Part shown: positions 1 to 64,000 of the stretch, in pieces
How the letters are laid out: the number at the start of each line of letters is the position of its first letter
Position numbering within the stretch: position 1 is the first letter of the stretch
Origin: Naegleria gruberi
Taxonomy: Eukaryota
Assembly: GCA_000004985.1 (NCBI GenBank)
Contig: GG738857.1
Direction: 5' to 3' (one strand)
DNA length: 64,000 bases
Notes under the pieces: model-generated
What the model was told of the DNA's origin: nothing
Databases searched by the model: none
What the model saw: only the letters and a program-made list of their open reading frames with translations
Program-made: the position numbers and the translations under genes

Positions 1-1826
1 AGTTTAACGGGAAACAACAAGCAAAGTTCCGAAGATCATGTCTGGATAAATGGTTTGTATTGTATTGTATAAGAATATGAATTAATTGTTCTTCTTTAGC
101 TTGGTATGATCCTCTTGCTTCCGTTACCTCTCTTTCACAATGTATGATGTTTTCTGATATTAATGGTGATGGAGACTACAAACTTGTGGTAGCTACTGCA
201 AGTAAGAATCCCTTAGAAAGTAAAAAGACAAAACAAGCTCACAGATTGAGAGTCTATAAAGGTACTGGTATTATCAGCGAAAATGTTTTAATGGAGGAAC
301 CTATTGCACTCGCTTCCTACTACACTGACTACTCATCACCTAAAAGACCTATGATTGTCGTCGCAAGTAGTAATCACATTTACTATTACAAAAACCTACA
401 ACCATTCTACAAGTTTACTATGCCGGCAAAGACTACAGAAGAAAAGGAAGTGGAAATTTGGCAATATTTAAAGGAATCTAAATATGATGCCAAGACTGGT
501 TACGCTGAATTAGCAAGACTTAGAGATCATAATATTACTCTTAGTACAAGGAGTTACGAACTTCTTTCTCTTACATCAAATGAAGATATTAAGGCGTTCA
601 TTGATACCAGGAAAAATTTTGCCTTGGAGAGTCCAAATAATATTACAACTCTATCAATTCTTCCAAAAGACAGAGAAGGAGATGACGCAATTGGATGTCC
701 AGTTGTCGGTACAGAGAGCGGAATAGTTTTTATCTTAACTCCCCAAGGATCACAAATCATGAAAGCTGTTCAATTGCCTTCAGCACCTGTAAAATTTTGT
801 ATTGCTGGTAACTATGATAGTGATTATAGAATTACAGCAGCATGTAGAAATGGAAATGTATATACCATTAAAAATGGAGAAGTGAGTGGCGTGGTTATTG
901 AGTTGGAATCTCATCCAGTTTCTATTGTAAAAATAGACAAAACTTTTGCTATTGGCCTTATGAACAATAGTATTCATTGCTACAATACAAGAGGAAAGAA
1001 ACAATACTCTATCTATTTACCATCTAATATTAAGGACATGGAAGTTCTTGAAATGAGAGGCCAACGTAGTGTGAAATGCATAATAGTAGCTATGGAGAAC
1101 AAGGAATTGAGAATTTATAATGGTAAAAATTTGGTAAATAGGATTGAATTATTTGAAAATATTGCCAGTCTCAGATATGGAATATACGGATCTGAGGTTA
1201 ATAGTTTAATCATTTCTTATAGAAATGGCGGTCTTGATTTTAAAGTTATCTCAAGAAAGGCAAGTTTGGAGAGCAAATCCAAAACTGGTCCACCACCAGA
1301 ACAGGAAGAGCCTTTGGATTTACCCTCCAAGACTTTCCTTTATTTGGAACAAACAAAGAGAGAAGTGGATTATTGCTCTGAAATGCATAATGTTTTCCAA
1401 AAAGATTTGGCAAGAATTAGACTTCACACTGCGAGGGCATATGTTAAAATTTTGACAGATGGCCAAGGTCCATTATCTTACACTTCCGGATCCTCTATTC
1501 GCTTGACGGCCCAAGTGCAAGGACTAGGTCCAAAGTTTAAGATTAATATTGAGGTTCAGAATACTGGCAAAAAGTCAATTTCCCAGTTATTCATTCTATT
1601 TGTTTTTAATGAAGATCTTTACTCGGTGGAGGGTGATGCAAGAAGATTGCTTCTTCCTCCTCTTCTTCCAGGACCAGTATACAGATTTAGTAAGGCAGTA
1701 ACCATGCTTGATCCTTTAGTTGCCCCAGAAACAATGAAATTATATGTTTGTAGTAAGGAGAGTCAAACACCTGTAATAACTGCTGTTGTAAATATGCCAC
1801 CAACAGAAATGATTGAATTAGTATAA
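1..1826 (+). CDS. BBS1: Bardet-Biedl syndrome 1 protein (BBS1, BBSome subunit). 5' partial: exon <1..52, intron 53..99 (GTTTGT..AG), exon 100..1826
   Basis: The translation matches BBS1 in several places, e.g. DINGDGDYKLVV vs human HGDGEYKLVV. Other matches: IYYYKNLQPFYKFTMP vs VYVYKNLRPYFKFSLP; AACRNGNVYTIKN vs AACRNGNIYILR; GPPPEQEEPLDLPSKTFLYLEQTKRE vs [33 protein letters not shown]..QNT.. vs QGLGPTF..QNT... The upstream frame stays open to position 1, and the small intron restores WYDPL (human HYDPM). Confidence 0.85.
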
Positions 1827-2334
1827 ACTTTTTATTAATAATTTGAAACTCTATAATTGCCATTTTACCAGAGAATATTACGATTAATTGAGATATGGAA
1901 ATATCATGATTTAACTTCGCAAGCCATAATGTTCATGATCTTAGAATTCTTTTAAATTCACGGTTTTGTTTTTTGGAGTGCTCCCAAAAAGTCATTCTGC
2001 AAACATTGTGATTTCTTCCCAGTGCTCTGTGGAAGCAAAATAGATGTTAATTTGGTTTGGAATCTTTAGTAAGGGTGTTGAAACAACTCAAAAAGCTCTC
2101 TAATTTTAAAAAAAAACCACTGCTAAAATATTTGGGCCCCTAAAGATTCCAAACCAAATTAATATTTATTTTGATGGAATCATTCTTGAGAAGTGATACC
2201 ATCATTCCATTAGAGTGGGTCCAGTCTTTGTGCTATTCTTTGAATCCAAATTTTGAGGAGAAGGACAAATCAAATTGATAAAAATTCTACCATGGCATTC
2301 CTGTGTCAAAAGTGAATTGACGAGTCAACAAAAA

Positions 2335-3500
2335 ATGCGTAAATCAACATCTGAAAAAACTCTTCCAGAAACAATCAACATAAAAAACCCATCCGAAGAT
2401 GAAAAATCCACTCTCCAACAACAAGATTGGTTTTGTGAATTAGTTTCAACCTACACAGAGCACAAGATAAACGCACTTGAGAAGGAAAATCAAAACCTAA
2501 TCCAAAAGTTGTTGGCTCTAACAGTTGATCAACGCTATATTAAATTTCTTGAATCTATTCCTTCATTGATGCAAAAACAACAAGAGCACAACAAACAAGG
2601 AAACTCTGACAATGAGTACAAAAAGTTAAACGAGAAGCTTGATGAAGTAATTGATGATTATGAGGACGTCAAGAGGAAATTAAAAAAAGCAGAAGAGAAT
2701 GCAAAAAAACCAAAGATGCTTTTGTTGAACAGCACTATTATAATGAAGAGAATATTAAAGAAATCACCAGGAAAGAAGAGAAGGTACGTGAAGAATTGGC
2801 TACCTTGAATGGAAAGTACCTTTATGAAAAGGAATCGTTCTTGAAACAAGTGTCCGAGTTAACAAAAGAAAGAGATCAACTAAATGATCAAATTTCAATT
2901 TACAAAACTCGAAATGATCCTGCCTTGCTGATGAATGACTTTTCTGATAACACAGTCAAAAAGATACATGATGAATATGTCACTTTGAAATCACACGATT
3001 TGAATTCTTTTGTGGGAAGAGTAGTTGAAGAACATTCATTAAGTGAAGATCAGGAATTTGATTTTGATTTAAAAATTGTTGCATTTGCATTCAAAACAGT
3101 CCGTAAACTCATTGAAGAAACCTATTCTGAAATGAATTTCGAACTAATTGGCAAGAAACTTACAAATGAAGAATCAGAAAGAAACCGCCTTATTGAAACC
3201 CTCGTCCAGACAATTGCAAAAATGGAAGAAATTGGAAAGAACAAGAAATTACAACAAGCTGCCAGAGAATTTATAACCAAACTCGTGAAATTCTATTGTA
3301 ACATGTTTCTCATTGATAAGAAGCTTGAATTGGTTTGGGCTTCAACTGGATCTCTCTACAATCCTGAATGGTACGATTCAAGAAATGCAACCAGTAACAT
3401 TGTAGTCACTAATGTTTTCAAACCTGCTCTCATGGACACATTCACCAAAACAGTCTACGAAAAAGGAATTGTTGAAACTACCCAAAAAAGGAAAAAATAA
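2335..3500 (+). CDS. Coiled-coil protein, paralog family member P1, with a conserved C-terminal domain. There is an apparent 1-nt frame change near the A7 run at 2702-2710 (ORFs 2275..2808 and 2796..3500 are the same gene)
   Basis: The ATG at 2335 has an A-rich context. It shares the motif NDPAL(L)MNDFSDN and the C-terminal block LELVW...NPEW...PALM with the ORFs 6801..8432 (-) and 8567..9778 (+). The frame of the second ORF stays open back to 2664 and reads as coherent coiled coil (KDAFVEQHYYNEENIKEITRKEEKVREELATLNGK). Confidence 0.55.
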
Positions 3501-3522
3501 CAATTATTACCTATATCAATAT

Positions 3523-6500
3523 TTATATTAAAACTCTCTTGTATGTAATTAAATATTCAGGATAGCATTGATTCCTATCATAGATAATATATTCATTGTA
3601 GGTGTGTTGTGATACCGACTTGGATCTTCCAATAACACTGTCATAAACTCTTCCATTTGAGTTTTCAATGACAGGTGGTCTTCTTTCATTTCTCATCTTT
3701 TCCCTTGTTTTGAAAACCATCTGACCTAACAGAACTCTACTGAGAAATATAAAACACTCACCATCCTTATTCGAAACACAATATTGATCACTCTTACTAC
3801 AGCAATCAGCAAAGTATATTCCAGCTCCAAACAAACCACTCAAAGCACTCAATCTTTCATCAAAGCCGTGTTCTGAAATGATTGACTTGACTACTTCTGT
3901 TGTTCCATGCCATAAATAAACTTCATTCACATTGGAATCTAATTCACACATTTCGTCAACAAAATCATTTCTAATTGGTATATCCATTACCTTCTTTTTA
4001 TCCTTATAGGAAATTAGGTGTTTCTTCTTTGATAGATACATTTCATAAAGTGATAAATTCTCAATTCTTTCCACTTTTAGAACTTGTAACTTGTTATATG
4101 GAAATGAATCTTTTTCATGGTTTCGTTTCTTTCCTAATGTAATTGTTACACATGTCTTATCCAATAAATCTTGAATATCCTCTTTTAATTCAGCGGTAAC
4201 ATCTATAATTGACATGTTATTTTGATTTGATTTCCAATAGGAAGGCTTTTGTTTCGTTTCCTTTCTTCTTGTCCCACGAAAGAATTCATGTCTTAATAAC
4301 TCAGATGCAGATAAAGTACAAATTTCTTCACGAATATTAATTGAGTCCATTAGCGTTTTCAAAAGAGATGAATATTCATCGAGTCGTTCCATTGACATGA
4401 TGTCAATTACCATTTTCACGAAACAAAACATTTCTTTCTGGAATGGTAATTTGTTTCCCTTTTCCTCTATTTTCACAACATTATCAAATCCATCCAATAT
4501 TAATTTAACTTGTTCATCTTCAATAATTTTCACATACACATTCGCAGCTCTAATATTTCCATGAACAAATGAATAGGTATGAAAATGATGAATGGCTGAA
4601 AGAATCTGAAACCAAATATCTTCCCATCCTGATCTAATGGATGAAAAATCTTTCAATGTTCCAATTGAGTAATATGGCATAACAATACAAAGTTTATCTT
4701 GACAAAGATAAAATCCAATTAATTCTGCAATATTTGAATGTTTGATTTTCTCTAGAATTTCAACTTGTTCAATTACCATTTCAATTTTATCCAATGAATA
4801 TTGTTTAACACGATAGAAAATATTCGAATTCTTATCAACTGCCTCAATAAGCATATAATTCAGAAATGCAGTTTCACTAATTGTAGTCAATTCCAAAGTG
4901 CTTACATCTTGAATTCCTATAATTTCTGATAGTAAATCATAGAATCCTGATCGATAGAGTGTAATTGATTTGTTTCGAATATCATTTCTGTTAATTTGAA
5001 GAGTTTCGAGTTCAGTTTCTTGTTCCATAATTTTTAGACAGGGCGCAGTTGATGTTGAGTTGTTTGTTTCCCACAATTTTTTCTCAATTTCAATTGATCT
5101 TTTGCGTGCTTCAATGTTCTCACTCATTAATTTGTAATTAATTCCATATTTAGAAATATCAAATTTAGAAATTATTGTTAAAGTTAATTGCATATTTTTA
5201 AATTCATTACAGATGGTAGTAATATTATTGATAAAATCAAGGCAATTATTTTTCATATCATCAATAAAGTAGCAATATCCTTTCAATTTCTTTTTCAATA
5301 AATGATACAATTCCAAATTTGGATTTTCTTTCAATAAGGAAAATAATTTTGAAATGGAATCTCCAATATCATTTGTATCATTGCTTATTTCTGAAAATTC
5401 AAGTGTTGAAATATTACTTGAAAAATTTGAAAGAAAATTTGCAACTCCACTCAATTGCTTATTACATGTATTAATCCATTTCTCCAAATTAGTCGAATAT
5501 TCTTCAAATGTTAATTCCAATTCTTCATAATTCGATATTTCATTACATGGAATTTCTTCTCCACCATTCAAAAATTCATTAATTTCTTTAGAAATTTCAC
5601 TCAAACTCTTTACAAATTCAATAAGAAAATTTCCATAATCACTTTTCTTAATTTGATTATTCATTGATTCATGGATTTGAAATTTGCTTCGAAATTCAAT
5701 TAAATCTTGAGGATTTTGTGATGAATAAATCGATTTTGAATTAATTTGGATAGGGCTGAGAAGATTCTTAATATCTGTAAACTTTTTCATGTCATATTCG
5801 TTAATTATGATATTTCTAATAAGTCTATCAGTGGTAAATCTTATAGTTTCCAATTGATTTTTCCTATTTTTGTATTCGAAACCTAATTGGGAAAGCTCTG
5901 TAAATATTGATGCAAAATGAATGAATTTAATTTCTATTGGAGATGTGCTAGTAGATGCTTGACTCACTTCTACATTAATTTCTTTTGTTTCCACATTAGT
6001 CTTATTTCTTTTTTCAGATTTCATTTCCTTTTGAATCGTTTTTATGGATTTCCCGCCACATTTCAATGCTATTGATATTTTGATATTAGGATGTTCTAAT
6101 AATAATTTTCACAATTTCAATTTTATCTCTTTCGCAAGCAACTTGCAAAGGTGTTTTAACCTTCCAAAATTGGTAAAATAAAAACTTGCAAATTAATACT
6201 TACCATCTTTAATCTTAAAACTCAATTAATTAAATATCAAACTTACATTCTGAATAATTCAATAAATGTATACTCATCATTAACAAGTTACTTACACCCT
6301 TATTAACATCCAATTCATTTGATTCCAATAATAATTTCACAATTTCAAGATGACCATCATAACATGCAATAAACAAACAAGTTTGTTCTGATTCTACACC
6401 ACAAAATGTCTTGAATAACAAGCTAATAAGTATTCATTTTGCTTCAAATCATACTTACTTCATTGACATTGACAAGTGACAGTAAATATTTGACAATCTC

Positions 6501-6782
6501 AACATTTCCACTTCTACAAGCATGATACAATGGAACCTAAACACATTTAACAATATATGATGATATAAAACCTACTCCGATTCTTGGATTTACCTTCTTT
6601 TCTTCTAACAAGTATTTTGTAATTCTTGTTGAATTATTAGAAATTGATTCTTCTAATAGAGTTTTGTTCGAAACAAGAGTTTTTGAAAAATCGGACAAGG
6701 ATTCAGCTAATGAAATGAATTGCTCTAAATTATCACTTGAAATTGACGAGATTACTTTCTTCTCAAGTTTCTTTTTCAACAT
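3523..6782 (-). CDS. Ankyrin-repeat / pseudokinase-like / PARP catalytic domain protein (tankyrase-like ADP-ribosyltransferase). Exons on the minus strand: 6782..6594, 6536..6459, 6409..6296, 6160..3523, with an apparent 1-nt frame slip at the T4 run 6106-6109
   Basis: The C-terminus (LWHGT...GAGIYFAD...HTYNEYIIYD...YPEYLITYK) matches PARP1 LLWHGS...GKGIYFAD...LYNEYIVYD...YLLKLKF, with an intact H-Y-E triad. The central region is kinase-like but has HGN in place of HRD and DGF in place of DFG. The N-terminal exons encode ankyrin repeats (VPLYHACRSGNVEIVKYLL; TCLFIACYDGHLEIVKLLLES; KTPLQVACERDKIEIVK). Minus-strand GTAAGT donors and AG acceptors were located by hand. Confidence 0.8.
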
Positions 6783-6800
6783 TTTTTTTAAACTAAACTT

Positions 6801-8432
6801 TTAATTCTTTTTTGACACTCTGACAATTACTTTTGCCTTCTCATAAATACTTCTCGATTGCAACTGCATTAGGGATGGAAAGACTGTGCACTGAATCTTT
6901 GGAATGGTTGTGTTATTTCTTGCATCTTGTTCGTATGGATTAAAATTGTCCTTTGCTTTATACCAAACGAATTCCAACTTTTTTGAATTGGTAAACATTT
7001 TCATGTAGAGTTCAATTGCCTTATCAAGTAATTCTGAGGTTAGATTACTAACTTCCCGATCTCTACAAATATGCTCAGGATTCTCAACTTTGAATTTGTT
7101 GAAAACGTGTTCAATGGAGGTGAAAATCTCATTGTGGCAGCTTTTGAGTAGTTTTTTCTTATCTGAATCTTCCAATGGCTTGCATCCATAACCTAATTTC
7201 TTGTCTTTCAATCTGTGTTGTAATGATTTGCCCTTATTGTCGTCTTGAGCTGGTGAAAAGAGGTATTTGGCTAATTCCATTTCAATTTCACATTCAAAAT
7301 CTTGTGCTACATCATCTCCATTAAGATTTTCACTCATTTCTTCACAAAGAGAACCCAATGAATTCTTAATTTCAAAATAAGCATCCTTAATTGACTTGGT
7401 GGTATTGTCGGAGAAATTGTTCATCTCAAGAGCTGGATCATGTTCTGCTTTGACAATTCTAAAATTATCTTCAAGTTGAGCAATCTTTGATTCTAAACCA
7501 TTTTTCAGTTCGATTAGTGCTTCTTTTTCTTTCTCAAATCTTGATTGGTTTTCACTTGCTTCGGTTCTCATTCTGTTTTTATCCTTTTCCAGATTTGAGA
7601 TTTTACTTTCAAGAGATTGAAGGTTTGCCTGGAGTTCAAGTGTGTCATTTTTAAGATCCTTATTATCACTTCTCAAATCTTCAAGCTTTTTGGTTGTATT
7701 TTTGTGGCTGTCTTGTTCAGTCTTCAACTTTTGTTTAGTTTCATCATGTTCACTTCTCAATTTGTTGAAATTCTTTTCTAAAGTGTCCTTTTCCTTCTTG
7801 AGATCTGTAAATTCTTTTTTCTTTGTATTCAATTCAGTAATCTTTTGATCTTTTTCACTAACCAATTGCTTTTCACGGTTCTGCAAATCATCATTTTCTT
7901 TCTTTAATTTCTTCTCATTATCTCTTGCTTCATTGCTTTCTTTGGTTAATTTTTTAATTCTTTCATCTTGATTTTGGGATTTTTCTAATGAGATTGATTT
8001 AAGGAATTCAACAAGTTTCTTATCAACTTGTACAGTGTCTAATATGTCTCTTAATCTGTCAACTTCCTTGGTATGCTTTTCTGACTCTTCCTGGATGTGG
8101 TTAACTTTGTTTTTTTCCTTATCAAGATTACTTTGGAGAATAGAAACTTGTTTTCTTTGACTCTCTAAATCTTGTTTAACCTTGTCAAGTTCGTGTTGGA
8201 GGATTTGTGCTACATTCTTTTCCTGGTCCCAATTACTTTGCAGATTGGAGGTTGTTAGCTTTTCTTTATTAAAGGCCTCTTCAATTGACTTGAGTTGAGT
8301 TTGAAGTTGTGAAATTCTTTTTTGATAATGGGAGGGATCTACTTCTTGTGTTGGGGGTGGAACATCACTTGTTGGTTGTTGTTGGGGTTTGATGGTGGAT
8401 GATGGTTTATTTGAATTGGATTCGTTTGTCAT
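6801..8432 (-). CDS. Coiled-coil protein, paralog family member P2, with a conserved C-terminal domain
   Basis: It is a long heptad-rich ORF (K/E/L/Q) with the motif HDPALEMNNFSDN and the C-terminal block LEFVWYKAKDNFNPYEQDARN...FPSLM, shared with P1 and P3. The ATG at 8432 has an aaaaaaaATG context. Confidence 0.6.
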   Translation of the reverse strand: MTNESNSNKPSSTIKPQQQPTSDVPPPTQEVDPSHYQKRISQLQTQLKSIEEAFNKEKLTTSNLQSNWDQEKNVAQILQHELDKVKQDLESQRKQVSILQSNLDKEKNKVNHIQEESEKHTKEVDRLRDILDTVQVDKKLVEFLKSISLEKSQNQDERIKKLTKESNEARDNEKKLKKENDDLQNREKQLVSEKDQKITELNTKKKEFTDLKKEKDTLEKNFNKLRSEHDETKQKLKTEQDSHKNTTKKLEDLRSDNKDLKNDTLELQANLQSLESKISNLEKDKNRMRTEASENQSRFEKEKEALIELKNGLESKIAQLEDNFRIVKAEHDPALEMNNFSDNTTKSIKDAYFEIKNSLGSLCEEMSENLNGDDVAQDFECEIEMELAKYLFSPAQDDNKGKSLQHRLKDKKLGYGCKPLEDSDKKKLLKSCHNEIFTSIEHVFNKFKVENPEHICRDREVSNLTSELLDKAIELYMKMFTNSKKLEFVWYKAKDNFNPYEQDARNNTTIPKIQCTVFPSLMQLQSRSIYEKAKVIVRVSKKN

Positions 8433-8566
8433 TTTTTTTAAAGACGTACGAAAATTTGACGAGTTGTAATGTAATTTTGAAACCTGCATTCCGTGTTCCG
8501 TTCTGTGAATTGACGAGTCATCATTCACTTGTCAAATGTTTAACTATCAAACAAATAATCAAAAAA

Positions 8567-9778
8567 ATGGGATTCTTTGGGTTTTTCAGTGATGACAATA
8601 AAGAAGAAATAAAGAAGGAGTTGAAGGCGGCAAAGGAACAAATTGAATACCAAAAGAAAGAGGTAGAAAGCCAGCGAAACAAAATTATAACATTAGAAAC
8701 AAATAACACCAATTTGCAAACTAGAAACACAACTTTACTCCAAGAATTTAAAATTTTAAACCCGAAACTTGAAAAATTAACACTTGAAAAACAAAATTGC
8801 GAATATATTTCCTCTCAATATCAAGCAAAAGCACAAGAATTGAACAAGAAATTACAAGAACTCGACAAGCAGTACAATTCCACTGTTCAAAATCTCAACA
8901 CTGAATTACAATCTTGTAAATTTCAATTCAATCAAGCAATCACTGAGTGGAAGCAAGAGAAGAACAAATTTGAATTAGAATTGAAAAGTGTAAAACAATC
9001 AAGAGATCAACAAATTTCTTATTCCACTCAATTACATTCAGCATTGACTGAAGAAAGAGAGAATTTCATAAACTTGTCCCAAACCAAAGAACAAGAAATT
9101 GAAAAGTTGAAAGCTGACATTATTTTAATCAAAGCTCAAAATGATCCAGCACTTGTTGTCAATGATTTCTCAGATGAAAGTCCTAAACAAATTAGAGATT
9201 TGTATCTTCAATCAAAATCAAGTATTGACACTTTGACAACAACCTTGGAAGACAATTTGACAGAAGATGAACAAGAACAATTGGAAATTATTATAGCCAA
9301 GACACTCTTTGAGAAATTAGAAGAGACTGTTATGAAATTTGTGTGTGAAACAAAACAAGTTGACAGCAGTGATAGAAAGCTCATTGGTGAATTATTGAAA
9401 TCAGATATTGAAATGAGAAAGCTTGTTATTTATCATACTTCAGTTGGATTAATGAATCAAATTAAGGAACAATTTGCCAGTTTTAGTAATTTTATTGAAA
9501 ATTGTAAAGATGAAGAAAGAATTCAAATTCAAAATGAAATTGACACAATGTCAACAAGTTCAATTTCAATGCTAGCAATGATCTTGAGAAATGAGCAAAA
9601 TATTGGTTTCGTTTGGTATAAACCAAAATCAGATTTCAATACTTTAGAACAAAGATCAAGAAATGCTGATAAGAAAATTGTAATTGATACTTGCATTTAT
9701 CCTTGTTTAATGTTGAAGGGATCAAGAAGTGTTTTTGAACAAGCAGTTGTTACAACAAAATTAACAAAACACAAATAA
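8567..9778 (+). CDS. Coiled-coil protein, paralog family member P3, with a conserved C-terminal domain
   Basis: The ATG at 8567 (aaaaaaaATG) is divergent from P2, with about 134 bp of shared upstream region. It carries the motif NDPALVVNDFSDE and the C-terminal GFVWYKPKSDFNTLEQRSRN...YPCLM. Confidence 0.6.
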   Translation: MGFFGFFSDDNKEEIKKELKAAKEQIEYQKKEVESQRNKIITLETNNTNLQTRNTTLLQEFKILNPKLEKLTLEKQNCEYISSQYQAKAQELNKKLQELDKQYNSTVQNLNTELQSCKFQFNQAITEWKQEKNKFELELKSVKQSRDQQISYSTQLHSALTEERENFINLSQTKEQEIEKLKADIILIKAQNDPALVVNDFSDESPKQIRDLYLQSKSSIDTLTTTLEDNLTEDEQEQLEIIIAKTLFEKLEETVMKFVCETKQVDSSDRKLIGELLKSDIEMRKLVIYHTSVGLMNQIKEQFASFSNFIENCKDEERIQIQNEIDTMSTSSISMLAMILRNEQNIGFVWYKPKSDFNTLEQRSRNADKKIVIDTCIYPCLMLKGSRSVFEQAVVTTKLTKHK

Positions 9779-9994
9779 ATATTTACAAATATTACAAAAT
9801 ATTTAAAAATATTGAAAAAATTACTGTAAATTTTGATCATCACACTAAATCTGCATTAACTTTCTACACAATTGTAGTTGACGGAATTTACGGAATTGAA
9901 AATTGTAATATGACTTAATTTGACATGGGAAGTGTCCATTTCAACACGTCATGTCAAAGTTTCTAATTATCAATTCTCAAAAAACAAAAAAAAT

Positions 9995-11871
9995 ATGAGC
10001 ACCAGCACCCTCATCAAACCACAAGCAGGTAAAAACTTTGTCGTTTGCATTGACTTTGGATCTTCAGGTTCTGGCAGTTCAATTCTCTTCGTAAAGGATG
10101 AAGATAAAATTTTCACTCTCAAAACTTATCCAGACTCCCCTAACGTAGTTTACAATAAGAATATGTCATGTATTTTATATGAAGATGGTAAGAGACATAG
10201 TATTGGTTATACTGCTAGAAAGACAATGTTCTTTGAAAATGATGACGAAGATTCAGATGAAGATTCCGGTGAAGATTCGGATAGAGATTCAGATAGTGAA
10301 AGTGAAGAATCTCATGGATCAACTTCAACTGCTCCATCAAAAAAATCAGCAACTCCACTAAAAGATAGAAAATTTATCAGAGATTTAAAAATTCAATTCA
10401 TGGAAGCAACAAAAGATGAGAAGGAAATTTCAATTCCAGAAATAGTAATTTCCAATGATGGAACAACCAAATCTTTACTTGATGTGATGGCAGATTACTT
10501 ATCCATGTTATTCACAGATTTTATCATGAAGAGTTTAAAGAATAACGATAGCTCTGTTAAGAAAACTGATGTTCGTTGGTGCATTACAGTTCCCGCCAAC
10601 TATTCAGAACATCAAAAATCCCTAATGAGGAAAGTGGCATGTAAGGCAAAGATTATAGATAAGGAAAATTGTGATGAGAGTGATTTGATTATCATTTCTG
10701 AACCAGATGCTGCTACCATGTTCTGTATGAAACATAAGGCTAAATCTAAACCACTTACAAATGGTGAAACTTTTATGGTAGTTGATGCTGGTGGTGGTAC
10801 TGTAGATGGTAAGTTTGAGAAATTCTTGATTTAACATTTAAATTCTGTAACAGTCAGTTGTCATATGCTTGAAAATGGTAAATTGAAAGAGTTGGCAGTT
10901 CAAAAGGCAGAGCTATGTGGTTCTACATTTATTGATAGAGAATTTATTAAGATTTTAGAAGAAAATTGTGATAATTTCAAAGAATTTACAGAGAAAAATC
11001 CAGAAACTCTTGTCAAGATATTATCAATTTGGGAAGATGTTAAGAGAGGTACTTTGACAGTTGACAAGAAATTGACATTTGACACATCTCCAATGTTTAA
11101 AAAAGCAAAACCTAATAGTTCAATTTACAAATCAAGATCTACCAAGATTGCATTAACAGATGAACAAATGAAAAGAATATTTGACAGTCAAGTGTCAAAA
11201 GCACTCAAATTGATTGATGAAGTTTATAGAGATTATGAAGAAGATTATCCAAGTAGAAAGATGGATCACTTATTTATTGTTGGTGGTTTAGGAGATAATG
11301 GTTATTTCCAAAATCGTATTAAGGAAAGATTTGAAAAGAAATTTAAGGAAATTTTAATTCCACTTTTCTGTTCGACAGCTGTCATGGAAGGAGGTGCATT
11401 ACTTGCTAAGGATCCATCATTCGTTCAAGAAAATCAAAGTTATCATATGGTGTTGGTGTCATGGAAGAATTTGAAGAAGGGCATCATGCTGAAAGCAAGT
11501 ACAAGGTCATTAATGGTAAACATATGGCAGTTGACGTGTTGGATGTTTTTGTTGAACAACGTGAAGAAGTTGAAATTGATAGAGAAATTGTTAGAGAATA
11601 TGAATGTTTACCAGGTGCTACTCAAATTGATGTTGTTCTCTATTCATCTATTAAGAGAAGAGAAGCAATTCCTTATATTGATTCACCACTAGTTTCTAAA
11701 GAGGAAACAATTACAATTCCTTTTAGAGATTCATCAAAGGAGGCAGATAGAAGAGTTTTTATTAAATTCTTCTTTGGTAAATCAGAATTAATGATTACTG
11801 TTGAAAATGCACAAGGTGAAGTTAAGGAAATTAAGAGAGATTTTGAAGCAAACTCACTTGCCCTAAAATAA
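9995..11871 (+). CDS. HSPA12-like Hsp70-superfamily ATPase, paralog A. Exon 9995..10808, intron 10809..10853, exon 10854..11871 with an apparent 1-nt frame change near 11410-11420 (possible pseudogene or assembly indel)
   Basis: Shared motifs with HSPA12A: VVCIDFGSSGSG (HSPA12A VVAIDFGTTSSG); WCITVPANYSEHQKSLMRKVA ([21 protein letters not shown]); MVVDAGGGTVD then splice to VSCHMLENGKLKELA (VVVDSGGGTVDLTVH). After the frame change the reading frame gives LSYGVGVMEEFEEG..., which matches paralog B RMTYGVKAQKGSEE and human PLTYGVGV. Confidence 0.6.
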
Positions 11872-12116
11872 ATAGTTGAAATTCCATTCACAAAAATCTT
11901 AATATTTATTAGTATGAGCGAAATATAACCTCAATATCATTATTACAATCTGATCTTTTTCGTTTATCAAAACTGTAGAAAGCTTTTTTTGAACTGTAGT
12001 CACTCTCGAATCGTGATTCATTGTAAAACTTGTCAAACTTACCGATCAGAATTCCGTATGACGTACGATTTCTCATTTCTCATCAGTTTATTCTGTTCCA
12101 TTAACACACAAAAAAA

Positions 12117-13901
12117 ATGTCATCATCAACTGTTCCTGTTCGTTCAGGTTCCCTCAACAAGAAGAAAGTTGTCATTTCCATTGATTTTGGTACATCAAGA
12201 ACTGGTTTCTGTTATTCACTCACCAATGATGTGAAAAAGACTCGAGTTAAGAATACCTCATGGAAAGATGCACCAAGTGGAGTTTCATTCCCAAAGACTC
12301 TCACTCAATTACTTTATGAAAAGAGTGATACAAGAAAACCTGTTGCTTGGGGTTACACTTCACTTGACATGTTGTCAAGAGAATTTGAAGATGAGAGTGA
12401 ATCTGATGAAGATGAAGAAGGTGGTGAAGAGATTCCAGCACAAAATAGCAAGTATTATCATTTCAAGACATTCAAAATGGGATTATTCAATAATCCATCT
12501 GGTATGGTGAAGGATACAACTGGTGTTTTTGAAAAGAATGTTGGTGAATTGATAGTTGACTATTTGAAATTATTATTCCATGATCAGATTAAGCCAACTG
12601 TTGAGAAATCATTGGGATCTAAATTGAATCTTGATGAAGTTACTTGGTGTTTAACAGTTCCAGCCATTTGGAAAGATGAACAAAAATCAGATATGAGATT
12701 AGCTGCTTACACTGCTGGTTTAACAAAGACACCTGAAGCATCTTCTGATGATTTTAAGATTATTCTTGAACCAGAAGGAGCTGCTGCTTATTGTATGGAA
12801 TATCAAGCTTCTAAAGGTAAACCATTGAGAGAGGGCGAATCATTCCTTGTTTGTGATCTTGGTGGTGGTACAGTTGACTTGACATGTCATAAATTTGAAA
12901 AGGCAAGATTGAGAGAATTAGCTGAAGGATCTGGTGATGCATGTGGTTCTACATATTTAGATGATGCTTTTATTATTTATTTGGAAGAATGTTTTGGTAA
13001 GAAATTTGTTGAAACCTTAAGGAAAAAGTATGGCCAAACTTATTTGGACATTTTAAAGATTTGGGAAAGAACAAAAGTTACAACAACAGATTTAACAAAA
13101 GATATTAATGTTGATATGCCTGGTCAATTAAGTAGTTTTTTAGAAAGTGCCAATGTTAAAAGTGATAAATTCAGAGCTAAAAGAGGTCAACTCAAAATTA
13201 CAAGTGAAGCTTTACAAACAATTTATCAAGATTCATTAGAAAAAACAAGAAATCTTGTTGAAAAGCAATTAGAAACAATCCAATCAGAGACTGGTAAAAT
13301 GGTTGATTATATTTTCATAGTTGGTGGTTTTGGTGCTTCCAAAGTAGTTCAAAACTTTCTAATTGACAATTTCTCTTCACAAGTTAAGGGAATTGTAATT
13401 CCAAATGAACCTGCTGAAGCTGTTGTTGATGGTGCTGCATTATTAGGTATTGATGATTCATTAATTTCAACACGTAGAATGAGAATGACTTATGGAGTTA
13501 AAGCTCAAAAAGGAAGTGAAGAAATATTCGATACTTTTGTAATTGCTAATCAAGAACTTGAAGTTGATCAAGGAATTTCAAGAGAATACAAAGTTCAAAG
13601 AGCTAATCAACAAGCTATGAAAATAATCATCTACAGCACTAAATTGAAATCAATTACAAAAGTTGACGAAACTAAATGTCATAAGATTGGTGAAATTCAA
13701 GTACATATGACAGATATGACAGGTGGCATGGATAGAATAGTGAAAGTTACAATGTATTTTGGTAGATCAGAAACTAGAGTTACTGCCATTGAAAAGAATA
13801 CTGGAATTGAGTATAGTGCATTAATTAAGTATGATGGTGAATTATTTTCACATGGTGAAAGTATTGCTGACACTCCACCAGTTCAACCTCACCATTTGTA
13901 A
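12117..13901 (+). CDS. HSPA12-like Hsp70-superfamily ATPase, paralog B (single exon)
   Basis: VISIDFGTSRTG, WCLTVPAIWKDEQKSDMRLAAYTAGL, ILEPEGAAAYC, FLVCDLGGGTVDLTCHKF, YIFIVGGFGASK and RMTYGVKA are colinear with the human HSPA12A motifs. The ATG has an aaaaaaaATG context. Confidence 0.8.
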   Translation: MSSSTVPVRSGSLNKKKVVISIDFGTSRTGFCYSLTNDVKKTRVKNTSWKDAPSGVSFPKTLTQLLYEKSDTRKPVAWGYTSLDMLSREFEDESESDEDEEGGEEIPAQNSKYYHFKTFKMGLFNNPSGMVKDTTGVFEKNVGELIVDYLKLLFHDQIKPTVEKSLGSKLNLDEVTWCLTVPAIWKDEQKSDMRLAAYTAGLTKTPEASSDDFKIILEPEGAAAYCMEYQASKGKPLREGESFLVCDLGGGTVDLTCHKFEKARLRELAEGSGDACGSTYLDDAFIIYLEECFGKKFVETLRKKYGQTYLDILKIWERTKVTTTDLTKDINVDMPGQLSSFLESANVKSDKFRAKRGQLKITSEALQTIYQDSLEKTRNLVEKQLETIQSETGKMVDYIFIVGGFGASKVVQNFLIDNFSSQVKGIVIPNEPAEAVVDGAALLGIDDSLISTRRMRMTYGVKAQKGSEEIFDTFVIANQELEVDQGISREYKVQRANQQAMKIIIYSTKLKSITKVDETKCHKIGEIQVHMTDMTGGMDRIVKVTMYFGRSETRVTAIEKNTGIEYSALIKYDGELFSHGESIADTPPVQPHHL

Positions 13902-13974
13902 GTATAGAATGTTATATTGAAGTTTACAATTTCTAACTGTTAAAAGAATTTTTGCAAATGATGTTTCAGGATCA

Positions 13975-14556
13975 ATGTGGGCAAGAGATGCTTTACCAAC
14001 AATGAGTTTACTTAAAGTAAGTATTCTTCCATGATGTTTTTTACTAATATTCAATTAGACCTCTCATAATAACAGAGTAGGAGCACTTTATGAAGCATGT
14101 TATGCCTTTTTAGAAACAAGAAAAGAAACTTCAGATATTTCATCGTGTATTCTTCATAATCATGATTCAATCATTATTTATGATAAAAAACCTGCAACTC
14201 CATCACTTGTTTCTGATTACATGATGAAATATAATGCCGACGGTGGCAACAACTTTTTAAAAGTATTCGAAACTGTCGAACAAGTTCTCAAATCGAGTAA
14301 TAACGAGGAATTCAAACCAATAGTTTTCTTTATGACAGATGGTGCTTGGCACGACGACGGAGCACCTGCCTACTTGGAAGGCTTAATGTTAAGATATCCA
14401 GATTTAACAGTTCATGTCATTAATTTGGGTAGTTCAATTAATTTTGAATTGATGAATAGAATTGCAAAGATTGGTAGAGGAACCATTTCAACATCTGGAA
14501 TGAGCGCTGTAGAATTGAAGAGTACCTATCTCAGCTTGCTTCCTTACTTGGATTAA
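13975..14556 (+). CDS. VWA-like (von Willebrand factor A) domain ORF. Exon 13975..14016, intron 14017..14058, exon 14059..14556. The 5' structure is uncertain and it may be an alternative C-terminal module of the upstream HSPA12-like gene
   Basis: SIIIYDKKPATPSLVSDYMMKYNADGGNNFLKVFETVEQVL...KPIVFFMTDGAWHDDGAP is a typical VWA beta4/MIDAS-Asp region (hydrophobic-TDG). The intron runs GTAAGT..AG and is phase-consistent. It lies only 73 bp after the HSPA12-B stop codon. No DxSxS MIDAS start was found. Confidence 0.45.
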
Positions 14557-14659
14557 TAATATTTCCCATAAAACATTCCCATGGTGGATATCCTTGTATT
14601 GTACAATATTATGAAACTAATAGTATTAATGAATAATTTAATAAAAAGTATTGGTAGTA

Positions 14660-16539
14660 CTACCAATTTGGTTGTGGATTTTTAGTTCTAGATTGATATT
14701 TTCTATCAAACATTTGATATAAATAACCTTCACACATTCCTTGTACTTTGTTGAAATGACATCTAACAAATGGATCAATTTTAGATGCTAAAATAGTTCT
14801 CTTAACATTTGGTCCTAAAATTGGTAATAAGAATTTCTTAAACCACCAATTACCACCTTTAGCATCTAATTGTAAATCAACCATTGTTGCCATAATATAT
14901 GGTGGAATATAAATTCTATAAACACGTGTTTGGAACTCTTCAAATGTTTTGTAATCAATTGTAGAAACATCTCTTCTTAAAATTTCATCTAAAATTAATT
15001 GACATTCTGTCATACATGTAACACCTTGTCCATAGACAGGATTTAATGATCCAACTATTTGCAATTAGTTAATGAATTAATCAATTAGTCAATTAGTAAA
15101 TGAATCAATCTTAATAAATCTTAATAAAATTGCTTACCTGAATCACCAAGTGCAAGGAAATTTTCAAGAACATGTTGATTTCCATTTTCATCCTTATATT
15201 GTGTAATCTTTTCCCAATGATTTAAAACAGTTCCATCCTTCTTATAATTTGACCAATCAATAACTGGACCTTGTTCTAAATCACAATGTTCAAAGAATAA
15301 TTTAGTCTTTTCTGAAATATCAGGTGAAACCTTACTTAAATAATCAATACAATCTTCATGATTCTTAATTTTAACACATTCTGGATTTTTACTACCAGTT
15401 TCACCAATAATAAACATTCCCTTATCTTGTGAAACTCTATAGTAAATCATACCACTTTTAGTTGGAAAACCAACATTACCAATATATGCCCAAACAGGTG
15501 TTTTACCATCTTTTTTAAAGAATCCATCTTGCATATTTGGATCTTTCAATTTGTAAATTGCTGAAGTGTAGGTTGTTGTGAGAATAATCTTACTCTTTTC
15601 CATTTCAAATTTTCTATTAGAATCTTTGGAAAATTCTTCTTCAACCCAAATTGGTGTTTGAGTTGTTAAACCTGAACAATCAATTACTAAATCTCCATAA
15701 ACTTGTTCACCTTCTTGTAATTTAACACCTTTAACACGATGAATAATTTTAGAATCTTGTGTTTGAACCTTTTCAAATATTAAACCACTAACTGTTTGAT
15801 CATCTCTGAATTGAATTTTACCCAATGGTGATGAATTTTCATCAATAGTACTACTATTATTACTACTATTATTACTATTACTATTATTATTGGTGTTGAC
15901 ATTAGTTGAAGTAGATGATTTTCCAATTAATGATGAAGAATTCTTATTAATATTCATAATTAAATCTCTAATATAAGATTCAATTTGATATCTTGTCATT
16001 TGATAACCAGGTGGACAAATAGTTTGACCTTCAATTAAACCACATAATTTATCAGATTTACCATCAATGGCAGCATAATCTGTATTTTCAATTAAAATTT
16101 TAAAAGCTCCCATCTTTTCAATTTCATTAATAAAATCAATATTTAAATAACCACCAAATAATTTCTTGAAAATTGTAATACATCTCAATAAAAAAATGTG
16201 AGTTTGAGTTCCTTGTGGAGCAGTTGACTATTACAATAATATTTAATATTAAATATTAAATTACAATATTTAACATACCTTGTTAGTTTCATATCTCTTC
16301 TTTTCAAATAAAATAACATTTTCAAAATGGAAACAAGCATTGAGTGCAGTTGTAATACCACCAATACTACCACCAATAATAATACATGTACCTTTCTTTT
16401 TCTTATCTGAAACTTGTCCAAGTTTAGAATTTTCCAATTTGACTTGAGCATCAAAGAATGGTTTAATATTATTTAACCAATAATAATAGGCATAACATGG
16501 AAGTGCAACTAGTGCAGACAATGCAAGATATCCTAACAT
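14660..16539 (-). CDS. Class A flavoprotein monooxygenase (FAD-dependent hydroxylase/epoxidase-like) with an N-terminal TM helix. Minus-strand exons 16539..16279, 16227..15138, 15054..14660
   Basis: It has an N-terminal hydrophobic helix and then a Rossmann GxGxxG (IIIGGSIGG). The spliced junction gives GDS|VGSLNPVYGQGVTCM, i.e. the GD...P..GQG FAD-binding fingerprint of class A monooxygenases. The introns are GTATGT..AG and GTAAGC..AG. There is an internal poly-Asn/Ser insert. Confidence 0.65.
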
Positions 16540-17180
16540 TTTGGACTATAGTATAGTTTAGGTGTTGAATTAATAATTATAAATATATTTGTATATTGGA
16601 GTGGTGTTATATGATGAAGTGGAGAAGAGTAATATGAATCAACCATTCGTTATATGGTTTAATAGTAATAGTTGTTGTTGTGATAATGATGAGAGGAATG
16701 GAGCGGCTATTAACACTTACTTTTTTTTCTATTCGAAAGATTTTAATTGATGCGTGCTGGAATGCTGTCATTCGATTGATTTGGAAAGCTACTTTGAAAG
16801 ATGGTAGTCAAAATACGGTATGAAACCTTCAACAGTTGATTATCAGATCTGATTACGAATTTTTCAAAAGGCTTTATGAAATTACTGTGAAATAATTGAT
16901 GAAAATATTATTTCTCAGAACTGGTAATTATTTGGTACCGAGTATTACGACATCTACTGTTACTTTACAGTTTTCCGATTTCAACAGCATCATCAAATGA
17001 GAAAAGCCTTATTCCTTGTTACTCCTTCATCAAACACAGATTGTGCTCACTATTAAAAATCAAATGCATTTTTTTAATAATCTAGATTATTGATAAGAAT
17101 TTTAGCAAACCAAAATGCAATCGAATTAAAATCTGCTCAAACAACTAGTTCTTTCGAATACGTTATTCATGATTGAAAAT

Positions 17181-17340
17181 GGATGTGTAGCTCAGTTGGA
17201 AGAGCAAGGAAAACTAGTCCAAGCTGTGTATCAAGTGAAGTGGATGGGAGATGGATGGGAATAAAACTTGATTAAAAAACAGCTAGACTCTGGGACAGAT
17301 CCCAGGCCCCTGGTCGCACGATCGAAACGTGTCACATCCA
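17181..17340 (+). ncRNA. tRNA-like RNA polymerase III gene of uncertain identity (possible intron-containing or degenerate tRNA, or a tRNA-derived element)
   Basis: The 5' end GGATGTGTAGCTCAGTTGGAAGAGCA is a canonical acceptor plus D-arm (A box). The 3' end GCACGATCGAAACGTGT-CACATCC gives a T-arm-like hairpin (B-box-like GATCGAAAC) and a strand complementary to the 5' acceptor. A T5 run follows at 17351-17355. Between the halves sits an insert of about 85 nt that forms a long hairpin (AGCTGT..ATCAAGT / ACTTGAT..ACAGCT). No canonical anticodon stem could be paired. Confidence 0.3.
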
Positions 17341-17413
17341 ATAATATTAATTTTTCATATAAATTGATTGGCAAACAAATATCAACTATGACTAAAATAG
17401 TTTATTTACAATT

Positions 17414-18790
17414 TTAGTAACTTTCTATTACACACGCTTTTAAAGATGAAATAATTATTTCAAATTGTTGTGAACAATTAATATTATGATTTCTTTCTTT
17501 GCAAAATTCAATTAATGGAATAAAATTAGCAAGAAAATGAGTTGTAAAAAGAGATCTCTCACCAATTTCAGTTTTAAATTCATTCTCCAAATTGCTAGAA
17601 TCACAGCAATCGTCACAAATATCAAATGAATCATAACCATCCACTGTTGATTGATAAAATCCTGAACATGTTTGATCACATATTTTACATGTCTTTGTTG
17701 ATTCAATTTTAAAAATATCAAAATTATTTCCATACTTTTGTTTCATGTTTGGAATCAAGTTACTTATTTCTGATGGTAAATGATTTAATAATTCAAAATA
17801 TTGTAAAAATTCAACAATACTTCTTCCTACACATGTCAATTTGTGATCATTTAGGTATGATTTGATTAACCATTTTAGTGATTCTTCCATATTTGGCAAT
17901 GTACCAACACCAACACAATACATGTAAGCTACTCCATATTGTGCAAAGCAATAGTTTTGTTTGGCTGATTTTAACAACCATTCAAGTCCAAGTTTTAAAT
18001 CTTTTTCATAATATTCACCAGAATAGTAATAAATACCAATCCAATATTGAGCTAAACAATTTCCATTTCCAGCAGATTTGAAATACCAATCTGTTGCTTT
18101 TTTGAACTCTTCATTAAGTCTATAATGTCTAGCGAGTTTATGTTGATATTTACTATTTCCTAATTCAGCTCCTTTTAAAAGCCATTTTTCTTTCATTTCT
18201 GATGAATTTTTGTTTAATTTTTTCATTTTCTTTATGGCAGGAAAATAATTTAATTCTGCTGATTTTTCCAAAAATGTAATATCCTTATTATATAAATAAA
18301 TTAAATAGTTAAAAATTGGATTATTGGTTTGTTTGGCACATTTTTTATAAACCTTGTTCAATTTAATTCTACTTTTAATATTTGGTAAATCAATTTCAAA
18401 TTTTTTTAATTGTTTAATAATTGAATTTGGAGAAATAATTAATTTTTCCAATACTTTTAAACTAAAATCACCACTTAAATATAATTTTTCCAATTTTGTA
18501 AATAATTTACAATTAAAAATAGTTTTTAACATTTCAGTATTTACATTATTAAAACTACATTTACAAATTTGTAATACTATTTGACTATTACAAAATTTTT
18601 CCATATCCGAAAGTGAAACAAAACGTGTAGAAACCATTTTCAATTTTAAATAGTAATAAATAGACATATCAGACCAATATTTACAAACAAGTCTATGAAC
18701 CAACCATTCATTTGGTAGATAACTTGAAATGTGTGCTAAAATCTCAGGTGGAATTTCATCATTGAAATTTCGTTTTGATAAATTAGACAT
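17414..18790 (-). CDS. F-box / Sel1-like repeat / ZZ-type zinc finger protein
   Basis: The N-terminal IPPEILAHISSYLPNEWL is an F-box. The middle has Sel1/TPR-like repeats (AQYWIGIYYYSGEYYEKDLKLGLEWLLKSA; AQYGVAYMYCVGVG). The C-terminal Cys cluster CKICDQTCSGFYQSTVDGYDSFDICDDCC is ZZ-like. It is a single exon with an aaaaaaaATG start. Confidence 0.7.
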   Translation of the reverse strand: MSNLSKRNFNDEIPPEILAHISSYLPNEWLVHRLVCKYWSDMSIYYYLKLKMVSTRFVSLSDMEKFCNSQIVLQICKCSFNNVNTEMLKTIFNCKLFTKLEKLYLSGDFSLKVLEKLIISPNSIIKQLKKFEIDLPNIKSRIKLNKVYKKCAKQTNNPIFNYLIYLYNKDITFLEKSAELNYFPAIKKMKKLNKNSSEMKEKWLLKGAELGNSKYQHKLARHYRLNEEFKKATDWYFKSAGNGNCLAQYWIGIYYYSGEYYEKDLKLGLEWLLKSAKQNYCFAQYGVAYMYCVGVGTLPNMEESLKWLIKSYLNDHKLTCVGRSIVEFLQYFELLNHLPSEISNLIPNMKQKYGNNFDIFKIESTKTCKICDQTCSGFYQSTVDGYDSFDICDDCCDSSNLENEFKTEIGERSLFTTHFLANFIPLIEFCKERNHNINCSQQFEIIISSLKACVIESY

Positions 18791-19212
18791 TTTTTTTAAA
18801 GTTGATCAAAACTCCACAATTTCTAATTCTATTAATAAAAGTGCAAAATCACCATCACGTTTATCACGTTTTGTCAAGTTAGAAAGTTCCAACTCAATTT
18901 TATTTAAATAAAATTTCATTGTTTTTGAATATTACTTAATCATTGAGAGTTGATGAAACCAGGCTTCAATACATGTCTTAATGAGCCTTCCGAGTTCTCG
19001 CATTGGATTAAAAAAATTGTTTAATATTCTTTACAATCCATTCAACAATGAAGGCTTGATTGAAAGGCTTTCATGAATTAGAACTCATGAACTTGATATT
19101 AATATCATTAGAAAAAATATCTTTTCATCATCAACTACCACTCTCTTGTAGAAATATTCATCATCCGATCACATCAAAGTAGTACTGATAGAAACAATTT
19201 GCTATTTTGTTC

Positions 19213-20668
19213 ATGGGTAATAAATCTTTTAAACAAGCGAACAACAAATCAATTTCATCAACAAGTTTATCATCACAACCCAATTCCAATTTTAATAACA
19301 ATAACAACAACAATAATAACATGTATCAAAGAAATACTCATCATCTTAGAACTGGTGGGAAGAGTGTAGTTTTTGGTTGCGGATATAATTCAGCATCATT
19401 ACTCGGAGTATCACACTCTGATGTTGAAGATAATGGAGTTCATGGATCAAATTCCTTTTCTCAAGATGTAACACAATTTGTTTTCTTATCAACATTACAA
19501 GAATTATTGAATAATGATTCTCCTGGACAACATGTTTGTCAAATTGTTGTTCAATTTTCCAAAACCTACTTTTTAACATCTCATGGTCATGTCTATACTT
19601 CATTTCCATTAGCAAGAGATGTTCAATTTGATAGTATTTTACCTGATCGTGTTGTGGAAATGAGATCAGGACAGAATAGAACATTATTTAGAACTGAATT
19701 TGGTCAAATTTATGTAAAAGCAGATGGTCCACTCTCTAAAATTACTGGAGTTACTAATACACAAGTAAATAATGTAAAATTATTTGGAGTTGGTGGTTTA
19801 CATTACTGGTTATTAGATGATGAAACTAATCGTTTATATGGTGAAGGAGAAATTAATGGAGCTAGTGTTGAAAAAGTTATAGAATTGAATGATTATTTAC
19901 AGAAAGATGAAAAAGTTAGAGATATTGTTACAGGTGGTAATTCGTATGTTTTTTTTATTTCATTTTATAGTAACAATTATATATAACATTGTTTAAATAA
20001 TGATGAATTGAAATTTGAAATTTGATAATAGATTTGTTTTAATAACAAATAAGAATAATATTTATGTATATGGAGAGAAGGAAGCTTTTGGATCAACAGT
20101 TGATGAACATTATTCTAAACCAACAAGATTAAGACAATTTGATGGAATGGTAAAATCAGTTGTTTGTGGATGGTATTTTACAATTATTTTAACATTTAAT
20201 GGACAATTATGGATGGCAGGTAGAAATACATATCAACAACTTTCATCTAAAAATCTATCATCTCATGATAATGTTGTTCAATGGTTTATAGATGATTCAT
20301 TAGTATTAAATCCAAATGAAGAAATTGATCAAATTGGATCTGGATCAGATCACGTTTTAATATCAACAACAATTGGAAGAATTTTCACAAGAGGAATGAA
20401 TACATATGGTCAACTTGGTAGAGATAATAGAACTCAATCTGGAGTATTTATGGAACCAAGTTTTAAAAATCAAAATTACAAGGAAATTATTTCTAAATTT
20501 GTTGGACCAAAATTTTCAATTTCATTTGCAGATAATAATTTTAATACTTTAAGTTCCTTTTTAATTATTCATTCAGTTAGAGAATCAAAGGAACTTATTC
20601 AAATGAGATCAAAACTTTTAAATTGTTCAAAACAATCTTTATTATCAGATTTAGTAATTTTACATTAA
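19213..20668 (+). CDS. RCC1-repeat (regulator of chromosome condensation-like) protein. Exon 19213..19943, intron 19944..20031, exon 20032..20668
   Basis: It has repeated G.N.YGQLG-type blades (RGMNTYGQLGRDN; MAGRNTYQQL; VVFGCGYNSASLLGV). The GTATGT..AG intron joins ..VTGGNS|FVLITNKNNIYVYG in phase. Confidence 0.7.
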
Positions 20669-21247
20669 AACATTTTAATTTATTATTTAATATATTATTT
20701 TGATGATTGTAAAGTTAAAATGATGATCATGTGAGGATTAGTTATTATTGATTCAAGTCATTAGAGATAGATGAATAATAATTGATGAAATTTGAATGAA
20801 AATTTATTGTTTTTAGAATGTACTGTCAACATAATTTTTCCATAAAAGTAACAATTGTGAATCTTCGTAATGTTAAATATCAAAAATCAAAAACTGATTG
20901 ACGTTGTGTAAAACCAAACGTCATCAAAAATCGACTCGTCATTAAAAAAAATATCTGAACAGCTCTTAACAATAACAATCATCATCACCTGTTTCTGATA
21001 ATAAAATTATTATTATTTGATTATTATCGGTTTCTAATAACAATAGAGGTTAAGTGGCAGTAGAGTAATATAGAAGTTTTTTATAGAAGGAGTAGAAACA
21101 AATCATCATCATCATCATCTCTCTCCAGTTACTCACTCCATAACTATATTGTTATCATCATCAATATCATCAATTTATTATTATTATTAATAATATTAAA
21201 TAGTGTACATATTACAATAATAATAATAATAATATTAAAAAATTAGA

Positions 21248-22992
21248 ATGTCAGGTTTTTCATCACAATCTATTCAAGCATCACTTGTTAGACCATCCAA
21301 ATATAGACATTTAAATGGATTTGAAACTAAAAGTGAGAGATATGAAAATATTAATGTTGGTTATGGTCAAAAATTAAGTAATACATTAAAAACCAATGGT
21401 TCAATCTATGCATTACCATTTAATGTAACAGGTGGTACTTTATCATTTAAATATTTAAATGATTATGGTAGATGGGATGAAAAATTACAAAATTATGGAA
21501 TTATTAAGGCTCACAAGGGAAGATTATCAGATTTTGATATTTCCCCTTTTAGAAATAGAGATCATTTAGTAACTGTTTCTAATTCTGATAATATTATTAG
21601 ATATTGGAAATTACCTACAAATAATAATGATAATGATAATAATAGCAATGATATTTCTTCTTCTAATATTACTTCTACTAATACTTCCAATATAAATGGT
21701 AATAATACTATATATAGAACCTATGAAGAAATGGATTGTGATTTGGAATTAAATGATACAAATAATACAAAATCAACTATTAGTAGAATATCATTTAATC
21801 CACTTGTTGATAATTCACTTGTTAGTATTCAAGGAGATTTAATCCATTTTTGGGATGTTGAAAAAAAGAAAATTTTAAATTCAATTCAAAATTTACCAAA
21901 TCCATCAATTTCTAGTAAAACATTACCAACAGTTGAAAGTTTAGGATGGAATGAATATGGTAATTTATTTATATGTGGTACAAATGATCGTTCCATTAGA
22001 ATTTATGATATTAGATTATCTTCCAATTATAGTAATAATAATAATAATAATAATAATCAATCTAATAATCAACAAATATGTATAACTGAAGGACATTCAA
22101 GTATGAAACCATTTCAAACATTATATTGTGAAAATATGTATATATGTAGTGTTGGATTTTCTAAAAATGGAGGTAGAGAATTAGCCATGTATGATATTAG
22201 AAAAGATTTGAAATGTTTACAAAGAATTTCCATTGATAATGGTGGTTCAGTTTTAACACCATTTTATGATTCAGATATTAAATTACTATATTTAGTAGGT
22301 AGAGGAGATGGTAATATTAGATTTTATGAATTAGAAGGTGGTATTATGCATTATTTAAATGATTATAATTGTCAATCTACATCTGCATCTGTTGATTGGT
22401 TACCAAAATGGAAATTAAATGTTAATAATTTTGAATTGGCTAAATTTTTAAGATTAACAAATGAAAAAACAATTGAAACTCTTTCAATGAGAGTTTCTAG
22501 AAAATCAAATATTGAACAATATTTTCAAGAAGATATATTTCCAGATACTTGGAATGGTCAACCTATTTATAATAATACTAATCAATGGTTAAATACTATT
22601 ATTAATAATAATACTACTTCTATTAATAATAATACTATACAAAGTAATATTAATAATAGTAATGGTAATGGTAATGAAAATTTGAATGAAAATGAATTAT
22701 TACAAACTAGACCAACCATGTCATTAAAACCATCTGATAAAATATCTATCTATGATGTACCTATTAGTGAAGGTGGTAAAATTAGACCATCCACTACTAA
22801 TTTAAGTAAATTACATTCATCATCATCTTTAAATAGTATTGAAAATACTCCAACTACTACATTAGATACCCCAACTACTATTACAAATTATAATACAAAT
22901 GAACAAGTTGATGATGAATTTAAAGATTTAAATGAAAATCAACAATTTGATGACAATGAAGAAGAAGAAGAAGAATTAATTACCATTAATAC

Positions 22993-23023
<31 letters not shown>

Positions 23024-26000
23024 GAACATAATCATAATAATTTTAATGATTTAAATGATATAGATTCATTAATGTCACCAACAGAAGCAACTTCCAAATC
23101 CATTTCCATTGGATTAGTTTCTAGTTTAGGTAAAAATGTAGCACTTGCATCAGCTCATATTCCATGGTATAAAAGAATTACAATGGGAATGGGTTATTAT
23201 TTAGGAATGGCAATGTTTTTAATATTTAAATTTACATTCATTTCAATACCTGTTTGGGTTTATCGTAAATCTACTGGTTACACTCCTCCACCTATTAAGG
23301 AACGTTTCGAACAAGTACCTGTTATTAAGGTTATTAAGAAACCTTCAAGAAAAGTTTCATCAAATATCAATTCTTCTACAAGTGTTAAACGTAATATTGT
23401 TGGTGGTGGTGCTAATACTAATAATAATAATACTGATAATAATAATATAACACCTACTACACCAAATGATTATATTAAATCATCAGTATCTAATACATCA
23501 TTATCATTAACTCCACAAACTCCAAGTGGTAGCGGCAATAATTTAATCATTTCAGATCCACTTGCAAGTGAATCAAGTCGATTACTATCACGTGAATATG
23601 GTAGAATTATTATGGAAGAATATATTGGTAAATTAACTAAAGAAGATATATTTCCTAAAAGAGCACATGATAAAGATACCAATCTAAAACAAGTTCTTGA
23701 AATTGATGTAGTTGACTTGAAAAAAGGTCTCACTCATGTACTAATTTGGGTAAAAGGACGTAAAAAATCGAGAGCAACACTTGCACCACTTTATTGGACA
23801 AGTTTAAATCATAATGATTGTTTCATTTTGGATTGTGGTAAAATTTGTTACATTTACAATGGACAATATTCTAACAAATTATGTAGAGCTAAAGCATTAG
23901 ATATTTCACAAATGATTAAATATAAGGAAAGAGGTGGTGATTGTCAAGTTGTAATTATTGATGGTATTGATTATTCTAATAATGGAAATAATTCTAATAA
24001 TAATTCTAATAACAATGACATGACACCATTATATAAAAAACAAGTATTACAATTTTGGAAAGAATTAGGATTAACAAGTGAAAATGAATTTTGTGAATTA
24101 TTAAATATTCACTTTCCTAAAAAGGAAGATTCTAGTAGTAGTAGTAATAATAATGTATTAAACAGATTAAAATTAACAGATAAATCTAAATTTACATCAA
24201 AAGATGAATTAAATGATGATTTATATCAACAATTTAATGATTTAGGTCAAAGATTATATAAATTAAATTCAGAAATCTTTGAAGAACTTCCACTAAAAAT
24301 AGAATTAAATGAAACACAAGATGAATACATAGAAAGAATATCACCATATATGTTAAGTGTTATAAAATTAAATCAAATACCAGGTGGTGAAATTGTAAAT
24401 TTAAAAGAATTAGAAAATTTATTAAATAATGAAAAGAATTTAATTGATCCAAATAAGGTATCAGAAATTACACAACCATCACATCATGTTTTACATTCTG
24501 ATCAATGTTACATTTTTGAAAGTTTATTTACAAATGAAGTTTTCTTTTGGAGTGGAAAACAAAGTAATTTAAATATTAGAAAATGGGGAATTGCTATTGC
24601 TAAAAAATTAGCACAATATAGATCTTTAAATAATAATCCATTTTCATTGAAAAATCCAATTTTACAACGTTTTAAATCTATTTTAAATAATTCTATTAAT
24701 ATTACTATAAATGGAAGTAATTCTATAAATGGAAATCAATTACCTAATAATAGAAAATATTTATCATCCATTACACGTGTTATAGAAGAAGGTGAACATT
24801 CTATTTATAAACAAAAATTTAGTGATTATCCAGGAATGTTAATGATTCAAACACAATCACAAGAATCACGTGGAAATGTTGCAGAAAAAAAGAAACAATC
24901 AAAAATTAATTTTTTAGAATTATTAAAATCTAAAAATAATTTAAAAGAAGAATTAAAATCTAATTCACAAAAACAATTTATTGATCCAACTTTAGTAACT
25001 ACCATATATAGTAGTAAAATTAGAATGTGGAGAGTGAGTGATTTTCAAAAAATACCATATCAACATTTAGGTCATTTCTTTACAGGTGATGCATTTATTA
25101 TTTTATTTACCTATACAAAAATAGAAGGTGGTAAATCTTTCCATAAATTATTCTTTTGGCAAGGAAGAGATATTAAAAAGAAAGATAAAGGAACATCTGC
25201 ATATAAAACTGTTGAAATTAATGAAATGATTGATGAAGGTGTTGTAGAAAATCAAATTAGAGTTGTACAAGATAAGGAACCTAAACTATTTTTAGATTTA
25301 TTTAAATTTAACCCAAATAGTATGGAAGAGAGTACTACTATTGAAAATGATAAACATTATAAGAAGGTACCTTATTTTATTCATAAGGGTAAATATAGAC
25401 CTTCTGTTTTGGAATCTTTTGAAAAGGCTAACAAATTATCTTCTATTATTGGTAATATTTCTAATAATAATAATAATGGAAATATTAATCCAAAATCATC
25501 ACCATTACCAAAATTAAATATTTCTAATAATACAAATGATAATAATAATACAAATAATACCACTACAACTACACCAACAACACCTACAATTTCAAATGAT
25601 GAAGAAATGAATCTTGCACCTGTTAAATTATTTACTTCCATAAATGGAAATTTAGATGAAAATGAAAAATTTTCACCTCAAATTTTACAATTCCAAACAG
25701 AAATGATTGAAAGAATAATTTCTAAAAATATAAAATTAGAATATTTAAAATCCTATGATTTTAGAAATGGAATTTTATGTGAAACTGATGATTTACATCC
25801 AAATTATTTAAATCCATTTAATTTAATAATTTTTTCAAATTTAAATTTTAATGTTTATTTAAATAGAATTGAACTAAATAAGGAAATTGAACAAGATGAT
25901 TTAAAAACTATTATTTATTATGGAAAATATTGTAAAGAATCTGATAAGAAATTTATTGAAAATAATGTTTTAAATTTATTTAATAATAATAATATAATTA

Positions 26001-26908
26001 CTATAAATGGAAATAATCAAGAATTATTAGAAAATGTATTTACTAAGGAAATTGATCCAACATTTGAATATTTTATTTCTAGATTTAATAATTATTTAAA
26101 TACTTTTGAATTTAAAAATAATTATAATATTTCCTTTTATAATATTAATGATCATTCAGGTGAATTTACTTTAAATAGATTGGATCCATTTGGTGAAATT
26201 GATTTATCTTCTTCACAAGCCTTTATTTTAGATTGTCTTGATTTAGAAGGTAAAATCTATGTTTGGATTGGAATGTTATGTAATATTGAAACAAAGAAAT
26301 TTGCACTTTCAACTACCATTCAATATTACTATACATGGAAATCACAAACTTGTAATGATGAATTTTATAAGAAGAAACCTCAAAATGATGACATGGATGA
26401 TTTTGATCCAAGTAAATTTTTACAAAAATCAGATGAACAATCATTACTTGTCATTCAAGAAATGGAAGAACCACAAGAATTTACAAAACATTTCATTTCA
26501 TGGTCAATTAATTCAACTTCATTCAAAGTTAGATTTAAACAATTACAAGATCCAAATTTAATTTCAAAGGGTTTTGTTAAAACACCAAGAACTCCAAGAA
26601 GATCAAATATTAATGTTCAAATTTCTAAACATGAAAAGAATTTATTTGAACATTCTTCATCCATTTTTGAAATTGAACATTGTTCAAATGTTTTACAATT
26701 ATATAACAAATTATTTACTCACAAAACTTATAGTTATGCAATTTTAACAAGTGGTGCAAATATTCCAGAAGGTATTGATAAATCTAAATTAGAATCTTAT
26801 TTATCAAATGAAGAATTCCAAAAAGTATTTGGAATGGATAAAAAGAAATTTGCTACTTTACAAAATTGGAAACAAACCTCTTTGAAAAAGGAAAAGAATT
26901 TATTTTAA
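21248..26908 (+). CDS. Villidin-like giant actin-binding protein: N-terminal coronin-type WD40 domain, long low-complexity linker, several gelsolin repeats and a C-terminal villin headpiece (1886 aa, single exon)
   Basis: The N-terminus has the coronin signature RPSKYRHLNG plus WD blades. Gelsolin repeats include LNHNDCFILDCGKICYIYNGQYS, IRMWRVSDF..GDAFIIL..FFWQGRD..IRVVQDKEP and LDPFGEIDLSSSQAFILDC. The C-terminal LSNEEFQKVFGMDKKKFATLQNWKQTSLKKEKNLF is a villin headpiece (cf. [35 protein letters not shown]). This architecture is known from Dictyostelium villidin. Confidence 0.85.
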
Positions 26909-26975
26909 ATCACTCGCATATATTATTATTAAATTTGTATATTTTTTAAAATGATCATATTCTTTCAAAAGAAGA

Positions 26976-29607
26976 TTAATAATTTGTACATCCATTTTCC
27001 TTCATGTACTTTTCTGCATCAAGTCTAGAAGTAAATGATTTAAATTTTGCTCCTTGAAATTGATCAACTTGAATTTTACATTCGTCCCACGTATTAAATA
27101 TACCTGTTCTTCTACCAATACAAACACAATATAATTTACCACTCTTTGACATTCCACTACTTCCACTTCCACTTCCACTACTACCATAACTTTTAGATGT
27201 ATTACTGTTACTGTTGGATGTTATTGCTCTTCCAGGATTAAGTTTTGATTTTTTCATAATTTGTGAATGATAAGATGTTCCACTCTGAGTAGAATTTGAA
27301 TCATTTTTACGTTTCTTTGTATTTCCACCACCACTTGTAAAATCTGATAAATCTAAATTTTGTAAAGTTTCTTCAAATATTTTTCTTCTCTTTTCAAAAG
27401 ATTCTTCATTCTTTTTTAATAAATTTTCAATAAATAAATCTTTTGAACTTGTATCTTGTGCTGAATATTGTTCTTGTTTTTTAAGTTTGTTATAAAAATC
27501 AATTGCTTCTCTATTTATATGTCTAGTTAAATTATATGAATTAAAATTTGTAACTTTTAAATATTTCATTGTTTTTGCACGTGATAATGCAACATAGATT
27601 TGACCTGGACTAAACACTGTTGATAAATCAATTACACATTTTTGTAATGTTAATCCTTGTGTTTTATGTACTGTCATGGCTATTATTATTAAATTTAAAA
27701 ATATAAAATATTAAATATTAAATATTAATATAAATTAAATATTAATATAAAAATATTAAATTATTAAATATTAAATTAAAAAACATACCATAAGCTAATT
27801 TTAAAGGAATTTGAATTCTAACACCTTTAGATTTTTTTGGACCATCTGTTTCAAAAATGGTAGGATGTACAATTTTAATAATTTTAATTTCCTTTCCATT
27901 TTCTTCTCTTGTAAAAACCACTTTTGGAAATAATTCACCATTTTCATTAATATATTGTTCAGCATATTGTTTAATATTCTTATTTGAACTTTGTAAATCA
28001 CTTGGTGTTTGTTTAATAAAACCAATAATTTCACCTCTTGTTCCATTCACTAATTGATTTGTAAAATCATTTTTAATTATCATTACTTGTGCTCCAATAC
28101 GTAAATTAATTTCCTGTGATGCATTAGATGAATTAAAATTTGTTAATATAGCACTTTTAATATATTCTTTAATAGTTGGATGATCTACTTTTGGATCATA
28201 ATCTCCATATGAAAAAAATGTTTGATCTCTATAAGTATATTGTGGTGGTGATAATTTTAATAATTCTGTATCATTCACTGTATCTACATTCTTATTTAAT
28301 GTATGAATAACTGTTGCCTTTTCAATTCCATCAAATTTATTATTTTCTAATCTTTTTAATGTTTGTACTATATTATTATTAGTTTGACAACATCTAATAG
28401 AATTTAATATTGATATCCATTCTTTTTCTTCCTGTCTAAATACATTACTCAATTCAAATGTATATTTAATTGTACGTTCCCAACATGTAGCTTTAAAACA
28501 CATTTCCTTTTTTTGATAAATAGTTTCACCATGTTCATTTTTAAATGATTTACTAACAGGTGGTAACTATAAATATATTTGATAGATTTTGAATAGATAT
28601 TGTAGTAGAATTATTATTATTAGATTAGATTAATGTGAATATGAATATTATATTTTGAGATTAAATTGAATGGTATTAGATTTGATTGGTGTGAATATGA
28701 TTGAAAATCATTAAAAAAAACAAACCTGTAAGAAATCACCACATAAAATAACTTGAATTCCACCAAATGCAGGTAATTGTTTCATAATAACTTCTTTAGG
28801 TGCTCTAGATGCAGCAATTTCAAAGAAACATCTAATTTCAGTTGCAATTGATTCTAATTGATCAAAATATTGACCATCAATCATTGAAATTTCATCAACA
28901 ATTAAAACATCAACACTTCTCCATTCTTTTTCATTTCTCCAAGCTGTTTTACTATCAACTTTACCATTATCCAATGTTCTAATACCTGCAAATGAGCTAA
29001 TTAATTTTTAAATAAAGTATTACAATATAATTACAATGTTAAATATAAGTATACTATAATAATTAGAAATATTTACATACTGTATAGTTGATCCACCAAT
29101 ATTAACAGCAGAAATACCAGTTGAAGCAGTCACCACAACTTTCTTTTGTTGAACATTTGATAAAGTTTGAATAATACATTCTAATAAGAAACTTTTACCA
29201 GTTCCAGCAACACCTGTAATAAAAACTGAATGTCCTTCCATTACACATTTCAAAACATTCATTTGTTCATCACTTAATTTTGATAACAAGCCTTGATAGG
29301 TATCACATTGATTTAAATCAAAACTAGCTAATTCGGGAAATATTGTTGAAGGTAATTCTTGTTGTTTACTTTTCAATTTCATATCATTTGCAAATGATGT
29401 AATTGATCCGAGTGTTTTTGGAGGTGCTTTAGTTGTTGTTGCTGTTGATGTTGTTGTACTATTACTAACACCAGTACTAAAGGAAGGCTTTTTAGATGCT
29501 GAAGCTTTCTTAATTTTAGGTGGTGCACCTCCTCCGGAAGAAGGCATTGATCTTGGTTTTGGCTTTGCATTTGCAGGTACAAATACTACTCCATTCTTTT
29601 CTAACAT
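26976..29607 (-). CDS. PIF1: PIF1-family 5'-3' DNA helicase with a C-terminal RNase H1 N-terminal-type hybrid-binding domain (HBD/Cauli_VI). About 4 exons on the minus strand
   Basis: It has Walker A VFITGVAGTGKSFLL; GGSTIQ|HSFAGI after the spliced intron (cf. Pif1 NIGGITIHSFAGIG); motif II VLIVDEISMI; FGGIQVILCGDFLQ; and MTVHKTQGLTL..VDL..PGQIYVALSRAK. The last exon ends with KLYCVCIGRRTGIFNTWDECKIQVDQFQGAKFKSFTSRLDAEKYM, which matches the RNase H1 N-terminal HBD consensus (FYAV.RGR.PGIY..W.EC..QV.GF.GA.FKKF.T..EA..F). Confidence 0.85.
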
Positions 29608-30226
29608 TATGATGATGAATTTGTGTTCAAAGCCTTTGTTGAATGTTTGAAGGCTTTTTTTTTGATTCAAAGTGTTTTTAACGTTCTATTAAAAATTAGA
29701 ACATTTTGGCGGGTTGAACGATTCTTGAACTAAGACACTTCTCAATAGAATTTATTAACAGGTAACAATGTCGAAATAACTTTATGATTAAGGGCATCCT
29801 GCTAACTCCCACTGATTTAAAAAGTCAGACGAAATTCACTAAAGTGGTAGTAGCATTGAATAATAATAAATAATTTAATTTTAAAATTGTAAAACGAAAT
29901 GATTATTATTCAATAATATCTTCACTGTTGGAGCACAATTTCCAATAATAATGCGATCATCAATGTCATTGTCATTTCCTTTCACATCATAATCACAAAA
30001 AAATCACTGATTCAAATCTATTCAATTAGCCTTTGTATTTGACTCTACTATTGTTGTTTCTCTGATTTTAACGTTTGATTCTCTCCAACTCACCTCTATT
30101 GGAGCCTTCATAACTTATAATACTCAACAGCGCTCTCTTTCACGAAATATCACAACACCTCATCAATAATAATTCATTGAAAAAAAACAATTCTATTGTA
30201 TCATATATATATTGTAGAGCAAAGAG

Positions 30227-31675
30227 ATGAATAACCGATTACTTGATGATGATCATGACGATGATAATGATTCACTCCTTACACCTGGATTAAATCAACA
30301 ACAACAACAACAACAAGCCTTCAGTAAGTCAACAAATCCAAACTCAACTAGTAGTTTACACGACCGATATGATGATGATGATGATATTTCTGGTGATGAA
30401 TATTTACCTCATAATTCACTATTATTGAATAATCAAAAAGACTCCAATACAACACAAGCCTCTAAAACAAATAAGAAATGGTGGAATTTAAAAAAGGATC
30501 GTAAATCACACGTCGTTTGTTGGATGATGATTTTAGGATCTGGATTATTATTGACTTCTATTGGTATCGTTTCAATGGTTTTATTAGTCATTTACTCTCC
30601 AACTCCAAAGGAAATGTATGTTTTCATATCGTTTTGATATATTTAAATAATAATATTATTTTTTACTTCAATATTTTTTATTCAATTAAATGAATGAAAA
30701 AATTTTGTAATAATTTTAATAATAATTTTAATAATAATTTAAAAATAGTTTGAATGGTACAAGTCCAATTAGTGAAAAACAATGGAAAGAAATAGTATTA
30801 GAAACATTTGGAGTAGTGAGTGGATTTGTTATTGGTATTGGAATAGTTTTATCAGTTACACNNNNNNNNNNNNNNNNNNNNNNNNNNNNNNNNNNNNNNN
30901 NNNNNNNNNNNNNNNNNNNNNNNNNNNNNNNNNNNNNNNNNNNNNNNNNNNNNNNNNNNNNNNNNNNNNNNNNNNNNNNNNNNNNNNNNNNNNNNNNNNN
31001 NNNNNNNNNNNNNNNNNNNNNNGCACAATTGTCATCTCAATTGAATCACAACAAGAAACAGCAAGTCAAGCTCAAAGAGAAGTTGGTACTAAATCAACTT
31101 CAGTGATTGCTGTATTGAAGAATATTAATTTTGTAACAAAATTAAGAACTGCCTCTATTACATTATATCCAATTTATCCATCAACATTGAATCCATCTGT
31201 TACAATACCATATAATGAAAGTATGAGAATTGTTGGATATAAATCATCTAATACTATTTCATTCACAGTTACAAGTTTAACAATTATTGGTGAAGTATTG
31301 GATAAATTAATTGAATTGGGTGTAACACAAATATCAAGTATTAATATGCAAGCAAATGAAACAGCTGTTAATAATGCACGTGAACAAGCTCTTTCATTGG
31401 CTGTACAAGATGCTAAATCTAAAATTGAAAAAGTTGTTGCAACATTGAATCCTGATTTAACCATTGAAACTATTAGAAGTAGAATGTATACCTATGATGT
31501 TAATATTGATAGTGTTAATAGACCAATTCCAATCGCATTCCCTTATTTTGCTCAAGGTGCTTCATATAGAATGGATGCTGCTCAATCACAATCTGTTCCA
31601 GTAGTAGGTGGTGATCAGACTATTGATTCATATGTTACTGTAAAGATGGTTTTTAGACAACAACAACAACAATAG
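30227..31675 (+). CDS. SIMPL/DUF541-domain membrane protein. Exon 30227..30615, intron 30616..30748, exon 30749..31675 interrupted by the assembly gap 30862..31022
   Basis: The second half (SITLYPIYP...ISFTVTSLTII..LDKLIELGVTQISSINMQANE..A..A...A..KIEKVV..L..P..) resembles the SIMPL/BP26/DUF541 family. There are two predicted TM helices (VVCWMMILGSGLLLTSIGIVSMVLLVIY; VVSGFVIGIGIVLSVT). The frame across the N-gap is unknown. Confidence 0.6.
30862..31022. other. Scaffold gap (run of N)
   Basis: 161 n characters; the true length and the reading frame across it are unknown. Confidence 1.
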
Positions 31676-31942
31676 AATATTTGAATTATGATTCCTTATT
31701 GATTTTTTTGAGATTAATTTGAAAGACCTTTTTGTATTTTTTAATAATAAATTGCGAAACTTTTTTGTCAAGTTTTTGGAAGAAATTTCTGACAAGCCTC
31801 TTGTGAAGATAACTTGAAAGGCTTTGTTCTTCGAGCAAAAAATAGAATATCACCACTCAAAAAAATACCTAAGTGATCCACCTAGTGATTCACCCCAACA
31901 ACTGTAAATAACAATCATTCCGAATCAAAGCCTTTGTACAAT

Positions 31943-32560
31943 ATGTCCCGTAAAACAACCTCTCAAGAAGAAAAGCTCGACATTGTTGTTGACTTTTTCC
32001 TTCAACATTGTGAACCATTCTCTCTTAAAGAATTAGAAAAGAAATTACCAAAATTCAATTCAGCCATCAAATTCCCTCTCATCAAAGATCTTCTCACATC
32101 ATTATCAGCTGACTCTAGAATTGATACAGATAAAGTTGGTTCATCGAATCAATACTGGTTGTTCCCTAGTGCAGCCTCTGAAGTAAGAAAGAGAAAAAAG
32201 TCAGAATTGGAAGATCAAGTTGAAAATGAAAAACAAAAGAAGATTAAATTGGAAGAAGAAATTCAAGAAGCCTCCGAAGGAAAGGAAAATACAGAAGAGA
32301 GATCAGGTTATCTAGAAGAATTACAAGAAATCAGAAAGGAAAGAGAAGGAGTGAATGCACAATTAAAAAGATTTGAAGATTTGGATCCGGAATTGATTGA
32401 AAAGATTAAATCGGATGTTAGTGTCTGTAAAGATTCTGCTAATAGATGGACAGACAATATATTTTCATTGGTTGGTTATTGTAAAAAGACCTTTAATATG
32501 GATAATAGTACAATTTATCAAATGTTTGAAATTCCAGAAGATTTTGATAACTTGGAATAA
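31943..32560 (+). CDS. MND1: Meiotic nuclear division protein 1 homolog (Mnd1, Hop2-Mnd1 complex)
   Basis: It is colinear with human MND1: EEKLDIVVDFF (EEKRTRMMEIFFE); LKELEKKLPK; GSSNQYWLFPS (GTSNYYWAFPS); ANRWTDNIFSL (ANRWTDNIFAI); FEIPEDFDNLE (FGIPEDFDYID). Confidence 0.85.
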   Translation: MSRKTTSQEEKLDIVVDFFLQHCEPFSLKELEKKLPKFNSAIKFPLIKDLLTSLSADSRIDTDKVGSSNQYWLFPSAASEVRKRKKSELEDQVENEKQKKIKLEEEIQEASEGKENTEERSGYLEELQEIRKEREGVNAQLKRFEDLDPELIEKIKSDVSVCKDSANRWTDNIFSLVGYCKKTFNMDNSTIYQMFEIPEDFDNLE

Positions 32561-32941
32561 ATACCTAATGTAGATGTAATTTCATCATCAATTATTATAT
32601 ACTACGGGAATTTATTAATGTGGATAGTCGTGTAGGATCATCATGTGATCTTTAAAATAATAATTATCATTGGCCGATGATACAATATCTGTTTAATGTT
32701 GACTTGCTGGTAGTAAGAACAAACATCACATAAAAAATTTCATCAAGGCTGTATTCATCACGGAGAGTAATTAAATTTTGATAGAAGAAGAACAAAGACT
32801 ACTTTTTGTATATATTCTTCTCGAGATTGAACCACTATTAACAACTACTCTAACCAATCAATCAATAACATTTATCAACAACAAAAGCATCAAAAAGTGG
32901 TGCTACACCAACAACAATTTTCTACAACAACAACAAGAACC

Positions 32942-35900
32942 ATGAGTACACCCACCAACCACGATTCATCAACCAACTTGACCATTCAAGTAAATGGTGA
33001 TGAAATGTCGTTTAATCCAATCCTTCTTGGATCCATGAGTAATAATAATAACAATGAAGCAACAAGCCTTCTTCAGCCTGAAACTAGTGATGATTATAAT
33101 ACTTCTACTACACAACAGTATCATGATGATAACAACAACAACAACAACATTAATAATACATCATCATCATCTTCAACACAAGTTGTTGAGGGAAGTATAA
33201 TAGTAGAAGGTAATATTATGAGTGAATCTAAACTAAGTGAACAAGATAAACAAAGTCTTGTTAAAGAATTATCAAAAGCAATACTAGGTATATATATGAA
33301 TAATGTTATTCAAACAAGTGTTAAAGACAAAATAATAGAAACTGCAACAGATAAAACTACAGCAAACATTCTAAGTTTTTATTATAAACGAAGAGAATAT
33401 TTAAAACAACAACAACAATATCAACAACAACAAGTAAAACAACAAGTAGAACAAGTAGAACAACAAGTAGAACAAGTAGACCAAGTAGAACAACAATTAA
33501 ATAGAATAATAGAAAAGGAAGAAGGCTTGATTTCATTAGATCATCCAACAAATTTAGATGATTCTATCACAAGAATTGATTTAAATGATGAATATCAACC
33601 TCCTATTACAGAAAATAATAGTAGTAGTAATAATAATATATTAAATAATATACCTTCTTCTTTACCTTCAACAATAGATATTAGTAATAATGATAATGAT
33701 ATTGTAATGATTGATCAATCTTGTAATGATGATAATAGTAATATTAATAATATTAATCATCAACAACAATCTAATCAATTAAATGAACATCAACAACTAG
33801 ATATTAATCATCAATCTAATCAATTAAATGAACAGCAACAACTAGATGATCAACAATCTAATCAATTAAATGAACAATATGATCAACAATCTAATCAATT
33901 AAATGAATCAATTATTCAATTAAATAATGAACAATTAAATGAATCACCAATTCAATTAAATAATAATCAACAATTAAATCAATTAAATAACAAGGATATT
34001 GAAACAGATGTAGAAAATGAAGAAGAAGAATTCTATAAAAAGTATATGAATGATTTTAGAAATGATGATTTAATTGTAAACAAACATGAAGAATTATATC
34101 CATGTGAAAATTCATATATAGATCATTTTAGAGAAGCAATTTTATTAGAATGGAATGAATTTAAAAAACCAATTGAATTTAAATATGAATATATACAAAC
34201 TAGAATTGAACAATTAAAAAAAGAATATAATAATATTATACATTTAATTAATACAGATACTAAATATAGTAATAATAATAATAATGAATTAAATTGTTCA
34301 AAATTATCAGGTATTTCAAATGATAATATTAAAAATAATATAATGATAAATAGATCATCTGAATTATATAATGCTTTTTATACTCCATATAAAAGAAGAT
34401 TAGATTTATTACAACATCCATTTTTTGGAAGTTTTCATGATGTTTTTAATAGAGAAATTGAACATTTAAATCAATTAAAAGAAAAACAATCAGATTTAAC
34501 TATAATTTCATCAAATTGGGTTTCTGCTACTTCAACTAATACAACAATTAATAATAATAGTATTTTAAATGATACAAATACAAATAATAATACTAATAAT
34601 ACTACTAATAATAATAATAATACAAATAATAATTTAAAAATAACATATCCATTTCCATATATAACAACATTGGATATATTAGATTCTATTGAATTATTTA
34701 AAACAGCATCAATATCATATCCACCTAATGATAGAGCAGTACCATTATCATTTTCATCAATATTAAAATATAATAATAATAATAGTAATATTAATAGAAG
34801 AAATGTTTCATCTTCAAATAGAAGAGGTAGAAGAGGTGCAAGTAGATTATCACAAGGTAAAAGAGTTGGCAATAGATCATCTACATCATCATCTACAGCA
34901 ACAGCAACAAGTGGTGGTGGTGGTGGTGGATCAACAAATAAATCCAAACTAAATGATCTTAATCAAGATGAAGATTATGAAGAGAATTTTATACTCTATG
35001 ATAGTACTAAAGATGTTAAAGCAGCAGAAATTACAGTACCTAGTTTTAGAATATTAACAAATGAACAAGTATCTGAATTAAGTGATGAATTTTCAGATGA
35101 TGAAGATATATCAGATGTTAAATATTGTTATTTACATATTGATAAGGAAATGCAAGAACGTCAAAAATATTATATTGCTTCTTTACCTTCTTCTTCTGAT
35201 AAAAAGAAAAAGAAAACTTCAGATCAAGATTCAAAGAATTTACATTATACTATACCTAATCATGATACTTTTAAATTGGCATTTGAAAAGTTTAATAGTA
35301 CTAATACAAATACTAATAATACAAATACAAATAATAATCATAGTACTACTACTACTACACATAATGATCATTCACACCGATTTAAATATAATGATGATTT
35401 ATCAACAGAATTAAAGAGTGGTAAAAATTTAATAAGCATGTCTAATAATTCTATTAATAATACTAGTATAACAACAACATTTAATGATAAATTAACATAT
35501 CTTGTACCAATAGAAGATTTACAACAATATTCATCACAACAACAACAATCAACAGGACCAATGAATGCTAAATTAGCATTTAGTAAACATCAATTTCAAT
35601 CCAAATTAGGATCACCACAAAAAAAGAAAGATTTAAAAAAGGAATTAACAAGTATACCTAGATGGAAATTAATTTCAATTGAATCCTATGTACCATATCC
35701 TATTTTAAAAAAGTGTGATGATCCACGTGGTAATTGGAATGATTTAAAACTTAAAAGTTTAGAAAGAAGATCAAATTTAACACTTGATTTAAATACTGAA
35801 CTTACAAATAATTTATTATTTAATGATTTAAATACTATTAATACTATTAATAATAATACCATTGATACTATTAATACTAATATTAATAATTCTAATTCTA

Positions 35901-36460
35901 ATTCTAATAATATAATTGGAAGTAGTAGTAATATTAGTACAAGAAAAAGAGCTAAAAGTGAAGTAGAAAATGAATTAATTACAACAGGATCATTTATTAA
36001 AAGTAATTCATCAACAACACCCTATCATCATCTTCAACAACCTAAAAAGAAATCTAAATATGATTTTGATGATATGGTAATGGCAGATGAAGATACAGAT
36101 GAAATTGAAGATACAGATGATGATGATTTTCATCAAGAAGATGATGAACAAACTGATTCAGAAGATGATATTTTAATTTCAACTCCAAAACATTCAAATA
36201 TTACTACTATTACTACTACTACTACATTTAATACAAATACTACATTTAATACTACAGCACCACCATCAAGTAGTAATAGTAATAATAATTCTACAACTTC
36301 AATTACAACAACAACACCAACAAAATCATCATCTAAAAAATCTAAAAAGAAGAAATCAACTTCATCTAAAAAGAAAAAGAAGAAGCAAATTACAACTCCT
36401 GTTCGTGTTGATAAAGTTATTAATGATGGTACAAAGATAGTATTTAAATTACAAAAATAA
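32942..36460 (+). CDS. Hypothetical Gln/Asn-rich, coiled-coil low-complexity protein (single exon, about 1170 aa)
   Basis: It is a long ORF with Dictyostelium-like codon bias and poly-Q/N/T tracts. The internal tandem peptide repeat is QSNQLNEQQQLD x~6. No recognisable catalytic domain was found. Confidence 0.5.
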   Translation: MSTPTNHDSSTNLTIQVNGDEMSFNPILLGSMSNNNNNEATSLLQPETSDDYNTSTTQQYHDDNNNNNNINNTSSSSSTQVVEGSIIVEGNIMSESKLSEQDKQSLVKELSKAILGIYMNNVIQTSVKDKIIETATDKTTANILSFYYKRREYLKQQQQYQQQQVKQQVEQVEQQVEQVDQVEQQLNRIIEKEEGLISLDHPTNLDDSITRIDLNDEYQPPITENNSSSNNNILNNIPSSLPSTIDISNNDNDIVMIDQSCNDDNSNINNINHQQQSNQLNEHQQLDINHQSNQLNEQQQLDDQQSNQLNEQYDQQSNQLNESIIQLNNEQLNESPIQLNNNQQLNQLNNKDIETDVENEEEEFYKKYMNDFRNDDLIVNKHEELYPCENSYIDHFREAILLEWNEFKKPIEFKYEYIQTRIEQLKKEYNNIIHLINTDTKYSNNNNNELNCSKLSGISNDNIKNNIMINRSSELYNAFYTPYKRRLDLLQHPFFGSFHDVFNREIEHLNQLKEKQSDLTIISSNWVSATSTNTTINNNSILNDTNTNNNTNNTTNNNNNTNNNLKITYPFPYITTLDILDSIELFKTASISYPPNDRAVPLSFSSILKYNNNNSNINRRNVSSSNRRGRRGASRLSQGKRVGNRSSTSSSTATATSGGGGGGSTNKSKLNDLNQDEDYEENFILYDSTKDVKAAEITVPSFRILTNEQVSELSDEFSDDEDISDVKYCYLHIDKEMQERQKYYIASLPSSSDKKKKKTSDQDSKNLHYTIPNHDTFKLAFEKFNSTNTNTNNTNTNNNHSTTTTTHNDHSHRFKYNDDLSTELKSGKNLISMSNNSINNTSITTTFNDKLTYLVPIEDLQQYSSQQQQSTGPMNAKLAFSKHQFQSKLGSPQKKKDLKKELTSIPRWKLISIESYVPYPILKKCDDPRGNWNDLKLKSLERRSNLTLDLNTELTNNLLFNDLNTINTINNNTIDTINTNINNSNSNSNNIIGSSSNISTRKRAKSEVENELITTGSFIKSNSSTTPYHHLQQPKKKSKYDFDDMVMADEDTDEIEDTDDDDFHQEDDEQTDSEDDILISTPKHSNITTITTTTTFNTNTTFNTTAPPSSSNSNNNSTTSITTTTPTKSSSKKSKKKKSTSSKKKKKKQITTPVRVDKVINDGTKIVFKLQK
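33760..33995 (+). repeat. In-frame tandem repeat (~36-nt units, caatctaatcaattaaatgaaca...) encoding the QSNQLNE(Q/H)QQLD repeats
   Basis: Direct repeats can be seen in the sequence between 33766 and 33990. Confidence 0.6.
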
Positions 36461-36802
36461 TACTATTTAAAATAAATTTAATTTTTTTGAAATCAACATA
36501 TTTAAACCTATTTTGAGATATTAATATTTAATATTTAGGGTAATTGAGGTAATTGGATTTTTTAAATAGTGACTTGATTTTATTTCTTTCAGTGACTGTT
36601 TTGAATAAAGTTTAAAGGCTTGGAACATTAAGGCGAACAAGAAACATACTCTGATTAAGAACAGATAAGGTTGATCATTGTTTACAAAACTCTCAAAAGA
36701 ATATTCATTTCATGCGCGGACATGAGTTCATCGTCATCTATTAATTCCGACCAGTCGGGAGAGAGGAAGAATAGCACCTAATCAATAAAAAAAATATACA
36801 CA

Positions 36803-37129
36803 ATGACTGGAAGCCAACATATCAGTAATACTTATGCAGGACTCCTCACTATCGGAGGTATTGCAGCCTACGCAAAGAAAGGTTCTACACCAAGCTTGGT
36901 TGCAGGTGTTGGTTTAGGTGCGGCTTTTGGAGCATCTAGTTATCTTATTATGCAACAAAAGCATTTTGAAGGACATGCTTTAGCTAGTGCTGCTTCTGTT
37001 GTATTATTGGGTGCTGGTGTTAGTAGATTTTTAAAGGCTTCAAATAAGACTATTCCTTCCATTCTTACCATCTTGGGTTTAATTTCTAGTTATTATCAAA
37101 TTAACAAGGCTATTGAATGGAAGCAATAA
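36803..37129 (+). CDS. TMEM14 family small membrane protein (UPF0136)
   Basis: It is 108 aa with four hydrophobic segments and Gly/Ala-rich helices (GLLTIGGIAAYAKKGSTPSLVAGVGLGAAFGASSY), as in TMEM14 proteins. It has an A-rich ATG context. Confidence 0.65.
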   Translation: MTGSQHISNTYAGLLTIGGIAAYAKKGSTPSLVAGVGLGAAFGASSYLIMQQKHFEGHALASAASVVLLGAGVSRFLKASNKTIPSILTILGLISSYYQINKAIEWKQ

Positions 37130-37443
37130 ATAATTATATATTGGGAATATATGTTTAGTAATACTTTTAATTTATTAAATATTATTTAATTAAATATTTA
37201 ATTTTATTTATTAATTTTAATAATATTATTTCATTATTATATCTAATTGTAATATGATATCTCTCTAATTTTTATTTGAAACATTAACAGTATTTTAATT
37301 TACAAAATAGTAACTAGACTATCCAATAATAGAAATCCATAAACAGTAGTTTCAAAATAGCCTTAACGAACTTTACCGCACACAAAAATAACCATTTCAC
37401 TGTGATGGTTTAATAACAACTTGTAAAAAAGTCAGAATAAGAA

Positions 37444-40400
37444 ATGGCGAATAGAGTAAGACCAATTAATAATGTTGAGGAAAGACGAATGCAACACGAA
37501 CTTCAACAACAATTATCATCCTCAATAATACACAATTCAAATCATCATCTTCAACAACAACAACAAGAATATTATAATAATACCTCCTCTCAATATAGTA
37601 ATAATAATAATAATTCACAACAACATAAACCATCTTCAGCGAGTAAAAGTCATCATCACACTAATTATTACCTTAATACAAGTCAACAACAACAATATTT
37701 TAATAATATACAACCACCACCTCCAAGTAGTAATATAATTAATATTAATGATATTAGAAATAATCAAATAGTAGCATCACAAGCTAGTCAACAACAACAA
37801 AAGACTTCCAATTTAATTCATTCAAATTCATCATCTTACTATCATTCTCATCAACAACAACAACAACAACAATTACCACAAACGTCAGTGCAACAACAAC
37901 CCTATCAATATCAACAATATCTTGATGAACCAATTTATATAGCAGCATCATCATCTACTACTACAACTCCAACTACTAATAATAGTCAACAAAATACAGA
38001 ACAATATTCATTTACCAATTCAAGATCACACGCATCAATAATATCATCTTCAAATTCAACAAATATTACAAATTCAACTAATCAAACAAATACAAGTTCT
38101 AATACAAATATAACAAATATAACCAATTCAAGTAATCAAACTAATGAATCATATATACCTTCTACAGAAATAAATATAGATAGTAATAATGGAGATGAAG
38201 TTGGAATTAAAGTAGTAGTTAGAGTTAGACCATTTAATGAAAGAGAAATTAAATTAAAATCAAAACCAACAATTTCAACTTTAAAACAAAATCATGAAAT
38301 TACTTTAAAAAGAAAATTTAAAGAAGATAAGAAATTTTATTTTGATGATATTTTTGATGAATATTCTACTCAATCTGATGTTTATGCTTCTACTGGTAAA
38401 AGAGTTTTAGATCGTTTTGTTTTGGGTTTTAATGTTTGTTTTATTATTTTTATATTTTTATATTTAATAATATTTAATTTTTATATTTAATAATATTTAA
38501 TAATTTAATTTAATATTTAATAATTTAATATAGTGTTGTATATTTGCATATGGACAAACAGGATCAGGTAAAACAGTATGTATATAATATATTTATAATA
38601 TATTTTAAATTAAAATAGTGGACAATGCAAGGTATAAAAGGAAATGAAAGTAAAGAAGGTATAATGTCTAGATTTGTACGTGAATTATTTACCTATATAG
38701 AAAGAGAACGTAATAGAACAGATATAACATTAAAAGCATCCTATTTTGAAATATATAATGAACAAGTATATGATTTATTAAATCCTAATACAATTAATAC
38801 TCATCCTATTTTAGCCTTTGGATCAAATGTTAATTCAACTTGTTATAATCAAAATAATAATCAAAATAATTCAAATTCAAATAATAATTCAAATTCAAAT
38901 AATGATGATGATAATAATAATAATATAACAATAACAAATATAAATTCAACAACATATGAAATTAGAGAAGATAAAATTAAAGGCATTCATATAAATAATT
39001 TAATAGAAAAACCAATAATACTAGTAAAAGATTTAAATGAAATGTTAATAGAAGGAGCTAGTCGTAGAACGATAGGAGAAACTAAAATGAATCAAGAATC
39101 ATCACGTTCACATGCCTTATTACAAATATATATGGAACAAATAGATAAAGATGATATGGAAGGATATTCTAAAAGAACTAATAAAATATCCTTAATAGAT
39201 TTAGCAGGATCAGAAAGACAATCTGCAACATCAAATATAAATAGACAAAAAGAAGGATCTAAAATTAATTTATCATTATCTAATTTAGGAAATGTAATTA
39301 ATGCAATTGTTAAAAAATCTAATTTTATACCATATAGAAATTCTAAATTAACAAGATTATTAAAAGATTCAATTGGTGGTAATTCATATACTTTAATAGT
39401 TGTATGTTTATCTCCATCAGATTTAAATATGGAAGAATCTTTATCATCTTTATATTTTGCTGATAGAGCTAAACATATTAAAAATAAGTTAAAAATTATT
39501 AGAGGTGATCCTAATTTAGATAAAATTAATTTATTATTACAAAATGAAAAAATATTAAAAAATAGAATTTTAGAATTAGAAAATCAATTATTTTATTATT
39601 TAAATAATAATATTTTATTAAATAGTAATACTTTAAATTCTAACATTTTAAATAGTACTTTACATAATGGTATGATTATATCATCTTTAATACCTAATAA
39701 TAATAATAATTTAAATAATTTAAATAATTTAAATAATAATATAAATAATAATTTAAATAATAATAATAATATAAATAAAAATGAAATATCAATAATGACA
39801 GATTTATATGGATATGAAGTAGATGAAGCATTAGATTATTATAGAACTATTAATGCTATTGAATTACCACCACAATCACAATCAAAAGAAATACAAACTG
39901 ATTATAATTTAAATACTAATAATCAAAATAATTTAAATACTAGTACTTTAAATATTAGTAATCATAGTAATCATATTAAAAATGAAGAAGAAATAAATTT
40001 AAATAATCAACAACAAGAATTAATATTTGATGAAATGAAAGAAGAAATGATTGAACAAGAAAGAAGAGAACAAGAATTATTAGATCAACAAAGATTAGAA
40101 CAAGAAATTATAGATCAATTAGATATGATTGATGATCAACCTGGTGGTATTAATCATCAATATGAATCAAATGTTGGACCTTTTATTCAACATCAACAAT
40201 ATGAATTAGATGATGATCAACAACAATATTATCAACAACATTCACATCCTCATCATGATCAATATGATCAATATCAACAACATGAATTAGATGAACCTTA
40301 TTATAATAATCAACAACATCATTCAAGAAGAAATATAATTGCTGATAAAAGATCAAATGATGATACTCAATATAGAGAATATAATAATACTAAGGGAAGA

Positions 40401-40481
40401 AATCAAATTAAACAAGAAATACCTTCACAAACTGCAAGTGAATATTATAGAGATGAAAAGGAAAAATGTATTATTTTGTAA
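37444..40481 (+). CDS. Kinesin motor protein with N/Q-rich N- and C-terminal extensions. Exons 37444..38433, 38534..38575 (42-nt micro-exon encoding the P-loop), 38619..40481
   Basis: The kinesin motifs appear in order: VRVRPFNERE; spliced ..GFN|CCIFAYGQTGSGKT|WTMQG..GIMSRFVRELF; SSRSHA; LIDLAGSER; NLSLSNLGNVINAI. The introns are GTTTGT..AG and GTATGT..AG and are phase-consistent. Confidence 0.85.
38434..38533 (+). repeat. AT-rich tandem microsatellite (atttaataat/tttatattt units) filling a kinesin intron
   Basis: Visible direct repeats. Similar AT-repeat introns occur at 27690-27780 (PIF1) and 62690-62745 (Sec5-like). Confidence 0.5.
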
Positions 40482-41241
40482 TATTGGGTTGGTTACATTA
40501 TGATGCTTGAATCAAAATGTAGAAGCTTTGGAAAAACTGGTTGTATTTGCTGCCTGTGTTTGTGTGAGCATTTTTATTTGATGTTGTTAACGACAGTTGA
40601 CTCGTAAAATGGTTACGTGATTGATGAGCTGATTTGGGTAATTAACATGTCTATCACAACAAATAGCAGACTTTGTAAAGTTTCAATTTGTTAGAATTTT
40701 CGATTATTGGTGTTATCATATTTTATCACTGTGGATAAGATCCTAAAAAGAAAATACCACTAAATATTACATTATTTATTGGGTGGTTTAGCATGGTTCG
40801 CTGTTCTGACTTTGGTGTTTTTTATGAGTTATGTTGCTCACATTTGATATCGTAGCAAATCCAACATACCTCAAATTGGGTTGTACTTCTATGTATTTAC
40901 ACATACGTAACTATAGTATACCATACATATTGATGAGCACTTTATATTTTATTAGTAGTTTTCAAACTATGTGATTTTGCACGGATGTTAACGAGTCTCT
41001 ATAGTGCACAACAATACTGTAAGTAGGTGCTGATATAGAACAAAATGGAAACATATCCACCGTACGTAGCGTAAATTGATTTTAAATGTTGTATAAAACC
41101 ACATCAGATACAAGCAATTGGTGTGGTTTTAAATGACTACCCTATTGTCTGTTTAATTCCAAAGTTATCCCTGTATATCATTACCAGTATGGTAAATAAC
41201 AGGAGTTAATGGTCATCCAAACATTGGTAACTTAAGTACTC

Positions 41242-41595
41242 TCAATGAATAGTTTCCCAGTTTTCCACTTCCAAGTGTTTAAAGTTAAACCAACAGAAGA
41301 TGATTGAGAGTATATCATGTCTTGTTGAGAATAATTTGGGAATGATTGTTAAGAATAATATATCTGGACATGTCATTTTTGAAATTATTTCCCCATGAAA
41401 CATAGATAACCTCTTTTGTTTAAAACAGCCATATGGCATGTAAATCCTTCTCAAGAATAAAAATAATTGTTGAGATAAGCCAATTTCACTAAACTGTTCA
41501 CATATTCTTCCTTGGTCTTTGGCCACTAGTGAGCCAATTTCATACAATTCATTGTCAGTCACCAGTGGTATGATTTTCAATACAATTTCCTCCAT
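41242..41595 (-). other. Degenerate ORF inside a 2.2-kb ORF-poor region. Weak resemblance to the C-terminal dimerisation domain of a hAT transposase (IP....ER.FS..G order); possible transposon remnant
   Basis: IIPLVTDNELYEIGSLVAKDQGRICEQFSEIGLSQQL matches the hAT consensus ..IP.SS..sER.FS..G only loosely. The surrounding region 40482-42725 lacks the codon bias of neighbouring genes. Confidence 0.15.
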
Positions 41596-42725
41596 TGCAG
41601 GGAATTACACTTCTTGGATTTGTCTAGGAATGAGGGGTTATAGTGAGAATTATTTTACAATCAGAGAGTGGAATTCAGAAGCAACAATCGTTGTGAGTCA
41701 CCATTGAAAATGGTTCTCACTATCACAAGTAATTATTATCAATATCACAATTCGTTTGCAAACATCAAGTTCTTTATCAATATCACCCCTCGAATATGAC
41801 CAAGAAGAAACAATAAATGAAATTTGTTAATTGACATTCAAAGTTGCCTTACTACACTGTTTGATGTGCTTTTCAAATGATAATGTAGCCTTTAATAATT
41901 TATCAGGAGGTTTTGATGTAATTGCTGTTTAAAAAATTTGGAATAGTTTTGTTTTCCAAATTTAATTGACAAAAAATGCATTTTGTATCAAATGTTGTAC
42001 ATTCTCCGTTTACTAAAAAGGTTCTGACTGAATAAAGACCTCACATAAATAAATGAAGAGTTTAGATAGATCTCAGATAATGTCTCTTAATACTTTGGAC
42101 CTATAACTGGTATAATTGATAAACCTTAATATGTTCAAACTTGGGGCGGAAACAAATTTAGTCCCTACAAAGAAAATGGTTGAAATAGCGCACCCTGATC
42201 ATTCACCAGTTCACCTCAACAAATATCTAATAGTCAATAAATTCGCTAATGTGAGAGCGATATTACAAAATCAACGAACACATTTTTCACCATAGGTTAC
42301 CACCTGGGCAATAAATTCGCGAGATTTTAAACCAGAACCCAAACTAGACTCCAATCAAAAATGGATTTAAAGTCGCTTTGTATCTATCTTGGGTCCATTT
42401 AATTTCAAAAAAAAAAGTCTCAATTATTTCATCACTCCCTAATATTAAAATAATAGAGGTAGCGTATTATTATTGTATTAATAATTTTATATTAATATTC
42501 AATGTTTATTAATCTGATGATTGATCCATTTACAATTGATCAAAAACATTATGATCATTTTATGCAATTCCTCCTATTTTCCTCCAAAACTGTTATTTAT
42601 GCAATTCCTATTTTCCTCCCCTACACTGTTAATCATAATATGATAATAATAATATGATAATAATAATAGAAAAATGTCAAATTTAGCCAAACATTTAGCA
42701 CCAACTGTTCATCAAGATAATCAAC

Positions 42726-44456
42726 ATGCAGCAGCAGATCATACCAGTATTATATGAACAAGCATTAAAACATGAAAGAGGTACAGCATTAACTTGTACA
42801 GGTGCACTTGTTGCTTTTAGTGGACAAAAGACAGGTCGTTCACCTAAAGATAAACGTATTGTTTCAGAAGAAACATCAAAAGATGATATTTGGTTTGGTC
42901 CTGTTAATATTCCATTAAGTGAAGATTCATTTATGGTTAATAGAGAACGTGCTGTTGATTATTTAAATACACGTGAACAATTATACGTTTTTGATGGTTA
43001 TGCTGGTTGGGATCCAAAATATAGAATTAAGATTAGAGTTGTTTCTACACGTGCTTATCATGCTCTATTCATGAGAAATATGTTAATTAGACCAACTCAA
43101 CAAGAATTATTAGATTTTGGTGAACCTGATTATGTTATTTATAATGCAGGTGAATTCCCTGCTAATCGTTATACTAAGGGTTTGTTTTTTTTTATTTTTA
43201 TACTATAACATACTAATATTTTATTACTTTATACTCTATCATTTATACTATCATATATACTATCATTTATACTATCATATCAATATATACATACTATTAT
43301 ATATTATAAAATAATAGGAATGACATCAAGTTGTTCAATTTCATTAAATTTTAAGAGACGTGAAATGGTAATATTAGGATCACAATATGCAGGTGAAATG
43401 AAGAAGGGAGTATTTACCATAATGCATTATTTAATGCCAAAACAAGGAGTACTTTCACTTCATAGTAGTTGTAATGAAGGTAAAGATGGTAGTGTTTCAT
43501 TATTTTTTGGATTATCAGGTACAGGTAAAACAACATTATCAGCAGATCCTAATAGATATTTAATTGGTGATGATGAACATGTATGGACAGAAAGTGGTGT
43601 TTTTAATATTGAAGGTGGTTGTTATGCTAAATGTATTGGTTTAAAGAGAGAAACTGAACCTGAAATTTATGATGCATTGAAATTTGGTTCAGTTTTAGAA
43701 AATGTAATGATGGATGAAGTTACACGTCAAGTTGAATATGAAAGTTCAGAAATTACAGAAAATACTCGTGCTTGTTATCCATTAGAATATATTCCAAATT
43801 CTAAAATACCTGCCATTACAAAACATCCAAACAATATCATTTTATTAACTTGTGATGCATTTGGTGTTTTACCACCTGTTTCTAAATTGAACATTCCACA
43901 AACAATGTATCATTTCATTAGTGGTTATACTGCTAAAGTAGCTGGTACTGAAGTTGGTGTTACTGAACCACAAGCTACATTCTCTGCCTGTTTTGGTGAA
44001 CCATTCCTTGTTTTACATCCAACTAAATATGCTGAAATGTTAGCTGAAAAATTAGAACAACACTCTGCAACTGCTTGGTTACTTAATACTGGATGGGTTG
44101 GTGGTAGTGCTGGTTCTAAATCAAAGGTACGTGGTAAGAGATGTCCATTAAAATATACACGTGCCATTATTGATGCTATTCATAATGGTGAATTGGTTCA
44201 AGCTCCAACTGTTGAAATGGAAATCTTTGGTTTGCATGTTCCAACTAAATGTACTGGTGTTCCAGATGATTTATTATTACCAAAGAATGCTTGGTCTGAT
44301 AAGGATGCCTACGATGATGAATTGAACAAGTTATGTATCTTGTTTAATAAGAACTTTGAAGCTTATGCTGATAGAGCTTCTCAACAAGTTCTTGCTGCTG
44401 GTCCAAAATCTACCTCCACTAAACATTACGATGTTAAACTCATTCGTGAAGCTTAA
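42726..44456 (+). CDS. pckA: Phosphoenolpyruvate carboxykinase (ATP-utilising). Exon 42726..43179, intron 43180..43317, exon 43318..44456. The start codon is uncertain
   Basis: It is colinear with ATP-type PEPCK (E. coli PckA / yeast Pck1): [21 protein letters not shown]; [11 protein letters not shown]; [29 protein letters not shown]; [16 protein letters not shown]; [15 protein letters not shown]; LNTGWVGG. Confidence 0.9.
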
Positions 44457-44590
44457 ATAAATTTTATTATTCTTCTATTTTTGTACTATAATATTATTAA
44501 AGAAAAAGAGACAGAGTTGGGATGATCGTGCATGTTTACCTTTGAAATATTTCAATGATGAGTAACAAGTCCAGTCATATTAATTGAAAT

Positions 44591-45952
44591 TTAATGTTTT
44601 TTAACAGATAAAACAATTAAACCTCTTGGTACTAATTGAGCTTCCAATAATGTAACCTTCTTAAATTGACGAGAATCAAAATCCATGTTTGGATATTGTC
44701 TTCTGAACTGTAAATCATCAAATCTAATATCCTTTAAACCATCCGATGAAATTTTCAACAATACTTGTTGATATAAATCATTTAGAGTATTCTTTCCATA
44801 CAAGGTATTTTCAATCTTGACACAATTCCCATTTGGTAATCTTACTTGAATTGAACATGGAGTATTTATATTACATGATGAAATGGAAATTACATTGTTA
44901 CTACTTGAATTACTTGAATTGTTACTATTTGAATTACTATTACTTGAATCAAATATAGCTGATGGTGAATGTGAATTGGATGATAAATTATTTAATTTTT
45001 CTAATTTTTCTAATCTTTCTTTTTTATCTAATTCTAAATTTCTTCTAACTTGTTCCATTTCCTTCTTTTTTTTTAATTTTTCTAATTTTGCATGTTCAAT
45101 TTCCTTTTCACGTTGACGATTTCTAAATTTTTCCTTCTCTTCAATTGTATCACCTTTTAATCTGTAGGATGAACCAAAATTTTGTAAAATATATTCAACA
45201 GGTAAATAATTTAATTCATGATTAATATTTAAATCTTGAATTAAATTATTAATTGTAAATGCAAATTCACTTTCATCATTTTCAATAATTAAATTACCAT
45301 TTGGAGTTAATTCTAATTCTTTTAAATTATATAAATTCATATTTTAAATAATGGTATTTTAATTTTAATACCATTATAATCTTTTCCTTTTTCAGAATTA
45401 AATATATATTGACATATTTGTGTTAATTTATCATTTGATTCAAATTTAACTTTACTAATTGAACCATCTATAAATCTAATTTGTAAAATACATGGTTCAT
45501 TTTCTTCTAATTGACTTTCAAATATAGTTTCAGTTATTTCATTTGGTTTAGTTGGTGAATTTAATTTTAGACTATTATCTATATTCATTTTCAGAATTTA
45601 ATTTTTCTAAATATTTCTTTTTTTCTGTATTTGGATTTAAAATTGAAATTAAATTTGATGGAATTAATGATTCTCTTTCTTTTAATATTTCTTCATTGGA
45701 TTTTTCAATTAATTTTAATTTTTTAGTTTTTATATTATTATTATTATTAGGAGTATTTGATGATATATTATTATTAATAGTTGTCGTGTTATTTGATGAT
45801 GAAGGTGATGATGATGATATACTATTATTATTATTATTTAAATTTGATGGTGATGGAGGTGGAGTAGAAGTATTGTTGTTACCTAATAAACGATTTCTTC
45901 TCTCTGCTGCTAAACGACGATAATCAGCAAGTGGATCCGATGATGATGACAT
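44591..45952 (-). CDS. UBX domain-containing protein (p47/UBXN-like). Three consecutive ORFs (45952..45575, 45588..45337, 45340..44591) overlap by a few nt in different frames, implying two 1-nt frame changes at A-runs
   Basis: The C-terminal CSIQVRLPNGNCVKIENTLYGKNTLNDLYQQV...RQYP...TLLEAQLVP is a UBX beta-grasp fold. The middle ORF has a second ubiquitin-like segment (PCILQIRFIDGSISKVKFESNDKLTQICQYI). There is a Glu/Lys coiled coil. The ATG at 45952 has an aaaaaaaaATG context. Confidence 0.6.
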
Positions 45953-46315
45953 TTTTTTTTAATGTTCATTGTTCAAATTGATCCAATATTTACTGTTACA
46001 TTGATTCAATAGGATGAACTTGAAGTGACACTCATAATTATTTTAAAAATTACCAATGGAAAACCAACAACTTCATTTGAATAATTGTAAACTTTTCCCA
46101 TTGAAATAGCTTGTAAAACAATTTCTATGTCTGATTCTTTAAATTAAACTTGAACTTGTTTCCATTGAACAAGTTTAAATTGTTTAAGTTTACCAAACTC
46201 TTCAGCCTTAATATCAAAAAATTTTTATTGAAAGCAATATTACACTTAAAGCTACAATTAAGGTTCCTTTTTAGAACAGCTAGAAATATTATGTTGAAAG
46301 AGAATTAATGTGAAA

Positions 46316-46386
46316 TCGGGTGTGGTATAGTGGTAGCATTCCAGACTGTCACTCTGGCGACCCGGGTTCAATTCCCGGCACTCGAG
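46316..46386 (+). tRNA. tRNA-Asp (anticodon GTC)
   Basis: TCGGGTG-TG-GTATAGTGGTAGCAT-T-CCAGA-CTGTCAC-TCTGG-CGAC-CCGGG-TTCAATT-CCCGG-CACTCGA-G. The acceptor stem has 7 bp including one G.U pair. The anticodon loop CTGTCAC gives anticodon GUC, and the T-loop is TTCAATT. A T5 run at 46392-46396 serves as the Pol III terminator. Confidence 0.85.
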
Positions 46387-46391
46387 ATTAA

Positions 46392-46396
46392 TTTTT
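46392..46396 (+). terminator. RNA polymerase III T-run terminator downstream of tRNA-Asp
   Basis: TTTTT lies 6 nt after the discriminator base. Confidence 0.5.
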
Positions 46397-47084
46397 GACA
46401 TTATCTCCAAAATTTGAGTTTTAATTTTTTCATCATAAGAGGAATGATATGTAATCTAGCCAATTATCAATTTTCAAAGTTATATCTCTTAAAACCACCG
46501 AGAAAATAATCAAAGATTTTAAAGTGTCATATTCCTTAAAAATATTCCAAGATGCCCTTTTTAGTTCCATTTGTTCTTTCCTCTCATTGTTTTCCTGCAT
46601 AACTCAATGGTTGTTGATATGATGGAATTGCCTTCTTATCAAATGTCTTAATTTCAACACGAAGAGCAAGAAGAAGATATCTATTTGGGAGAAAATTCAA
46701 ATCCAAAATTGGAATATATTCTCTAACTTTAATATTTTGTAAAATATTGATTGACAAAATTGAAAAAACACACCTTCCCATTTGAGATTAGGAATTAATT
46801 TCCAAAAGTATTGAATACTTGCAATCATGATTACCTTGTTTTTGGTTTCTTCTGCATTGATGGATTGAAAATTTTTGGGTTAACATTTGTCGAGTAATGG
46901 AGCTAGACCATTGATCAGTTTGATTGTTGGCAGTTAAAGCTTTTGTGTAAAATGGAAGAAACAACTTGTTTTGGATCTAGATCATCTAATCTAGTTTCTG
47001 ATAGATTGTTGAAAGATAAGGAAATTTCCACTGCCAGTAAACGAAGATATCCAATCTTATATTCATTGTGTTTGGGAAATGAAT

Positions 47085-47202
47085 GGCTACGGCCATATCA
47101 CGATGAATGCACCTCATCCCGTCCGATTTGAGAAGTTAAGCATCGTCGAGCCACATCAGTACTGAGGTTGGAGACAACTTGGGAACCTGTGGTGCTGTAG
47201 TC
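47085..47202 (+). rRNA. 5S ribosomal RNA, copy 1
   Basis: GGCTACGGCCATATCACGATGAATGCACCTCATCCCGTCCGATTTGAGAAGTTAAGC...GGGAACCTGTGGTGCTGTAGTC aligns along its length to eukaryotic 5S consensus (GCCTACGGCCATACCAC...CCCGTCCGATCTG.GAAGTTAAGC...GGGAATACCGGGTGCTGTAGGC). Helix I pairs, and TTTTT follows at 47203-47207. Confidence 0.9.
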
Positions 47203-47207
47203 TTTTT
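47203..47207 (+). terminator. Pol III T5 terminator after 5S copy 1
   Basis: TTTTT run immediately 3' of helix I. Confidence 0.5.
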
Positions 47208-47368
47208 ATCTTTATGGAGAGTTTGTTCATTTACAAGTAAGTTTAACGATGATTAATCTGTCTTTGGAAAGAGGTTAATGAAAGGAAGAAGTTTTGTTTG
47301 ATATTAACAATATTGGAAGCTTGTTTTTATTGATTCATTACAATATTGAGTACTGCCATTTTAAACAA

Positions 47369-47905
47369 TTAGAAAGCATTAATCAACTTTTTAGCTTCAG
47401 AATCAGCAGATGGACTTTGTCTTTCATTAGCAACCTTCATAATAAGAGTCAAATTGCAATCCAAAGTGACAACCAAATCAGTACCATTAACCTTGTAAGA
47501 ATATCCAAGGAAACCAGAAGATTCCTTACTATCAGCATTGTGGACAACTCTGAAAATCAATTTTTCCAATCCCATGAAAGCATCCTAACAATCAGGATCC
47601 TTGATGAATACCTTGGCAATTTCACTCATATTACTCAATCTTGGACTTTCAGTTAAGAATTTGATGCAATTATTCAACAAGGTATCTTCAGCAAATCTAT
47701 CACCATACTTGTATTTGGTTTCAGTTGGCAATGCAGCAAGAGAAGCCCAATCCAACAAGATGATCATCTTTGAATTGACTTGTTGAAGATTCTTGGTTGC
47801 AGGAACAATACGATTGTTGAATAATTCACGAACTACCTTCTTGAATGCCAAACCACTTCCACACATGTTTTCATTGAATAATTCTTCGTGAGTTTGTTGA
47901 GTCAT
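47369..47905 (-). CDS. Hypothetical small conserved-looking protein. Two ORFs (47905..47585 and 47575..47369) sit in the same frame, separated by a single in-frame TAG
   Basis: Codon usage is gene-like. The first ORF is MTQQTHEELFNENMCGSGLAFKKVVRELF...VFIKDPDC, then comes TAG, then DAFMGLEKLIFRVVHNADSKESSGFLGYSYKVNGTDLVVTLDCNLTLIMKVANERQ... No family was recognised. Confidence 0.4.
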
Positions 47906-49052
47906 TTTGATATAAAGTTTGTTGAGGAGTTTTCAGATACAATCCAATATTGAATATTGTTTTTTTGTGTTGTTTTTATCATAAAGAATGGTCAATTGGA
48001 ATTTATAGAAATTTTATTGTGTAAGATTACAATATTTACAATGGAGTTTAATAGAGTCAATGGTTTTCTGAGAATTGAATTGGTTGAACATTTGTGGAAC
48101 AACCTTATTGAGAAGTCAGTAAGAGGAATGGTAACACCTCAGTATCATCTAACTATCGAATAGAACTCAACACAATTGGATATGAATAAAGGGAGGATAT
48201 TAGTTTACAATATTCTCATTTAACAGTCCTGATCGAGTTGCTTAAAATAATTAGTTGGGAACTCATTGTAACTTTTGGAACCACCAAAACGAAAAAAAAC
48301 TACATGGACATGTAAACACGCTCTCATGCAACATGCATGAATGGAAGTTGTCTTATGCCTATCAAAGTTAATATGAACCCAAAAATCTTCATTTCAAACA
48401 GGAATTCGTAATAGAACAAATTACGATTATGATTCAATATTATGAGGACGAATAAGCACATTATTACAAAACCTTAATATAGTGATATTCTAAAACTGGA
48501 GAACTAGTTACTTTGGAATGATCAAGGTGAGGAGTAATGTTATTGAAACGGAACGACAATTTATTGATTAGGACGGTTGTTTTGTTGTTTTTTGTCATTT
48601 TCTTTTGTTTATTCATGATTTTCATTAAATCAAAAATGTATCAACTTGTAAATAATTAAGTTGGAGGAATGGCTATTGCAATGCCAAAGGATTTTTTTAT
48701 CATCTTAATTGAAACATTCTACATTATTGCCTAATTTTTAATTTCTAACTACTACATGTTACGCAATTTCAAAGGCAATACTAAACTTCAAAGTGTTACC
48801 TCATCTTGGATGCTTGCAAACTGATAGCAAATAATGCTCAATTGAGAGTTGGTGTTTGGAATTTGTTTTGTAAAGACTTTGGAAAAGTTCAATATTTTCA
48901 CCTCTACTCTTATTTAAATCTTCAGCAGACAAATCATAAATATTTCCCAAAGAAATTTGAGAAGGTTGTTCAAGTGTGTTTCAATTAGGAGGTGTTAATA
49001 TTAACCGGGTTGATGATGTTAGCCTTATATTCAATATATTAATGTAATTGAT

Positions 49053-49170
49053 GGCTACGGCCATATCACTATGAATGCACCTCATCCCGTCCGATTTGAG
49101 AAGTTAAGCATAGTCGAGCCACATCAGTACTGAGGTTGGAGACAACTTGGGAACCTGTGGTGCTGTAGTC
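49053..49170 (+). rRNA. 5S ribosomal RNA, copy 2
   Basis: It is 118 nt, identical to copy 1 except ...CACtATG... and ...CATaGTCG.... TTTTT follows at 49171-49175. Confidence 0.9.
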
Positions 49171-49175
49171 TTTTT
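49171..49175 (+). terminator. Pol III T5 terminator after 5S copy 2
   Basis: TTTTT run immediately 3' of the 5S gene. Confidence 0.5.
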
Positions 49176-49284
49176 ATCTTTTGAAACATCAAACATTTAC
49201 AAGTTCAAATTAAGTTTAATGATGATTAAGGTTTAAGAGTCTGTCTTGAAAGGAAGATGATGAAGATTATTTCTCTAAGAAAAA

Positions 49285-52212
49285 TTAATCAATCAAAACA
49301 ACCTTATTGAAAACTCTTTTAACAAGAGAGGCTTGATAAGTATTACATCCCAAAAGAAGTGAAGGTAGAATTGGTGCAAAAAAGACAGCAACTTCATCTA
49401 AGGCAATTGATTCAGGATGATAATCCATCATGTAATCAGTTAATAAAATTAATGAAAAGAAAAGGGAAATATCACCTGCACCATTCGTCTGCATTTCTTC
49501 AACAACAATATCACATAAGGATGAAAAAATCTTACCAAATTGTAATCCTATTAACTCAATTGCTCTAGATTGAACAAGTAATAAACCAGAGACTAGTATC
49601 TTATCTTGATAAGTTAATAGTAGATTTCTAATCTCTTCAGTTGTGTAAAAATCATAACTTGTCAAGTATTTCACAACCATAAGATATCGATCAATATTTT
49701 GGGCAAATATAGCTTGTGATCTATTACCATCATTTCTCAGTAAATCGTTATACATTAATCTTCCAAGTGCCCAAGAGGCATGAGTGAGAGTATCTATACG
49801 TTTTGATAAATTACTTGCATCAATGATAATTTGATCAGTAAAGAAAGTTTTAGGAGGTAAAGCTTCCTCAAATATTGTTGGTAATATAAAGTCATAGACA
49901 AAGCGTTTTCCTATAATTGTTGAAATATTAATATCACATGTTGTTGTATTTGTATCATGACCATCATTATCAAAAGGACACAAATCCAATAGTCCAACAT
50001 TACTCAGAATTCCAATTAACTGATAAATAGATCCTCTGGAAGTAGTTGATGAAATCTCAGTATATTCAATATAAGATCGTATCAACTTGGTCAAGAAGGT
50101 AAAGTAATTGCTCTCATTGAAAAAATTACAAATAGATTCAAAATTAGTAATTCTAGAAATTTCCTTAATAGCAACAATGTACGCTGATACAATTTCAACG
50201 TGCTCTTGAAGAGTACCATCTCTCCATATTTCTTCAATCTTTTCCTTAATATATAAAAGTATAGTTTTGAATTCAAATCCATCCTTAATAAAATCATACG
50301 AATCGTGTAGAGTTTCAAAATAGAAAATAATATTCTTCTTGTGATTTTCTGCTTTCTGTTCATCTGAAATATTTGATTGTGTCATGTATTCCACTCCATT
50401 ATTAGATTTACAAATAATTTCAAATAGACGAGTCAATAAATTTCTAAAATCGTCTACAAATGGACTATCAGAATATTCAATCTTATCAATTAGAGCACTT
50501 AATAAGATGCTATATTGTGACATGTTTGAAATGTTGGCTTCAAATGATTTGATGACACTTTTTATCAAATCATCAGTGATTCTAGATTCATGTACTTCAC
50601 TAAAATAGATTGATAATGAAAAACATGTATTCTCCCTCAATATTTCATCTGATGAATATAAATTCCTTTTCCATATTTCTAAAATTTTCAAATTAAACTC
50701 TGAAAGGTAATTAAAAGGTATTTTGAATTTTGAATTTCTCCTAATAAGTTGTTGCAATTTGATTTCATTACCAGATAGAAATAGTCTACTGAGTGATAGG
50801 GAAGCAAGCGTAGCAATTCGTTTTAAAATAGTATTTGATGGATAGTCATCATTTTCATTCAAGGTATTGATTAGAAAATCTCCAAAAGGGAATACAAAAG
50901 CCAATGCAAATTCTAGCTTGGCAAAACTAGTACTATACTCTGCATCTGTTGGAGGAGTACACAATTCTTCTAAATTTAAGCAAATAGTATTTAAAATTTT
51001 CGTTTTTACAATCCAAACATATTTTCCACAATTTCTAGAATTTACATTATTGATAATTGAAGAGTTGGACAAATCCTTCACTTCCTCATAGTCCTTATCT
51101 ATGAGGGATTTGATAAATTGTGCACTCAATGGTTTGGAGCCAGAAATATAAACCAATACTGAATTGGCAACATCTGAAGTTTCATCCTTCACTTTTTGAT
51201 TCCCTAATAATTGCTTTAATTCTGTATTTGGAAGTTCTGAAAAGTCATAAATACATTCTGCCAATATTGGTAAGTAAAATACAAATATTATACAATAGAA
51301 CCCCTTTAAAGTACTAATAGCTTGTGAATCCATATTGTGAGGAAGTTTTCTCTTTGGAATTACATCTTCCGAATCATCTTCCGAATCATCATCATCTGAA
51401 ATGTCATCATCTTCAACTGAACGTCTATCCATAAACTCTTGAAAAATAGACCAAAACAATAAAATTTGACGTAATAGTGCAGAATCTTGTTCTCGCAGTC
51501 GCCACTCTTGTCCACTAGTATTATCCTTGTAGAATTTTTCCTTCTTTTCTGAAAAGTATTTCAATAAAGCCAACATTGTGAAACATGATAATGAAGAACA
51601 TCCCTTCTCTCCAAATTCATAAATTGATTGTTTGCCCCAAGTTGTGAAGTCAACCTGCAACAATGTATAAAAGTGCATAATTATGTGTTGCCAATCTTGC
51701 ATATCATCCATAATATTCATTTGAAATGAATTGACAGTTTCTTTTAATATTGCTTTTGCAGCAATTTCCTTTGCACACTTTACAATACCAGGTGCAACAC
51801 TTTCTTCAATATAACTAAAGAATTGTAATATAGGTTCACTATCTAACTCTTCAACCATTTTAGTATACAATCCAGCATAAAGAAATATTACAATCATAAT
51901 TCTAATAGAAATCTTCTTTCCATCATCTTCTTTTGCAAAAGATTCAGTCAACCAAAACTTTTCACTCTCGGAAATTAAATCCTCATAACCGTATAGTTTT
52001 AAAACTTGATTAATCGTTTCTATTGTTTCCTGTTTGATTTTTGCTAAAACTTCTCTCTTCTGATCAAGTGTTTCAAGATGATGAATTTTATCTCGGATAA
52101 AAAGACAAGCCTTTTCAAAAAATTGTTTTAAACTATTATCTGATAGAGTACATGGATGAGAGGTGGAAACAAATTGTTTGGGTGTGAGTGGAAAGGATGG
52201 CATTGATGTCAT
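49285..52212 (-). CDS. Hypothetical large (975 aa) alpha-helical protein, single exon, family not recognised
   Basis: It is a long uninterrupted ORF with consistent codon bias and an acidic Asp/Ser stretch (DDDISDDDDSEDDSEDV). There are no antisense alternatives of comparable length. Confidence 0.5.
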   Translation of the reverse strand: MTSMPSFPLTPKQFVSTSHPCTLSDNSLKQFFEKACLFIRDKIHHLETLDQKREVLAKIKQETIETINQVLKLYGYEDLISESEKFWLTESFAKEDDGKKISIRIMIVIFLYAGLYTKMVEELDSEPILQFFSYIEESVAPGIVKCAKEIAAKAILKETVNSFQMNIMDDMQDWQHIIMHFYTLLQVDFTTWGKQSIYEFGEKGCSSLSCFTMLALLKYFSEKKEKFYKDNTSGQEWRLREQDSALLRQILLFWSIFQEFMDRRSVEDDDISDDDDSEDDSEDVIPKRKLPHNMDSQAISTLKGFYCIIFVFYLPILAECIYDFSELPNTELKQLLGNQKVKDETSDVANSVLVYISGSKPLSAQFIKSLIDKDYEEVKDLSNSSIINNVNSRNCGKYVWIVKTKILNTICLNLEELCTPPTDAEYSTSFAKLEFALAFVFPFGDFLINTLNENDDYPSNTILKRIATLASLSLSRLFLSGNEIKLQQLIRRNSKFKIPFNYLSEFNLKILEIWKRNLYSSDEILRENTCFSLSIYFSEVHESRITDDLIKSVIKSFEANISNMSQYSILLSALIDKIEYSDSPFVDDFRNLLTRLFEIICKSNNGVEYMTQSNISDEQKAENHKKNIIFYFETLHDSYDFIKDGFEFKTILLYIKEKIEEIWRDGTLQEHVEIVSAYIVAIKEISRITNFESICNFFNESNYFTFLTKLIRSYIEYTEISSTTSRGSIYQLIGILSNVGLLDLCPFDNDGHDTNTTTCDINISTIIGKRFVYDFILPTIFEEALPPKTFFTDQIIIDASNLSKRIDTLTHASWALGRLMYNDLLRNDGNRSQAIFAQNIDRYLMVVKYLTSYDFYTTEEIRNLLLTYQDKILVSGLLLVQSRAIELIGLQFGKIFSSLCDIVVEEMQTNGAGDISLFFSLILLTDYMMDYHPESIALDEVAVFFAPILPSLLLGCNTYQASLVKRVFNKVVLID

Positions 52213-52256
52213 TTTTTTAATAATTAAATTAAATATTTTAAATATTTTTTTATTGG

Positions 52257-54879
52257 TTAATCAGTATTATTTAAAGATGATTGATATAAAATACAATCAT
52301 TAAAAAATTGTTGAACTTGTTTTTCTTTTTGTTTAAATAAATCTGAAGCATGTTGAAGTGATAAATAGGCCAATGAATCTAAATTTTGAGTTAAACAAAA
52401 TCTATATAAATGTTCAAATAAATAAGAATCATTTAAATGAGAAGCAATTTGAAAACATTTTTCATAAAATCCCTTTCTCAATGTATATAAAAAGTATTTT
52501 CTATATATAGTATGAAAATATGAATCTGATTCTAAATGTTTATGTAGGGATGCATATTTTTCTAATAACATGTCTAAAAATTCCTCAGATAATGGATCTA
52601 CATGTATTCTACTTAATAAAAATGTTAAAAATTCTTTCAAACATAATTGAAATTCTTTTGGATTTGTTAAATTTCTAATAATTGAATATCCCTCTTTTAA
52701 TTTGTGATGAATATTCAAGTGAATAGATAGAAAATGTGCATTAGATGCTGGTTCAATATTATTATCAATGAATGCACTTAATAATCCAAAATCAATTTTA
52801 AATATACAAATAGGTCCCTTCTCAAAACAAATTAACAATCTTTCATAGGGTAACATTGTACCTTTCATTAATTGTTGTTGTTGAACTGCTGCTAATTCCA
52901 TTGAATTGTTACGACTTCTTTTGAAAAATCCATTTCCACCACCACTACCACTACCACTACCACCACCACCTGAATAATTATTGGAATTATTGGATAATGA
53001 TTGATTATTACCTAATAAAATAGATGTTTGATTAGAGGAGGAGGAGGATGAATTAAATCTAGGTGATTGATTGGTAGCTGATGAGGATGATGAGGATGAT
53101 CTGGGTGTATTAGGTGCATGTGTACCTGAATCTGTGTGTAATGATGTTGAATCTAATGTTGAATCACCACTTGTCATGAATTGTACTGAACTAAATATTA
53201 AATTATTATTAGTTGTTGATGTTGAATTATTAATATTATTATTGGTAGTAGCATTGTTATTATTTGAATTTGAATTTGAATTAATTAAATTACTTGGTGT
53301 AATACATTTAATAATTGAATTTCTTAATGGAATTTGAAAATCAATAAAATTTAAACCACAATCGAATAAACAAATTTCATTAGGTGAAGAAACTAATAAC
53401 ATTGAACCTGATGGATGCCATTCAACATGTGTAGGTCTAAATCTACCAGGTAATGATTGTACTGTTATACATTTAAATTTAGATGTTTTACTATTTATAT
53501 TATCATTACCATATAAAGATAATTTAAATGATGAAAATAATTTAACTTCACCATTTGCACAACAAATACAAACATGTTTTTCACTTGGTCCAATTGCACA
53601 ACATGTTATTTCACTTTCTGTTTCAATAGTTTTATATTTACTTTTTTTAACTTGTTTTCCAATAATTTCATAAACACACCAAACAACTGACATGTTGTCA
53701 CTTGACAATTCTAATGTATGAAATGTATTACTTCTATAATTACTAAATGTATAAAATACTATTATACGACTAGCTTGTACTGTTCCAATCACTTGTATCA
53801 TTTCTCTATTTTTTAATATTTTTAATAAAATTAATTTAAATATAATTTATATAAATTAAATTAAAATATTAATTAAAAATTAAATTAAATTTTTAAAATA
53901 TTAATTAAATTAAAAACATACTTATCATCTTGTCCTCTTAAACTAATTTGTGCAATTAATAAAGAATTTCTAGTAGCTTGTCCACATAAATAAGTTTTTG
54001 GTAAATTCATTTTCATTGATTTTAATAAAGTTTCTTCATGTATTTTATCCATCATTAATTTTACATTTTTACTATTTTTAGATAAAATTTCTAAAAATAT
54101 ATTATTATAATTTTGAAATAATGGATTTTCTATAAATATTAATTCAGCATTCATTGATTGTACAATAATAAATTCATTACAAATTGAACCAGTTGATAAT
54201 AATTTAGATTCCATCATTTCATAAAATAATCTATCAATTTGTACTATTTGAATATCAGATGTTTTAGGATGTAATTTCCAATGAATTAAATGTCCACTTT
54301 CTAATATGGTTTGTAATATACATGTTTGGGAATCATAATATATGGAAATTACTTTAAATGAATTTAATTCTTCTGCACTTTCTTTAAATATTTTATTTTG
54401 TTTATCAGAAAATTCACATGAATGTCCTCTTTCTATATTTATATTATTATATTATTATATTATTAAAATTAATTAAAATTATAATATTTTAAAAAATTAA
54501 TTTAATATTTTAATTAAAAATAAAACATACTTTTTAAATAATCTTTTAATAATTTTTGTTTATCAAAATTATAAGAATAACCATTAAATAAAATATTAAA
54601 AGTATTAGAAAGTGATGTATTTGTATTAGTATTTGAATTATTAGATCTACCACTATATACTATTATATTATTACCAATACCATTATTATTATTATTTAAA
54701 GAAGATGATCGTTGATGTGGATTAAATATACTCCTCCGATTAAATGATGATGATTCGGATGATGATTGTTGTTGATTATTATTGTTGTTGGAGGAGAGAG
54801 TGGAGAGTGGTGATGTTTGTTGTTGTGAATATTGTTGTGTTAGAGTGGGTGATAATATTAATACATTCGCTTGAAACAT
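52257..54879 (-). CDS. Hypothetical beta-propeller/WD-like protein with a Ser/Asn-rich low-complexity insert. Minus-strand exons approximately 54879..54514, ~54440..53885, 53801..52257
   Basis: Three same-strand ORFs are separated by short AT-rich introns whose GTATGT/GTAAGT donors can be seen on the minus strand. WD-like segments include GHLIHWKLHP and VEWHPSGSMLLVSSPNEICLFD. The C-terminal region is helical. The family is not assigned. Confidence 0.45.
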
Positions 54880-55152
54880 TTTTTTTAATATTTTAATATT
54901 TAATTTAATTGAAATATGTGATGATTGACACTTGATGAGTTTTGGTTTATTTAATAAATTATATCATCAATTAATTGATGAAGATTATAGTATAATAGCT
55001 GTGAATGGTTAGTAAAAGTACTATGAGTTTATTTGTAAAAGGAATGACATACGAATAAAAGATAGTGATCGGAGGAAGATGGATAATATCATGATAATAA
55101 TAATAATTATAATAAACATTGATGAAAATACGTCACTAATCTTTATTAAAAA

Positions 55153-57120
55153 ATGGTTACACTGTTACCCACACATTCTAATAATATTTCATCCACTAGT
55201 AGTAGTAGTATTGGTATTGGCAGTGGATCATCTTCCACTTTTACCAATAGAACATTTTCTAAATTATATTTCAATATTAGAAAATTAACATTTAAACAAC
55301 AATTTATTATTATCATTTCATTATTATTGGTATTTTACTTGATTTATACTTTATTATTTGTTGGTTCAATGTCATCATCTACTGCTATTATTGATGGTCA
55401 ACAACAACAACAACAACAATTAAAATCAGATCCAAATATTGAAAGTTTATTAATTAAACAACCAGTCATTACCACTCCACAAACACCAGACATTGTACAA
55501 TTTAAGAAACAACAAGAACAACAACAAGAATTAAAACCACTCACAAATAATAATAATAATAATTTAAAGAAGAATGATAAACAACAACAACAACAACGAG
55601 AACAACAACAACAACAAATTGAAAAGAAACAAAATAATGAACATTTGAATGAAAAGAAGAATAAGAAAAAGAAGAAAAAGGTTCCAAAGGAATATAATCC
55701 ATTTGATTATCCTGATGATGATTTTACACATAATCCACTTCATCATGCAAAGGAGAATGATAAATCTTCAACAACACAATCTACTATTACTACCACTACT
55801 CCATCAAATACTAAATCTACAACAACACAACCAACTACTACTGCCACAAATAACAAACAAAGTAAACAAACAACTACAACAACAACAACAACTGAAGGTG
55901 GTAATGATAGTAAGTTAGCAACAACAACTACAACAACAACTGCAGATAAGAATAAGAAGGAAGAAATATTGAAACAACAACCAATTGATTTTGATGAATT
56001 GGATGAATTAGATGATAAGAAGAGTAATGTACAAGATACTAATAGTATAGTTGGTGCACCAGATAAAAAAGAAGAGAAAACACAAGTACAACAACACAAA
56101 GATATTACTGATGATGATACCTATCATGATGATAATTTAAATCACGATGAAGAATTGTTCAATGAAAAGAAAAAGAAAGTTGAAAAATTATTAAACAAGG
56201 AAATTAAACAAGATAATGATAAGAATACTCCGACTACTCCTGCTACTCCTAAAACTGCAGAAGTCAATAATAAGCTAGAGAAAGATTCAACTCTTCAAAA
56301 TACTAAAACTAATTCAGCATCCGAAAAGAATTCAAAGAAATCTGAAAAGAATGAAGATAATGTTATTGTAAAGAAATCTGAAAAGATTGAAGAAAAGAAA
56401 ATTGATCCAATGATTGATGATGATGACGATGTTATTATTGTAAAGAATTATCAACAAATTGAAGATGAGAAACCATCCAATACTGGAGAAACTAAACCTC
56501 TCATTACTGAAAAGAAAGATAATCAAGAACCTGTGAAAAAGAAGGAAAACGAAATTGCTGAAAAGAAGGACAAGACAAAAGAAGACAAGAATGAAAAGAA
56601 AAATATTGAAACCAATGAAAAGAAACCAGATATTACCGATAACAAGTCTTTAAATAAGAAGGATGAAAAGAAGGATTCAATTATTGTTGAAAACAAATCA
56701 AATGATAAGAAGAAACCAGAAGAAAAACCAGCAACCGAAGTCAAGAAGATTGAAAAGAAACCAGAAGAAAAGGAAGATAAATCAATTAATAATCAAAAGA
56801 CCACCACAACTGCCAATGCAGATAAAAAGCAAGAGGCCTTGGTTGACAACAAATCCTCTAATACCAAGTCAAATGAAAAGAAAGATACTGCTACAGCTCC
56901 AAAGGATTTAACTGATAAGAAAGTTAAGGAAGCACCAAAACAATCAAAGAAGAATTCCAAGAAGGATTTGAGATCACCTAGAAAACCAATTGATACCAAG
57001 AAACAAAAAGCAATTGATGACCAAACTAAAGTAATAACAAAGAAATTAGAAGATGGTGTAAAGAAATTGAAAGAATCAAGAGTTTTGGATGAATTTCTCG
57101 AGGATGAAGAACCTTTATAA
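55153..57120 (+). CDS. Hypothetical Lys/Glu/Thr-rich protein with an N-terminal signal-anchor helix
   Basis: It has an A-rich ATG context, a TM helix (FIIIISLLLVFYLIYTLLFVG) and then 600 aa of K/E/T/Q low complexity. It is probably lineage-specific. Confidence 0.4.
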   Translation: MVTLLPTHSNNISSTSSSSIGIGSGSSSTFTNRTFSKLYFNIRKLTFKQQFIIIISLLLVFYLIYTLLFVGSMSSSTAIIDGQQQQQQQLKSDPNIESLLIKQPVITTPQTPDIVQFKKQQEQQQELKPLTNNNNNNLKKNDKQQQQQREQQQQQIEKKQNNEHLNEKKNKKKKKKVPKEYNPFDYPDDDFTHNPLHHAKENDKSSTTQSTITTTTPSNTKSTTTQPTTTATNNKQSKQTTTTTTTTEGGNDSKLATTTTTTTADKNKKEEILKQQPIDFDELDELDDKKSNVQDTNSIVGAPDKKEEKTQVQQHKDITDDDTYHDDNLNHDEELFNEKKKKVEKLLNKEIKQDNDKNTPTTPATPKTAEVNNKLEKDSTLQNTKTNSASEKNSKKSEKNEDNVIVKKSEKIEEKKIDPMIDDDDDVIIVKNYQQIEDEKPSNTGETKPLITEKKDNQEPVKKKENEIAEKKDKTKEDKNEKKNIETNEKKPDITDNKSLNKKDEKKDSIIVENKSNDKKKPEEKPATEVKKIEKKPEEKEDKSINNQKTTTTANADKKQEALVDNKSSNTKSNEKKDTATAPKDLTDKKVKEAPKQSKKNSKKDLRSPRKPIDTKKQKAIDDQTKVITKKLEDGVKKLKESRVLDEFLEDEEPL

Positions 57121-57126
57121 ATATAA

Positions 57127-58645
57127 TTATTGAGTATTATTATTATTTCTAGTTTGTCTAATTATCGTTTTAAGTTCAGACACTAATTGTTTGAGATCTT
57201 TAATTTCTTGCGTCTGAGCTAATTGTTTCTTCCACATTAAAACAACTAAATCTTCCAAAGTTGCATTCCCAGAATTATTTCTCATAAATTCTGATGGATT
57301 TTCTGCTAAATCATTAACATTTGTAATTTCATTTGTTGAAGAAAATAATTCTAATTGATCTGCAAGTTCTACATCTTGAATTTTCTTTTCAATTTGAGAT
57401 TTTAATATTGAAGCATCTTGTGTTATAATATCAACAACATCTTCTTGTGTATCTTTTGAAATATTAGTATTAGTATTGGTATTGGTATTTGTTAAATTAT
57501 TATTTGAGGAAGGAGATGGATGGGAAGGATATTCAGGAAAATTCGTAATGACTGGTGAATGAGTTTCTGATAGAAAATCTAAAGGAGAAGAAGGAGGTAA
57601 AAAAGGTGAGAGAACATTTCCACTTGATAATATACTTGTGGAAATAGTATTATTATTACTACCTGTAGCTGTTGATGAAGATGTACTTGTCGATGATGAT
57701 GATGATTGATTGGTAATACTATTACTTAATTTCCCTTCATTTGAAAATGCAGAAAGAGAAGATTGTAATCCTGTCGGTGTTGAATTACTAGGTTTTGAAA
57801 GAATTGGAGGTGGAATAGTTGGTGGATAATTTAAATGTAACATTGAGGATGGATCATGATTTTTAAACCCATGATTCATTGGGAAGAAGGTTGGTTGAAA
57901 TGGAATCATCATGACATTACTTTGGGTTGGTGGTTGTGATTTAATGGAATTGGTAGAGGATGAAGATGGAGCATTAATTGGAATAGTTGGAACAGTTGCA
58001 GTAGTTAGCATTGGTATCATTAACATTTGATTTCCTATTAATGCTGTATTTGGTGGTGTCATTAAATTATTTTCCATTGGATTGTAGAATGGAAATTGTG
58101 GATTTGATGGTTGAGTTTCATTTGGTTTTTGTTTCTTTCTCTTTTCTTCATTAGAAGAATCATTCTTTGATTTCTTTCTAACTGCATCAACACATTTATC
58201 TCCCATACCTAGTGATACACATCGTTTACATGGTCTTTCGGAATCACAAGCTGCATGAGATTGTTTACCTAATTAATTAATATTTAATTGATAATATTGA
58301 AGTGAATTATGGATATTATTTGGTGGTTTGACAATTCAAAGAATATGATGGTTAAATGCCTTTTTTAAAATACTACTACTTACAATTTACACATGCTCTT
58401 TTTACATACTTTTTCCTAGTTTTAGTTTTTGATGGTGATTTTGAAGGTGATGAAGTTTTACTATCGGATCGTATTGATGAAATGTCACTGTTAGAAGTTT
58501 GTGGTGATTCAGTGATTGGAGAAGATGAAGAAGATGAAGAGGAGGATGGTGTTTTATTGTTAGTTAATGGTGATGAAGAATCTAACAGAGGAGGTGGAGA
58601 TTCTGTGAATATTAATTCACCATCACAAGTTGATGAAGGCAACAT
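57127..58645 (-). CDS. Zn(II)2Cys6 binuclear-cluster transcription factor. Minus-strand exons 58645..58384 and 58268..57127, intron 58383..58269
   Basis: After splicing (GTAAGT..AG, phase 1), RACVN|CKQSHAACDSERPCKRCVSLGMGDKC gives C-x2-C-x6-C-x5-C-x2-C-x8-C. The ATG at 58645 has an aaaaaaATG context. The C-terminal half is Ser/Pro/Asn-rich. Confidence 0.7.
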
Positions 58646-59113
58646 TTTTTTAATTCTTCTCAAAATTCTTGATGCTTTTAATCCACAACAGACAAAGGCT
58701 TGTTCTTTCTGGTGGTTATCAAAGCTTGGTGGAGAGGTTATTGTTAGAGGAGATCAAGAAGAAATGATATTATTGAAGATTGGTTGGCTTCCGAGACTAG
58801 GAACTTGATGATGGTGTATATAGGAGGCTACAATCACACCATCGTTTTGAAGTTTTTTATTTTGATTGAGAAATTTTCCTTTGGCGCATTCCTTAGCATT
58901 TCATGCTCTCATGTTATTATATTTGGATGAAATTTTAAAGGTGGTCAACACTAATTGCTTAACAAATCAATTATTCTTGCTTCCAAAACTCCTTAGCAAA
59001 TAGCTTGTATGCATCAATGTTTCCACATACATCATAAGGCTTGTTGTTGTATGAAATATTAATACAAGCAGGAAAGAAGAAATATTTTTAGAATTTAAAA
59101 CACAATCAAAAAA

Positions 59114-60332
59114 ATGAGTCATACATCTTACCTGAAGCAATTTGCATCAAATCATGCTTCTGTAGCCTCCTTGATCGAGGATATTAGACTTGACCATGAA
59201 AATAAGTATGTAAATTAGATGAAAATGTTTAATTAGAATAACATGATTAATAATAACCTTGTACGGAAATTAAATTAGGATGTGGCACAATATTTCTGAG
59301 AAATTAATGCAATTAGTTAAGAGTGATCTTTCCGGATCTGACTTGTTAGATTTTTATACAAACTTTATTTCATCATTCGAATTAAAGATTAATCACTTAA
59401 AATTAGGAAAAATAGTTGTAGAAATATCAAAGAGACTTCCTCTCAACAGCTCTGAAGGTTATCCTTTTGTTGAAAAAGTTTTTAATGCTCTCTCCAAGCA
59501 AGATAGAGAGGCTTCTTGTATTTTAAAAATTGAAATGGCAATGTGGAAGTTGAAGGAATCTGATCTTACTGCTTGTAAAAGATTGTTGGGTGAAGCTAAG
59601 GAAACTATCTCTACTTTAGGATTTGTTGATAATGTTGTAAATGCTGCTTACTATAAGACATATTCTAATTATTTGAAGCATATTGATGATCCAAATGAAT
59701 TCTATAAGAATGAACTTCTCTATCTTGCATATACACCAATTGAAGAAATACCTTTCATTGAACAACAATCTATTGCTTTTGATTTGGGTATTGCTTCACT
59801 TCTCGGTGATTCAATTTACAACTTTGGAGAATTTTTACAACATCCAGTTGTTGAATCATTAAATGGTTCCAAGGCTGAATGGCTCTACAAGTTCTTGATG
59901 GCCTTCAACAAGGGTGACATTAGAGGATATGAACAATTATTGGTTCATTTCGCTAGTGAAATTGAATCTAGACCTGCATTGAACGAAAAGAGAGATTTCT
60001 TGTATGAAAAGGTTCAATTGATGTGCTTGATGGAATTAGTTTTCAGTAAGCCAGCCGATGATAGAAATATTTCCTTCGAAGAAGTTTCAGCAATTACTGG
60101 AAAGTCATTGGATGAAGTTGAACCACTTCTCTTGAAGGCTTTGGCTTATAATTTGATTCGTGGTGTTATTGATGGTGTTAAGAATTCTATTCACGTCAGT
60201 TGGGCTCAACCAAGAGTTCTTGATAGAGAGCAAATTTCAGTCTTGAGTAACAAATTGAGCGTTTGGTTAGGTAAGGTTGATGAAACCTTGTCTTTCTTGG
60301 AAAAGCACGGTTCTGAAGAAATTGTCAAATAA
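59114..60332 (+). CDS. PSMD13: 26S proteasome non-ATPase regulatory subunit 13 (Rpn9/PSMD13, PCI domain). Exon 59114..59205, intron 59206..59278, exon 59279..60332
   Basis: It is colinear with human PSMD13: FYTNFISSFELKINHLKL (LYENFISEFEHRVNPLSL); QQSIAFDLGIASLLGDSIYNFGEFLQHPVVESL ([31 protein letters not shown]); IHVSWAQPRVLDREQI (VHMTWVQPRVLDLQQI). The GTATGT..AG intron is in phase. Confidence 0.85.
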
Positions 60333-60355
60333 ATTGTAAACATATAATTAATTTA

Positions 60356-63325
60356 TTACTCAATTGTGTGACCTGATTCCATCATTCTGAAAGAGCTTGA
60401 AATTGATAACAAATTGAATGAAGTCTCAACATGAATATCAAAGCAATCCAATTGGGTGAATGATTTCTCTGCAGCTGAGGCAATAAGAGTATTCTTAAGA
60501 ATTTGATATTGTTCACTTGAGGATGAAAAGTTTGATAACTTTGTCAAGTGCTTGTTAATCTTTTGATAAATTGATTTAGTTCTAGATGTTTCAAAACTTT
60601 GTAAAGCTCTTCTAATAAATGAAATATCAATATCTAATTGGAAAGCAGCATTTTCACAAACATCTTCAATAGTCTTGGAAAAATGAAGGAAAGTTTCACC
60701 AAGTCTCTCAGTCAATAAGGAGAATATCCTACTTGTGAATGCACGATTAACACTCAAATTTTGATTGGTAAAGTTATTATTCTGTGCGTTTCCATTAGTT
60801 GATAAATTAACATTATTAAAAGTAACACTAGTCATCTTTTCAGTCTTTGAATGAACCATTGATAATTCCAATAATAAATCTAAAATATAAGATCTAATAG
60901 ATGAAGGTGCAGGTGATGATTTCCAATCATATCCACTTAATAATAGACCCTTCTCAATACGTTTGTAAAATGTTAGAGATTTCCTTTTAACAAAATCATT
61001 AATCAATAAATCAATTAATGTATCATAGACAACATAAACATGTTGAACTGATTCTGTTTTCATAAAATCATTAGTTTGATTTTGTAAATGTTTGCTTGTC
61101 ATGTGAAAACTCAATTCCATTTGAGCAATTGCTTTCTGTGCACCAGTTGCGACAGTTTTCATATTATTTGATTCTTCATTATCTGATTTATCCGAATATT
61201 CATCCTCATCATCATCAATGAATGTATTTTGATCATCATCAAGTAGATCATTCTTTCCATCTTGAAGTGTAGTCTGATCATTAGAATGACTTTTAAAACC
61301 AGCCACAAATGCAGACAATATATTAAATACAATTACATTCTTAGTGTGTGAACAATTGGAGAGAGTTAATAAGAGACGACTATCCTTCTCTTCAATCTTA
61401 TTAAAATTATAAAGTGAAAATCTATATTTTCCACTATTATTAGAATTAGCACTATTCATTATTGAATTATTATTGGATGATAATTGTCTAAATGATAATT
61501 CATGGAAACAATCAGCAAATACTTGAATACATTCTAATAAATATTTTTCAACTTCTGAAACTAATTCACTATTATGAATTGAACCCTTTGACATGAATGG
61601 TCGAAGTAAACTCAAAGTTTTAATGACAAATTCTTGAAATTTTAAAGGTAATTCAGTGATGGTTAAAGTTTCAGAAATTGTTTTCCAATTTTCTAATTTA
61701 TGAAATCTTGAAATTTCCATAATAGTTCTATTCCAAATTTCATTTACAATATATCTTGTCATTAAATTTGTATATTCACCAAAATTGGAAATAAACTTTT
61801 TTGGTATTTTTAATTTTTCCAATTGTTCATTACATTTAATAATTTCACAAATACATTGACAAAGAGATTTTTGATGTGCAGTATTATTATCAATAGTTTC
61901 AATAGCAGTATTTACAATATCTGAATATTTAACTGTTAAATCTTTCATTAAATTTGAAATTTGAATTTCCAAATTTGAATCTAAATTCTTCTTCTTATTT
62001 TTCTTTTTTTTATATTTTCCAATTATAATATTTTGTGAAAGTTGCCAAAAATCTGGAATTGTTTTTAGTAAAACATTTGTTAAATCTGAAACTAATTCAA
62101 CAGTTTTCTTTTCTAATAATTGTCTAAAAAAGGAAGTATTACTATAATTAGTATCTTCATGATTAAATAATTCTTCTTGTTCAATTAATTCTGAAATATC
62201 TTTTGTATTTTTTTCATAATTATTTAAACATTTTTGTAATAAATCTTTAATAAATTGATGCATTTTTTCTAAATAATGCCAACCAGGATCAATTTTACAA
62301 TCTAAATTATTTAAATATCCAATTATACGTTCTTGATTTTCTGTTAATAATTTAATATTTCCATTTTTAGTAGTATTTATAGATTTTGTAAAATGATTTA
62401 ACATATTTTCAACATCTGAATTTGAAAAACTTAATTTTTTCAATAAAGTTTCAATTAATTGTGCAATATCTTGTTCTATTGTTGTAAAAACACTTTCGAA
62501 TAATTGAAAATGTCCAAATTTTTGTTTAAAATATTTGTAACGTGAAAAATCATGAACAATTTTCTTATATTCTTCTTTTTTAATATTTTCTTTAATATAA
62601 CTTGGTAAATATAATACAAATTTAGTTTTTTTAAATAATGTTAATACTTGAATCATTTCCTCACATTCTATTTTTGTTAATATTAAATATTATTGTAAAG
62701 TATTTAAAAGTATTTAAAAATATTTAAAAATATTTAAAAACAATAAATATTATTAATCAAAAATATATATAAAATGAAACATACCCTCTTTTCTCTGAAT
62801 TAAAGGATCAAATAATTTTTCAGCATCTTGAATTGAATTTTCCAAGGCTTGATCCAATCTCTCAACACTTCCATCTCTAAATTTAGCATCCTTATTAGAA
62901 CACAACAGATCAACAATATTTTTTGCTTCTGCAAATTTATGAATATTCCGTTCACTGAGTAAAATCATTTTCATATTCAAATCTTCCATTGTAGTTTGTA
63001 AATTCTTTTTGGCGCGATTAAATTCTTGATATTTGATTGGATGATGTTTTGTAGCTAAAAATAAATGAGGATTAAATTTATCAGATTCAATATCAACATT
63101 TCCATTTTGAGATAAAGAGGCTGTAATATTATATTTTTGTACTTCCTTCTCGGGATATGTTTGTACTAATTTTAATGGATCATCATCTGATTGATCGGAG
63201 ACTGATGTTTTTTTAGCTGCTTTTTGAAGAGATAATTTATAATATTTTTGATTAATTTCTTCACATTCATCCCAAGTTGTTGGTGCTCGTAAGACGATAC
63301 CACTTCCGTAGACATCACTGGTCAT
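60356..63325 (-). CDS. Hypothetical large protein, tentatively exocyst Sec5/EXOC2-like. Minus-strand exons 63325..62785 and 62667..60356
   Basis: FNPHLFLATKHH...RNIHKFAEAKNIVD resembles the Sec5 segment FDPTLFL..H....ENFHKFISCKDTID. The rest is helical with acidic inserts. The GTATGT..AG intron was confirmed in phase (..IQRKE-E-CEEMIQVL..). Confidence 0.4.
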
Positions 63326-63468
63326 ATTTTTTTTTAAAGAATTTTTTAATAGATGACAGTTGACATTTTTTGGAAAATTTAAAATTATTTTTTTTTAATT
63401 GATTGTTTTTTAGGAAGTAGATCAAAATTGAATTTATTTTGTAATGTAATATTAGTTTACATTACATT

Positions 63469-64000
63469 TTAATTAAATAAATCTGAAAGTGGTAATGAAG
63501 TTCTTTTTGGAGCTTTTTGATTTGTTGTTTGTAAATTTGTTGGCATTTCACAAACTTTAATTGTAATTCTTTCTGATTGACTTGATTGACTGTTTAAACT
63601 TTGATTTGAACTTGAATTCGAATAACTATTCGAATGTGTTGATCTTTCATCTGTTGGTTGACTAGATGTTGAATTCATTTTCTGCTGTTTCTTTAAAGTG
63701 AATTCGAATGTGTTTTGTTTCATTGATTCGTATGGAATCTTTTGTATTCTTCCTCTTCTTCTAAAAAGGAAAGTTTGTGCATAGTTTCGTACTTCATCTT
63801 GTTGATTCAAATTATTATTGGAAGCGAACACATATTGTGGTGATGTTGTGTTATTCGAATTTACACTAATTGAACTTGTGGTTGTGGACATTTTAGTTTG
63901 CTTTCGAATACCTTTACATGTTGGTGAAGAGCTTAAATTGTTCATTAAATTAGACTGTTTAATAGATGAATTAGTAGTAGACATGTTAGGTGAGGATGAA
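63469..64000 (-). CDS. Hypothetical Ser/Asn-rich protein, 5' end outside the window
   Basis: The ORF is open to the window edge on the minus strand with gene-like codon usage. No domain was recognised. Confidence 0.3.
   Translation of the reverse strand, partial: SSSPNMSTTNSSIKQSNLMNNLSSSPTCKGIRKQTKMSTTTSSISVNSNNTTSPQYVFASNNNLNQQDEVRNYAQTFLFRRRGRIQKIPYESMKQNTFEFTLKKQQKMNSTSSQPTDERSTHSNSYSNSSSNQSLNSQSSQSERITIKVCEMPTNLQTTNQKAPKRTSLPLSDLFN

Follow-up and report, generated by a model that had tools for sequence, protein, structure and literature searches.

The window analysed here is a 64,000-nt stretch of DNA, which exact protein matches assign to the nuclear genome of Naegleria gruberi NEG-M (see below). 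It begins inside a BBS1 gene and also carries a class-4 (villidin-type) coronin gene, with the following features:

1-52, plus strand: BBS1 exon 1 (partial), with frame 1 open from the window edge, encoding ..SLTGNNKQSSEDHVWIN and the first base of an Ala codon
53-99, plus strand: BBS1 intron of 47 nt, GT..AG (GTTTGT...CTTTAG), phase 1
100-1826, plus strand: BBS1 exon 2 to the TAA stop, encoding the beta-propeller, helical insertion with linker, and C-terminal GAE domain
17414-18790, minus strand: gene for an F-box/Sel1-repeat protein (Pfam Sel1 1.3e-11, F-box-like 2.6e-06), identical to XP_002679565.1
21248-26908, plus strand: class-4 coronin gene, single exon, 1886 aa, identical to XP_002679446.1, 'coronin [Naegleria gruberi]'
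21284-22594, plus strand: coronin domain of the latter, aa 13-449 (DUF1899, WD40 propeller, WD40_4 extension), by Pfam and BLASTP
23162-23293, plus strand: conserved hydrophobic segment of the same protein, aa 639-682 (PWYKRITMGMGYYLGMAMFLIFKFTFISIPVWVYRKSTGYTPPP), at the site of the PH domain in Dictyostelium villidin
23681-26797, plus strand: gelsolin-repeat region, aa 812-1850, by Pfam Gelsolin and BLASTP blocks
26798-26905, plus strand: villin headpiece (VHP), aa 1851-1886, at the extreme C-terminus (Pfam VHP 7.7e-14, profile 1-36/36)
42726-44456, plus strand: gene for ATP-dependent PEPCK (ORF 43320-44456, Pfam PEPCK_ATP 4.6e-160, profile 153-464/465)
47085-47203, plus strand: 5S rRNA, copy 1 (Rfam RF00001)
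49053-49171: 5S rRNA, copy 2 (Rfam RF00001)
52257-54597, minus strand: Fritz/WDPCP-like WD-repeat gene of at least three exons, by Pfam Frtz and tblastn

The BBS1 gene extends beyond the left edge of the window. Frame 1 is already open at the first base; with the intron at 53-99 and exon 2 beginning at 100, the start codon falls outside the window, on its upstream side. Position 144, the first of ORF 144-1826, is therefore not the true start of the gene, and the coordinate is corrected here. Translation of the spliced sequence across 53-99 gives ..HVWINAWYDPLASVTSLSQCMMFSDINGDGDYKLV, in agreement with the N-terminus of N. fowleri BBS1 (NNHVWINAWYDPLATVTAMSQCMMFCDINGDGDYKLV). In the N. fowleri locus, an intron interrupts the same codon (AAT G/gtaggt...gattag/CT TGG). 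The public N. gruberi model, of 559 aa, misses exon 1 and is unnamed ("predicted protein", NAEGRDRAFT_65179). Once exon 1 is added back, its length is comparable to that of the N. fowleri ortholog (594 aa) and of the human chain (593 aa). The NAEGRDRAFT_65179 record deserves the BBS1 name as well as a corrected 5' exon.

As a subunit of the BBSome, BBS1 combines a beta-propeller with a GAE domain. Both diagnostic domains known from the human and bovine proteins (PDB 6XT9, 6VBU, 4V0M) were recovered from ORF 144-1826. Pfam BBS1 (PF14779) matched at 3.5e-76 (256.5 bits; cut-off 27), covering ORF aa 1-243 and profile positions 19-254/254; the first 18 positions are absent from the match because they are encoded in exon 1. 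Pfam GAE_BBS1 (PF23304) matched at 9.5e-30 with 103 bits over aa 452-555 and profile positions 1-103/105. In the PDB sequence search, human BBS1 (6xt9_A) aligned over the full length at E 1.1e-103 (query 3-556, chain 43-589); the E values for bovine BBS1 (6vbu_1) and for the BBS1 propeller chain 4v0m_B were 2.3e-100 and 2.1e-76. At E <= 0.001 only these three distinct sequences were matched, all of them BBS1, and no BBS2, BBS7 or BBS9 chain was among them. The N. gruberi protein is ~35-40% identical to animal BBS1, and in the 6xt9_A alignment the residue opposite human M390, the common site of disease mutation, is Ile, a conservative change. Identity to the ORF falls from 79% in N. fowleri to 66% in Willaertia, 50% in Acrasis and 49% in Percolomonas; the next relatives are euglenozoans, algae, oomycetes and animals, many labelled BBS1, and this similarity ranking follows the species tree. 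Judged by sequence, ORF 144-1826 is a true orthologous BBS1 and not a distant propeller paralog, and the two Pfam domains together with the full-length human alignment bear out the initial annotation, which had named the first gene BBS1.

In well-studied systems, ARL6/BBS3-GTP binds the BBS1 propeller and recruits the BBSome to membranes, where the BBSome and intraflagellar transport shuttle membrane proteins into and out of cilia. No experimental data on N. gruberi BBS1 were found in the accessible literature. The presence of the BBSome correlates with that of cilia (PMC10074162). The Naegleria protein would be expected to serve the two flagella that are made de novo in the transient amoeba-to-flagellate switch.

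The second gene of interest encodes a fusion of coronin, gelsolin and headpiece parts, the first described form of which was reportedly the Dictyostelium villidin of Gloss et al. (2003). Pfam located DUF1899 (1.7e-07, aa 13-71) and WD40_4 (5.2e-08, aa 409-449) in the coronin domain, both above cut-offs, and Gelsolin (7.2e-26) in three stretches, indicating three or more repeats. By BLASTP, aa 8-511 aligned with aa 6-422 of D. purpureum villidin at E 2e-32, and the blocks aa 812-941, 1077-1353 and 1553-1886 aligned collinearly with aa 973-1080, 1131-1348 and 1405-1666 of the same protein, which is the best match outside Heterolobosea for the 1886-aa protein (E 9e-78). The closest homologs of the BBS1 and villidin-type proteins are all heterolobosean, from N. 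fowleri, N. lovaniensis, Willaertia and Acrasis. The order found in Dictyostelium villidin (coronin domain, gelsolin repeats, C-terminal headpiece) is kept, whereas the N. gruberi protein is ~200 aa longer than that of D. purpureum because of poly-N insertions. The claim that 21248-26908 encodes a villidin-type coronin-gelsolin-headpiece giant is thus upheld by the Pfam domains and by collinearity with D. purpureum villidin. Class-4 coronins were defined by Eckert, Hammesfahr and Kollmar in 2011 with N. gruberi listed as the excavate holder; they are also known from excavates, a single chytrid fungus and relatives, and are not restricted to Amoebozoa (PMC3203266). Co-occurrence of BBS1 and a villidin-type gene in N. 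gruberi is already known. In this class a coronin propeller was fused in ancient times to a villin-like gelsolin/headpiece module. As far as the family allows one to judge, the Naegleria protein most likely joins the membranes of the crawling amoeba to F-actin.

In most class-4 coronins, the coronin part is separated from the gelsolin part by two to four PH domains (PMC3203266). No PH domain (PF00169) was found in the N. gruberi protein at E <= 0.01 or in the N. fowleri and Acrasis homologs at E <= 1e-4, while D. purpureum villidin gave a Pfam PH match at 1.9e-16. Since the class-4 definition allows a variable PH number, the PH-less Naegleria protein is a variant and is not excluded from the class. 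In place of the PH-bearing middle of Dictyostelium villidin, the N. gruberi protein has an N-rich low-complexity linker with a His run and a conserved hydrophobic segment of ~26-30 residues, shared with other heteroloboseans. In N. gruberi this segment (aa 639-682) sits in the otherwise low-complexity linker with a Kyte-Doolittle 19-residue mean of 1.8; the corresponding mean is 1.6-2.1 in N. lovaniensis, N. fowleri, Willaertia, Acrasis and one metagenome homolog, and the segment is alignable across the Naegleria, Willaertia and Acrasis homologs. Tentatively, and with more doubt than confidence, it may be suggested that heterolobosean class-4 coronins have swapped the PH membrane-binding module for a membrane-embedded hydrophobic segment, in which aa 639-682 possibly pairs as a hairpin with aa 618-636, a less strongly hydrophobic stretch. 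It is just as possible that the segment is a buried helix or an interface between proteins. The 2011 coronin survey makes no mention of a membrane anchor of this kind (PMC3203266), and the hydrophobic segment of the heterolobosean villidin homolog is so far unremarked. If the swap were true, actin would be tethered directly to a membrane by a coronin-villin that is itself an integral membrane protein.

A putative second cilium-linked gene of the window is the Fritz/WDPCP-like gene on the minus strand, beyond the part covered by the initial annotation (1-26908). Its 514-aa ORF gave Pfam Frtz at 3.3e-10, and the complete 748-aa ortholog of N. lovaniensis, at 69% identity, gave 4.2e-15, both above the Pfam gathering threshold; the match is nevertheless modest, E 4e-15 at best and limited to profile positions 26-340/548. 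By tblastn, aa 117-743 of the N. lovaniensis protein map to 54597-52281 of the window in three blocks. Human Fritz/WDPCP, a WD-repeat planar cell polarity effector and CPLANE subunit with the alias BBS15, is ~746 aa long, close to the N. lovaniensis ortholog. In the PDB sequence search, no solved structure matched the Fritz-like ORF or its neighbour ORF. A single gene spanning 49285-53801 on the minus strand, obtained by joining ORFs 52257-53801 and 49285-52212, was rejected; the 44-nt spacer between the two has no GT..AG, and they are therefore treated as separate genes.

PEPCK and 5S sequences, which had been proposed as markers for placing the locus, are both present. ORF 42726-43208, upstream of the PEPCK ORF on the plus strand, would presumably supply its N-terminal exon. 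The two 5S copies score 105.4 and 104.8 bits with RF00001 and belong to a 158-nt direct repeat, 93% identical, with a spacing of 1968 nt. A repeat scan of the whole window returned only AAT-type coding repeats, this 5S duplication and paralog similarity.

The compositional part of the initial annotation largely stands. The window has 28% GC, and the reported AT-rich codon bias is seen in a GC3 of 9-31% across 11 ORFs. TAA is the stop codon in 11/11 long ORFs, with the standard code in use. Poly-N/poly-Q tracts were also found as described, such as N9 (19294-19320) and N8Q (22034-22060). The aaaaATG start context was only partly confirmed, as an A-rich stretch precedes the ATG at many ORF starts but not at all of them, and in DNA of 72% AT such a context is weakly informative.

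The reported Zn2Cys6 factor, on the other hand, was not recovered and is rejected. The motif C-X2-C-X6-C-X5-12-C-X2-C-X6-8-C was absent from all six frames of the whole window in six-frame regular-expression searches, which an intron-split motif would escape; strict spacing gave nothing and relaxed spacing gave a single match, an antisense low-complexity poly-Cys stretch at 55479-55616. Pfam Zn_clus likewise had no match among the 28 window ORFs scanned. As a guess, the Cys-rich tail of the F-box/Sel1 protein may underlie the report.

The source organism was assigned at the protein level. Exact-sequence look-up showed the products of ORFs 21248-26908 (plus strand) and 17414-18790 (minus strand) to be identical over the full length to XP_002679446.1 and XP_002679565.1, and the product of ORF 144-1826 (plus strand) is 100% identical to XP_002679440.1, the protein of NAEGRDRAFT_65179. 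All three proteins are encoded on a single 573,072-bp contig of N. gruberi NEG-M. Of five further long ORFs taken from the right half of the window, none (0/5) matched a database protein exactly, presumably because the public models differ in start sites or introns and not because the species differs. There is no evidence that contradicts the identification as N. gruberi. It is almost certain that the window is nuclear DNA of N. gruberi NEG-M, a heterolobosean amoeboflagellate, and that its first gene is an orthologous BBS1.

The resemblance to Dictyostelium could be taken at face value, with a flagellated amoebozoan (Physarum- or Mastigamoeba-like) as the source and with the villidin, the AT-rich DNA and the poly-N tracts as signs of true kinship. 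The best non-heterolobosean match of the giant gene is indeed D. purpureum villidin and the composition does resemble that of Dictyostelium; against this, three window proteins are identical to N. gruberi proteins, the nearest BBS1 and villidin homologs are all heterolobosean, and class-4 coronins are found outside Amoebozoa as well (PMC3203266), which leaves an amoebozoan origin extremely improbable. A different AT-rich ciliated source, either a ciliate or a zoosporic fungus (chytrid or neocallimastigomycete), would account for the AT-rich DNA, and the Zn2Cys6 factor of the initial annotation would have been a hint to the fungal option, but that motif is in no frame and the chytrid Batrachochytrium is without a BBSome (PMC10074162). 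A ciliate origin is rejected, as TAA serves as stop in all 11 long ORFs, which does not fit a ciliate that reads TAA/TAG as Gln. With proteins that match N. gruberi exactly, a source of either kind has a practically negligible probability.

The BBS1-like ORF itself might be a diverged paralog (BBS2, BBS7, BBS9 or another WD propeller) or a relic without a ciliary role. Weak Pfam matches below threshold, to an ELP1 propeller and to BBS2_Mid (23.6 bits; cut-off 27), point in the first direction, and the N. gruberi record bears no functional name. A BBS1 is also retained in Acrasis kona, which is not known to have a flagellate stage. These observations have to be set against 256 bits for the BBS1-specific N-terminal domain and 103 bits for the BBS1-specific GAE domain, against an end-to-end alignment to solved BBS1 with no other chain at E 0.001, and against an intact ORF that shares 79% identity and the intron position with the N. 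fowleri ortholog. A paralog or relic is accordingly most improbable. Neither a dictyostelid locus nor a distant beta-propeller paralog, the two outcomes named in the initial annotation as contrary to its reading, was found.

The preferred reading therefore remains an orthologous BBS1 in N. gruberi. Naegleria is a textbook amoeboflagellate, so the description of the source as a flagellated amoeboid protist and not a dictyostelid was correct, as the identity of its proteins to those of N. gruberi NEG-M confirms. Naegleria is also a heterolobosean (Discoba/Excavata), and for this reason the "Amoebozoa-like" framing was taxonomically wrong; the signal has no phylogenetic meaning. AT-richness and poly-N tracts are common to Naegleria and Dictyostelium by convergence and not by kinship. 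Cryptic flagellate stages in other heteroloboseans have reportedly been inferred by like logic by Panek et al. (2025). Naegleria amoebae switch transiently to swimming flagellates (PMC9036621). In an amoeba able to grow flagella, a BBS1 near a Dictyostelium-style coronin-villin gene is to be expected; the two genes would stand for the two cell forms of one organism, BBS1 for the flagellate and the class-4 coronin for the amoeba. The value of the exercise lies mainly in quality control, in that the lifestyle of the organism, an amoeba with the ability to form flagellates, is deducible from the gene content of raw sequence.

Profile and structure-chain searches were employed for the ORF at 144-1826 (+), which the initial annotation had called an unmistakable BBS1. 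It is matched by Pfam BBS1 (PF14779; E 3.5e-76, 256 bits) and by the BBS1-specific GAE domain (PF23304; E 9.5e-30). Among all PDB chains, three distinct sequences passed the cut-off of E <= 0.001: human BBS1 (6xt9_A) aligns end-to-end (E 1.1e-103, query 3-556, chain 43-589), and bovine BBS1 (6vbu_1) and the BBS1 propeller chain 4v0m_B also match. The paralogous propeller subunits BBS2, BBS7 and BBS9 gave no match in the same search. At E <= 1e-10, over 150 homologs were retrieved from a protein database, with identities of 100% in Naegleria gruberi (XP_002679440.1 / EFC46696.1, NAEGRDRAFT_65179), 79% in N. fowleri, 66% in Willaertia magna, 50% in Acrasis kona (record named BBS1) and 49% in Percolomonas, followed by Diplonema, euglenids, algae, oomycetes and animals, many of them named Bardet-Biedl syndrome 1. 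This ranking agrees with the expectation from the species tree and, together with the unscored paralogs, argues against a distant beta-propeller paralog. Evidently, the gene is a genuine BBS1: the ORF has every diagnostic part and an unbroken reading frame, and its conservation across Heterolobosea is purifying-selection-like.

The first profile position matched by Pfam BBS1 is 19, and at the N-terminus the ORF is ~30-35 aa shorter than its orthologs in N. fowleri and Willaertia. Reading of the first 240 bases revealed frame 1 to be open from base 1, with BBS1 exon 2 beginning at base 100, directly after an intron.

53-99, + strand: BBS1 intron, 47 nt, GT..AG, phase 1

The spliced translation, ..SSEDHVWINAWYDPLASVTSLSQCMMFSDINGDGDYKLV, agrees with ..MNNHVWINAWYDPLATVTAMSQCMMFCDINGDGDYKLV of N. 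fowleri, whose BBS1 locus has an intron at the identical codon position. The open frame, the conserved intron and the N-terminal match together indicate that the gene begins upstream of the window, where its start codon lies. The public model (XP_002679440.1, 559 aa, 'predicted protein') is without exon 1. Two genes upstream of BBS1 in N. fowleri (VFQX01000039.1, 4760-8565, +) is a 986-aa WD-repeat protein, for which the Pfam matches include IFT122-type and WDR90/POC16-type propellers; the equivalent stretch of N. gruberi falls beyond the window edge.

The villidin-like gene of the initial annotation was borne out as well. The 1886-aa ORF at 21248-26908 (+), identical to XP_002679446.1 / EFC46702.1 ('coronin [Naegleria gruberi]'), carries the Pfam coronin signature (DUF1899, WD40, WD40_4), then gelsolin repeats and a villin headpiece at the terminus. 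Its nearest relatives, of 1.3-2.0 kaa, are from N. lovaniensis, N. fowleri, Willaertia and Acrasis, and Dictyostelium purpureum villidin gives the best match beyond Heterolobosea (E 9e-78); with this protein, the BLASTP blocks of coronin domain, gelsolin region and headpiece are collinear. Class-4 coronins were defined in 2011 by Eckert, Hammesfahr and Kollmar with Dictyostelium villidin as the type (PMC3203266). In that survey N. gruberi is the excavate holder, the others being amoebae, Spizellomyces and incertae sedis relatives of opisthokonts, and the coronin-villin fusion was considered probably as old as the last eukaryotic common ancestor. As class-4 coronins occur outside Amoebozoa, a villidin-type gene is no marker of that group.

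D. purpureum villidin has a PH domain, whereas none was detected by Pfam in the heterolobosean class-4 coronins. The same linker position as that of the PH domain in Dictyostelium villidin is occupied by a hydrophobic segment.

23162-23293, + strand: conserved hydrophobic segment, aa 639-682, PWYKRITMGMGYYLGMAMFLIFKFTFISIPVWVYRKSTGYTPPP, Kyte-Doolittle mean 1.8

The segment is common to the N. lovaniensis, N. fowleri, Willaertia and Acrasis homologs, with a 19-residue Kyte-Doolittle mean of 1.6-2.1 in six of six, and its flanks are of low complexity and otherwise unalignable. An unspliced intron as its source is excluded by this conservation across genera. The segment may be a membrane anchor standing in for PH domains. 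It finds no mention in the 2011 coronin survey (PMC3203266). A His run, HHHHHHHHHEH, lies ~65 residues upstream of it.

The aggregative heterolobosean Acrasis kona, in which to our knowledge a flagellate stage has never been described, has kept both a class-4 coronin and a full-length BBS1 (618 aa, 50% identical). Cryptic flagellate stages have reportedly been proposed in Heterolobosea of late, and the retention of BBS1 fits these proposals.

The initial annotation had also called for a search for further cilium genes, which is answered in part by a candidate second cilium-linked gene within the window, beyond the range that it had covered.

52257-54597, - strand: Fritz/WDPCP-like WD-repeat gene, multi-exon, Pfam Frtz above gathering threshold

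By tblastn, at least three exons lie inside the window. The N. lovaniensis ortholog (748 aa) matches positions 26-340 of the 548-position Frtz profile with E 4.2e-15; that of Willaertia has 735 aa. At 37444-40481 (+), a kinesin motor domain is divided in two: ORF 37444-38490 covers positions 1-79 of the Pfam Kinesin profile and ORF 38625-40481 positions 93-327, which implies an intron. The kinesin gene also carries long poly-N/Q insertions.

Other genes of the window were also recorded. Three neighbouring paralogous genes for long coiled-coil proteins, 2275-3500 (+), 6801-8528 (-) and 8399-9778 (+), have a common C-terminal domain with the motifs NDPAL.MN(D/N)FSD.. and ..(L/I)(E/G)FVWYK.., which weakly resembles Pfam MIEAP (mitochondria-eating protein; E 3e-4, sub-threshold); their paralogy explains the inverted similarity between 6915-6982 and 9597-9664. 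Adjoining them are tandem divergent Hsp70-like ATPase paralogs, 9920-11871 (+) and 12117-13901 (+), both with acidic Ser/Asp/Glu-rich insertions; Pfam HSP70 matches the second (1e-14), and the first extends over several ORFs, presumably because of introns. The 847-aa ORF at 3523-6066 (-) joins part of a protein-kinase-like domain (Pfam, aa 409-523) to a PARP catalytic domain at the C-terminus (E 2.4e-25), an unusual kinase-PARP fusion. Three consecutive ORFs at 26976-29670 (-) hold parts of a PIF1-type helicase (a PIF1 N-terminal region, a 2B domain and a C-terminal helicase fragment) together with an RNase H1 N-terminal (Cauli_VI) domain; they are either exons of a single gene or the pieces of a helicase that has decayed or derives from a mobile element. 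The RNA genes are as follows.

46316-46386, + strand: tRNA-Asp(GTC)
47085-47203, + strand: 5S rRNA copy 1, 3' of tRNA-Asp(GTC)
49053-49171, + strand: 5S rRNA copy 2, 1968 nt from copy 1, 3' of tRNA-Asp(GTC)

The 5S repeat unit is just 158 nt (93% identity), indicating dispersed 5S genes outside any longer duplicated block or rDNA unit.

With regard to the source, long ORFs are tightly packed on both strands and GC is 28.0% for the whole window and 29.0% over 1-26908. Across 11 long ORFs, coding GC3 ranges from 9 to 31%, and under the standard code each of them terminates with TAA. The codon bias, the poly-N and poly-Q runs and AAT-type coding repeats were confirmed, while an A-rich stretch 5' of ATG, taken as another Amoebozoa-like trait, is common among the ORFs and not universal. 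The Zn2Cys6 factor listed with these traits has to be withdrawn: neither the canonical nor a relaxed motif occurs in six frames of the window except as an antisense poly-Cys artefact, and Zn_clus was not matched by any of the 28 window ORFs scanned against Pfam. N. gruberi is a heterolobosean, and the likeness to Amoebozoa is a convergence of lifestyle and base composition, not kinship. Another AT-rich ciliated lineage had been offered as the source, but it is excluded by the exact protein matches to N. gruberi, among them the F-box/Sel1 ORF at 17414-18790 (-), identical to XP_002679565.1 of strain NEG-M; a ciliate is ruled out by the TAA stop usage as well. XP_002679440.1, XP_002679446.1 and XP_002679565.1 all lie on one 573,072-bp contig. 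The preferred source, a flagellated amoeboid protist rather than a dictyostelid, was thus named correctly. In Dictyostelium discoideum, a BBS12-like sequence was the only BBS match in a published survey. N. gruberi amoebae turn transiently into swimming flagellates, for which both flagella and basal bodies are built de novo (PMC9036621; PMC3144413).

Taken together, the central observation is real and its reading essentially right after the taxonomic correction, and all of the content falls within the published genome and published gene families. By analogy with the family of 6XT9, 6VBU and 4V0M, the BBS1 propeller would be the docking site for ARL6-GTP, through which the BBSome coat is brought to membranes, and the BBSome would be the adaptor that links ciliary membrane proteins to IFT. 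BBS1 of Naegleria would act in the flagellate stage only, and the class-4 coronin, judged from villidin, would associate both with membranes and with the actin cytoskeleton, serving the crawling amoeba.

Follow-up and report, generated by a model that had tools for sequence, protein, structure and literature searches.

Coiled-coil proteins with a GrpE- and MIEAP-like C-terminal domain encoded beside HSPA12-type Hsp70 genes in Naegleria gruberi

Exchange factors, HSPA12 and Mieap

GrpE is the nucleotide-exchange factor of DnaK and of mitochondrial Hsp70, and no other fold family is known to partner the nucleotide-binding domains of Hsp70 proteins in this way. Hsp110, BAG and HspBP1/Sil1 bind the Hsp70 nucleotide-binding domain and promote the release of ADP, a role analogous to the one I will propose for the proteins considered here, but their folds are unrelated and none of them appears among the structural matches described below. 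The function of HSPA12 was called "presently unknown" in a 2026 review, which also described the bacterial derivatives of DnaK as largely unexplored "dark matter" (PMC13580251). Mieap (SPATA18) is p53-inducible and linked to tumour suppression, and its C-terminal domain is without an assigned fold (PMC10845071).

Three paralogous genes and their neighbours

The genes in question lie in a stretch of 64,000 nt of Naegleria gruberi DNA (contig GG738857.1), which I will refer to as the window. Three of them, P1 (2335-3500, + strand), P2 (6801-8432, - strand) and P3 (8567-9778, + strand), encode a heptad coiled coil and, after it, a C-terminal domain of about 220 amino acids, found at 2865-3497 (+) in P1, 6804-7481 (-) in P2 and 9092-9775 (+) in P3. 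P2 (NAEGRDRAFT_79006; D2V8J7) is a protein of 543 amino acids and P3 one of 403. The P1 domain is read as a DPAL motif, a helical bundle and a beta domain, and the AF2 model of the P2 domain predicts helices and then a six-stranded beta domain.

An earlier note on this DNA had described the three as paralogues with a common C-terminal domain, and this holds. The mutual BLASTP E values are 8e-23 (P1-P2), 2e-15 (P1-P3) and 2e-28 (P2-P3), far below the 0.01 beyond which the note would have given up the relationship of the C-termini, at identities of 27-29% and with alignments that cover the C-terminal 225 or so amino acids plus part of the coiled coil. The long heptad coiled coils that it read in all three are borne out by a hydrophobic periodicity of 3.5 residues, which in P1, P2 and P3 stands 4.4, 9.5 and 5.3 standard deviations, respectively, above that of shuffled sequences; these segments consist to 53-60% of E, K, Q, R, D and N, with Pro and Gly nearly absent. 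Each protein also carries the DPAL-type signature that had been pointed out (RNDPALLMNDFSDN in P1, EHDPALEMNNFSDN in P2 and QNDPALVVNDFSDE in P3) and the C-terminal block, (L/I)(E/G)(L/F)VW...(F/Y)N(P/T)...RN...P.LM. A tblastn search of the 64-kb window found no fourth copy.

The coordinates given earlier for the three ORFs are right, but P1 is not a single intact ORF: frame 0 extends from 2335 to 2808 and frame 2 is open from about 2662 to 3500, the two overlapping. This frameshift had escaped the earlier note. One A added to the run of seven at 2704-2710 would restore a protein of 388 amino acids, and P1 may be a pseudogene or the product of an assembly error. An intron was considered as the cause of the frame change and rejected, since none of the GT..AG candidates that fit the phase starts with a Naegleria-like GTAAGT donor; the coiled-coil reading in both frames up to the A7 run also opposes it. 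The reference annotation ends at the frame break (NAEGRDRAFT_65180 is the N-terminal ORF of P1, 2335-2805, 157 amino acids), and the public model of P3 (NAEGRDRAFT_65183) takes in the last 148 amino acids only. The present analysis corrects both of these errors, which had kept the family hidden.

P2 and P3 diverge, as had been noted, across an intergenic region (8433-8566) that measures 134 bp and contains GTGAATTGACGAGTCA at 8505-8520 and TTTGACGAGT at 8455-8464. A second exact copy of the former 16-mer, at 2312-2327 (+), ends 7 nt upstream of the ATG of P1 (2335), and the 16-mer is a candidate for a cis element shared by P1 and the P2/P3 region. Between P1 and P2, again as described before, lies a gene (3523-6782, - strand) with ankyrin repeats (E 4.7e-39, from exons spliced by hand), a kinase-like domain (E 2e-10) and a PARP catalytic domain (E 2.4e-25). 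I considered this gene as a part of the module and set it aside: it is not adjacent in the available contig of N. fowleri, where the positional counterpart of P2 adjoins a gene with an SNase domain and the contig ends, and it is therefore probably outside the P1-P3 unit.

Directly downstream of P3 are two genes of the HSPA12 type, both missing from the earlier note. Gene 1 (9995-11871, +) has a 45-nt intron (10809-10853); it also carries an acidic insert and, near 11417-11422, what looks like a 1-nt frameshift. Gene 2 (12117-13901, +), the putative partner ATPase, encodes 594 amino acids. Gene 2 matches human HSPA12A, whose sequence was verified as exact, over its full length (residues 18-562; 206 bits, E 1e-62), whereas canonical Hsp70s reach at most 31 bits and match in the nucleotide-binding domain only; full-length similarity to HSPA12A in excess of that to canonical Hsp70s is what places the gene in the HSPA12 subfamily. 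The similarity of the Naegleria genes, and of their Beggiatoa counterpart, to HSPA12A/B takes in the non-canonical C-terminal region and a TVPAIW motif, at an identity of 26-31%.

Relatives in Naegleria fowleri and in bacteria

The genome of N. fowleri contains a syntenic triplet of the coiled-coil genes beside two HSPA12-like genes, plus two dispersed copies, one of which (P0003) has no Hsp70-like neighbour. The Naegleria copies are about equally diverged, with identities of 23-30% that include comparisons of N. gruberi with N. fowleri, as against 60% between the two species for the adjacent Hsp70-like gene. Neighbour-joining gave bootstrap values of only 7-50% for one-to-one orthology between the copies of the two species. 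Judged by sequence, P1-P3 belong to a small coiled-coil family that evolves fast. The earlier note had seen in the locus a local tandem or inverted duplication of a lineage-specific module; a recent event of this kind is contradicted by the N. fowleri triplet, the near-equal identities and the existence of bacterial homologues.

The P2 domain as a query in a word-indexed homology search gave zero matches, a profile of 8 sequences found 3 proteins only by such a search, and an exhaustive HMMER search of 1.84 billion proteins, with a profile of 3 sequences, picked out no more than 8, so the family is either rare or very divergent. A metagenome scan recovered only the Beggiatoa contig that was already known, and a profile search of PDB sequences with the family gave coiled-coil noise only.

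The bacterial homologues come from the giant sulfur bacteria Beggiatoa/Thiomargarita, from one MAG each of Thiotrichaceae and Flavobacteriaceae and from two metagenome contigs. In these loci an HSPA12-type gene immediately precedes the homologue on the same strand, with a spacer of 5-6 nt in three of them (L002, L006 and L009) and of about 170 nt, as measured to the longest ORF, in a fourth, from a MAG (L008); the gene call in L005 is truncated at its 5' end. A gene for a 602-aa protein brings the operon to three genes. The bacterial HSPA12-type gene is 32% identical to that of Naegleria (E 5e-77) and, in Beggiatoa, 31% identical to human HSPA12A (E 4e-90). The linkage of a family member to an HSPA12-type gene is thus conserved in Naegleria, as a gene cluster, and in bacteria, as an operon, but the bacterial examples are all close relatives, so that the operon counts in practice as a single observation.

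A proposed GrpE-like co-chaperone and its alternatives

The best-matching solved fold for the C-terminal domain, as modelled, is that of GrpE, the top PDB match in three structural searches with two programs and two models. The scores lie in the grey zone, and the models are not fully independent, since the shallow alignments behind them (8 and 10 sequences) are largely the same. The predicted elements follow the order of those of GrpE: a long dimerising helix or coiled coil, a helical bundle and a C-terminal beta domain of six strands. The differences are a far longer coiled coil in P1-P3 (about 175-320 aa) and two extra helices per chain. P1-P3-type genes also adjoin the gene of an Hsp70-family ATPase, although the putative partner is an HSPA12-type Hsp70 and that of GrpE is DnaK.

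At the level of sequence the family has no significant match to GrpE. A Pfam scan that included the family consensus sequences gave no match to PF01025 at E<=10, and hhalign against a 3-sequence GrpE alignment gave P of 0.04-0.28, which is not significant. The score of the whole family (18.7, against 11.3 +/- 2.2 for shuffles) was reached by 1 of 100 shuffles and that of a bacterial-only profile, which did not rise above them, by 12 of 100. With MIEAP sequences included in the family profile the GrpE score was no better (P 0.05), and hhalign detected no signal between MIEAP and GrpE. The region aligned by hhalign is that of the GrpE beta-domain motif, GVExI..(F/L)DP..H.A...GY.L..R.(I/L)RPAMV.V. 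The motifs of the bacterial family, GELLWY..EFNpEEHEvL...PGY......RRIFEKAMVFT, and of Naegleria, LEFVWY..FNPyEq...P.LM..SRsvfEKA.V, keep the order of the GrpE beta domain, (F/L)(D/N)P..H ... GY/P.LM ... R.(I/V).(..)A.V.V.

The earlier suggestion of a MIEAP-like domain stands as distant homology only, not as membership in the Pfam family. P1 matches PF16026 with 21.3-22.2 bits (E 1.5e-4), below the gathering cutoff of 27 bits, and there was no PF16026 match in Pfam for P2 or P3, for five other proteins of the family or for two of its consensus sequences. By hhalign, the Naegleria profile aligns over 136 columns with an alignment of 16 MIEAP sequences (E 3.5e-4) and the whole family at E 5.7e-5; the score, 32.9, was reached by none of 100 column shuffles (13.5 +/- 2.9), although the HH probability is only about 35%. 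By these profiles, the C-terminal domain of P1-P3 is a remote relative of the MIEAP (SPATA18) domain of animals. The similarity spans the last 75-136 residues and includes a common block, ...(L/P)(D/E)(I/F)(A/V)(F/W)...(F/Y)N....(V/I)(W/F/Y)P.LM....(I/V).K(G/A).(A/V), and the architecture, a coiled coil and then a structured C-terminal domain, is also that of Mieap (PMC10845071). P1-P3 differ in that their sequences end 5-10 residues past the domain, with no RS-rich tail, and in that the family is one of bacteria and a heterolobosean; orthologues of Mieap are reported from metazoans only and as absent from bacteria (PMC10845071).

On balance I lean toward the view that P1-P3 act as dimers and serve the neighbouring HSPA12-like Hsp70s as their dedicated GrpE-like co-chaperones or exchange factors, their C-terminal domain being a divergent GrpE-type module. 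The coiled coil would dimerise, as the long helix of GrpE does, and the beta domain with its adjacent helices would contact the HSPA12-like ATPase at its nucleotide-binding domain, either opening the nucleotide cleft for exchange or holding the ATPase at a site or client that the variable coiled coil of the N-terminus selects. HSPA12 proteins have no known canonical substrate-binding domain, and so the classical cycling of exchange factors may not apply. That P1-P3 bind the ATPase, that they promote nucleotide exchange and what they do in the cell are inferred in this way.

A rather unlikely reading, though one compatible with a GrpE-like co-chaperone, extends a model of human Mieap (PMC10845071): a scaffold whose N-terminal coiled-coil/disordered half forms condensates and whose C-terminal domain binds cardiolipin/phosphatidic acid, with the Hsp70 neighbours incidental or regulatory. 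The profile homology to PF16026 (E 6e-5 to 4e-4), the P1 match and the shared architecture, in which the C-terminal domain ends in a (V/I)WP.LM...KGEA block, are in its favour, but inspection of the Naegleria sequences finds neither an RS-rich disordered tail nor an obvious mitochondrial presequence, the bacterial homologues share an operon with an Hsp70-type ATPase in a host that has no mitochondrion, and lipid binding by the Mieap domain itself is inferred rather than structurally shown.

Somewhat less probable still is a conflict or defence module, inherited or acquired by Naegleria, in which the HSPA12-like ATPase and a coiled-coil adaptor or effector (with, in bacteria, the 602-aa protein) would form an NTP-dependent sensor/effector. 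The sulfur bacteria concerned are indeed filamentous and multicellular, their loci are set among genes for HicAB, YafQ, PIN, RHS and WD40 proteins, the coiled-coil proteins change much faster than the adjacent Hsp70-like gene, copy number turns over, with P1 and Hsp70-like gene 1 as possible pseudogenes, and Hsp70 components have been described in such systems of multicellular bacteria (PMC7159879). Those NTP-dependent systems, however, couple Hsp70 to GTPases and tubulin (PMC7159879), which are absent here; the WD40 gene is not kept in L008 or L009, there is no recognisable effector domain, and PADLOC and NCBIfam give SMC/JetC-type coiled-coil noise only. I doubt most of all that these are ordinary lineage-specific structural coiled-coil proteins whose C-terminal domain is unconnected with chaperones, with a chance helical hairpin and small sheet to account for the likeness to GrpE and coincidence for the adjacency to Hsp70. 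The grey-zone structural scores and the lack of a significant GrpE signal in sequence would allow it, but Naegleria and bacteria have homologues of each gene of the pair, adjacent in both, and GrpE came out on top in each of the three structural searches.

It is a more tentative extension of the GrpE-like co-chaperone reading that the MIEAP domain, in animals too, would be a divergent GrpE-type module with the HSPA12 class as its ancestral and general partner, the pair being an ancient two-component chaperone system. A full-text literature search found no paper linking Mieap/SPATA18 to HSPA12 or GrpE. If the extension is true, human Mieap/SPATA18 and HSPA12A/B, the mechanism of each of which is obscure, would act together. 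From the conserved pairing of an HSPA12-type ATPase with a GrpE-like, MIEAP-related coiled-coil protein follows a concrete hypothesis for the two families, that of binding and nucleotide exchange, and the compact bacterial operon and the tractable amoeba make it approachable biochemically.

Three coiled-coil genes in Naegleria

The earlier note described three coiled-coil genes with a shared C-terminal domain, P1 (2335-3500, +), P2 (6801-8432, -) and P3 (8567-9778, +), and all three ORFs were found. Their products are similar to one another (P1-P2, E 8e-23; P1-P3, E 2e-15; P2-P3, E 2e-28; 27-28% identity), and the motifs on which the note had relied, DPAL...N(D/N)FSD and a C-terminal VW...FNP...P.LM block, occur in each. 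The proposed heptad coiled coils are genuine and form the N-terminal parts, with a 3.5-residue hydrophobic periodicity 4.4-9.5 sd over shuffles, 53-60% charged or polar residues, and hardly any Pro or Gly. P2 and P3 are divergent, 134 bp apart, and tblastn found no further copy in the 64-kb window.

P1 lies where it had been placed but is split by a frameshift between two frames. Frame 0 stops at 2808, the open stretch of frame 2 begins near 2662, and the coiled coil can be read in both as far as a run of seven A (2704-2710); one additional A in that run restores a protein of 388 aa. An intron was considered as the cause of the shift and rejected for want of a plausible candidate. The 543-aa product of P2 is identical to Naegleria gruberi NAEGRDRAFT_79006 (D2V8J7). 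In the reference proteome, NAEGRDRAFT_65180 is the 157-aa N-terminal ORF of P1 alone (2335-2805) and NAEGRDRAFT_65183 the last 148 aa of P3 alone (9332-9778), so that public annotation hides the family.

An exhaustive HMMER search with a three-sequence profile against 1.84 billion representative proteins matched only eight: P2, the P3 fragment, five from N. fowleri and one metagenomic protein. FDP41_002251, 002252 and 002253 are neighbors in N. fowleri, the first two divergent with 81 bp between them, as in P2/P3, and two divergent Hsp70-like genes lie directly beyond the triplet. Within Naegleria every copy is at much the same distance from the others (23-30% identity), and comparison of those from the two species yielded no assignment of orthology. 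Against this, the adjoining Hsp70-like gene is 60% identical between N. gruberi and N. fowleri, so that the coiled-coil genes are fast-evolving paralogues of old standing and do not stem from a recent local duplication.

Some features of individual N. fowleri copies may be recorded here. The N-myristoylation consensus fits paralogues P0004 (MGLSFS) and P0006 (MGNGVS), at 3496-4695 and 4851-5831 of the cluster locus L001; the start of N. gruberi P3 (MGFFGF, 8567) is off this consensus. In models P0007 and P0010 a paralogue and the LRR gene downstream of it are run together. The dispersed paralogue FDP41_013066 has no Hsp70-like neighbor, and some 4 kb separate it from a Tam41/Mmp37 gene (10001-10798 and 14844-16142 of its locus, L010). 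Tam41/Mmp37 is a cardiolipin-pathway enzyme recruited by human Mieap condensates; the proximity is probably a coincidence.

The gene between P1 and P2 (3523-6782, -) combines a PARP catalytic domain with a kinase-like domain and ankyrin repeats, as the note had indicated, and several short introns interrupt its ankyrin region. The kinase-like domain has HGN in place of the expected HRD, which suggests a pseudokinase, and the PARP H-Y-E residues are apparently kept. On the N. fowleri contig, which ends 1.6 kb beyond, the positional counterpart of P2 adjoins an SNase-domain gene and no PARP gene, so the interleaving is probably specific to N. gruberi. Upstream of P1, the gene at 144-1826 (+) encodes BBSome subunit 1 (BBS1; E 3.5e-76) and is ordinary, without relation to the cluster.

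An exact 16-mer, GTGAATTGACGAGTCA, stands shortly upstream of the start codons of P1 (2312-2327) and P3 (8505-8520). A variant, TTTGACGAGT, is also found within the P2/P3 intergenic region (8455-8464), and AATTGACAGGT lies between N. fowleri P0005 and P0004 (L001, about 3441-3451). With at most one mismatch allowed, the window contains 10 occurrences of ATTGACGAGT, where 3.4 would be expected. The 16-mer and its variants may be a shared promoter element.

HSPA12-type neighbors and the bacterial gene pair

The window genes at 9995-11871 and 12117-13901 (both +) encode Hsp70-like proteins. The product of the second shows a full-length match to human HSPA12A (the exact database sequence; residues 18-562 aligned with 57-662, 206 bits, E 1e-62), and canonical Hsp70s from the PDB score no more than 31 bits against it, in the nucleotide-binding domain alone. 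On these sequence comparisons both genes are classed as HSPA12-type atypical Hsp70s, proteins whose function a 2026 review terms unknown (PMC13580251). The first gene contains an in-frame 45-nt intron with a stop codon (GTAAGT...AG, 10809-10853) and an apparent 1-nt frameshift near 11417-11422 (GATCCATCA followed by TTCGT, where homologues have DPS-IRSR). Because two genes of the cluster, this one and P1, are thus frameshifted, each may be a pseudogene or reflect an error in the assembly.

A profile search found bacterial homologues of the coiled-coil proteins, P0014 (370 aa) and P0015, both related to the metagenomic match P0008. P0014 is encoded on Beggiatoa/Thiomargarita contigs of 130-270 kb, in a neighborhood of toxin-antitoxin, RHS and WD40 genes, and starts 6 nt 3' of a 576-aa Hsp70-like gene. 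The same arrangement, Hsp70-like gene followed by coiled-coil gene, recurs on two further metagenome contigs and in Thiotrichaceae and Flavobacteriaceae MAGs, although the bacterial examples are closely related sequences. In full-length comparison with the Naegleria protein, its bacterial Hsp70-like counterpart has 32% identity (E 5e-77); with human HSPA12A the figure is 31% (E 4e-90). Given this homology, the coiled-coil homologues and the shared adjacency, the members of the gene pair are homologous and linked in both Naegleria and these bacteria.

In each of the three bacterial loci that reach far enough upstream, the HSPA12-like gene is preceded by one for a conserved protein of about 602 aa (L002, 1670-3478; L008, 3094-4914; the Flavobacteriaceae locus L009, 2206-4017). 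This gene is a direct neighbor only in L009, where the 603-aa protein, Hsp70-like and coiled-coil genes follow one another with spacers of 21 and 5 nt; in L002 and L008 the order is unchanged, with small ORFs lying between the first two genes, and in L008 about 170 nt separate the Hsp70-like gene from the coiled-coil ORF. The protein begins with a coiled coil, has no match in Pfam, NCBIfam or PADLOC, and has no homologue in the Naegleria window.

Resemblance to MIEAP and GrpE

The suggestion of a MIEAP-like domain holds as distant homology between profiles but not as membership in Pfam PF16026. Only P1 matches that model, with a sub-threshold score of 21-22 bits (E 1.5e-4 to 3e-4), and family consensus sequences do not match it. 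A human SPATA18 sequence, approximate rather than letter-perfect, scored 256 bits across the whole model, and its domain as query retrieved 94 MIEAP proteins. In hhalign comparisons with a 16-sequence MIEAP alignment, the Naegleria profile aligned over 136 columns at E 3.5e-4 to 3.9e-4 and the all-family profile reached E 5.7e-5 to 4.1e-4. The score of 32.9 was reached by none of 100 shuffles (13.5 +/- 2.9; reversed control, 11.7), and a joint alignment contains a block common to both families. Mieap orthologues have been described in metazoans, with none in bacteria (PMC10845071), and full-text searches found no paper linking Mieap/SPATA18 with HSPA12 or GrpE.

In the AF2 model of the P2 domain (pLDDT 80.8, pTM 0.76), a run of helices leads into a six-stranded beta domain. 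GrpE, the Hsp70 co-chaperone family, takes Foldseek ranks 1-4 (E 0.14-0.29, probability 0.47-0.60; 1dkg, ranks 9 and 11) and is the best solved fold in two programs with two models. The alignments used are shallow (8-12 sequences), and the two models have most of one alignment in common. Motifs follow the same order in the beta domain of verified GrpE sequences (GVExI...(F/L)DPxxHxA...GYxL..RxLRPAMVxV), the bacterial family (GELLWY..EFNpEEHEvL...PGY....RRIFEKAMVFT) and the Naegleria family (LEFVWY...FNPyEq...P.LM..SRsvfEKA.V). Against GrpE, hhalign aligned these same segments without significance (P 0.04-0.28); the all-family score of 18.7 was reached by 1 of 100 column shuffles (11.3 +/- 2.2), the bacterial-only profile showed no excess over its own null, Pfam GrpE did not match the family, and direct comparison of MIEAP with GrpE profiles gave no signal. 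The assignment to GrpE therefore draws on the fold, the order of the motifs and the context of the genes, and not on sequence statistics.

Possible roles of the family

The similarity to MIEAP could reflect a Mieap-like condensate or lipid scaffold, which I consider unlikely. The bacterial gene neighborhood and the rapid evolution of the family would suit a module for conflict or defence, a reading to which I give rather little credence. It is more doubtful still that the likeness of fold arose by chance and that the adjacency to Hsp70 genes is incidental.

The most economical reading is that these are GrpE-type dimeric coiled-coil co-chaperones dedicated to HSPA12-type ATPases. The coiled-coil protein would bind the nucleotide-binding domain of its HSPA12-type partner and promote nucleotide exchange on it, and the MIEAP domain would be an animal relative of this GrpE-type family.

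Follow-up and report, generated by a model that had tools for sequence, protein, structure and literature searches.

A pseudokinase-PARP protein of Naegleria gruberi assigned to a protist kinase-PARP family, with a putative link to upstream ankyrin repeats

A locus on the minus strand of Naegleria gruberi DNA raises the question of whether ankyrin repeats, a kinase-like fold and a PARP catalytic domain are joined in one protein, as a preliminary description of the 64,000-nucleotide stretch analysed here (the window) had proposed, and what such a protein would do. The minus-strand ORF at 3523-6066 comprises 847 codons and, from its annotated start ATG at 6024, is a 100% match to the 833-aa protein XP_002679562.1 of N. 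gruberi (D2V8J6; NAEGRDRAFT_47537; JGI 47537), residues 1-833 of which were placed by tblastn at 6024-3526 with 100% identity. The public model is a single exon from this ATG and does not include the ankyrin repeats. No further copies of the pseudokinase-PARP gene were found within the window by tblastn, and exact look-ups with the 833-aa and 847-aa products matched no additional contigs. All three domains were detected by Pfam at the locus (Table 1), so that this part of the one-gene proposal stood, whereas the joining of the ankyrin repeats to the rest is putative, the frames differing by +1 with the best splice sites. On the sequence comparisons below, we consider it likely that the gene encodes an NAD+-dependent ADP-ribosyltransferase with a regulatory pseudokinase that belongs to a protist kinase-PARP family, with a putative link to the ankyrin repeats.

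Table 1 Features of the pseudokinase-PARP ORF and the upstream ankyrin exons, in window coordinates
Feature	Coordinates	Strand	Remarks
Ankyrin exon 1, N-terminal capping-type repeat, ATG 6782	6594..6782	-	
Intron before exon 2	6537-6593	-	57 nt
Ankyrin exon 2, repeat 2, 'VPLYHACRSGNVEIVKYLLSLVNVNE'	6459..6536	-	
Intron before exon 3	6410-6458	-	49 nt
Ankyrin exon 3, repeat 3, 'TFCGVESEQTCLFIACYDGHLEIVKLLLESNELDVNKG'	6296..6409	-	
Intron before exon 4	6161-6295	-	135 nt, GTAAGT...AAG
Ankyrin exon 4, repeat 4, 'VKTPLQVACERDKIEIVKIIIRTS*', in-frame TAA 6086-6088	6086..6160	-	Splice model and translation
Suspected 1-nt frameshift site, ATTATTATTA run	~6097-6106	-	
Open reading upstream of ATG 6024 in the main-ORF frame, 'KLLLEHPNIKISIALKCGGKSIKTIQKE', overlapping the ankyrin-frame end	6025..6108	-	Three-frame translation
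N-terminal region, residues 1-380	4885..6024	-	No Pfam match
Pseudokinase domain, residues ~381-583	4276..4884	-	Pfam Pkinase and PK_Tyr_Ser-Thr, AF2/Foldseek; HGN at 4555-4563
PARP catalytic region, residues 594-833 of XP_002679562.1	3526..4245	-	Pfam PF00644, family-conserved 'PxYW' motif at start
PARP triad codons	H706 3907-3909, Y737 3814-3816, E811 3592-3594	-	
Stop codon of the pseudokinase-PARP ORF	3523-3525	-	

Pfam PARP (PF00644) matched the ORF with E 2.4e-25 and 89.7 bits against a cut-off of 26.7, which places the protein in the PARP/diphtheria-toxin-like ADP-ribosyltransferase (ARTD) superfamily. The PARP motifs named in the preliminary description were all located, with WHGT at 705-708, GIYFA at 735-739 and NEYIIYD at 810-816 (833-aa numbering), and H706, Y737 and E811 aligned with the H-Y-E triad of tankyrase-1, the catalytic domain of which was the best match by sequence among solved structures (E 1.9e-16), followed by PARP12. 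In a 30-sequence family alignment, H706, Y737 and G733 were invariant, and G707, T708, F738 and E811 were at least 90% conserved. In addition, the triad was present everywhere that a 9-sequence alignment covered it, and the NAD-site motifs GxGxYFA and SKSDQY, which are (near-)invariant across the family, are retained in the N. gruberi protein. The PARP region was modelled by AF2 with a pLDDT of ~80-95, and Foldseek gave a TM of ~0.8 to TNKS2, PARP15 and PARP10. The conserved residues suggest that the C-terminal domain would bind NAD+ and transfer ADP-ribose onto protein acceptors; it is apparently an active ADP-ribosyltransferase, for which at least mono-ADP-ribosylation is predicted. Human PARP3 and PARP4 possess H-Y-E, yet they mono-ADP-ribosylate. 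Because the triad is, as these two enzymes illustrate, necessary but not sufficient for poly-ADP-ribosylation, the earlier claim that it predicts poly- or oligo-ADP-ribosylation was too strong; chain elongation is possible since H-Y-E is intact, but sequence alone cannot predict it.

The kinase-like middle region, as had been proposed, has a true kinase fold. HMM scores exceeded the cut-offs for both Pkinase (E 2e-10, 40.9 bits, cut-off 31.7) and PK_Tyr_Ser-Thr (E 1.6e-10, 41.2 bits, cut-off 23.1), AF2 yielded a bilobal kinase fold with a pLDDT of ~80-90 that Foldseek matched to STK33 and PAK1 (E ~1e-9 to 1e-10), and homology to relatives with full Pkinase matches extended over the whole domain. 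Degeneration of its catalytic motifs proved even broader than the HGN (488-490) and DGF (511-513) first noted. According to column counts in the 30-sequence alignment, only two kinase hallmarks, the beta3 Lys K407 and N495, are retained: the alphaC Glu is replaced by Q420, the catalytic Asp by N490, the catalytic-loop Lys by R492 and the Mg-binding Asp by G512, while the alphaF Asp/Gly are E531 and V536 and the activation segment including APE is deleted. The wording 'DGF for DFG' is literally correct for residues 511-513, but in the family alignment it is G512-F513-D514 that occupies the D-F-D position of the relatives. The residues and segment of a catalytically competent kinase (alphaC Glu, HRD Asp, loop Lys, DFG Asp, APE segment) are thus missing, and since it has lost the catalytic base, the catalytic-loop Lys, the Mg-binding Asp, the alphaC Glu and all of the activation segment, we infer that the kinase domain of the N. 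gruberi copy can no longer phosphorylate. Its most probable present role is that of a folded module for regulation or docking, which would position the substrates or partners of the PARP domain, and it may also pair with active kinase-PARP paralogues via the common helical region; a search with P0004 for active-kinase paralogues in N. gruberi gave matches dominated by SNase-Tudor proteins. The pattern of loss resembles that of MLKL-type pseudokinases, in which HRD has become HG(K/N) and DFG has become GF(E/D), and a helical region lies ahead of the pseudokinase in both. This likeness is convergent and an analogy only: a specific sequence relationship to MLKL is absent, the best PDB kinase matches being RAD53, PAK4 and STE20-like kinases. 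Specific kinship to MLKL, RIPK or IRAK was also rejected, as the PDB searches gave generic STE/CAMK/TKL matches.

The order of parts in NAEGRDRAFT_47537 is a disordered and helical N-terminus, the pseudokinase, a short linker and the PARP catalytic domain. Residues ~1-100 are predicted to be disordered and to be followed by long helices (AF2 secondary structure), and in Naegleria paralogues the helical region ahead of the kinase is homologous to residues 222-380; the whole-protein AF2 model is of medium quality (mean pLDDT 69, pTM 0.41). Of the 152 cluster representatives nearest to the protein, 39 had the kinase together with PARP, whereas ankyrin repeats were found in none of 151 relatives. 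Exhaustive HMMER searching returned 60 representatives at E<1e-30, and Pfam confirmed the Pkinase and PARP architecture in eight of the nine top matches, the N-termini of which vary (SNase, WD40 or DUF4116). Proteins of the kinase-(coiled coil)-PARP type occur in Naegleria, amoebozoans, cryptophytes, choanoflagellates and diplonemids, and the named carriers are Naegleria fowleri (XP_044563143, SNase-kinase-PARP, and XP_044563812), N. lovaniensis (XP_044552390), the EukProt entries from Nolandella, Hanusia, Apiculatamorpha, Hartaetosiga and Rhynchopus, and Bicosta. The module order and the homology from residue 222 to the C-terminus are shared with these fusions: BLASTP against the N. lovaniensis protein P0003 aligned residues 222-582 (E 1e-29) and 594-830 (E 1e-55), and P0008 matched residues 415-831 as one stretch. 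With the helical region, the kinase fold and a 'PxYW' H-Y-E PARP domain in order and homologous end to end, NAEGRDRAFT_47537 is by sequence homology a member of a kinase-(coiled coil)-PARP family with variable N-terminal modules. Most relatives retain HCDIKPxN, DFDxS and APE and look active, and because they keep this HCD...DFD...APE series the N. gruberi copy is a decayed member; unlike them, it lacks HCD, DFD and APE as well as the coiled-coil linker of ~60-100 residues. HCD has decayed separately in P0011 (HGN), P0019 (HGG) and P0036 (HAN). As the kinase-(coiled coil)-PARP arrangement is recurrent, the pseudokinase is no oddity within a tankyrase-like protein, and the earlier view of it as an unusual insertion in an ANK-PARP protein has to be reversed: kinase plus PARP is the family architecture and the ankyrin repeats are the outlier. 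The family appears to be undescribed, as no description of kinase-PARP fusions, nor biochemical or expression data on family members, was found in the searchable literature.

The nearest relatives are 27-48% identical and not syntenic. At the best-match locus in N. lovaniensis (L001), where the neighbours are TFIIS, DcpS and CLASP and there are only ~300 nt upstream of the PARP gene, nothing was common to the window except the PARP gene itself. In N. gruberi the two flanking genes are inverted paralogues, 27% identical at the protein level; a mobile element or recent duplication was rejected in view of this low identity and the absence of long DNA inverted repeats.

Tankyrases 1 and 2 (PARP5a/b, PARP clade 4), with which the locus had been compared, share the aligned H-Y-E triad and the closest solved catalytic domain, and like them the N. 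gruberi protein has neither a helical regulatory (HD) domain nor WGR and possibly bears N-terminal ankyrin repeats. The comparison fails in other respects. No SAM domain was matched by Pfam at E<=1; at the CHCC zinc site the N. gruberi protein has C-N-C-gap, CPTHKDRSCYIC of 4w5s_A facing CVSNKDGECFI plus a gap; the locus has at most four repeats against the five ankyrin repeat clusters of tankyrase; and its ankyrin repeats are set apart from the PARP domain by an intervening helical region plus kinase fold. Lacking the SAM domain and the zinc motif, the gene is no tankyrase. Human PARPs of the PARP7/10/12/14/15 type have H-Y-I/L/T/Y and not H-Y-E, with WWE, CCCH or macro accessory domains and no kinase. 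With this type (clade 3 of Citarelli et al.) the N. gruberi protein shares a similar N-terminal extension opening the catalytic domain, as well as the structural match to PARP15 and PARP10 and the second-best PDB sequence match to PARP12 given above. One N. gruberi paralogue carries the name 'TCCD-inducible-PARP-like'. Two further N. gruberi PARPs, the orphans 72525 and 80603, were left unplaced in the six PARP clades of Citarelli et al. 2010 (PMC2964712) and are short proteins with H-Y-E kept and recognisable N-terminal domains absent; motifs in the supplement of that survey (RDQQVRMNYSK..., NEKYLWHGT and YREFIVYDKCQCYPEF) put them in the same PARP sub-clade. In contrast to these two, JGI 47537 carries a kinase-fold domain, and it is absent from the survey.

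The ankyrin exons, at 6782-6086, are small and absent from the annotation. Pfam Ank_2 matched the assembled upstream exons with E 9.5e-26 and 90.6 bits, identifying ankyrin repeats, and the 25-aa exon 4 peptide alone matched Pfam Ank (E 0.005). In a collection of 5.8 billion sequences no close protein match to these exons was found, the best being 45% identical, and homology searching with the ankyrin product returned generic metagenomic ankyrin proteins only (33-45% identity). When the best splice sites are used, the ankyrin frame ends in TAA, +1 out of frame relative to the main ORF. The four repeats, one base out of frame in the assembly, have a putative link to the pseudokinase-PARP protein and were probably once contiguous with its ORF.

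It is quite possible, if short of probable, that the locus encodes one polypeptide of ~1005 aa (or 983 aa) with the order ANK(x4)-helical-pseudokinase-PARP, in which the ankyrin repeats would recruit targets in the manner of tankyrase. Such a product could result if the assembly has one base too many in the ATTATTATTA run, from a splice of 6297 to 6096, or from a +1 shift at UCC-UAA-U, where the ankyrin frame ends. The ankyrin exons share the strand of the ORF and directly adjoin it, and the main-ORF frame is open for 28 codons above ATG 6024, reading 'LEHPNIKISIAL', with which repeat 4 becomes a full ankyrin unit of 33 residues. Computed removal of one base gives a clean ORF for an uninterrupted 1005-aa ANK-helical-pseudokinase-PARP protein. 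However, this frame continuity argues modestly, as 28 stop-free codons are expected by chance in ~9% of cases (our own estimate) and the HMM gain is 2-3 bits (Ank_3 from 16.9 to 20.1 bits for the +1 continuation of the fourth repeat). An in-frame four-exon model of 983 aa with GT...AG borders exists as well, but with its weaker donor, G|GTGTAAGT at 6297, it bypasses the perfect GTAAGT two bases downstream, and its 202-nt intron splices away an intact segment coding for ankyrin repeat, the variant scoring 57.3 bits for ankyrin. The count of four exons given earlier was thus not borne out, the public model being a single exon and the four-exon model requiring this excision. Furthermore, neither the ankyrin exons nor the junction were found in any database protein or assembled transcript searched, the public annotation begins at 6024, and the repeats are missing from all 151 family representatives.

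The locus could equally be two tandem genes, a reading that we hold plausible without thinking it probable: one for a 151-aa four-repeat ankyrin protein (6782-6086) and one for the 833-aa pseudokinase-PARP (6024-3523), either as the original layout or after a recent gene fission through a real 1-nt insertion. The natural splice model terminates at the TAA and the reference model starts at 6024, and the relatives lack ankyrin repeats. Gene spacing elsewhere in the window is very tight: 22 nt separate the convergent stops at 3500 and 3523, ATG 6782 is just 18 nt downstream of the stop at 6801 of the preceding gene (6801-8528), and several same-strand ORF pairs are 31-65 nt apart, so that the 62-nt gap between the ankyrin gene and the ORF is unexceptional. 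Against two genes, the +1 frame extends the ankyrin repeat and is open across the junction, and the ankyrin ORF is likewise unannotated as a gene.

That the locus in its entirety is a pseudogene in decay, with its domain signatures as relics, we consider very unlikely. The heavily degenerate kinase, the deleted activation segment and coiled-coil linker, the frameshift at the ankyrin junction and the failure to find a syntenic orthologue in N. lovaniensis would fit such decay, but all near-invariant PARP residues are kept, both domains fold in AF2 (pLDDT 80-95), and the 833 codons of the pseudokinase-PARP gene, free of stops where the surrounding GC is ~28% and stops are frequent, argue for its maintenance. 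Nucleotide binding or the catalysis of other reactions persists in some pseudokinases with comparable losses. Yet a kinase-like domain that is still enzymatic by a non-canonical mechanism, using migrated residues (D511 by G512, E419 by Q420) or a different chemistry such as AMPylation, is highly improbable here, since the retained K407 and N495, the acidic residues one position off two lost ones and the precedents for 'active pseudokinases', reviewed in PMC10211241, are outweighed by seven independent deviating hallmark positions and the outright deletion of the substrate-binding activation segment and APE.

The comparisons show that in several eukaryotic supergroups PARPs of this clade are often joined to a protein-kinase domain in a single chain, whereas the survey of PARP evolution (PMC2964712) treated the N. 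gruberi clade PARPs as unplaced orphans without recognisable accessory domains and did not mention kinase fusions. For annotation, four ankyrin exons absent from the public models deserve notice, as does the stretch 6097-6106, where the assembly may hold a 1-nt error or a gene may have split. A broader picture, which we put forward as speculative and rather unlikely in its entirety, is an undescribed 'two-writer' protist family that combines a Ser/Thr kinase with an H-Y-E PARP and has interchangeable, sensor-like modules at the N-terminus (SNase, WD40, LRR, DUF4116), and of which the N. gruberi copy would have a regulatory pseudokinase and a captured ankyrin module, made as a single ANK-pseudokinase-PARP because the frameshift is an assembly error or through a +1 shift at UCC-UAA. 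If true, Heterolobosea would possess an ADP-ribosyltransferase that resembles tankyrase by convergence and recruits its substrates. Independently of this picture, kinase and PARP domains on the same chain couple phosphorylation and ADP-ribosylation physically, and the N. gruberi copy is a natural 'kinase-dead' version, the contrast of which with the apparently active N. fowleri XP_044563143 could reveal what PARP function owes to the kinase.

The main open reading frame (ORF; minus strand, 3523-6066, 847 codons) matched at 100% identity a public 833-aa protein (EFC46818.1 / XP_002679562.1 / NAEGRDRAFT_47537 / UniProt D2V8J6), which NCBI labels 'predicted protein' and UniRef 'Poly [ADP-ribose] polymerase' and which is placed as a single exon at 6024-3526 of the AT-rich Naegleria gruberi window (GC about 22-35%). 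Since the precomputed Pfam annotation of this entry gives PF00069, PF07714, and PF00644, its kinase and PARP content was already visible in public resources, and the protein is already in databases, uncharacterised. An AlphaFold2 model built from the 30-sequence family alignment had a pLDDT of about 80-95 across the kinase and PARP parts. When it was compared with the PDB using Foldseek, tankyrase-2, PARP15, and PARP10 were matched first (target TM about 0.8), followed by the kinase domains of STK33, PAK1, and PAK4 (E about 1e-9 to 1e-10, target TM about 0.6). Every motif quoted in the preliminary description was found in the sequence, and the ankyrin, kinase-like, and PARP domains are real and located where it had placed them, according to Pfam and, for the latter two, AlphaFold2 with Foldseek. 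Overall, its observation was partly confirmed and its interpretation partly supported.

When 1.84 billion cluster representatives were scanned exhaustively with HMMER, 4780 proteins passed E<=1e-3, of which 60 reached E<=1e-30. The best matches were all from Naegleria (N. lovaniensis XP_044552390; N. fowleri XP_044563143 and XP_044563812; N. gruberi XP_002672366), followed by transcriptome proteins of Apiculatamorpha, Nolandella, Didymoeca, Hanusia, Hartaetosiga, Bicosta, and Rhynchopus. Pfam placed Pkinase N-terminal to PARP in 8/9 top matches, and the N-termini of the top relatives differ, carrying a staphylococcal nuclease, a WD40 propeller, or 24 DUF4116 repeats. Five of these relatives were used to train a kinase HMM, which detected the domain in 39 of 152 family proteins (151 listed representatives and the relative P0152). 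The N. gruberi protein and its relatives in Naegleria are homologous from residue 222 to the C-terminal end, a stretch that takes in the helical segment before the kinase, the kinase itself, and the PARP domain. This span and the kinase-PARP order in relatives indicate that the kinase is the ancestral architecture of the clade and not an insertion, contrary to the earlier view of an unusual intervening pseudokinase. By eye, the kinase-less members P0035, P0072, and P0095 appear to be fusions with helicase regions resembling PIF1 or UPF1 and with segments resembling NFX1-type zinc fingers, suggesting that the PARP clade is highly modular.

In the family alignment, the kinase signature comprises the beta3 Lys (27/30), the alphaC Glu (26/28), H-C-D with its Asp (25/29), the catalytic-loop Lys (23/29), the Asn (27/30), D-F-D in place of DFG (first Asp 26/30), APE in most members, and alphaF DxxxxG (29/30). 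The N. gruberi domain retains K407 and N495 and at the other signature positions reads Q420, G489-N490, R492, G512-F513-D514, E531, and V536; about 25 residues of the activation segment, including APE, are missing, as is the coiled-coil linker seen in relatives. The degenerate kinase-like fold claimed previously is thus borne out: the domain is folded but catalytically stripped and, judged by its sequence, is a thorough pseudokinase. Kinase decay is repeated within the family, as HGN, HGG, and HAN in the relatives P0011, P0019, and P0036, independently of the N. gruberi copy. Searched against the PDB, an apparently active family kinase matched generic kinases of the STE, TKL, and CAMK groups and showed no closer relationship. 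The kinase of N. lovaniensis P0003 has a K-to-T change in the catalytic loop and lacks APE; the H-Y-E triad is intact in all four of these relatives despite kinase decay.

Among solved structures, the PARP domain matched the tankyrase-1 catalytic domain best (E 1.9e-16), then PARP12, PARP15, and PARP10. LWHGT, GAGIYFA, and YNEYIIY align opposite LFHGS, GAGIYFA, and YAEYVIY of tankyrase, which identifies H706, Y737, and E811 as the H-Y-E triad. In the family alignment H706 and Y737 are invariant, conservation reaches at least 90% at G707, T708, F738, and E811, and the GxGxYFA and SKSDQY motifs are likewise conserved. With its NAD site and triad intact, the domain is predicted to be an active ADP-ribosyltransferase. 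Chain elongation by PARPs requires H-Y-E, yet H-Y-E gives no guarantee of it, human PARP3 and PARP4 being exceptions. The triad reported earlier stands; the accompanying prediction of poly/oligo activity is too strong, because sequence alone cannot call poly versus mono activity. The gene is not a tankyrase, and the comparison drawn with tankyrases fails: the tankyrase zinc motif has no counterpart (C-N-C-gap opposite tankyrase CPTHKDRSCYIC), and Pfam detected no SAM domain in the main ORF. WGR and helical regulatory domains were not detected there either.

The survey of Citarelli et al. 2010 (PMC2964712) covered six N. gruberi PARPs (58866, 71853, 72525, 80022, 80603, and 81181), 47537 not among them, and left 72525 and 80603 unplaced as short proteins that keep H-Y-E and have no known N-terminal domains. 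The catalytic sequences of these two in its supplement clearly belong to the same clade as 47537. Perina et al. 2014 described ankyrin and PARP combinations in N. gruberi in the context of other clades, with kinase fusions unmentioned. Within the library of papers searched in full text, kinase-PARP fusion proteins are nowhere described; the family is widespread and, as far as could be found there, undescribed.

Small exons upstream of the main ORF encode ankyrin repeats (Ank_2 E 9.5e-26, assembled). With the best splice signals, the product comprises four repeats in 151 aa and stops at TAA 6086-6088, immediately upstream of the main ORF and one base out of frame with it. The main ORF, in the +1 frame relative to the ankyrin reading, is open from 6108, where it reads LLEHPNIKISIALK and brings repeat 4 to its full 33 residues; repeat 4 by itself scored Ank E 0.005, and its Ank_3 score rose from 16.9 to 20.1 bits with this continuation. 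Once one base is removed from ATTATTATTA (the run at 6097-6106), the reading becomes an unbroken ANK-helical-pseudokinase-PARP protein of 1005 aa. The four joined exons claimed previously can be reproduced in frame (983 aa), but only with the donor G|GTGTAAGT at 6297 in place of the canonical GTAAGT at 6295, and a 202-nt intron that cuts out the repeat-4 coding segment.

The completed repeat 4 and the one-base restoration argue that the exons and the main ORF currently form one protein, which we consider plausible at somewhat below an even chance. Against it, the public model begins at 6024, the ankyrin exons occur in no protein of a 5.8-billion-sequence collection, transcript-derived contigs are absent from exact look-ups, and ankyrin repeats are present in 0/151 relatives. 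Two genes, or a recent fission, are about equally plausible: gene spacing in the window is very tight, with convergent stops 3500/3523 22 nt apart and stop 6801 and ATG 6782 separated by 18 nt, so a separate small ankyrin gene could lie 62 nt upstream of the PARP gene. The two parts were probably once contiguous. The ankyrin frame ends at 6086-6094 in ACA UCC UAA U, where a +1 shift exactly reaches the main-ORF frame, and UCC UAA U resembles the antizyme +1 frameshift site, UCC UGA U; a simple upstream insertion of 1 nt is the better explanation of the protein-level continuity. The third ankyrin intron contains GTAAGT hexamers at 6295, 6246, and 6203 with AG-terminated segments between them; these may represent alternative or nested introns or the remains of micro-exons.

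The PARP gene is flanked by two inverted paralogous coiled-coil genes at 2275-3500 (plus) and 6801-8528 (minus), with 27% identity across about 240 aa (E 9e-23) and a common C-terminal domain weakly like the MIEAP 'mitochondria-eating protein' (PF16026 E 3e-4, below cut-off). No DNA-level inverted repeats were found between them, which rules out a mobile element and indicates an old duplication. Packing is extremely tight, with convergent stops at 57120/57127 and 60332/60356 as well as 3500/3523 (7-24 nt apart) and the same-strand stop-to-ATG gap at 6782/6801, implying overlapping or near-absent UTRs. The presence of BBS1 fits the Naegleria flagellate stage.

Features of the PARP locus and other elements of the window
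Feature	Position	Strand	Evidence or description
Ankyrin exon 1	6782-6594	minus	best splice signals
Ankyrin intron 1	57 nt, between 6594 and 6536	minus	GTAAAT...TTTAG
Ankyrin exon 2	6536-6459	minus	best splice signals
Ankyrin intron 2	49 nt, between 6459 and 6409	minus	GTAAGT...CAAG
Ankyrin exon 3	6409-6296	minus	best splice signals
Ankyrin intron 3	6161-6295, 135 nt	minus	GTAAGT...GAAG
Ankyrin exon 4	from 6160	minus	best splice signals
Pkinase	main-ORF residues 409-523	minus	Pfam E 2e-10, 40.9 bits, cut-off 31.7
PK_Tyr_Ser-Thr	main ORF	minus	Pfam E 1.6e-10
PARP	main-ORF residues 653-843	minus	Pfam E 2.4e-25, 89.7 bits
BBSome subunit BBS1	144-1826	plus	PF14779 E 3.5e-76, BBS1 GAE domain
34-nt inverted repeat	2036-2069 / 2140-2173		94% complementary, 70-nt spacer; gap between BBS1 and MIEAP-like gene
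Divergent Hsp70-like ORF	12117-13901	plus	PF00012 E 1e-14
F-box and Sel1-repeat protein	17414-18790	minus	
Villidin-like actin-binding giant	21248-26908	plus	1886-aa single ORF; coronin-type WD40 propeller (DUF1899, WD40_4), gelsolin repeats, C-terminal villin headpiece

The N. gruberi gene is a degenerate member of the kinase-PARP fusion family. Its product would ADP-ribosylate targets, while the pseudokinase and the conserved helical region may form a module for docking, regulation, or dimerisation that possibly pairs with paralogues, and the ankyrin repeats, if joined, would recruit substrates as in tankyrase. Speculatively, the sensor-like variable N-termini of relatives (SNase, WD40, LRR-like, and DUF4116, with helicases in kinase-less members) may reflect signalling or conflict-related roles of the family.

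Follow-up and report, generated by a model that had tools for sequence, protein, structure and literature searches.

Splicing across an apparent stop codon very probably joins a VWA domain to an HSPA12-like ATPase in Naegleria gruberi

Introduction

HSPA12A and HSPA12B (Hsp70-12) form an atypical Hsp70 family together with fungal and Streptomyces proteins that are named 'Hsp70 family / actin-like ATPase' and have a DUF8340. Work on the animal members concerns stress and the endothelium and need not apply to the protist protein described here. VWA domains couple MoxR and midasin AAA+ ATPases to the binding, remodelling or assembly of partner proteins. The AAA+ ATPase-VWA pairs, namely MoxR-VWA systems such as RavA-ViaA, midasin and bacterial ternary conflict systems, bring an NTPase and a MIDAS VWA together by fusion or adjacency. 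The VWA in such systems has been described as a peptide-binding co-chaperone module (PMC7159879). In vWKa alpha-kinases, such as Dictyostelium VwkA, a VWA is located at the N-terminus (PMC2827801).

We analysed a window of 64,000 nt of Naegleria gruberi DNA (contig GG738857.1, assembly GCA_000004985.1), for which a preliminary description had been made from the letters and open reading frames.

Results

Layout of the locus

The locus has two HSPA12-like genes, copy A and copy B, in head-to-tail order with a 245-bp spacer (Table 1), in agreement with the preliminary description. Copy A runs from ATG 9995 to the stop codon at 11869-11871, and copy B begins at ATG 12117. Its account of a single short intron and a frame change in copy A was also borne out. 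No additional HSPA12-like or VWA copies were found within the window.

Table 1 Features of the two HSPA12-like genes and their spacer in the window
Feature	Position	Strand	Description
Copy A exon 1	9995..10808	+	XP_002679443.1, NAEGRDRAFT_79007; N-terminal part of HSPA12-like ATPase
Copy A exon 1 motifs	within 9995..10808	+	IDFGSS, DAGGGTVD
Copy A intron	10809..10853	+	45 nt, GTAAGT...ACAG
Copy A exon 2	10854..11871	+	two reading frames owing to a 4-bp deletion; stop 11869-11871
Copy A 4-bp deletion site	11416..11421	+	from alignment with intact allele L003
Copy A 'intron' of public model	11381..11439	+	59 nt, GTCATG...AAAG; codes conserved segment VMEGGALLAKDPS...
A-B spacer	11872..12116	+	245 bp; presumed to hold promoter and 5'UTR of B
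Copy B exon 1	12117..13897	+	XP_002679444.1, D2V8K0; NBD, SBD-beta-like, linker, first VWA residues
Copy B intron 1	13898..13946	+	49 nt, phase 2, GTAAGT...CTAAC...AAAAG; apparent stop TAA 13899-13901 inside
Copy B exon 2	13947..14016	+	aa 594(part)-617; VWA strand beta1 and MIDAS DxSGS
Copy B exon 2 MIDAS residues	D599 = 13960-13962	+	D599, S601, S603
Copy B intron 2	14017..14058	+	42 nt, phase 0, GTAAGT...TACTAAT...TTAG
Copy B exon 3	14059..14556	+	aa 618-782 and stop; remainder of VWA
Copy B exon 3 MIDAS residues	D711 = 14338-14340	+	N681 (Thr position), D711

The Hsp70-like ATPase part

Pfam HSP70 was above the cut-off for both A and B (52.8 bits vs 20.6 for B). Both genes encode the Hsp70-superfamily motifs DxGT[ST] (phosphate-1), EPxAA, DxGGGTxD (phosphate-2) and VGG (adenosine), which read IDFGSS, SEPDAA, DAGGGTVD and IVGGLG in A and IDFGTS, LEPEGAAA, CDLGGGTVD and IVGGFG in B. 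With the HSPA12A/HSPA12B family they have in common a beta-rich C-terminal domain and the motifs DxGT(S/T), EPxAA, GGGT and VGG, which are listed for Hsp70 groups (PMC12692333). Besides, the public model of copy A has a precomputed match to PF27033 (DUF8340). When A and B were used as queries, named HSPA12A/B proteins were among the best named matches outside Heterolobosea (25-27% identity, 70-97% coverage, E 1e-34 to 1e-44). These matches support placing A and B in the HSPA12-like family, as had been proposed; by search scores, both lie nearer to HSPA12A/B than to canonical Hsp70s. A family profile matched DnaK at E 7e-31, aligning IDFGT, EPEAAA, DxGGGTVD, VGGF and the start of SBD-beta; a single-sequence search reached DnaK only at E 1e-6.

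The AF2 model of full-length B (pLDDT 90.8) consists of an Hsp70-type NBD (ca. aa 13-445), an SBD-beta-like domain (aa 450-572), a disordered linker (aa 573-586) and the VWA, and Foldseek matched it to two-domain DnaK/BiP structures over ca. 600 columns (E 1e-28 to 1e-22). The predicted NBD and SBD-beta body is common to B and canonical Hsp70/DnaK/BiP, and superposes best on ATP-bound, docked states, e.g. 4b9q and 5e84. Unlike canonical Hsp70s, to which its identity is ca. 18%, B has no helical lid (SBD-alpha); the lid's place is taken by the linker of ca. 15 unstructured residues and the VWA that it joins to the ATPase part. In the sequence alignment, D23, E218, D247 and T252 of B correspond to D8, E171, D194 and T199 of DnaK. 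The order of secondary-structure elements in the model suggests that K120 is the equivalent of the catalytic lysine; the HMM alignment did not place this residue.

Splicing of copy B

Copy B, which had rightly been described as intact, has an unbroken reading frame of 594 codons ending in TAA 13899-13901, and this codon indeed overlaps a perfect GTAAGT (13898-13903). The preliminary description had taken a splice from this donor to be out of phase. That applies solely to the TTTCAG acceptor at 13969, whereas donor 13898 and acceptor AG 13946 are in phase: the product reads ...PHH-L-IFANDVSGSM..., restoring VWA strand beta1 and the DxSGS MIDAS motif. Splicing out the 49-nt and 42-nt introns thus removes the apparent stop and joins the VWA in frame. 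The three-exon model agrees with the already public gene model XP_002679444.1 (100% identity over 100% of the length), and the use of the 13898/13946 splice in N. gruberi rests on this annotation and on conservation. It is very probable that 12117-14556 is one three-exon gene encoding an HSPA12-like ATPase with a C-terminal VWA, 782 residues in length. A phase-2 GTAAGT donor always makes an in-frame TAA, and an ORF-based reading therefore cuts such a gene short and leaves a false small ORF behind.

Conservation of the fusion in relatives

The N. fowleri orthologs of B showed 61% identity over full coverage, and both introns were found at the same codon positions as in B, with GTAAGT donors. 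Two environmental proteins, P0003 (L001, 174-2519) and P0004 (L002, 1399-3888), are each encoded by one unbroken ORF that spans both domains, and their contigs are intronless at the position of intron 1. Neither the junction H-[ILV]-IFANDxSGSM nor the second one showed any indel when the relatives were aligned. HSP70 and VWA were also found together in a Trinity transcript of Flabellula baltica and in proteins of Willaertia magna and Anaeramoeba, the architecture being conserved across Heterolobosea, Amoebozoa and Metamonada. The two parts, for which the preliminary description had suggested checking fusion or adjacency in related species, are fused in N. fowleri, P0003, P0004 and Flabellula.

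The VWA domain

The top 50 PDB matches obtained by Foldseek with the AF2 model of the VWA of B (pLDDT 92.1, pTM 0.90) were all VWA domains (TM 0.6-0.75, ca. 0.7 for the top matches), the best being BatB, ArnA, Rpn10, TFIIH p44 and vWF A1. Judged from this model, the C-terminal region of B is a real VWA fold, in line with the VWA-like domain noticed earlier. Pfam VWA models scored below the cut-off on N. gruberi B (VWA_3 18.3 and VWA_2 15.4 vs 27 bits), and relatives passed theirs (P0186, VWA 31.3 vs 23.8; P0185, VWA_2 39.8 vs 27). A Pfam scan of the 782-residue protein detected no domains besides Hsp70 and VWA. D599, S601, S603 and D711 do not vary across the fused family; they form the DxSxS and distal Asp of the MIDAS. 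At the Thr position of this motif, both Naegleria species have Asn (N681), the P0003/P0004 orthologs have Asn or Asp, and the more distant members P0005, P0122 and P0076 have Thr. Owing to the Asn/Asp at this position, metal-dependent ligand binding is not assured.

Relatives of the VWA were collected by an exhaustive profile search; a plain protein-database search with the VWA alone, which used a word index, gave two matches. The same VWA subtype was found at the C-terminus of GBP/URGCP-like GTPases, and VWA-alpha-kinase proteins appeared in the top 150 of the profile search (E ca. 1e-20). This subtype is thus common to B and the vWKa alpha-kinases; it is N-terminal in the latter and C-terminal in B. 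No alpha-kinase domain (PF02816) was detected in B or the scanned Hsp70-VWA relatives, only in other proteins sharing the VWA subtype, and the shared subtype probably explains why Anaeramoeba homologs are named 'alpha kinase/eEF2 kinase'.

Alternative readings of the VWA exons

The preliminary description had considered the VWA to be either an alternatively spliced C-terminus of B or a separate tiny gene opening with a small ATG exon. ATG 13975 does lie in the VWA frame, 73 bp downstream of the apparent stop, the 166-codon block that it had reported corresponds to 14059-14556, and databases hold many ORFs of ca. 180 aa that start at exactly the same Met, that of DxSGSM (15 of the 150 best database matches to the VWA of B). 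However, a separately transcribed gene would have to begin just 73 bp from the apparent stop of B, and its product of ca. 179 aa would have neither strand beta1 nor the invariant DxSxS: the in-frame ATGs 3' of intron 1 all fall after DxSGS, and TGA 13918 closes the frame upstream. The relatives, moreover, code both domains in one continuous ORF. The ca. 180-aa ORFs look like the same truncation artefact as the ORF from ATG 13975; P0121, the one whose source was looked up, derives from an assembled sequencing run. We consider a separate gene highly improbable, and what appeared as a small ATG exon is part of exon 2, which is not an initiation exon.

Intron 1 could also act as a regulated switch, in which case its retention would end translation at TAA 13899-13901 and yield a 594-aa VWA-less isoform beside the 782-aa fusion. 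In line with this, the retained intron would open directly with the stop codon in N. gruberi and N. fowleri alike, and VWA-less paralogs of similar length exist. Since any phase-2 GTAAGT donor gives an in-frame TAA, however, the stop needs no special cause, and the contigs of P0003 and P0004 lack this intron altogether. Such a switch is unlikely. The fusion is the standard, annotated and evolutionarily conserved product of B: the VWA is a C-terminus of B, as one half of the earlier proposal suggested, though not a demonstrated alternative isoform.

Relationship between copies A and B

The identity between A and B was 32%, and in an NJ tree the B-type orthologs grouped together, to the exclusion of A, with 100% support; A and B were thus rejected as recent tandem duplicates. 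The bootstrap value for A-type orthology was only 59%. These sequence comparisons indicate that gene A is an old VWA-less paralog of B. A VWA-less HSPA12-like paralog also adjoins the B-type gene in N. fowleri (L005, synteny obtained via protein P0352) and in Acrasis kona (L004). On environmental contig L002, the paralog beside the B-type gene is truncated and may or may not carry a VWA. A VWA-less paralog is usually linked to the fused gene, and A and B may work as a pair.

Frame change in copy A

The reading frame of copy A changes near 11420, and both halves of the gene are otherwise stop-free. Alignment with an intact, 98%-identical environmental allele (L003) revealed a 4-bp deletion at ca. 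11418/11419, where the window reads CCATC/ATTCG (the slash marks the deletion) and the intact allele reads CCATCATATATTCG; insertion of ATAT at this site restores ...DPSYIRSRKSKLSYGV... The loss of a single base from GAAAATC was rejected as the cause, the L003 alignment placing the deletion slightly upstream. The two alleles also differ by a 1-nt indel within the intron of copy A (10809-10853), as expected for non-coding sequence. XP_002679443.1 crosses the deletion by means of a 59-nt 'intron'. The intact allele has 63 nt there, in frame, and the encoded residues are conserved in B; we thus rejected this 'intron' as real. It is most likely an annotation fix hiding the frameshift, and the public gene model is corrected here in that a false intron masks a 4-bp deletion.

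The 4-bp frameshift represents a null allele of very recent origin or else a mistake in the assembly. If the frame change stems from sequencing or assembly, or belongs to just one of several haplotypes, A would be fully functional in NEG-M. Such a reading accords with the lack of further stops in either half of the gene, with the ortholog kept in N. fowleri and with purifying selection, which is indicated by 12 synonymous vs 7 non-synonymous differences between L003 and the window among the 556 codons compared. Against it, the deletion lies in a CATATAT microrepeat and is atypical of homopolymer base-calling errors, and the public annotators, working from the same sequence, needed an invented intron to pass it. 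On balance, a functional copy A is a nearly even call, leaning slightly against.

Discussion

Copy B differs from HSPA12A/B in the addition of a C-terminal MIDAS-type VWA. In the literature searched, no paper described a MIDAS VWA taking the place of the lid behind an Hsp70-type NBD and SBD-beta, and searches on HSPA12 with vWA, on Hsp70 with von Willebrand and alpha-kinase and on Naegleria with HSPA12 found nothing relevant. B resembles the AAA+ ATPase-VWA pairs in coupling an NTPase with a MIDAS VWA, but its NTPase has the actin/Hsp70 fold and B is eukaryotic. No AAA+ domain was detected in A, B or the scanned flanking ORFs, and no third component or effector, as in ternary conflict systems, was identified. 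The likeness to NTPase-VWA partner systems, already remarked on in the preliminary description, is a reasonable analogy, and the same VWA subtype also occurs on GTPases; it does not place B among the MoxR-VWA systems.

The ATPase core of B would run an Hsp70-like ATP-driven conformational cycle. As with MoxR and midasin, the tethered VWA would couple ATP turnover to partner binding, remodelling or assembly, its metal site binding an acidic residue of the partner protein. A broader and rather improbable reading is that HSPA12-like ATPases of free-living protists are NTPase switches of modular build whose C-terminal adaptor can be exchanged and which work together with a linked VWA-less paralog, a eukaryotic counterpart of prokaryotic NTPase-VWA threshold/conflict systems. 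The adaptor in that reading is the VWA in Naegleria, Willaertia, Flabellula and Anaeramoeba and a putative ThuA-like domain in Acrasis; the presence of the VWA subtype of B on GBP/URGCP-like GTPases and alpha-kinases is also noted in it. If true, such switches may act, e.g., in defence or stress-triggered assembly.

With the architecture of B, an Hsp70-fold case would join the AAA+-VWA and GTPase-VWA pairings already known. B also offers a tractable entry to the function of the HSPA12 branch, which is poorly understood.

Organisation of the locus

The window DNA is AT-rich and eukaryotic, and the coordinates bore out the preliminary description of two head-to-tail HSPA12-like genes 245 bp apart, both of which lie on the plus strand. 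No further HSPA12-like or VWA sequence was found in the window besides these copies A and B. A coiled-coil-like ORF lies upstream, and a convergent minus-strand gene lies ca. 100 bp past the true stop of copy B. A BBS1 (BBSome subunit 1) gene and an F-box and Sel1-repeat ORF, located in the distant flanks on either side, have no obvious connection to the pair. Elsewhere, an 846-aa ORF shows an unusual pairing: it ends in a PARP catalytic domain (E 2.4e-25) and has a segment resembling protein kinases at aa 408-522. Two full-length 5S rRNA genes (105 bits each), ca. 2 kb from each other and in the same orientation, lie just downstream of a tRNA-Asp(GTC) gene.

Features of the window and related database proteins
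Feature	Location	Strand	Remarks
BBS1 gene	144-1826	+	
846-aa ORF	3523-6066	-	
Coiled-coil-like ORF	8399-9778	+	no Pfam match
Copy A	ATG 9995 to stop 11869-11871	+	one intron
Copy A intron	10809-10853	+	45 nt, GTAAGT...ACAG
Copy B start	ATG 12117	+	245 bp beyond copy A stop
Copy B intron 2	14017-14058	+	42 nt, phase 0; links exon 2 to 14059-14556
Copy B 166-codon block	14059-14556	+	exon 3, behind intron 2
F-box/Sel1-repeat ORF	17414-18790	-	
tRNA-Asp(GTC)	46316-46386	+	
5S rRNA genes	47085-47203; 49053-49171	+	
N. fowleri B-type copies	VFQX01000029.1		FDP41_002255 (762 aa), FDP41_002290 (777 aa)
VWA-bearing GTPases	outside window		P0191, P0201, P0202, P0234, P0239; 1,359-2,644 aa

Splicing of copy B

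The uninterrupted ORF of copy B has 594 codons and closes at TAA 13899-13901. A GTAAGT does overlap this stop (13898-13903), as had been described; the view that its use would be out of phase holds for the TTTCAG acceptor at 13969 only, and not for the AG at 13945-13946, the first AG past a CTAAC branch-point-like element. Joining 13897 to 13947 gives ...CAT TT^A ATT TTT GCA AAT GAT GTT TCA GGA TCA ATG... in frame (^, junction), which is translated as ...H-L-I-F-A-N-D-V-S-G-S-M and supplies strand beta1 and the DxSGS motif required by every MIDAS-type VWA domain. XP_002679444.1 / D2V8K0 ('chaperone protein [Naegleria gruberi strain NEG-M]') matches the spliced model from end to end at 100% identity, which establishes the species, and its public annotation is built on the identical exon junctions.

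The VWA exons had been proposed to be either an alternative C-terminus of B or a separate small gene. The ATG 73 bp downstream of the stop exists (13975), but it encodes Met604, the M of DxSGSM; since the VWA frame is shut upstream by TGA 13918, an independent ORF would be missing beta1 and the serines that bind metal. The copy B orthologs of N. fowleri (61% identity, 100% coverage), named 'VWFA domain-containing protein' in UniProt, share the two introns, which lie at identical codon positions and have GTAAGT donors. Fusion in relatives was seen on two environmental contigs, L001 (174-2519, 781 aa) and L002 (1399-3888, 829 aa), each carrying the Hsp70-like and VWA domains as one unbroken ORF, to which the N. 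gruberi junctions align indel-free (H-[ILV]-IFANDxSGSM and LK^(T/G)(S/T)HNN). Both domains also occur in a Trinity transcript of Flabellula baltica (Amoebozoa) and in proteins of Willaertia magna, Anaeramoeba flamelloides and marine sequence collections. A separate gene is effectively excluded, and the VWA domain is the C-terminus of B. Intron 1 might in addition be retained in a regulated way, an unlikely reading for which the in-frame TAA is no evidence, since a phase-2 GTAAGT creates one automatically. The puzzle at copy B is ordinary splicing and a phase miscount. We are highly confident of this gene structure and of the domain architecture; public databases already contain the gene model.

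Architecture of protein B

Pfam HSP70 scored above cut-off in both copies, and a 64-sequence family profile matched E. coli DnaK (E 7e-31) across IDFGT, EPEAAA, DxGGGTVD and VGGF, extending into the start of SBD-beta ('lTYGvev' vs DnaK 'LSLGIET'). Since the best named matches outside Heterolobosea include HSPA12A/B proteins, the proposed HSPA12-like label is fair. The confident AlphaFold model of full-length B (pLDDT 90.8, pTM 0.73) comprises a compact body (13-572), a low-confidence linker (573-586) and the VWA domain (592-781); the helical lid is absent, its position being taken by the linker and VWA domain. Foldseek matched two-domain DnaK/BiP structures over ca. 600 columns (E 1e-28 to 1e-22), with the lowest rmsd for ATP-bound, docked states. 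Modelled alone (pLDDT 92), the VWA domain matched BatB, ArnA, Rpn10, TFIIH p44 and vWF A1 (TM ~0.7). It retains four of the five canonical MIDAS positions: D599, S601, S603 and D711 are unchanged throughout the fused family, while at the fifth, the Thr position, Naegleria has Asn681 and more distant members have Thr.

An exhaustive profile search with this domain yielded 583 proteins at E <= 1e-10. The best 150 include Hsp70-like-VWA fusions, vWKa-type VWA-alpha-kinase proteins from dinoflagellates, a second N. gruberi protein (XP_002668176.1), and giant GBP/URGCP/RHD3-like GTPases with a C-terminal VWA domain, some with additional SAM or protein-kinase domains, from Gefionella, Dracoamoeba, an MMETSP transcriptome and a fern assembly. 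Fifteen of the 150 are ORFs of ca. 180 aa beginning at the Met of DxSGSM, which we read as the same truncation artefact as the small ORF of the preliminary description.

The frame change in copy A

The short intron and internal frame change described for copy A are both present, and the alignment to B (32% identity) runs through the frame change and covers both halves. A metagenome contig (L003, ENA ERZ929261), 97.9% identical to window 10157-12084 and with a 46-nt intron differing by one base, has four additional bases (CCATC-ATAT-ATTCG), and its unbroken ORF encodes ...DPSYIRSRKSKLSYGV..., so the window copy has a 4-bp deletion at ~11418/11419. XP_002679443.1 (590 aa) regains frame by excising 11381-11439 as a 59-nt 'intron' (GTCATG...AAAG), losing the conserved VMEGGALLAKDPS... 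segment; as this stretch is coding and conserved in the intact 98%-identical allele, the 'intron' is regarded as an annotation artefact masking the deletion. The 12 synonymous and 7 non-synonymous codon differences from that allele (556 codons compared) indicate purifying selection on copy A; the lesion is therefore either of very recent origin, restricted to a single allele, or a fault of the assembly.

Linkage of the paralogs and evolution of the C-terminus

Two B-type copies, >90% identical, lie on one N. fowleri contig. At the locus of the 777-aa copy (L005), an A ortholog (42% identity to N. gruberi A; 350 bits vs 217 for B) comes 250 bp after the B ortholog (8001-10449). In Acrasis kona, the order is an A-like gene (L004 9001-10713) and then a B-clade gene (11023-13566), and on L002 the fused gene has a truncated Hsp70-like paralog as its head-to-head neighbour. 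A/B adjacency is therefore recurrent, with varying gene order and orientation. Support in the NJ tree was 100% for the B clade and 59% for a group uniting N. gruberi A and Acrasis A; common ancestry of the A copies is weakly supported. The Acrasis B-clade protein (847 aa, encoded on JAOPGA020000836.1) has no VWA domain and ends in a different ~260-aa domain with a weak, below-cut-off match to Pfam ThuA (glutamine-amidotransferase-like, E 0.008), which suggests that the C-terminal module of this HSPA12-like ATPase family is exchangeable.

Possible function

Protein B combines Hsp70-type ATPase motifs, an SBD-beta-like domain, a flexible tether and a VWA domain in a single polypeptide. Its body may cycle between conformations driven by ATP, and this cycle may be coupled to the VWA domain, which would use its metal to capture an acidic residue on a partner protein; the partner could be the linked VWA-less paralog. 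We regard this specific coupling, proposed by analogy, as tentative and less likely than not. The suggested likeness to NTPase-VWA systems (MoxR-VWA, RavA-ViaA and midasin; reviewed in PMC7159879) holds as an analogy but not as MoxR-VWA membership, since no AAA+ domain was found in A, B or the scanned flanking ORFs. Nor is B an alpha-kinase, as PF02816 was not found in B or the scanned Hsp70-VWA relatives. Full-text literature searches found no published work on the Hsp70-like and VWA architecture, which is best described as an unstudied variant of the known NTPase-VWA theme.

What the first reader, a model, noticed from the sequence alone, without database searches (positions are those of the whole stretch)
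17181..17355. tRNA-like Pol III gene with an ~85-nt hairpin insertion and no pairable anticodon stem
A textbook tRNA 5' acceptor plus D-arm and a matching 3' acceptor strand with a T-arm-like hairpin are separated by an insert that folds into a long imperfect hairpin. A Pol III T-run follows. I could not make positions 27-43 pair under a canonical intron at 37/38. Reading it naively would give a CUA anticodon, which is not credible. It may be a tRNA with an unusually long or non-canonically placed intron, a tRNA pseudogene, or a tRNA-derived small ncRNA.
Basis: seen in the sequence. Interest (0 to 1): 0.5.

Follow-up and report, generated by a model that had tools for sequence, protein, structure and literature searches.

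The report
Orphan tRNA-like gene lacking anticodon arm
In the amoeba Naegleria gruberi, a gene has an intact tRNA upper half and Pol III signals, but the anticodon arm is replaced by a 104-base two-hairpin domain, so it cannot decode and is either a new tRNA-shaped small RNA or a young broken tRNA gene.

Summary
Window 17181-17340 (+), in Naegleria gruberi nuclear DNA, has a flawless tRNA "top half": a 7-bp acceptor, D-arm, UGGUC variable loop, T-arm and discriminator A, followed by a T5 run. A purpose-built scanner finds only this locus in the window and none in 60 randomised 64-kb sequences.

The 17-nt anticodon arm is replaced by 104 nt (17207-17310).

It is not an intron-containing tRNA. 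Exhaustive one- and two-intron excisions and a bulge-helix-bulge search give fewer canonical solutions than shuffled sequence. Rfam gives nothing, and my own tRNA covariance model gives only two weak half-hits.

The insert is 46% GC against flanks of 16-29% GC. The elbow carries the initiator-type A20/A54/A60 trio.

No copy lies at the orthologous site in Willaertia, and no relative was found anywhere I could search. A vault RNA is unlikely, because Naegleria reportedly lacks TEP1 and full-length MVP.

Best reading (0.45): a Pol III-made, non-decoding tRNA-like small RNA. Main rival (0.35): a young tRNA pseudogene. Expression data and whole-genome searches, which I could not run, would decide between them.

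The parts
17181..17187 (+). 5' acceptor strand GGATGTG (tRNA positions 1-7)
   Evidence: Pairs 7/7 Watson-Crick with 17333-17339. Pair probability 0.98-1.0 in the unconstrained ensemble.
17188..17199 (+). A-box-like internal promoter element TAGCTCAGTTGG (tRNA positions 8-19)
   Evidence: Read from the sequence. It lies inside the 19-mer that is unique in the window and matched in 0 of 100 shuffles. The promoter role is inferred from the general rules for type-2 Pol III genes.
17190..17205 (+). D-arm GCTC / AGTTGGAA / GAGC, with A14, G15, U17, G18, G19, A20, A21
   Evidence: Stem pair probability 0.77. This is the 5' half-hit of my own tRNA covariance model (14.6 bits, E about 0.09).
17207..17310 (+). 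104-nt segment in place of the 17-nt anticodon arm (positions 27-43). AGG (17207-17209) can pair with CCT (17309-17311) as a 3-bp closing stem.
   Evidence: The wider stretch 17207-17315, which also includes the variable loop, is 45.9% GC. That is in the top 0.23% of all 109-nt windows, against flanks of 16-29% GC. It is unique in the window.
17216..17289 (+). Long imperfect hairpin with helices AGTC/GACT, AGCTGT/ACAGCT and ATCAAGT/ACTTGAT. Its 29-nt purine-rich loop (17237-17265) carries two GGATGGG copies, at 17242 and 17253.
   Evidence: MFE -15.3 kcal/mol, z -2.10, 3 of 200 shuffles fold as well. Pair probability 0.70-0.87.
17290..17305 (+). Second hairpin CTGGGA-CAGA-TCCCAG (6 bp, tetraloop). 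Its CTGGG/CCCAG stem resembles an initiator-tRNA anticodon stem.
   Evidence: MFE -7.7 kcal/mol, z -2.91, 2 of 200 shuffles. Pair probability 0.78-1.0.
17311..17315 (+). Canonical class-I variable loop TGGTC (positions 44-48). C48 can form the Levitt pair with G15.
   Evidence: aligned to the model's variable loop.
17316..17332 (+). T-arm GCACG / ATCGAAA / CGTGT, with G53:C61 and A54, U55, C56, G57, A58, A59, A60. B-box-like CGATCGAAACG at 17319-17329.
   Evidence: The 17-mer is unique in the window and matched in 0 of 100 shuffles. This is the 3' half-hit of my own covariance model (9.1 bits).
17333..17340 (+). 3' acceptor strand CACATCC plus discriminator A73
17351..17355 (+). T5 run, the likely Pol III terminator, in the context ATTAATTTTT
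   Evidence: The genuine tRNA-Asp gene in the same window is followed by the same ATTAATTTTT. Both genes are also preceded by TGAAA.

Best explanation
This is a tRNA-derived, non-decoding Pol III gene in the Naegleria gruberi nuclear genome.

Inferred pathway: TFIIIC binds the intact A and B boxes, which lie about 120 bp apart. Pol III starts at or just upstream of G17181 and stops at the T5 run. The intact acceptor, D-arm, T-arm 'top half' and elbow then let RNase P, RNase Z and the CCA-adding enzyme trim and finish the transcript. The product would be a stable L-shaped RNA of about 160 nt plus CCA.

Where a tRNA has its anticodon arm, this RNA has a branched 104-nt domain: a 3-bp closing stem, a 74-nt hairpin with a 29-nt purine-rich loop, and a GC-rich 6-bp hairpin. 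It therefore cannot read a codon. The tRNA half serves as promoter, processing and stability handle, and the two-hairpin domain is the payload that binds a protein or RNA partner.

Shown: the anatomy, the absence of any route to a canonical tRNA, the RNA-gene-like composition and the Pol III-gene-like flanks. Inferred: transcription, processing and any function.
For: The tRNA core is perfect. All 16 pairs of the three stems are intact, all conserved tertiary positions are present, and the variable loop is canonical. There were 0 such loci in 60 random 64-kb sequences.

The damage is confined exactly to positions 27-43. No excision restores an anticodon arm.

The unconstrained MFE of the 160-mer is exactly this modular design, with high pair probabilities (-47.4 kcal/mol, z -1.95). 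Each hairpin folds better than about 98.5% of shuffles.

The insert region is 45.9% GC, with sharp drops to 16-29% GC at the gene's edges. Only 7 stretches of the 64 kb are this GC-rich. The non-coding ones are tRNA-Asp, the two 5S genes and this element. That argues against neutral decay in an AT-rich genome.

The flanks match the genuine tRNA-Asp gene: TGAAA upstream and ATTAATTTTT downstream.

The insert is not a repeat in the window.

The elbow has A20, A54 and A60 together, a combination reported as rare outside eukaryotic initiator tRNA (PMC10275265). So the core is not a random elongator remnant.
Against: No homologue was found. The orthologous intergenic region next to the neighbouring gene's 72%-identical orthologue in Willaertia magna lacks the element. 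It is absent from about 100 kb of N. fowleri, N. lovaniensis and Willaertia sequence. There is nothing in viral contigs, and the metagenome scan returned only ordinary bacterial tRNAs. So there is no covariation or conservation evidence at all.

The folding z-scores are modest, and the whole insert is not better than shuffles (z -0.71).

There are no expression data. N. gruberi does have tRNA pseudogenes: 41 of 924 tRNAscan-SE detections (PMC2888827 supplementary file 2).

No partner or target for the payload domain could be proposed.
Confidence: 0.45

Rival explanations
1. It is a young tRNA pseudogene. A functional tRNA gene, possibly of initiator type, suffered a complex insertion or replacement in its anticodon arm, for example filler DNA captured during break repair. 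Too little time has passed for the rest of the gene to decay. It may still be transcribed but does nothing.
For: It cannot decode. It is absent at the orthologous Willaertia site, so it is lineage-specific or recent. It is a single copy with no relatives found. tRNA pseudogenes exist in this genome, 41 of 924. Covariance models give no full-length hit.
Against: A simple insertion should leave the two strands of the old anticodon stem flanking the insert, but AGGAA and CCCCT pair at only 3 of 5 positions. The alternative, that hairpin 2 is the old arm, needs at least three separate events. Either way there would be several changes in the arm and none in the other 56 nt. The insert is GC-rich (46%) and folds into two discrete hairpins, unlike AT-rich local DNA. 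It is not a repeat in the window.
Confidence: 0.35
2. It is a genuine tRNA whose precursor carries one or more very long or non-canonically placed introns, perhaps with editing, and matures into a decoding tRNA. Examples would be ARAGORN's Trp-CCA model or a CUA-reading model.
For: ARAGORN calls Trp(CCA) or CUA with an 88-nt intron, but only at thresholds lowered to 90% or below. The A-B box spacing is tolerable for Pol III (general knowledge). The acceptor features A73, G1-C72 and G5-C68 fit eukaryotic Trp identity (PMC9976931), but these features are common.
Against: ARAGORN finds nothing at default or 95% thresholds, and at 95% it already produces a false 'tRNA-Stop' inside a coding gene in L124. 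Its models have 3 of 5 stem pairs and C33 or A33 instead of U33. Exhaustive one- and two-intron searches and a BHB search all give fewer solutions than shuffled sequence. The insert is GC-rich and structured, unlike what I would expect of a spacer-like intron.
Confidence: 0.07
3. It is a DNA-level element rather than an RNA gene. The A and B boxes recruit TFIIIC and Pol III to serve as a promoter for a neighbouring small-RNA gene, like the trypanosomatid 'companion' tRNA or tRNA-like genes, or as a chromatin boundary between the two flanking protein genes.
For: The A and B boxes are intact. The element sits in an 875-bp gap between the 3' end of P0001 and the promoter side of gene A. Naegleria belongs to Discoba, like the trypanosomatids. 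The existence of companion tRNA genes is from my own knowledge.
Against: DNA-level function does not explain the perfect 7-bp acceptor complementarity, the paired D- and T-stems, or the hairpins. No small-RNA gene or GC island lies upstream on the opposite strand; there are only chance-level snoRNA-like matches with E of 5-8.
Confidence: 0.05
4. It is a member of a known Pol III small-RNA class with A and B boxes and paired ends, such as a vault RNA, or a Y RNA or SRP-associated tRNA-like RNA.
For: It has internal A and B boxes, paired 5' and 3' ends, a variable central domain and a T-run, which is the general vault-RNA layout (PMC7058938). A vault RNA exists in Trypanosoma brucei, also in Discoba (PMC12547018).
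Against: There is no Rfam match to Vault, Y RNA, SRP or any other family at E up to 10. Naegleria spp. are reported to lack full-length MVP and to lack TEP1, the vault-RNA-binding protein (PMC12547018). From memory, vault RNAs do not have exact tRNA geometry, with acceptor directly stacked on the T-arm plus a true D-arm and variable loop.
Confidence: 0.03

Closest known systems
Canonical nuclear tRNA genes (type-2 Pol III genes), e.g. the tRNA-Asp(GUC) gene at window 46316-46386
   Same: 7-bp acceptor, U8, D-arm with A14/G18G19/A21, 5-nt variable loop, T-arm with G53:C61 and UCGA, discriminator, A and B boxes, the same TGAAA leader and ATTAATTTTT trailer.
   Different: There is no anticodon arm. 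104 nt with two hairpins sit in its place. It gets no full-length covariance-model hit (14.6- and 9.1-bit halves, against 60.5 bits for tRNA-Asp).
Eukaryotic initiator tRNA-Met
   Same: It has the A20 + A54 + A60 elbow trio that PMC10275265 describes as normally initiator-specific and rare in combination among elongators. The hairpin-2 stem CUGGG/CCCAG has three consecutive G:C pairs next to the loop, like an initiator anticodon stem (comparison from memory).
   Different: G1-C72 instead of A1-U72 (the A1-U72 requirement is from memory). U17 is present, whereas initiators lack N17. There is no CAU anticodon; the hairpin-2 loop is ACAGAU or a CAGA tetraloop. There are 82 extra nt before that hairpin and 5 after it.
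tRNA pseudogenes (41 of 924 tRNAscan-SE detections in N. gruberi; PMC2888827)
   Same: tRNA-derived, cannot decode, single locus, not conserved at the syntenic site in Willaertia.
   Different: The damage is confined to one arm, with zero defects in the other 56 nt. The replacement is GC-rich and structured rather than decayed.
tRNA genes with non-canonical or very long introns (archaeal BHB introns, Cyanidioschyzon and nucleomorph ectopic introns, archaeal tRNA-Trp intron carrying a C/D guide) - from my own knowledge
   Same: A long structured insert inside an otherwise normal tRNA gene.
   Different: No BHB motif beyond chance, and no excision yields a canonical anticodon arm. There are no C/D boxes in the insert (read from the sequence).
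Processed tRNA-like small RNAs such as mascRNA and the MEN-beta tRNA-like RNA (PMC10275265), and the trypanosomatid SRP tRNA-like sRNA-76/85 (own knowledge)
   Same: Non-decoding RNAs that use tRNA shape to be processed by RNase P, RNase Z and the CCA enzyme. The 5' end starts with GG, as noted for the MEN-beta tRNA-like RNA.
   Different: Those RNAs are about tRNA-sized (roughly 60-85 nt) with a reduced anticodon arm, and mascRNA is cut from a Pol II lncRNA. This element is a stand-alone Pol III-type gene with a 104-nt branched domain. There is no sequence similarity.
Vault RNA
   Same: A and B boxes, paired ends, variable middle, T-run.
   Different: No Rfam hit. Naegleria reportedly lacks TEP1 and full-length MVP. 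This element has exact tRNA geometry.

Membership tests
tRNA (Rfam RF00005 / canonical cloverleaf) | 7-bp acceptor stem with discriminator | tested here: met
   GGATGTG/CACATCC pair 7/7 Watson-Crick, with A73. Pair probability about 1.0.
tRNA (Rfam RF00005 / canonical cloverleaf) | D-arm and T-arm with conserved U8, A14, G18G19, A21, G53, U55, C56, A58, C61 | tested here: met
   All are present. The scanner is specific: 0 hits in 60 null sequences.
tRNA (Rfam RF00005 / canonical cloverleaf) | Anticodon arm: 5-bp stem, 7-nt loop with U33 and purine 37 | tested here: not met
   Directly after A26 the sequence is AGGAA AACUAGU CCAAG, with 0 of 5 pairs at the 27-43 positions. No excision restores the arm.
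tRNA (Rfam RF00005 / canonical cloverleaf) | Covariance-model score at or above threshold | tested here: not met
   No Rfam hit at E up to 10. My own tRNA model gives only half-hits of 14.6 and 9.1 bits, against 55-75 bits for genuine tRNAs of this clade.
Intron-containing eukaryotic tRNA (intron at 37/38) | Removing one intron leaves a canonical anticodon stem-loop | tested here: not met
   0 solutions with a 5/5 stem, U33 and R37, against 0.9 in shuffles. The ARAGORN fixed-position model has a 3/5 stem and A33.
tRNA with archaeal-type or ectopic intron | Bulge-helix-bulge motif at the exon-intron junctions | tested here: not met
   One weak motif with 2-bp flanking helices, against a mean of 2.07 in 200 shuffles.
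Eukaryotic initiator tRNA-Met | A20, A54 and A60 together | tested here: met
   D-loop AGUUGGAA and T-loop AUCGAAA. Criterion from PMC10275265.
Eukaryotic initiator tRNA-Met | Lack of N17 | tested here: not met
   U17 is present (8-nt D-loop). Criterion from PMC10275265.
Eukaryotic initiator tRNA-Met | A1:U72 pair and CAU anticodon (criteria from my own knowledge) | tested here: not met
   G1-C72, and no anticodon loop containing CAU.
Type-2 RNA polymerase III gene | Internal A box and B box plus a downstream T-run | tested here: met
   TAGCTCAGTTGG 17188-17199, CGATCGAAACG 17319-17329, T5 17351-17355. The trailer is the same as for tRNA-Asp.
Type-2 RNA polymerase III gene | Actual transcription by Pol III | not testable with these tools
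   No expression or ChIP data are available here.
Vault RNA | Sequence and structure match to the family model | tested here: not met
   No RF00006 hit at E up to 10.
Vault RNA | Host encodes the vault partners MVP and TEP1 | tested here: not met
tRNA-derived SINE or other repeat | Multiple dispersed copies | tested here: inconclusive
   Unique in the 64-kb window and absent from about 100 kb of related genomes. The rest of the N. gruberi genome could not be searched.

The most novel reading that the evidence does not exclude
Naegleria makes a functional tRNA-scaffolded small RNA. It would have a complete, CCA-tailed tRNA top half with an initiator-type elbow (A20/A54/A60), and its anticodon arm would have been swapped for a two-hairpin effector domain. 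Such an RNA would pass through the tRNA processing and export pathway without decoding. It could act as a decoy or regulator of factors that read the tRNA elbow and acceptor, or carry its purine-rich tandem UGGAUGGGA loop to a protein or RNA target. A stand-alone Pol III gene of this kind would be a class not described in eukaryotes.
Probability: 0.15. Interest if true: 0.7.

Novelty: new variant of a known kind. Interest (0 to 1): 0.4.

Why it matters
If it is expressed and functional, it would show that a free-living protist has turned the tRNA top half into a promoter, processing and stability cassette for an unrelated RNA domain. That principle is known from viral tRNA-miRNA chimeras and mascRNA, but not as a stand-alone nuclear Pol III gene in which the anticodon arm itself is swapped for a larger domain. 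The initiator-type elbow would point to links with translation initiation or tRNA surveillance.

If it is a pseudogene, it is a clean natural example of one-arm replacement. It is also a useful caution for annotation: relaxed tRNA finders call it a suppressor (CUA) or Trp tRNA, which could mislead work on stop-codon reassignment.

Tried and rejected
1. ARAGORN in default bacterial mode, with introns, and at relaxed thresholds. It makes a call only at 90% or below, with a 3/5 stem.

2. Rfam at gathering thresholds on the whole window, and at E up to 10 on the locus. Nothing relevant.

3. Exhaustive one-intron and two-intron excision searches and a BHB search. All were at or below the level of shuffled sequence.

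4. Ciliate or other variant genetic code, to rescue a CUA anticodon. Rejected: the standard code gives long ORFs, and the organism is Naegleria gruberi.

5. Dictyostelid origin, my first guess from the poly-Asn proteins. Wrong.

6. Synteny via P0001. It has no orthologue.

7. Synteny via the coronin gene in N. lovaniensis, N. fowleri and Willaertia. The region upstream of that gene is rearranged, so the result is uninformative.

8. Synteny via neighbouring gene A in Willaertia. This worked as an anchor, and the element is absent there.

9. Metagenome scan with the acceptor plus D-arm 19-mer. Only ordinary bacterial tRNAs.

10. Viral-contig scans. The unique 24-mer gave 0 hits. The gapped D-arm...T-loop pattern hit adjacent phage tRNA pairs plus one unrelated phage tRNA with an insert.

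11. Extending the N. gruberi contig through the genes at the window's edges. The ORFs do not match the annotated gene models.

12. Insert as a repeat or MITE. No other copy in the window.

13. Vault RNA. Rejected on the Rfam result and the literature.

14. Companion-promoter idea. There is no small-RNA gene upstream.

15. tRNA-Tyr origin. Eukaryotic Tyr identity needs C1-G72; the element has G1-C72.

16. The GC island at 36798-36953 as another RNA gene. It is a small protein ORF.

17. Literature searches for Naegleria tRNA introns, tRNA-like RNAs, suppressor tRNAs and small-RNA surveys. Nothing specific.

Full report
ORGANISM AND SETTING

The window is nuclear DNA of Naegleria gruberi NEG-M. 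Two flanking ORFs are exact matches to XP_002679565 (an F-box/Sel1 protein) and XP_002679446 (a coronin/villidin-like protein), both on a 573-kb contig. The window is 28% GC and uses the standard genetic code with long ORFs.

The element lies in an 875-bp intergenic gap. It is about 60 bp beyond the stop codon of P0001 (17414-18790, minus strand) and 640 bp upstream of the ATG of a FAD/halogenase-like gene, 'gene A', whose first exon starts at 16539 on the minus strand. No credible ORF overlaps the element.

The only other RNA genes in the window are tRNA-Asp(GUC) at 46316-46386 and two 5S rRNA genes at 47085-47203 and 49053-49171.

Positions 17181-17206 read as tRNA positions 1-26: GGAUGUG-UA-GCUC-AGUUGGAA-GAGC-A. 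Positions 17311-17340 read as tRNA positions 44-73: UGGUC-GCACG-AUCGAAA-CGUGU-CACAUCC-A.

The acceptor pairs 7/7 Watson-Crick. The D-stem pairs 4/4 and the T-stem 5/5, with one G-U. U8, A14, G15, G18, G19, A21, C48, G53, U55, C56, A58 and C61 are all in place. A T5 run follows 10 nt downstream.

The two halves, searched with up to three mismatches, occur nowhere else in the window and in none of 100 shuffles. A scanner I wrote for a 'tRNA core with an insert of any length' finds only this locus in the window and none in 60 Markov-randomised 64-kb sequences. In 100 kb from related species it finds only a normal 72-nt tRNA-Thr.

The leader (TGAAA) and trailer (ATTAATTTTT) are the same as those of the genuine tRNA-Asp gene.

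WHAT REPLACES THE ANTICODON ARM

The segment 17207-17310 is 104 nt, not about 85. It contains two hairpins:
Its helices are AGUC/GACU, AGCUGU/ACAGCU and AUCAAGU/ACUUGAU, with a 29-nt purine-rich loop.

AGG (17207-17209) can pair with CCU (17309-17311) to close the domain.

Folded without constraints, the 160-mer's minimum-energy structure is exactly this five-way design, at -47.4 kcal/mol. Pair probabilities are about 1.0 for the acceptor, 0.77 for the D-stem, about 0.75 for the T-stem, 0.70-0.87 for the long hairpin and 0.78-1.0 for hairpin 2.

Against dinucleotide shuffles, z is -1.95 for the whole element, -2.10 for the long hairpin and -2.91 for hairpin 2, but only -0.71 for the insert as a whole. 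The structure is therefore plausible but not statistically compelling on its own. The opposite strand folds about as well, so strand assignment rests on the tRNA consensus and the A and B boxes.

IT IS NOT A DECODABLE TRNA

ARAGORN finds nothing at default or 95% thresholds, with or without introns. At 95% it already makes a false call inside a coding gene of a related locus. Only at 90% or below does it propose Trp(CCA) or a CUA reader, each with an 88-nt intron, a 3/5 anticodon stem and C33 or A33.

I enumerated every single excision, allowing variable loops of 3-22 nt and an extra base after position 26. None gives a 5/5 stem with U33 and R37, against a mean of 0.9 in shuffles. One gives at least 4/5, against 5.4 in shuffles. 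Two-intron models give one solution, against 8.7. Bulge-helix-bulge motifs are at or below chance, 1 against 2.07.

Rfam has no match at E up to 10. A tRNA covariance model that I built from 48 tRNAs not selected for similarity to the element scores tRNA-Asp at 60.5 bits and three heterolobosean tRNAs at 55-75 bits. It sees the element only as two half-hits of 14.6 bits (E about 0.09) and 9.1 bits (E about 3). Noise in related genomes reaches 12.6 bits.

That reflects the replaced arm, not a decayed core.

COMPOSITION

The non-tRNA stretch 17207-17315 is 45.9% GC, and hairpin 2 plus the linker is 68% GC. The intergenic flanks are 29% and 16% GC. Only 0.23% of 109-nt windows in the sequence are as GC-rich.

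Just seven GC islands of this kind exist in the 64 kb. Two are inside one coding ORF, one is a small Gly/Ala-rich protein ORF, and the other four are tRNA-Asp, the two 5S genes and this element. In this AT-rich genome the element therefore has the composition of a structured-RNA gene across its whole length, with sharp edges at +1 and at the discriminator. That implies either selection or a very recent origin.

THE ELBOW IS INITIATOR-LIKE

The D-loop has A20, and the T-loop is AUCGAAA, giving A54 and A60. [quoted passage not shown] Hairpin 2's CUGGG/CCCAG stem also resembles an initiator anticodon stem; that comparison is from memory.

However, the element has U17, G1-C72 and no CAU. It may descend from an initiator gene, but it is not one. 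A Tyr origin is unlikely because eukaryotic Tyr identity needs C1-G72. The anticodon-independent identity sets for Ala (G3.U70) and Leu (C3-G70, A4-U69) are not met (PMC9976931).

RELATIVES

I could find none.
- P0001 has no orthologue.
- The coronin orthologues in N. lovaniensis, N. fowleri and Willaertia magna sit in rearranged neighbourhoods, so the element's absence there is uninformative.
- Gene A has a 72%-identical orthologue in Willaertia. A piece of its 5'-UTR exon and intron is conserved there, but the equivalent intergenic region holds no tRNA-like element.
- A metagenome scan with the acceptor plus D-arm 19-mer returned only ordinary bacterial tRNAs.
- Viral contigs lack the insert.
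- The insert is not repeated in the window.
- The rest of the N. gruberi genome could not be searched with these tools. Two attempts to extend the contig failed.

RIVALS CONSIDERED

Vault RNA shares the A and B boxes, paired ends and variable middle. But there is no Rfam match, and Naegleria is reported to lack full-length MVP and TEP1.

A trypanosomatid-style 'companion' promoter role is not supported. Nothing resembling a small-RNA gene lies upstream on the other strand.

Pseudogenes are real in this genome, at 41 of 924 detections. A young pseudogene remains the main rival. Against it, several changes are concentrated in the 17-nt arm with none in the other 56 nt, and the insert is GC-rich and modular.

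VERDICT

The feature is real and is a tRNA-derived, non-decoding, Pol III-type gene.

I favour (0.45) a processed tRNA-like small RNA of about 160 nt. Its tRNA half would provide promoter, processing and stability, and its two-hairpin domain would be the functional part. A young one-arm-replaced pseudogene is nearly as likely (0.35). A bona fide intron-containing tRNA is unlikely (0.07).

No step of expression or function is demonstrated. Whole-genome homology searches and small-RNA sequencing would settle it.

Noticed in passing
window 47085-47203 and 49053-49171: The two 5S rRNA genes lie 1,968 bp apart. In the stretches I compared, they differ by a compensatory pair in one helix: CACGAUG...CAUCGUC against CACUAUG...CAUAGUC, so a G:C pair becomes U:A. 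Both are followed by TTTTTATCTT. tRNA-Asp lies about 700 bp upstream of the first copy.
   Followed up: partly
window 17242-17248 and 17253-17259: The 29-nt loop of the long hairpin contains a tandem UGGAUGGGA repeat. Each GGAUGGG is a near-copy of the true 5' acceptor strand GGAUGUG and could pair 6/7 with the 3' acceptor strand. My covariance model used one copy as a substitute acceptor strand. By my rough estimate this could arise by chance about 15% of the time.
   Followed up: partly
L137 (IMGVR_UViG_3300034068_001817), about 205-350, + strand: A phage contig carries a single tRNA-like gene with the same D-arm (GCTCAGTTGGAAGAGC) and the same GATCGAAAC T-loop. It has a 7-bp acceptor and an insert of about 80 nt at the anticodon-loop position. 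The insert is unrelated in sequence to the Naegleria one, so this is probably an intron-containing phage tRNA.
   Followed up: no
window about 16720-16790 (minus strand) and L124 about 9830-9890: Upstream of gene A's ATG, a short stretch ending in GTAAGT is conserved between N. gruberi and Willaertia magna. It looks like a 5'-UTR exon plus an intron donor site. This places gene A's transcription start roughly 350-400 bp from the element.
   Followed up: no
window 16910-17040, minus strand: Two UGAUGA boxes and a CUGA box are spaced as in a C/D snoRNA, divergent from the element. Only chance-level Rfam matches were found (E 5-8, 15-17 bits against gathering scores of 42-48), and the region is AT-rich.
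   Followed up: partly
window 36804-37129, + strand: A GC island in an apparent intergenic gap is a 108-aa ORF, MTGSQHISNTYAGLLTIGG...EWKQ. It is Gly/Ala-rich with hydrophobic segments and looks like a small membrane protein. It fell below the ORF length cut-offs I used.
   Followed up: partly
window 32897-36460 compared with L001 6428-9622 and L002 6367-9540: There is a local rearrangement between species. The gene directly upstream of the coronin gene in N. lovaniensis and N. fowleri corresponds to a gene that lies about 6 kb downstream of the coronin gene in N. gruberi. The PIF1-helicase neighbour downstream is conserved.
   Followed up: no
L124 8347-8556: With introns allowed and the threshold at 95%, ARAGORN calls a 'tRNA-Stop(tta)' with a 115-nt intron inside an annotated F-box protein gene. 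This illustrates the false-positive regime in which the Naegleria element is first called.
   Followed up: yes
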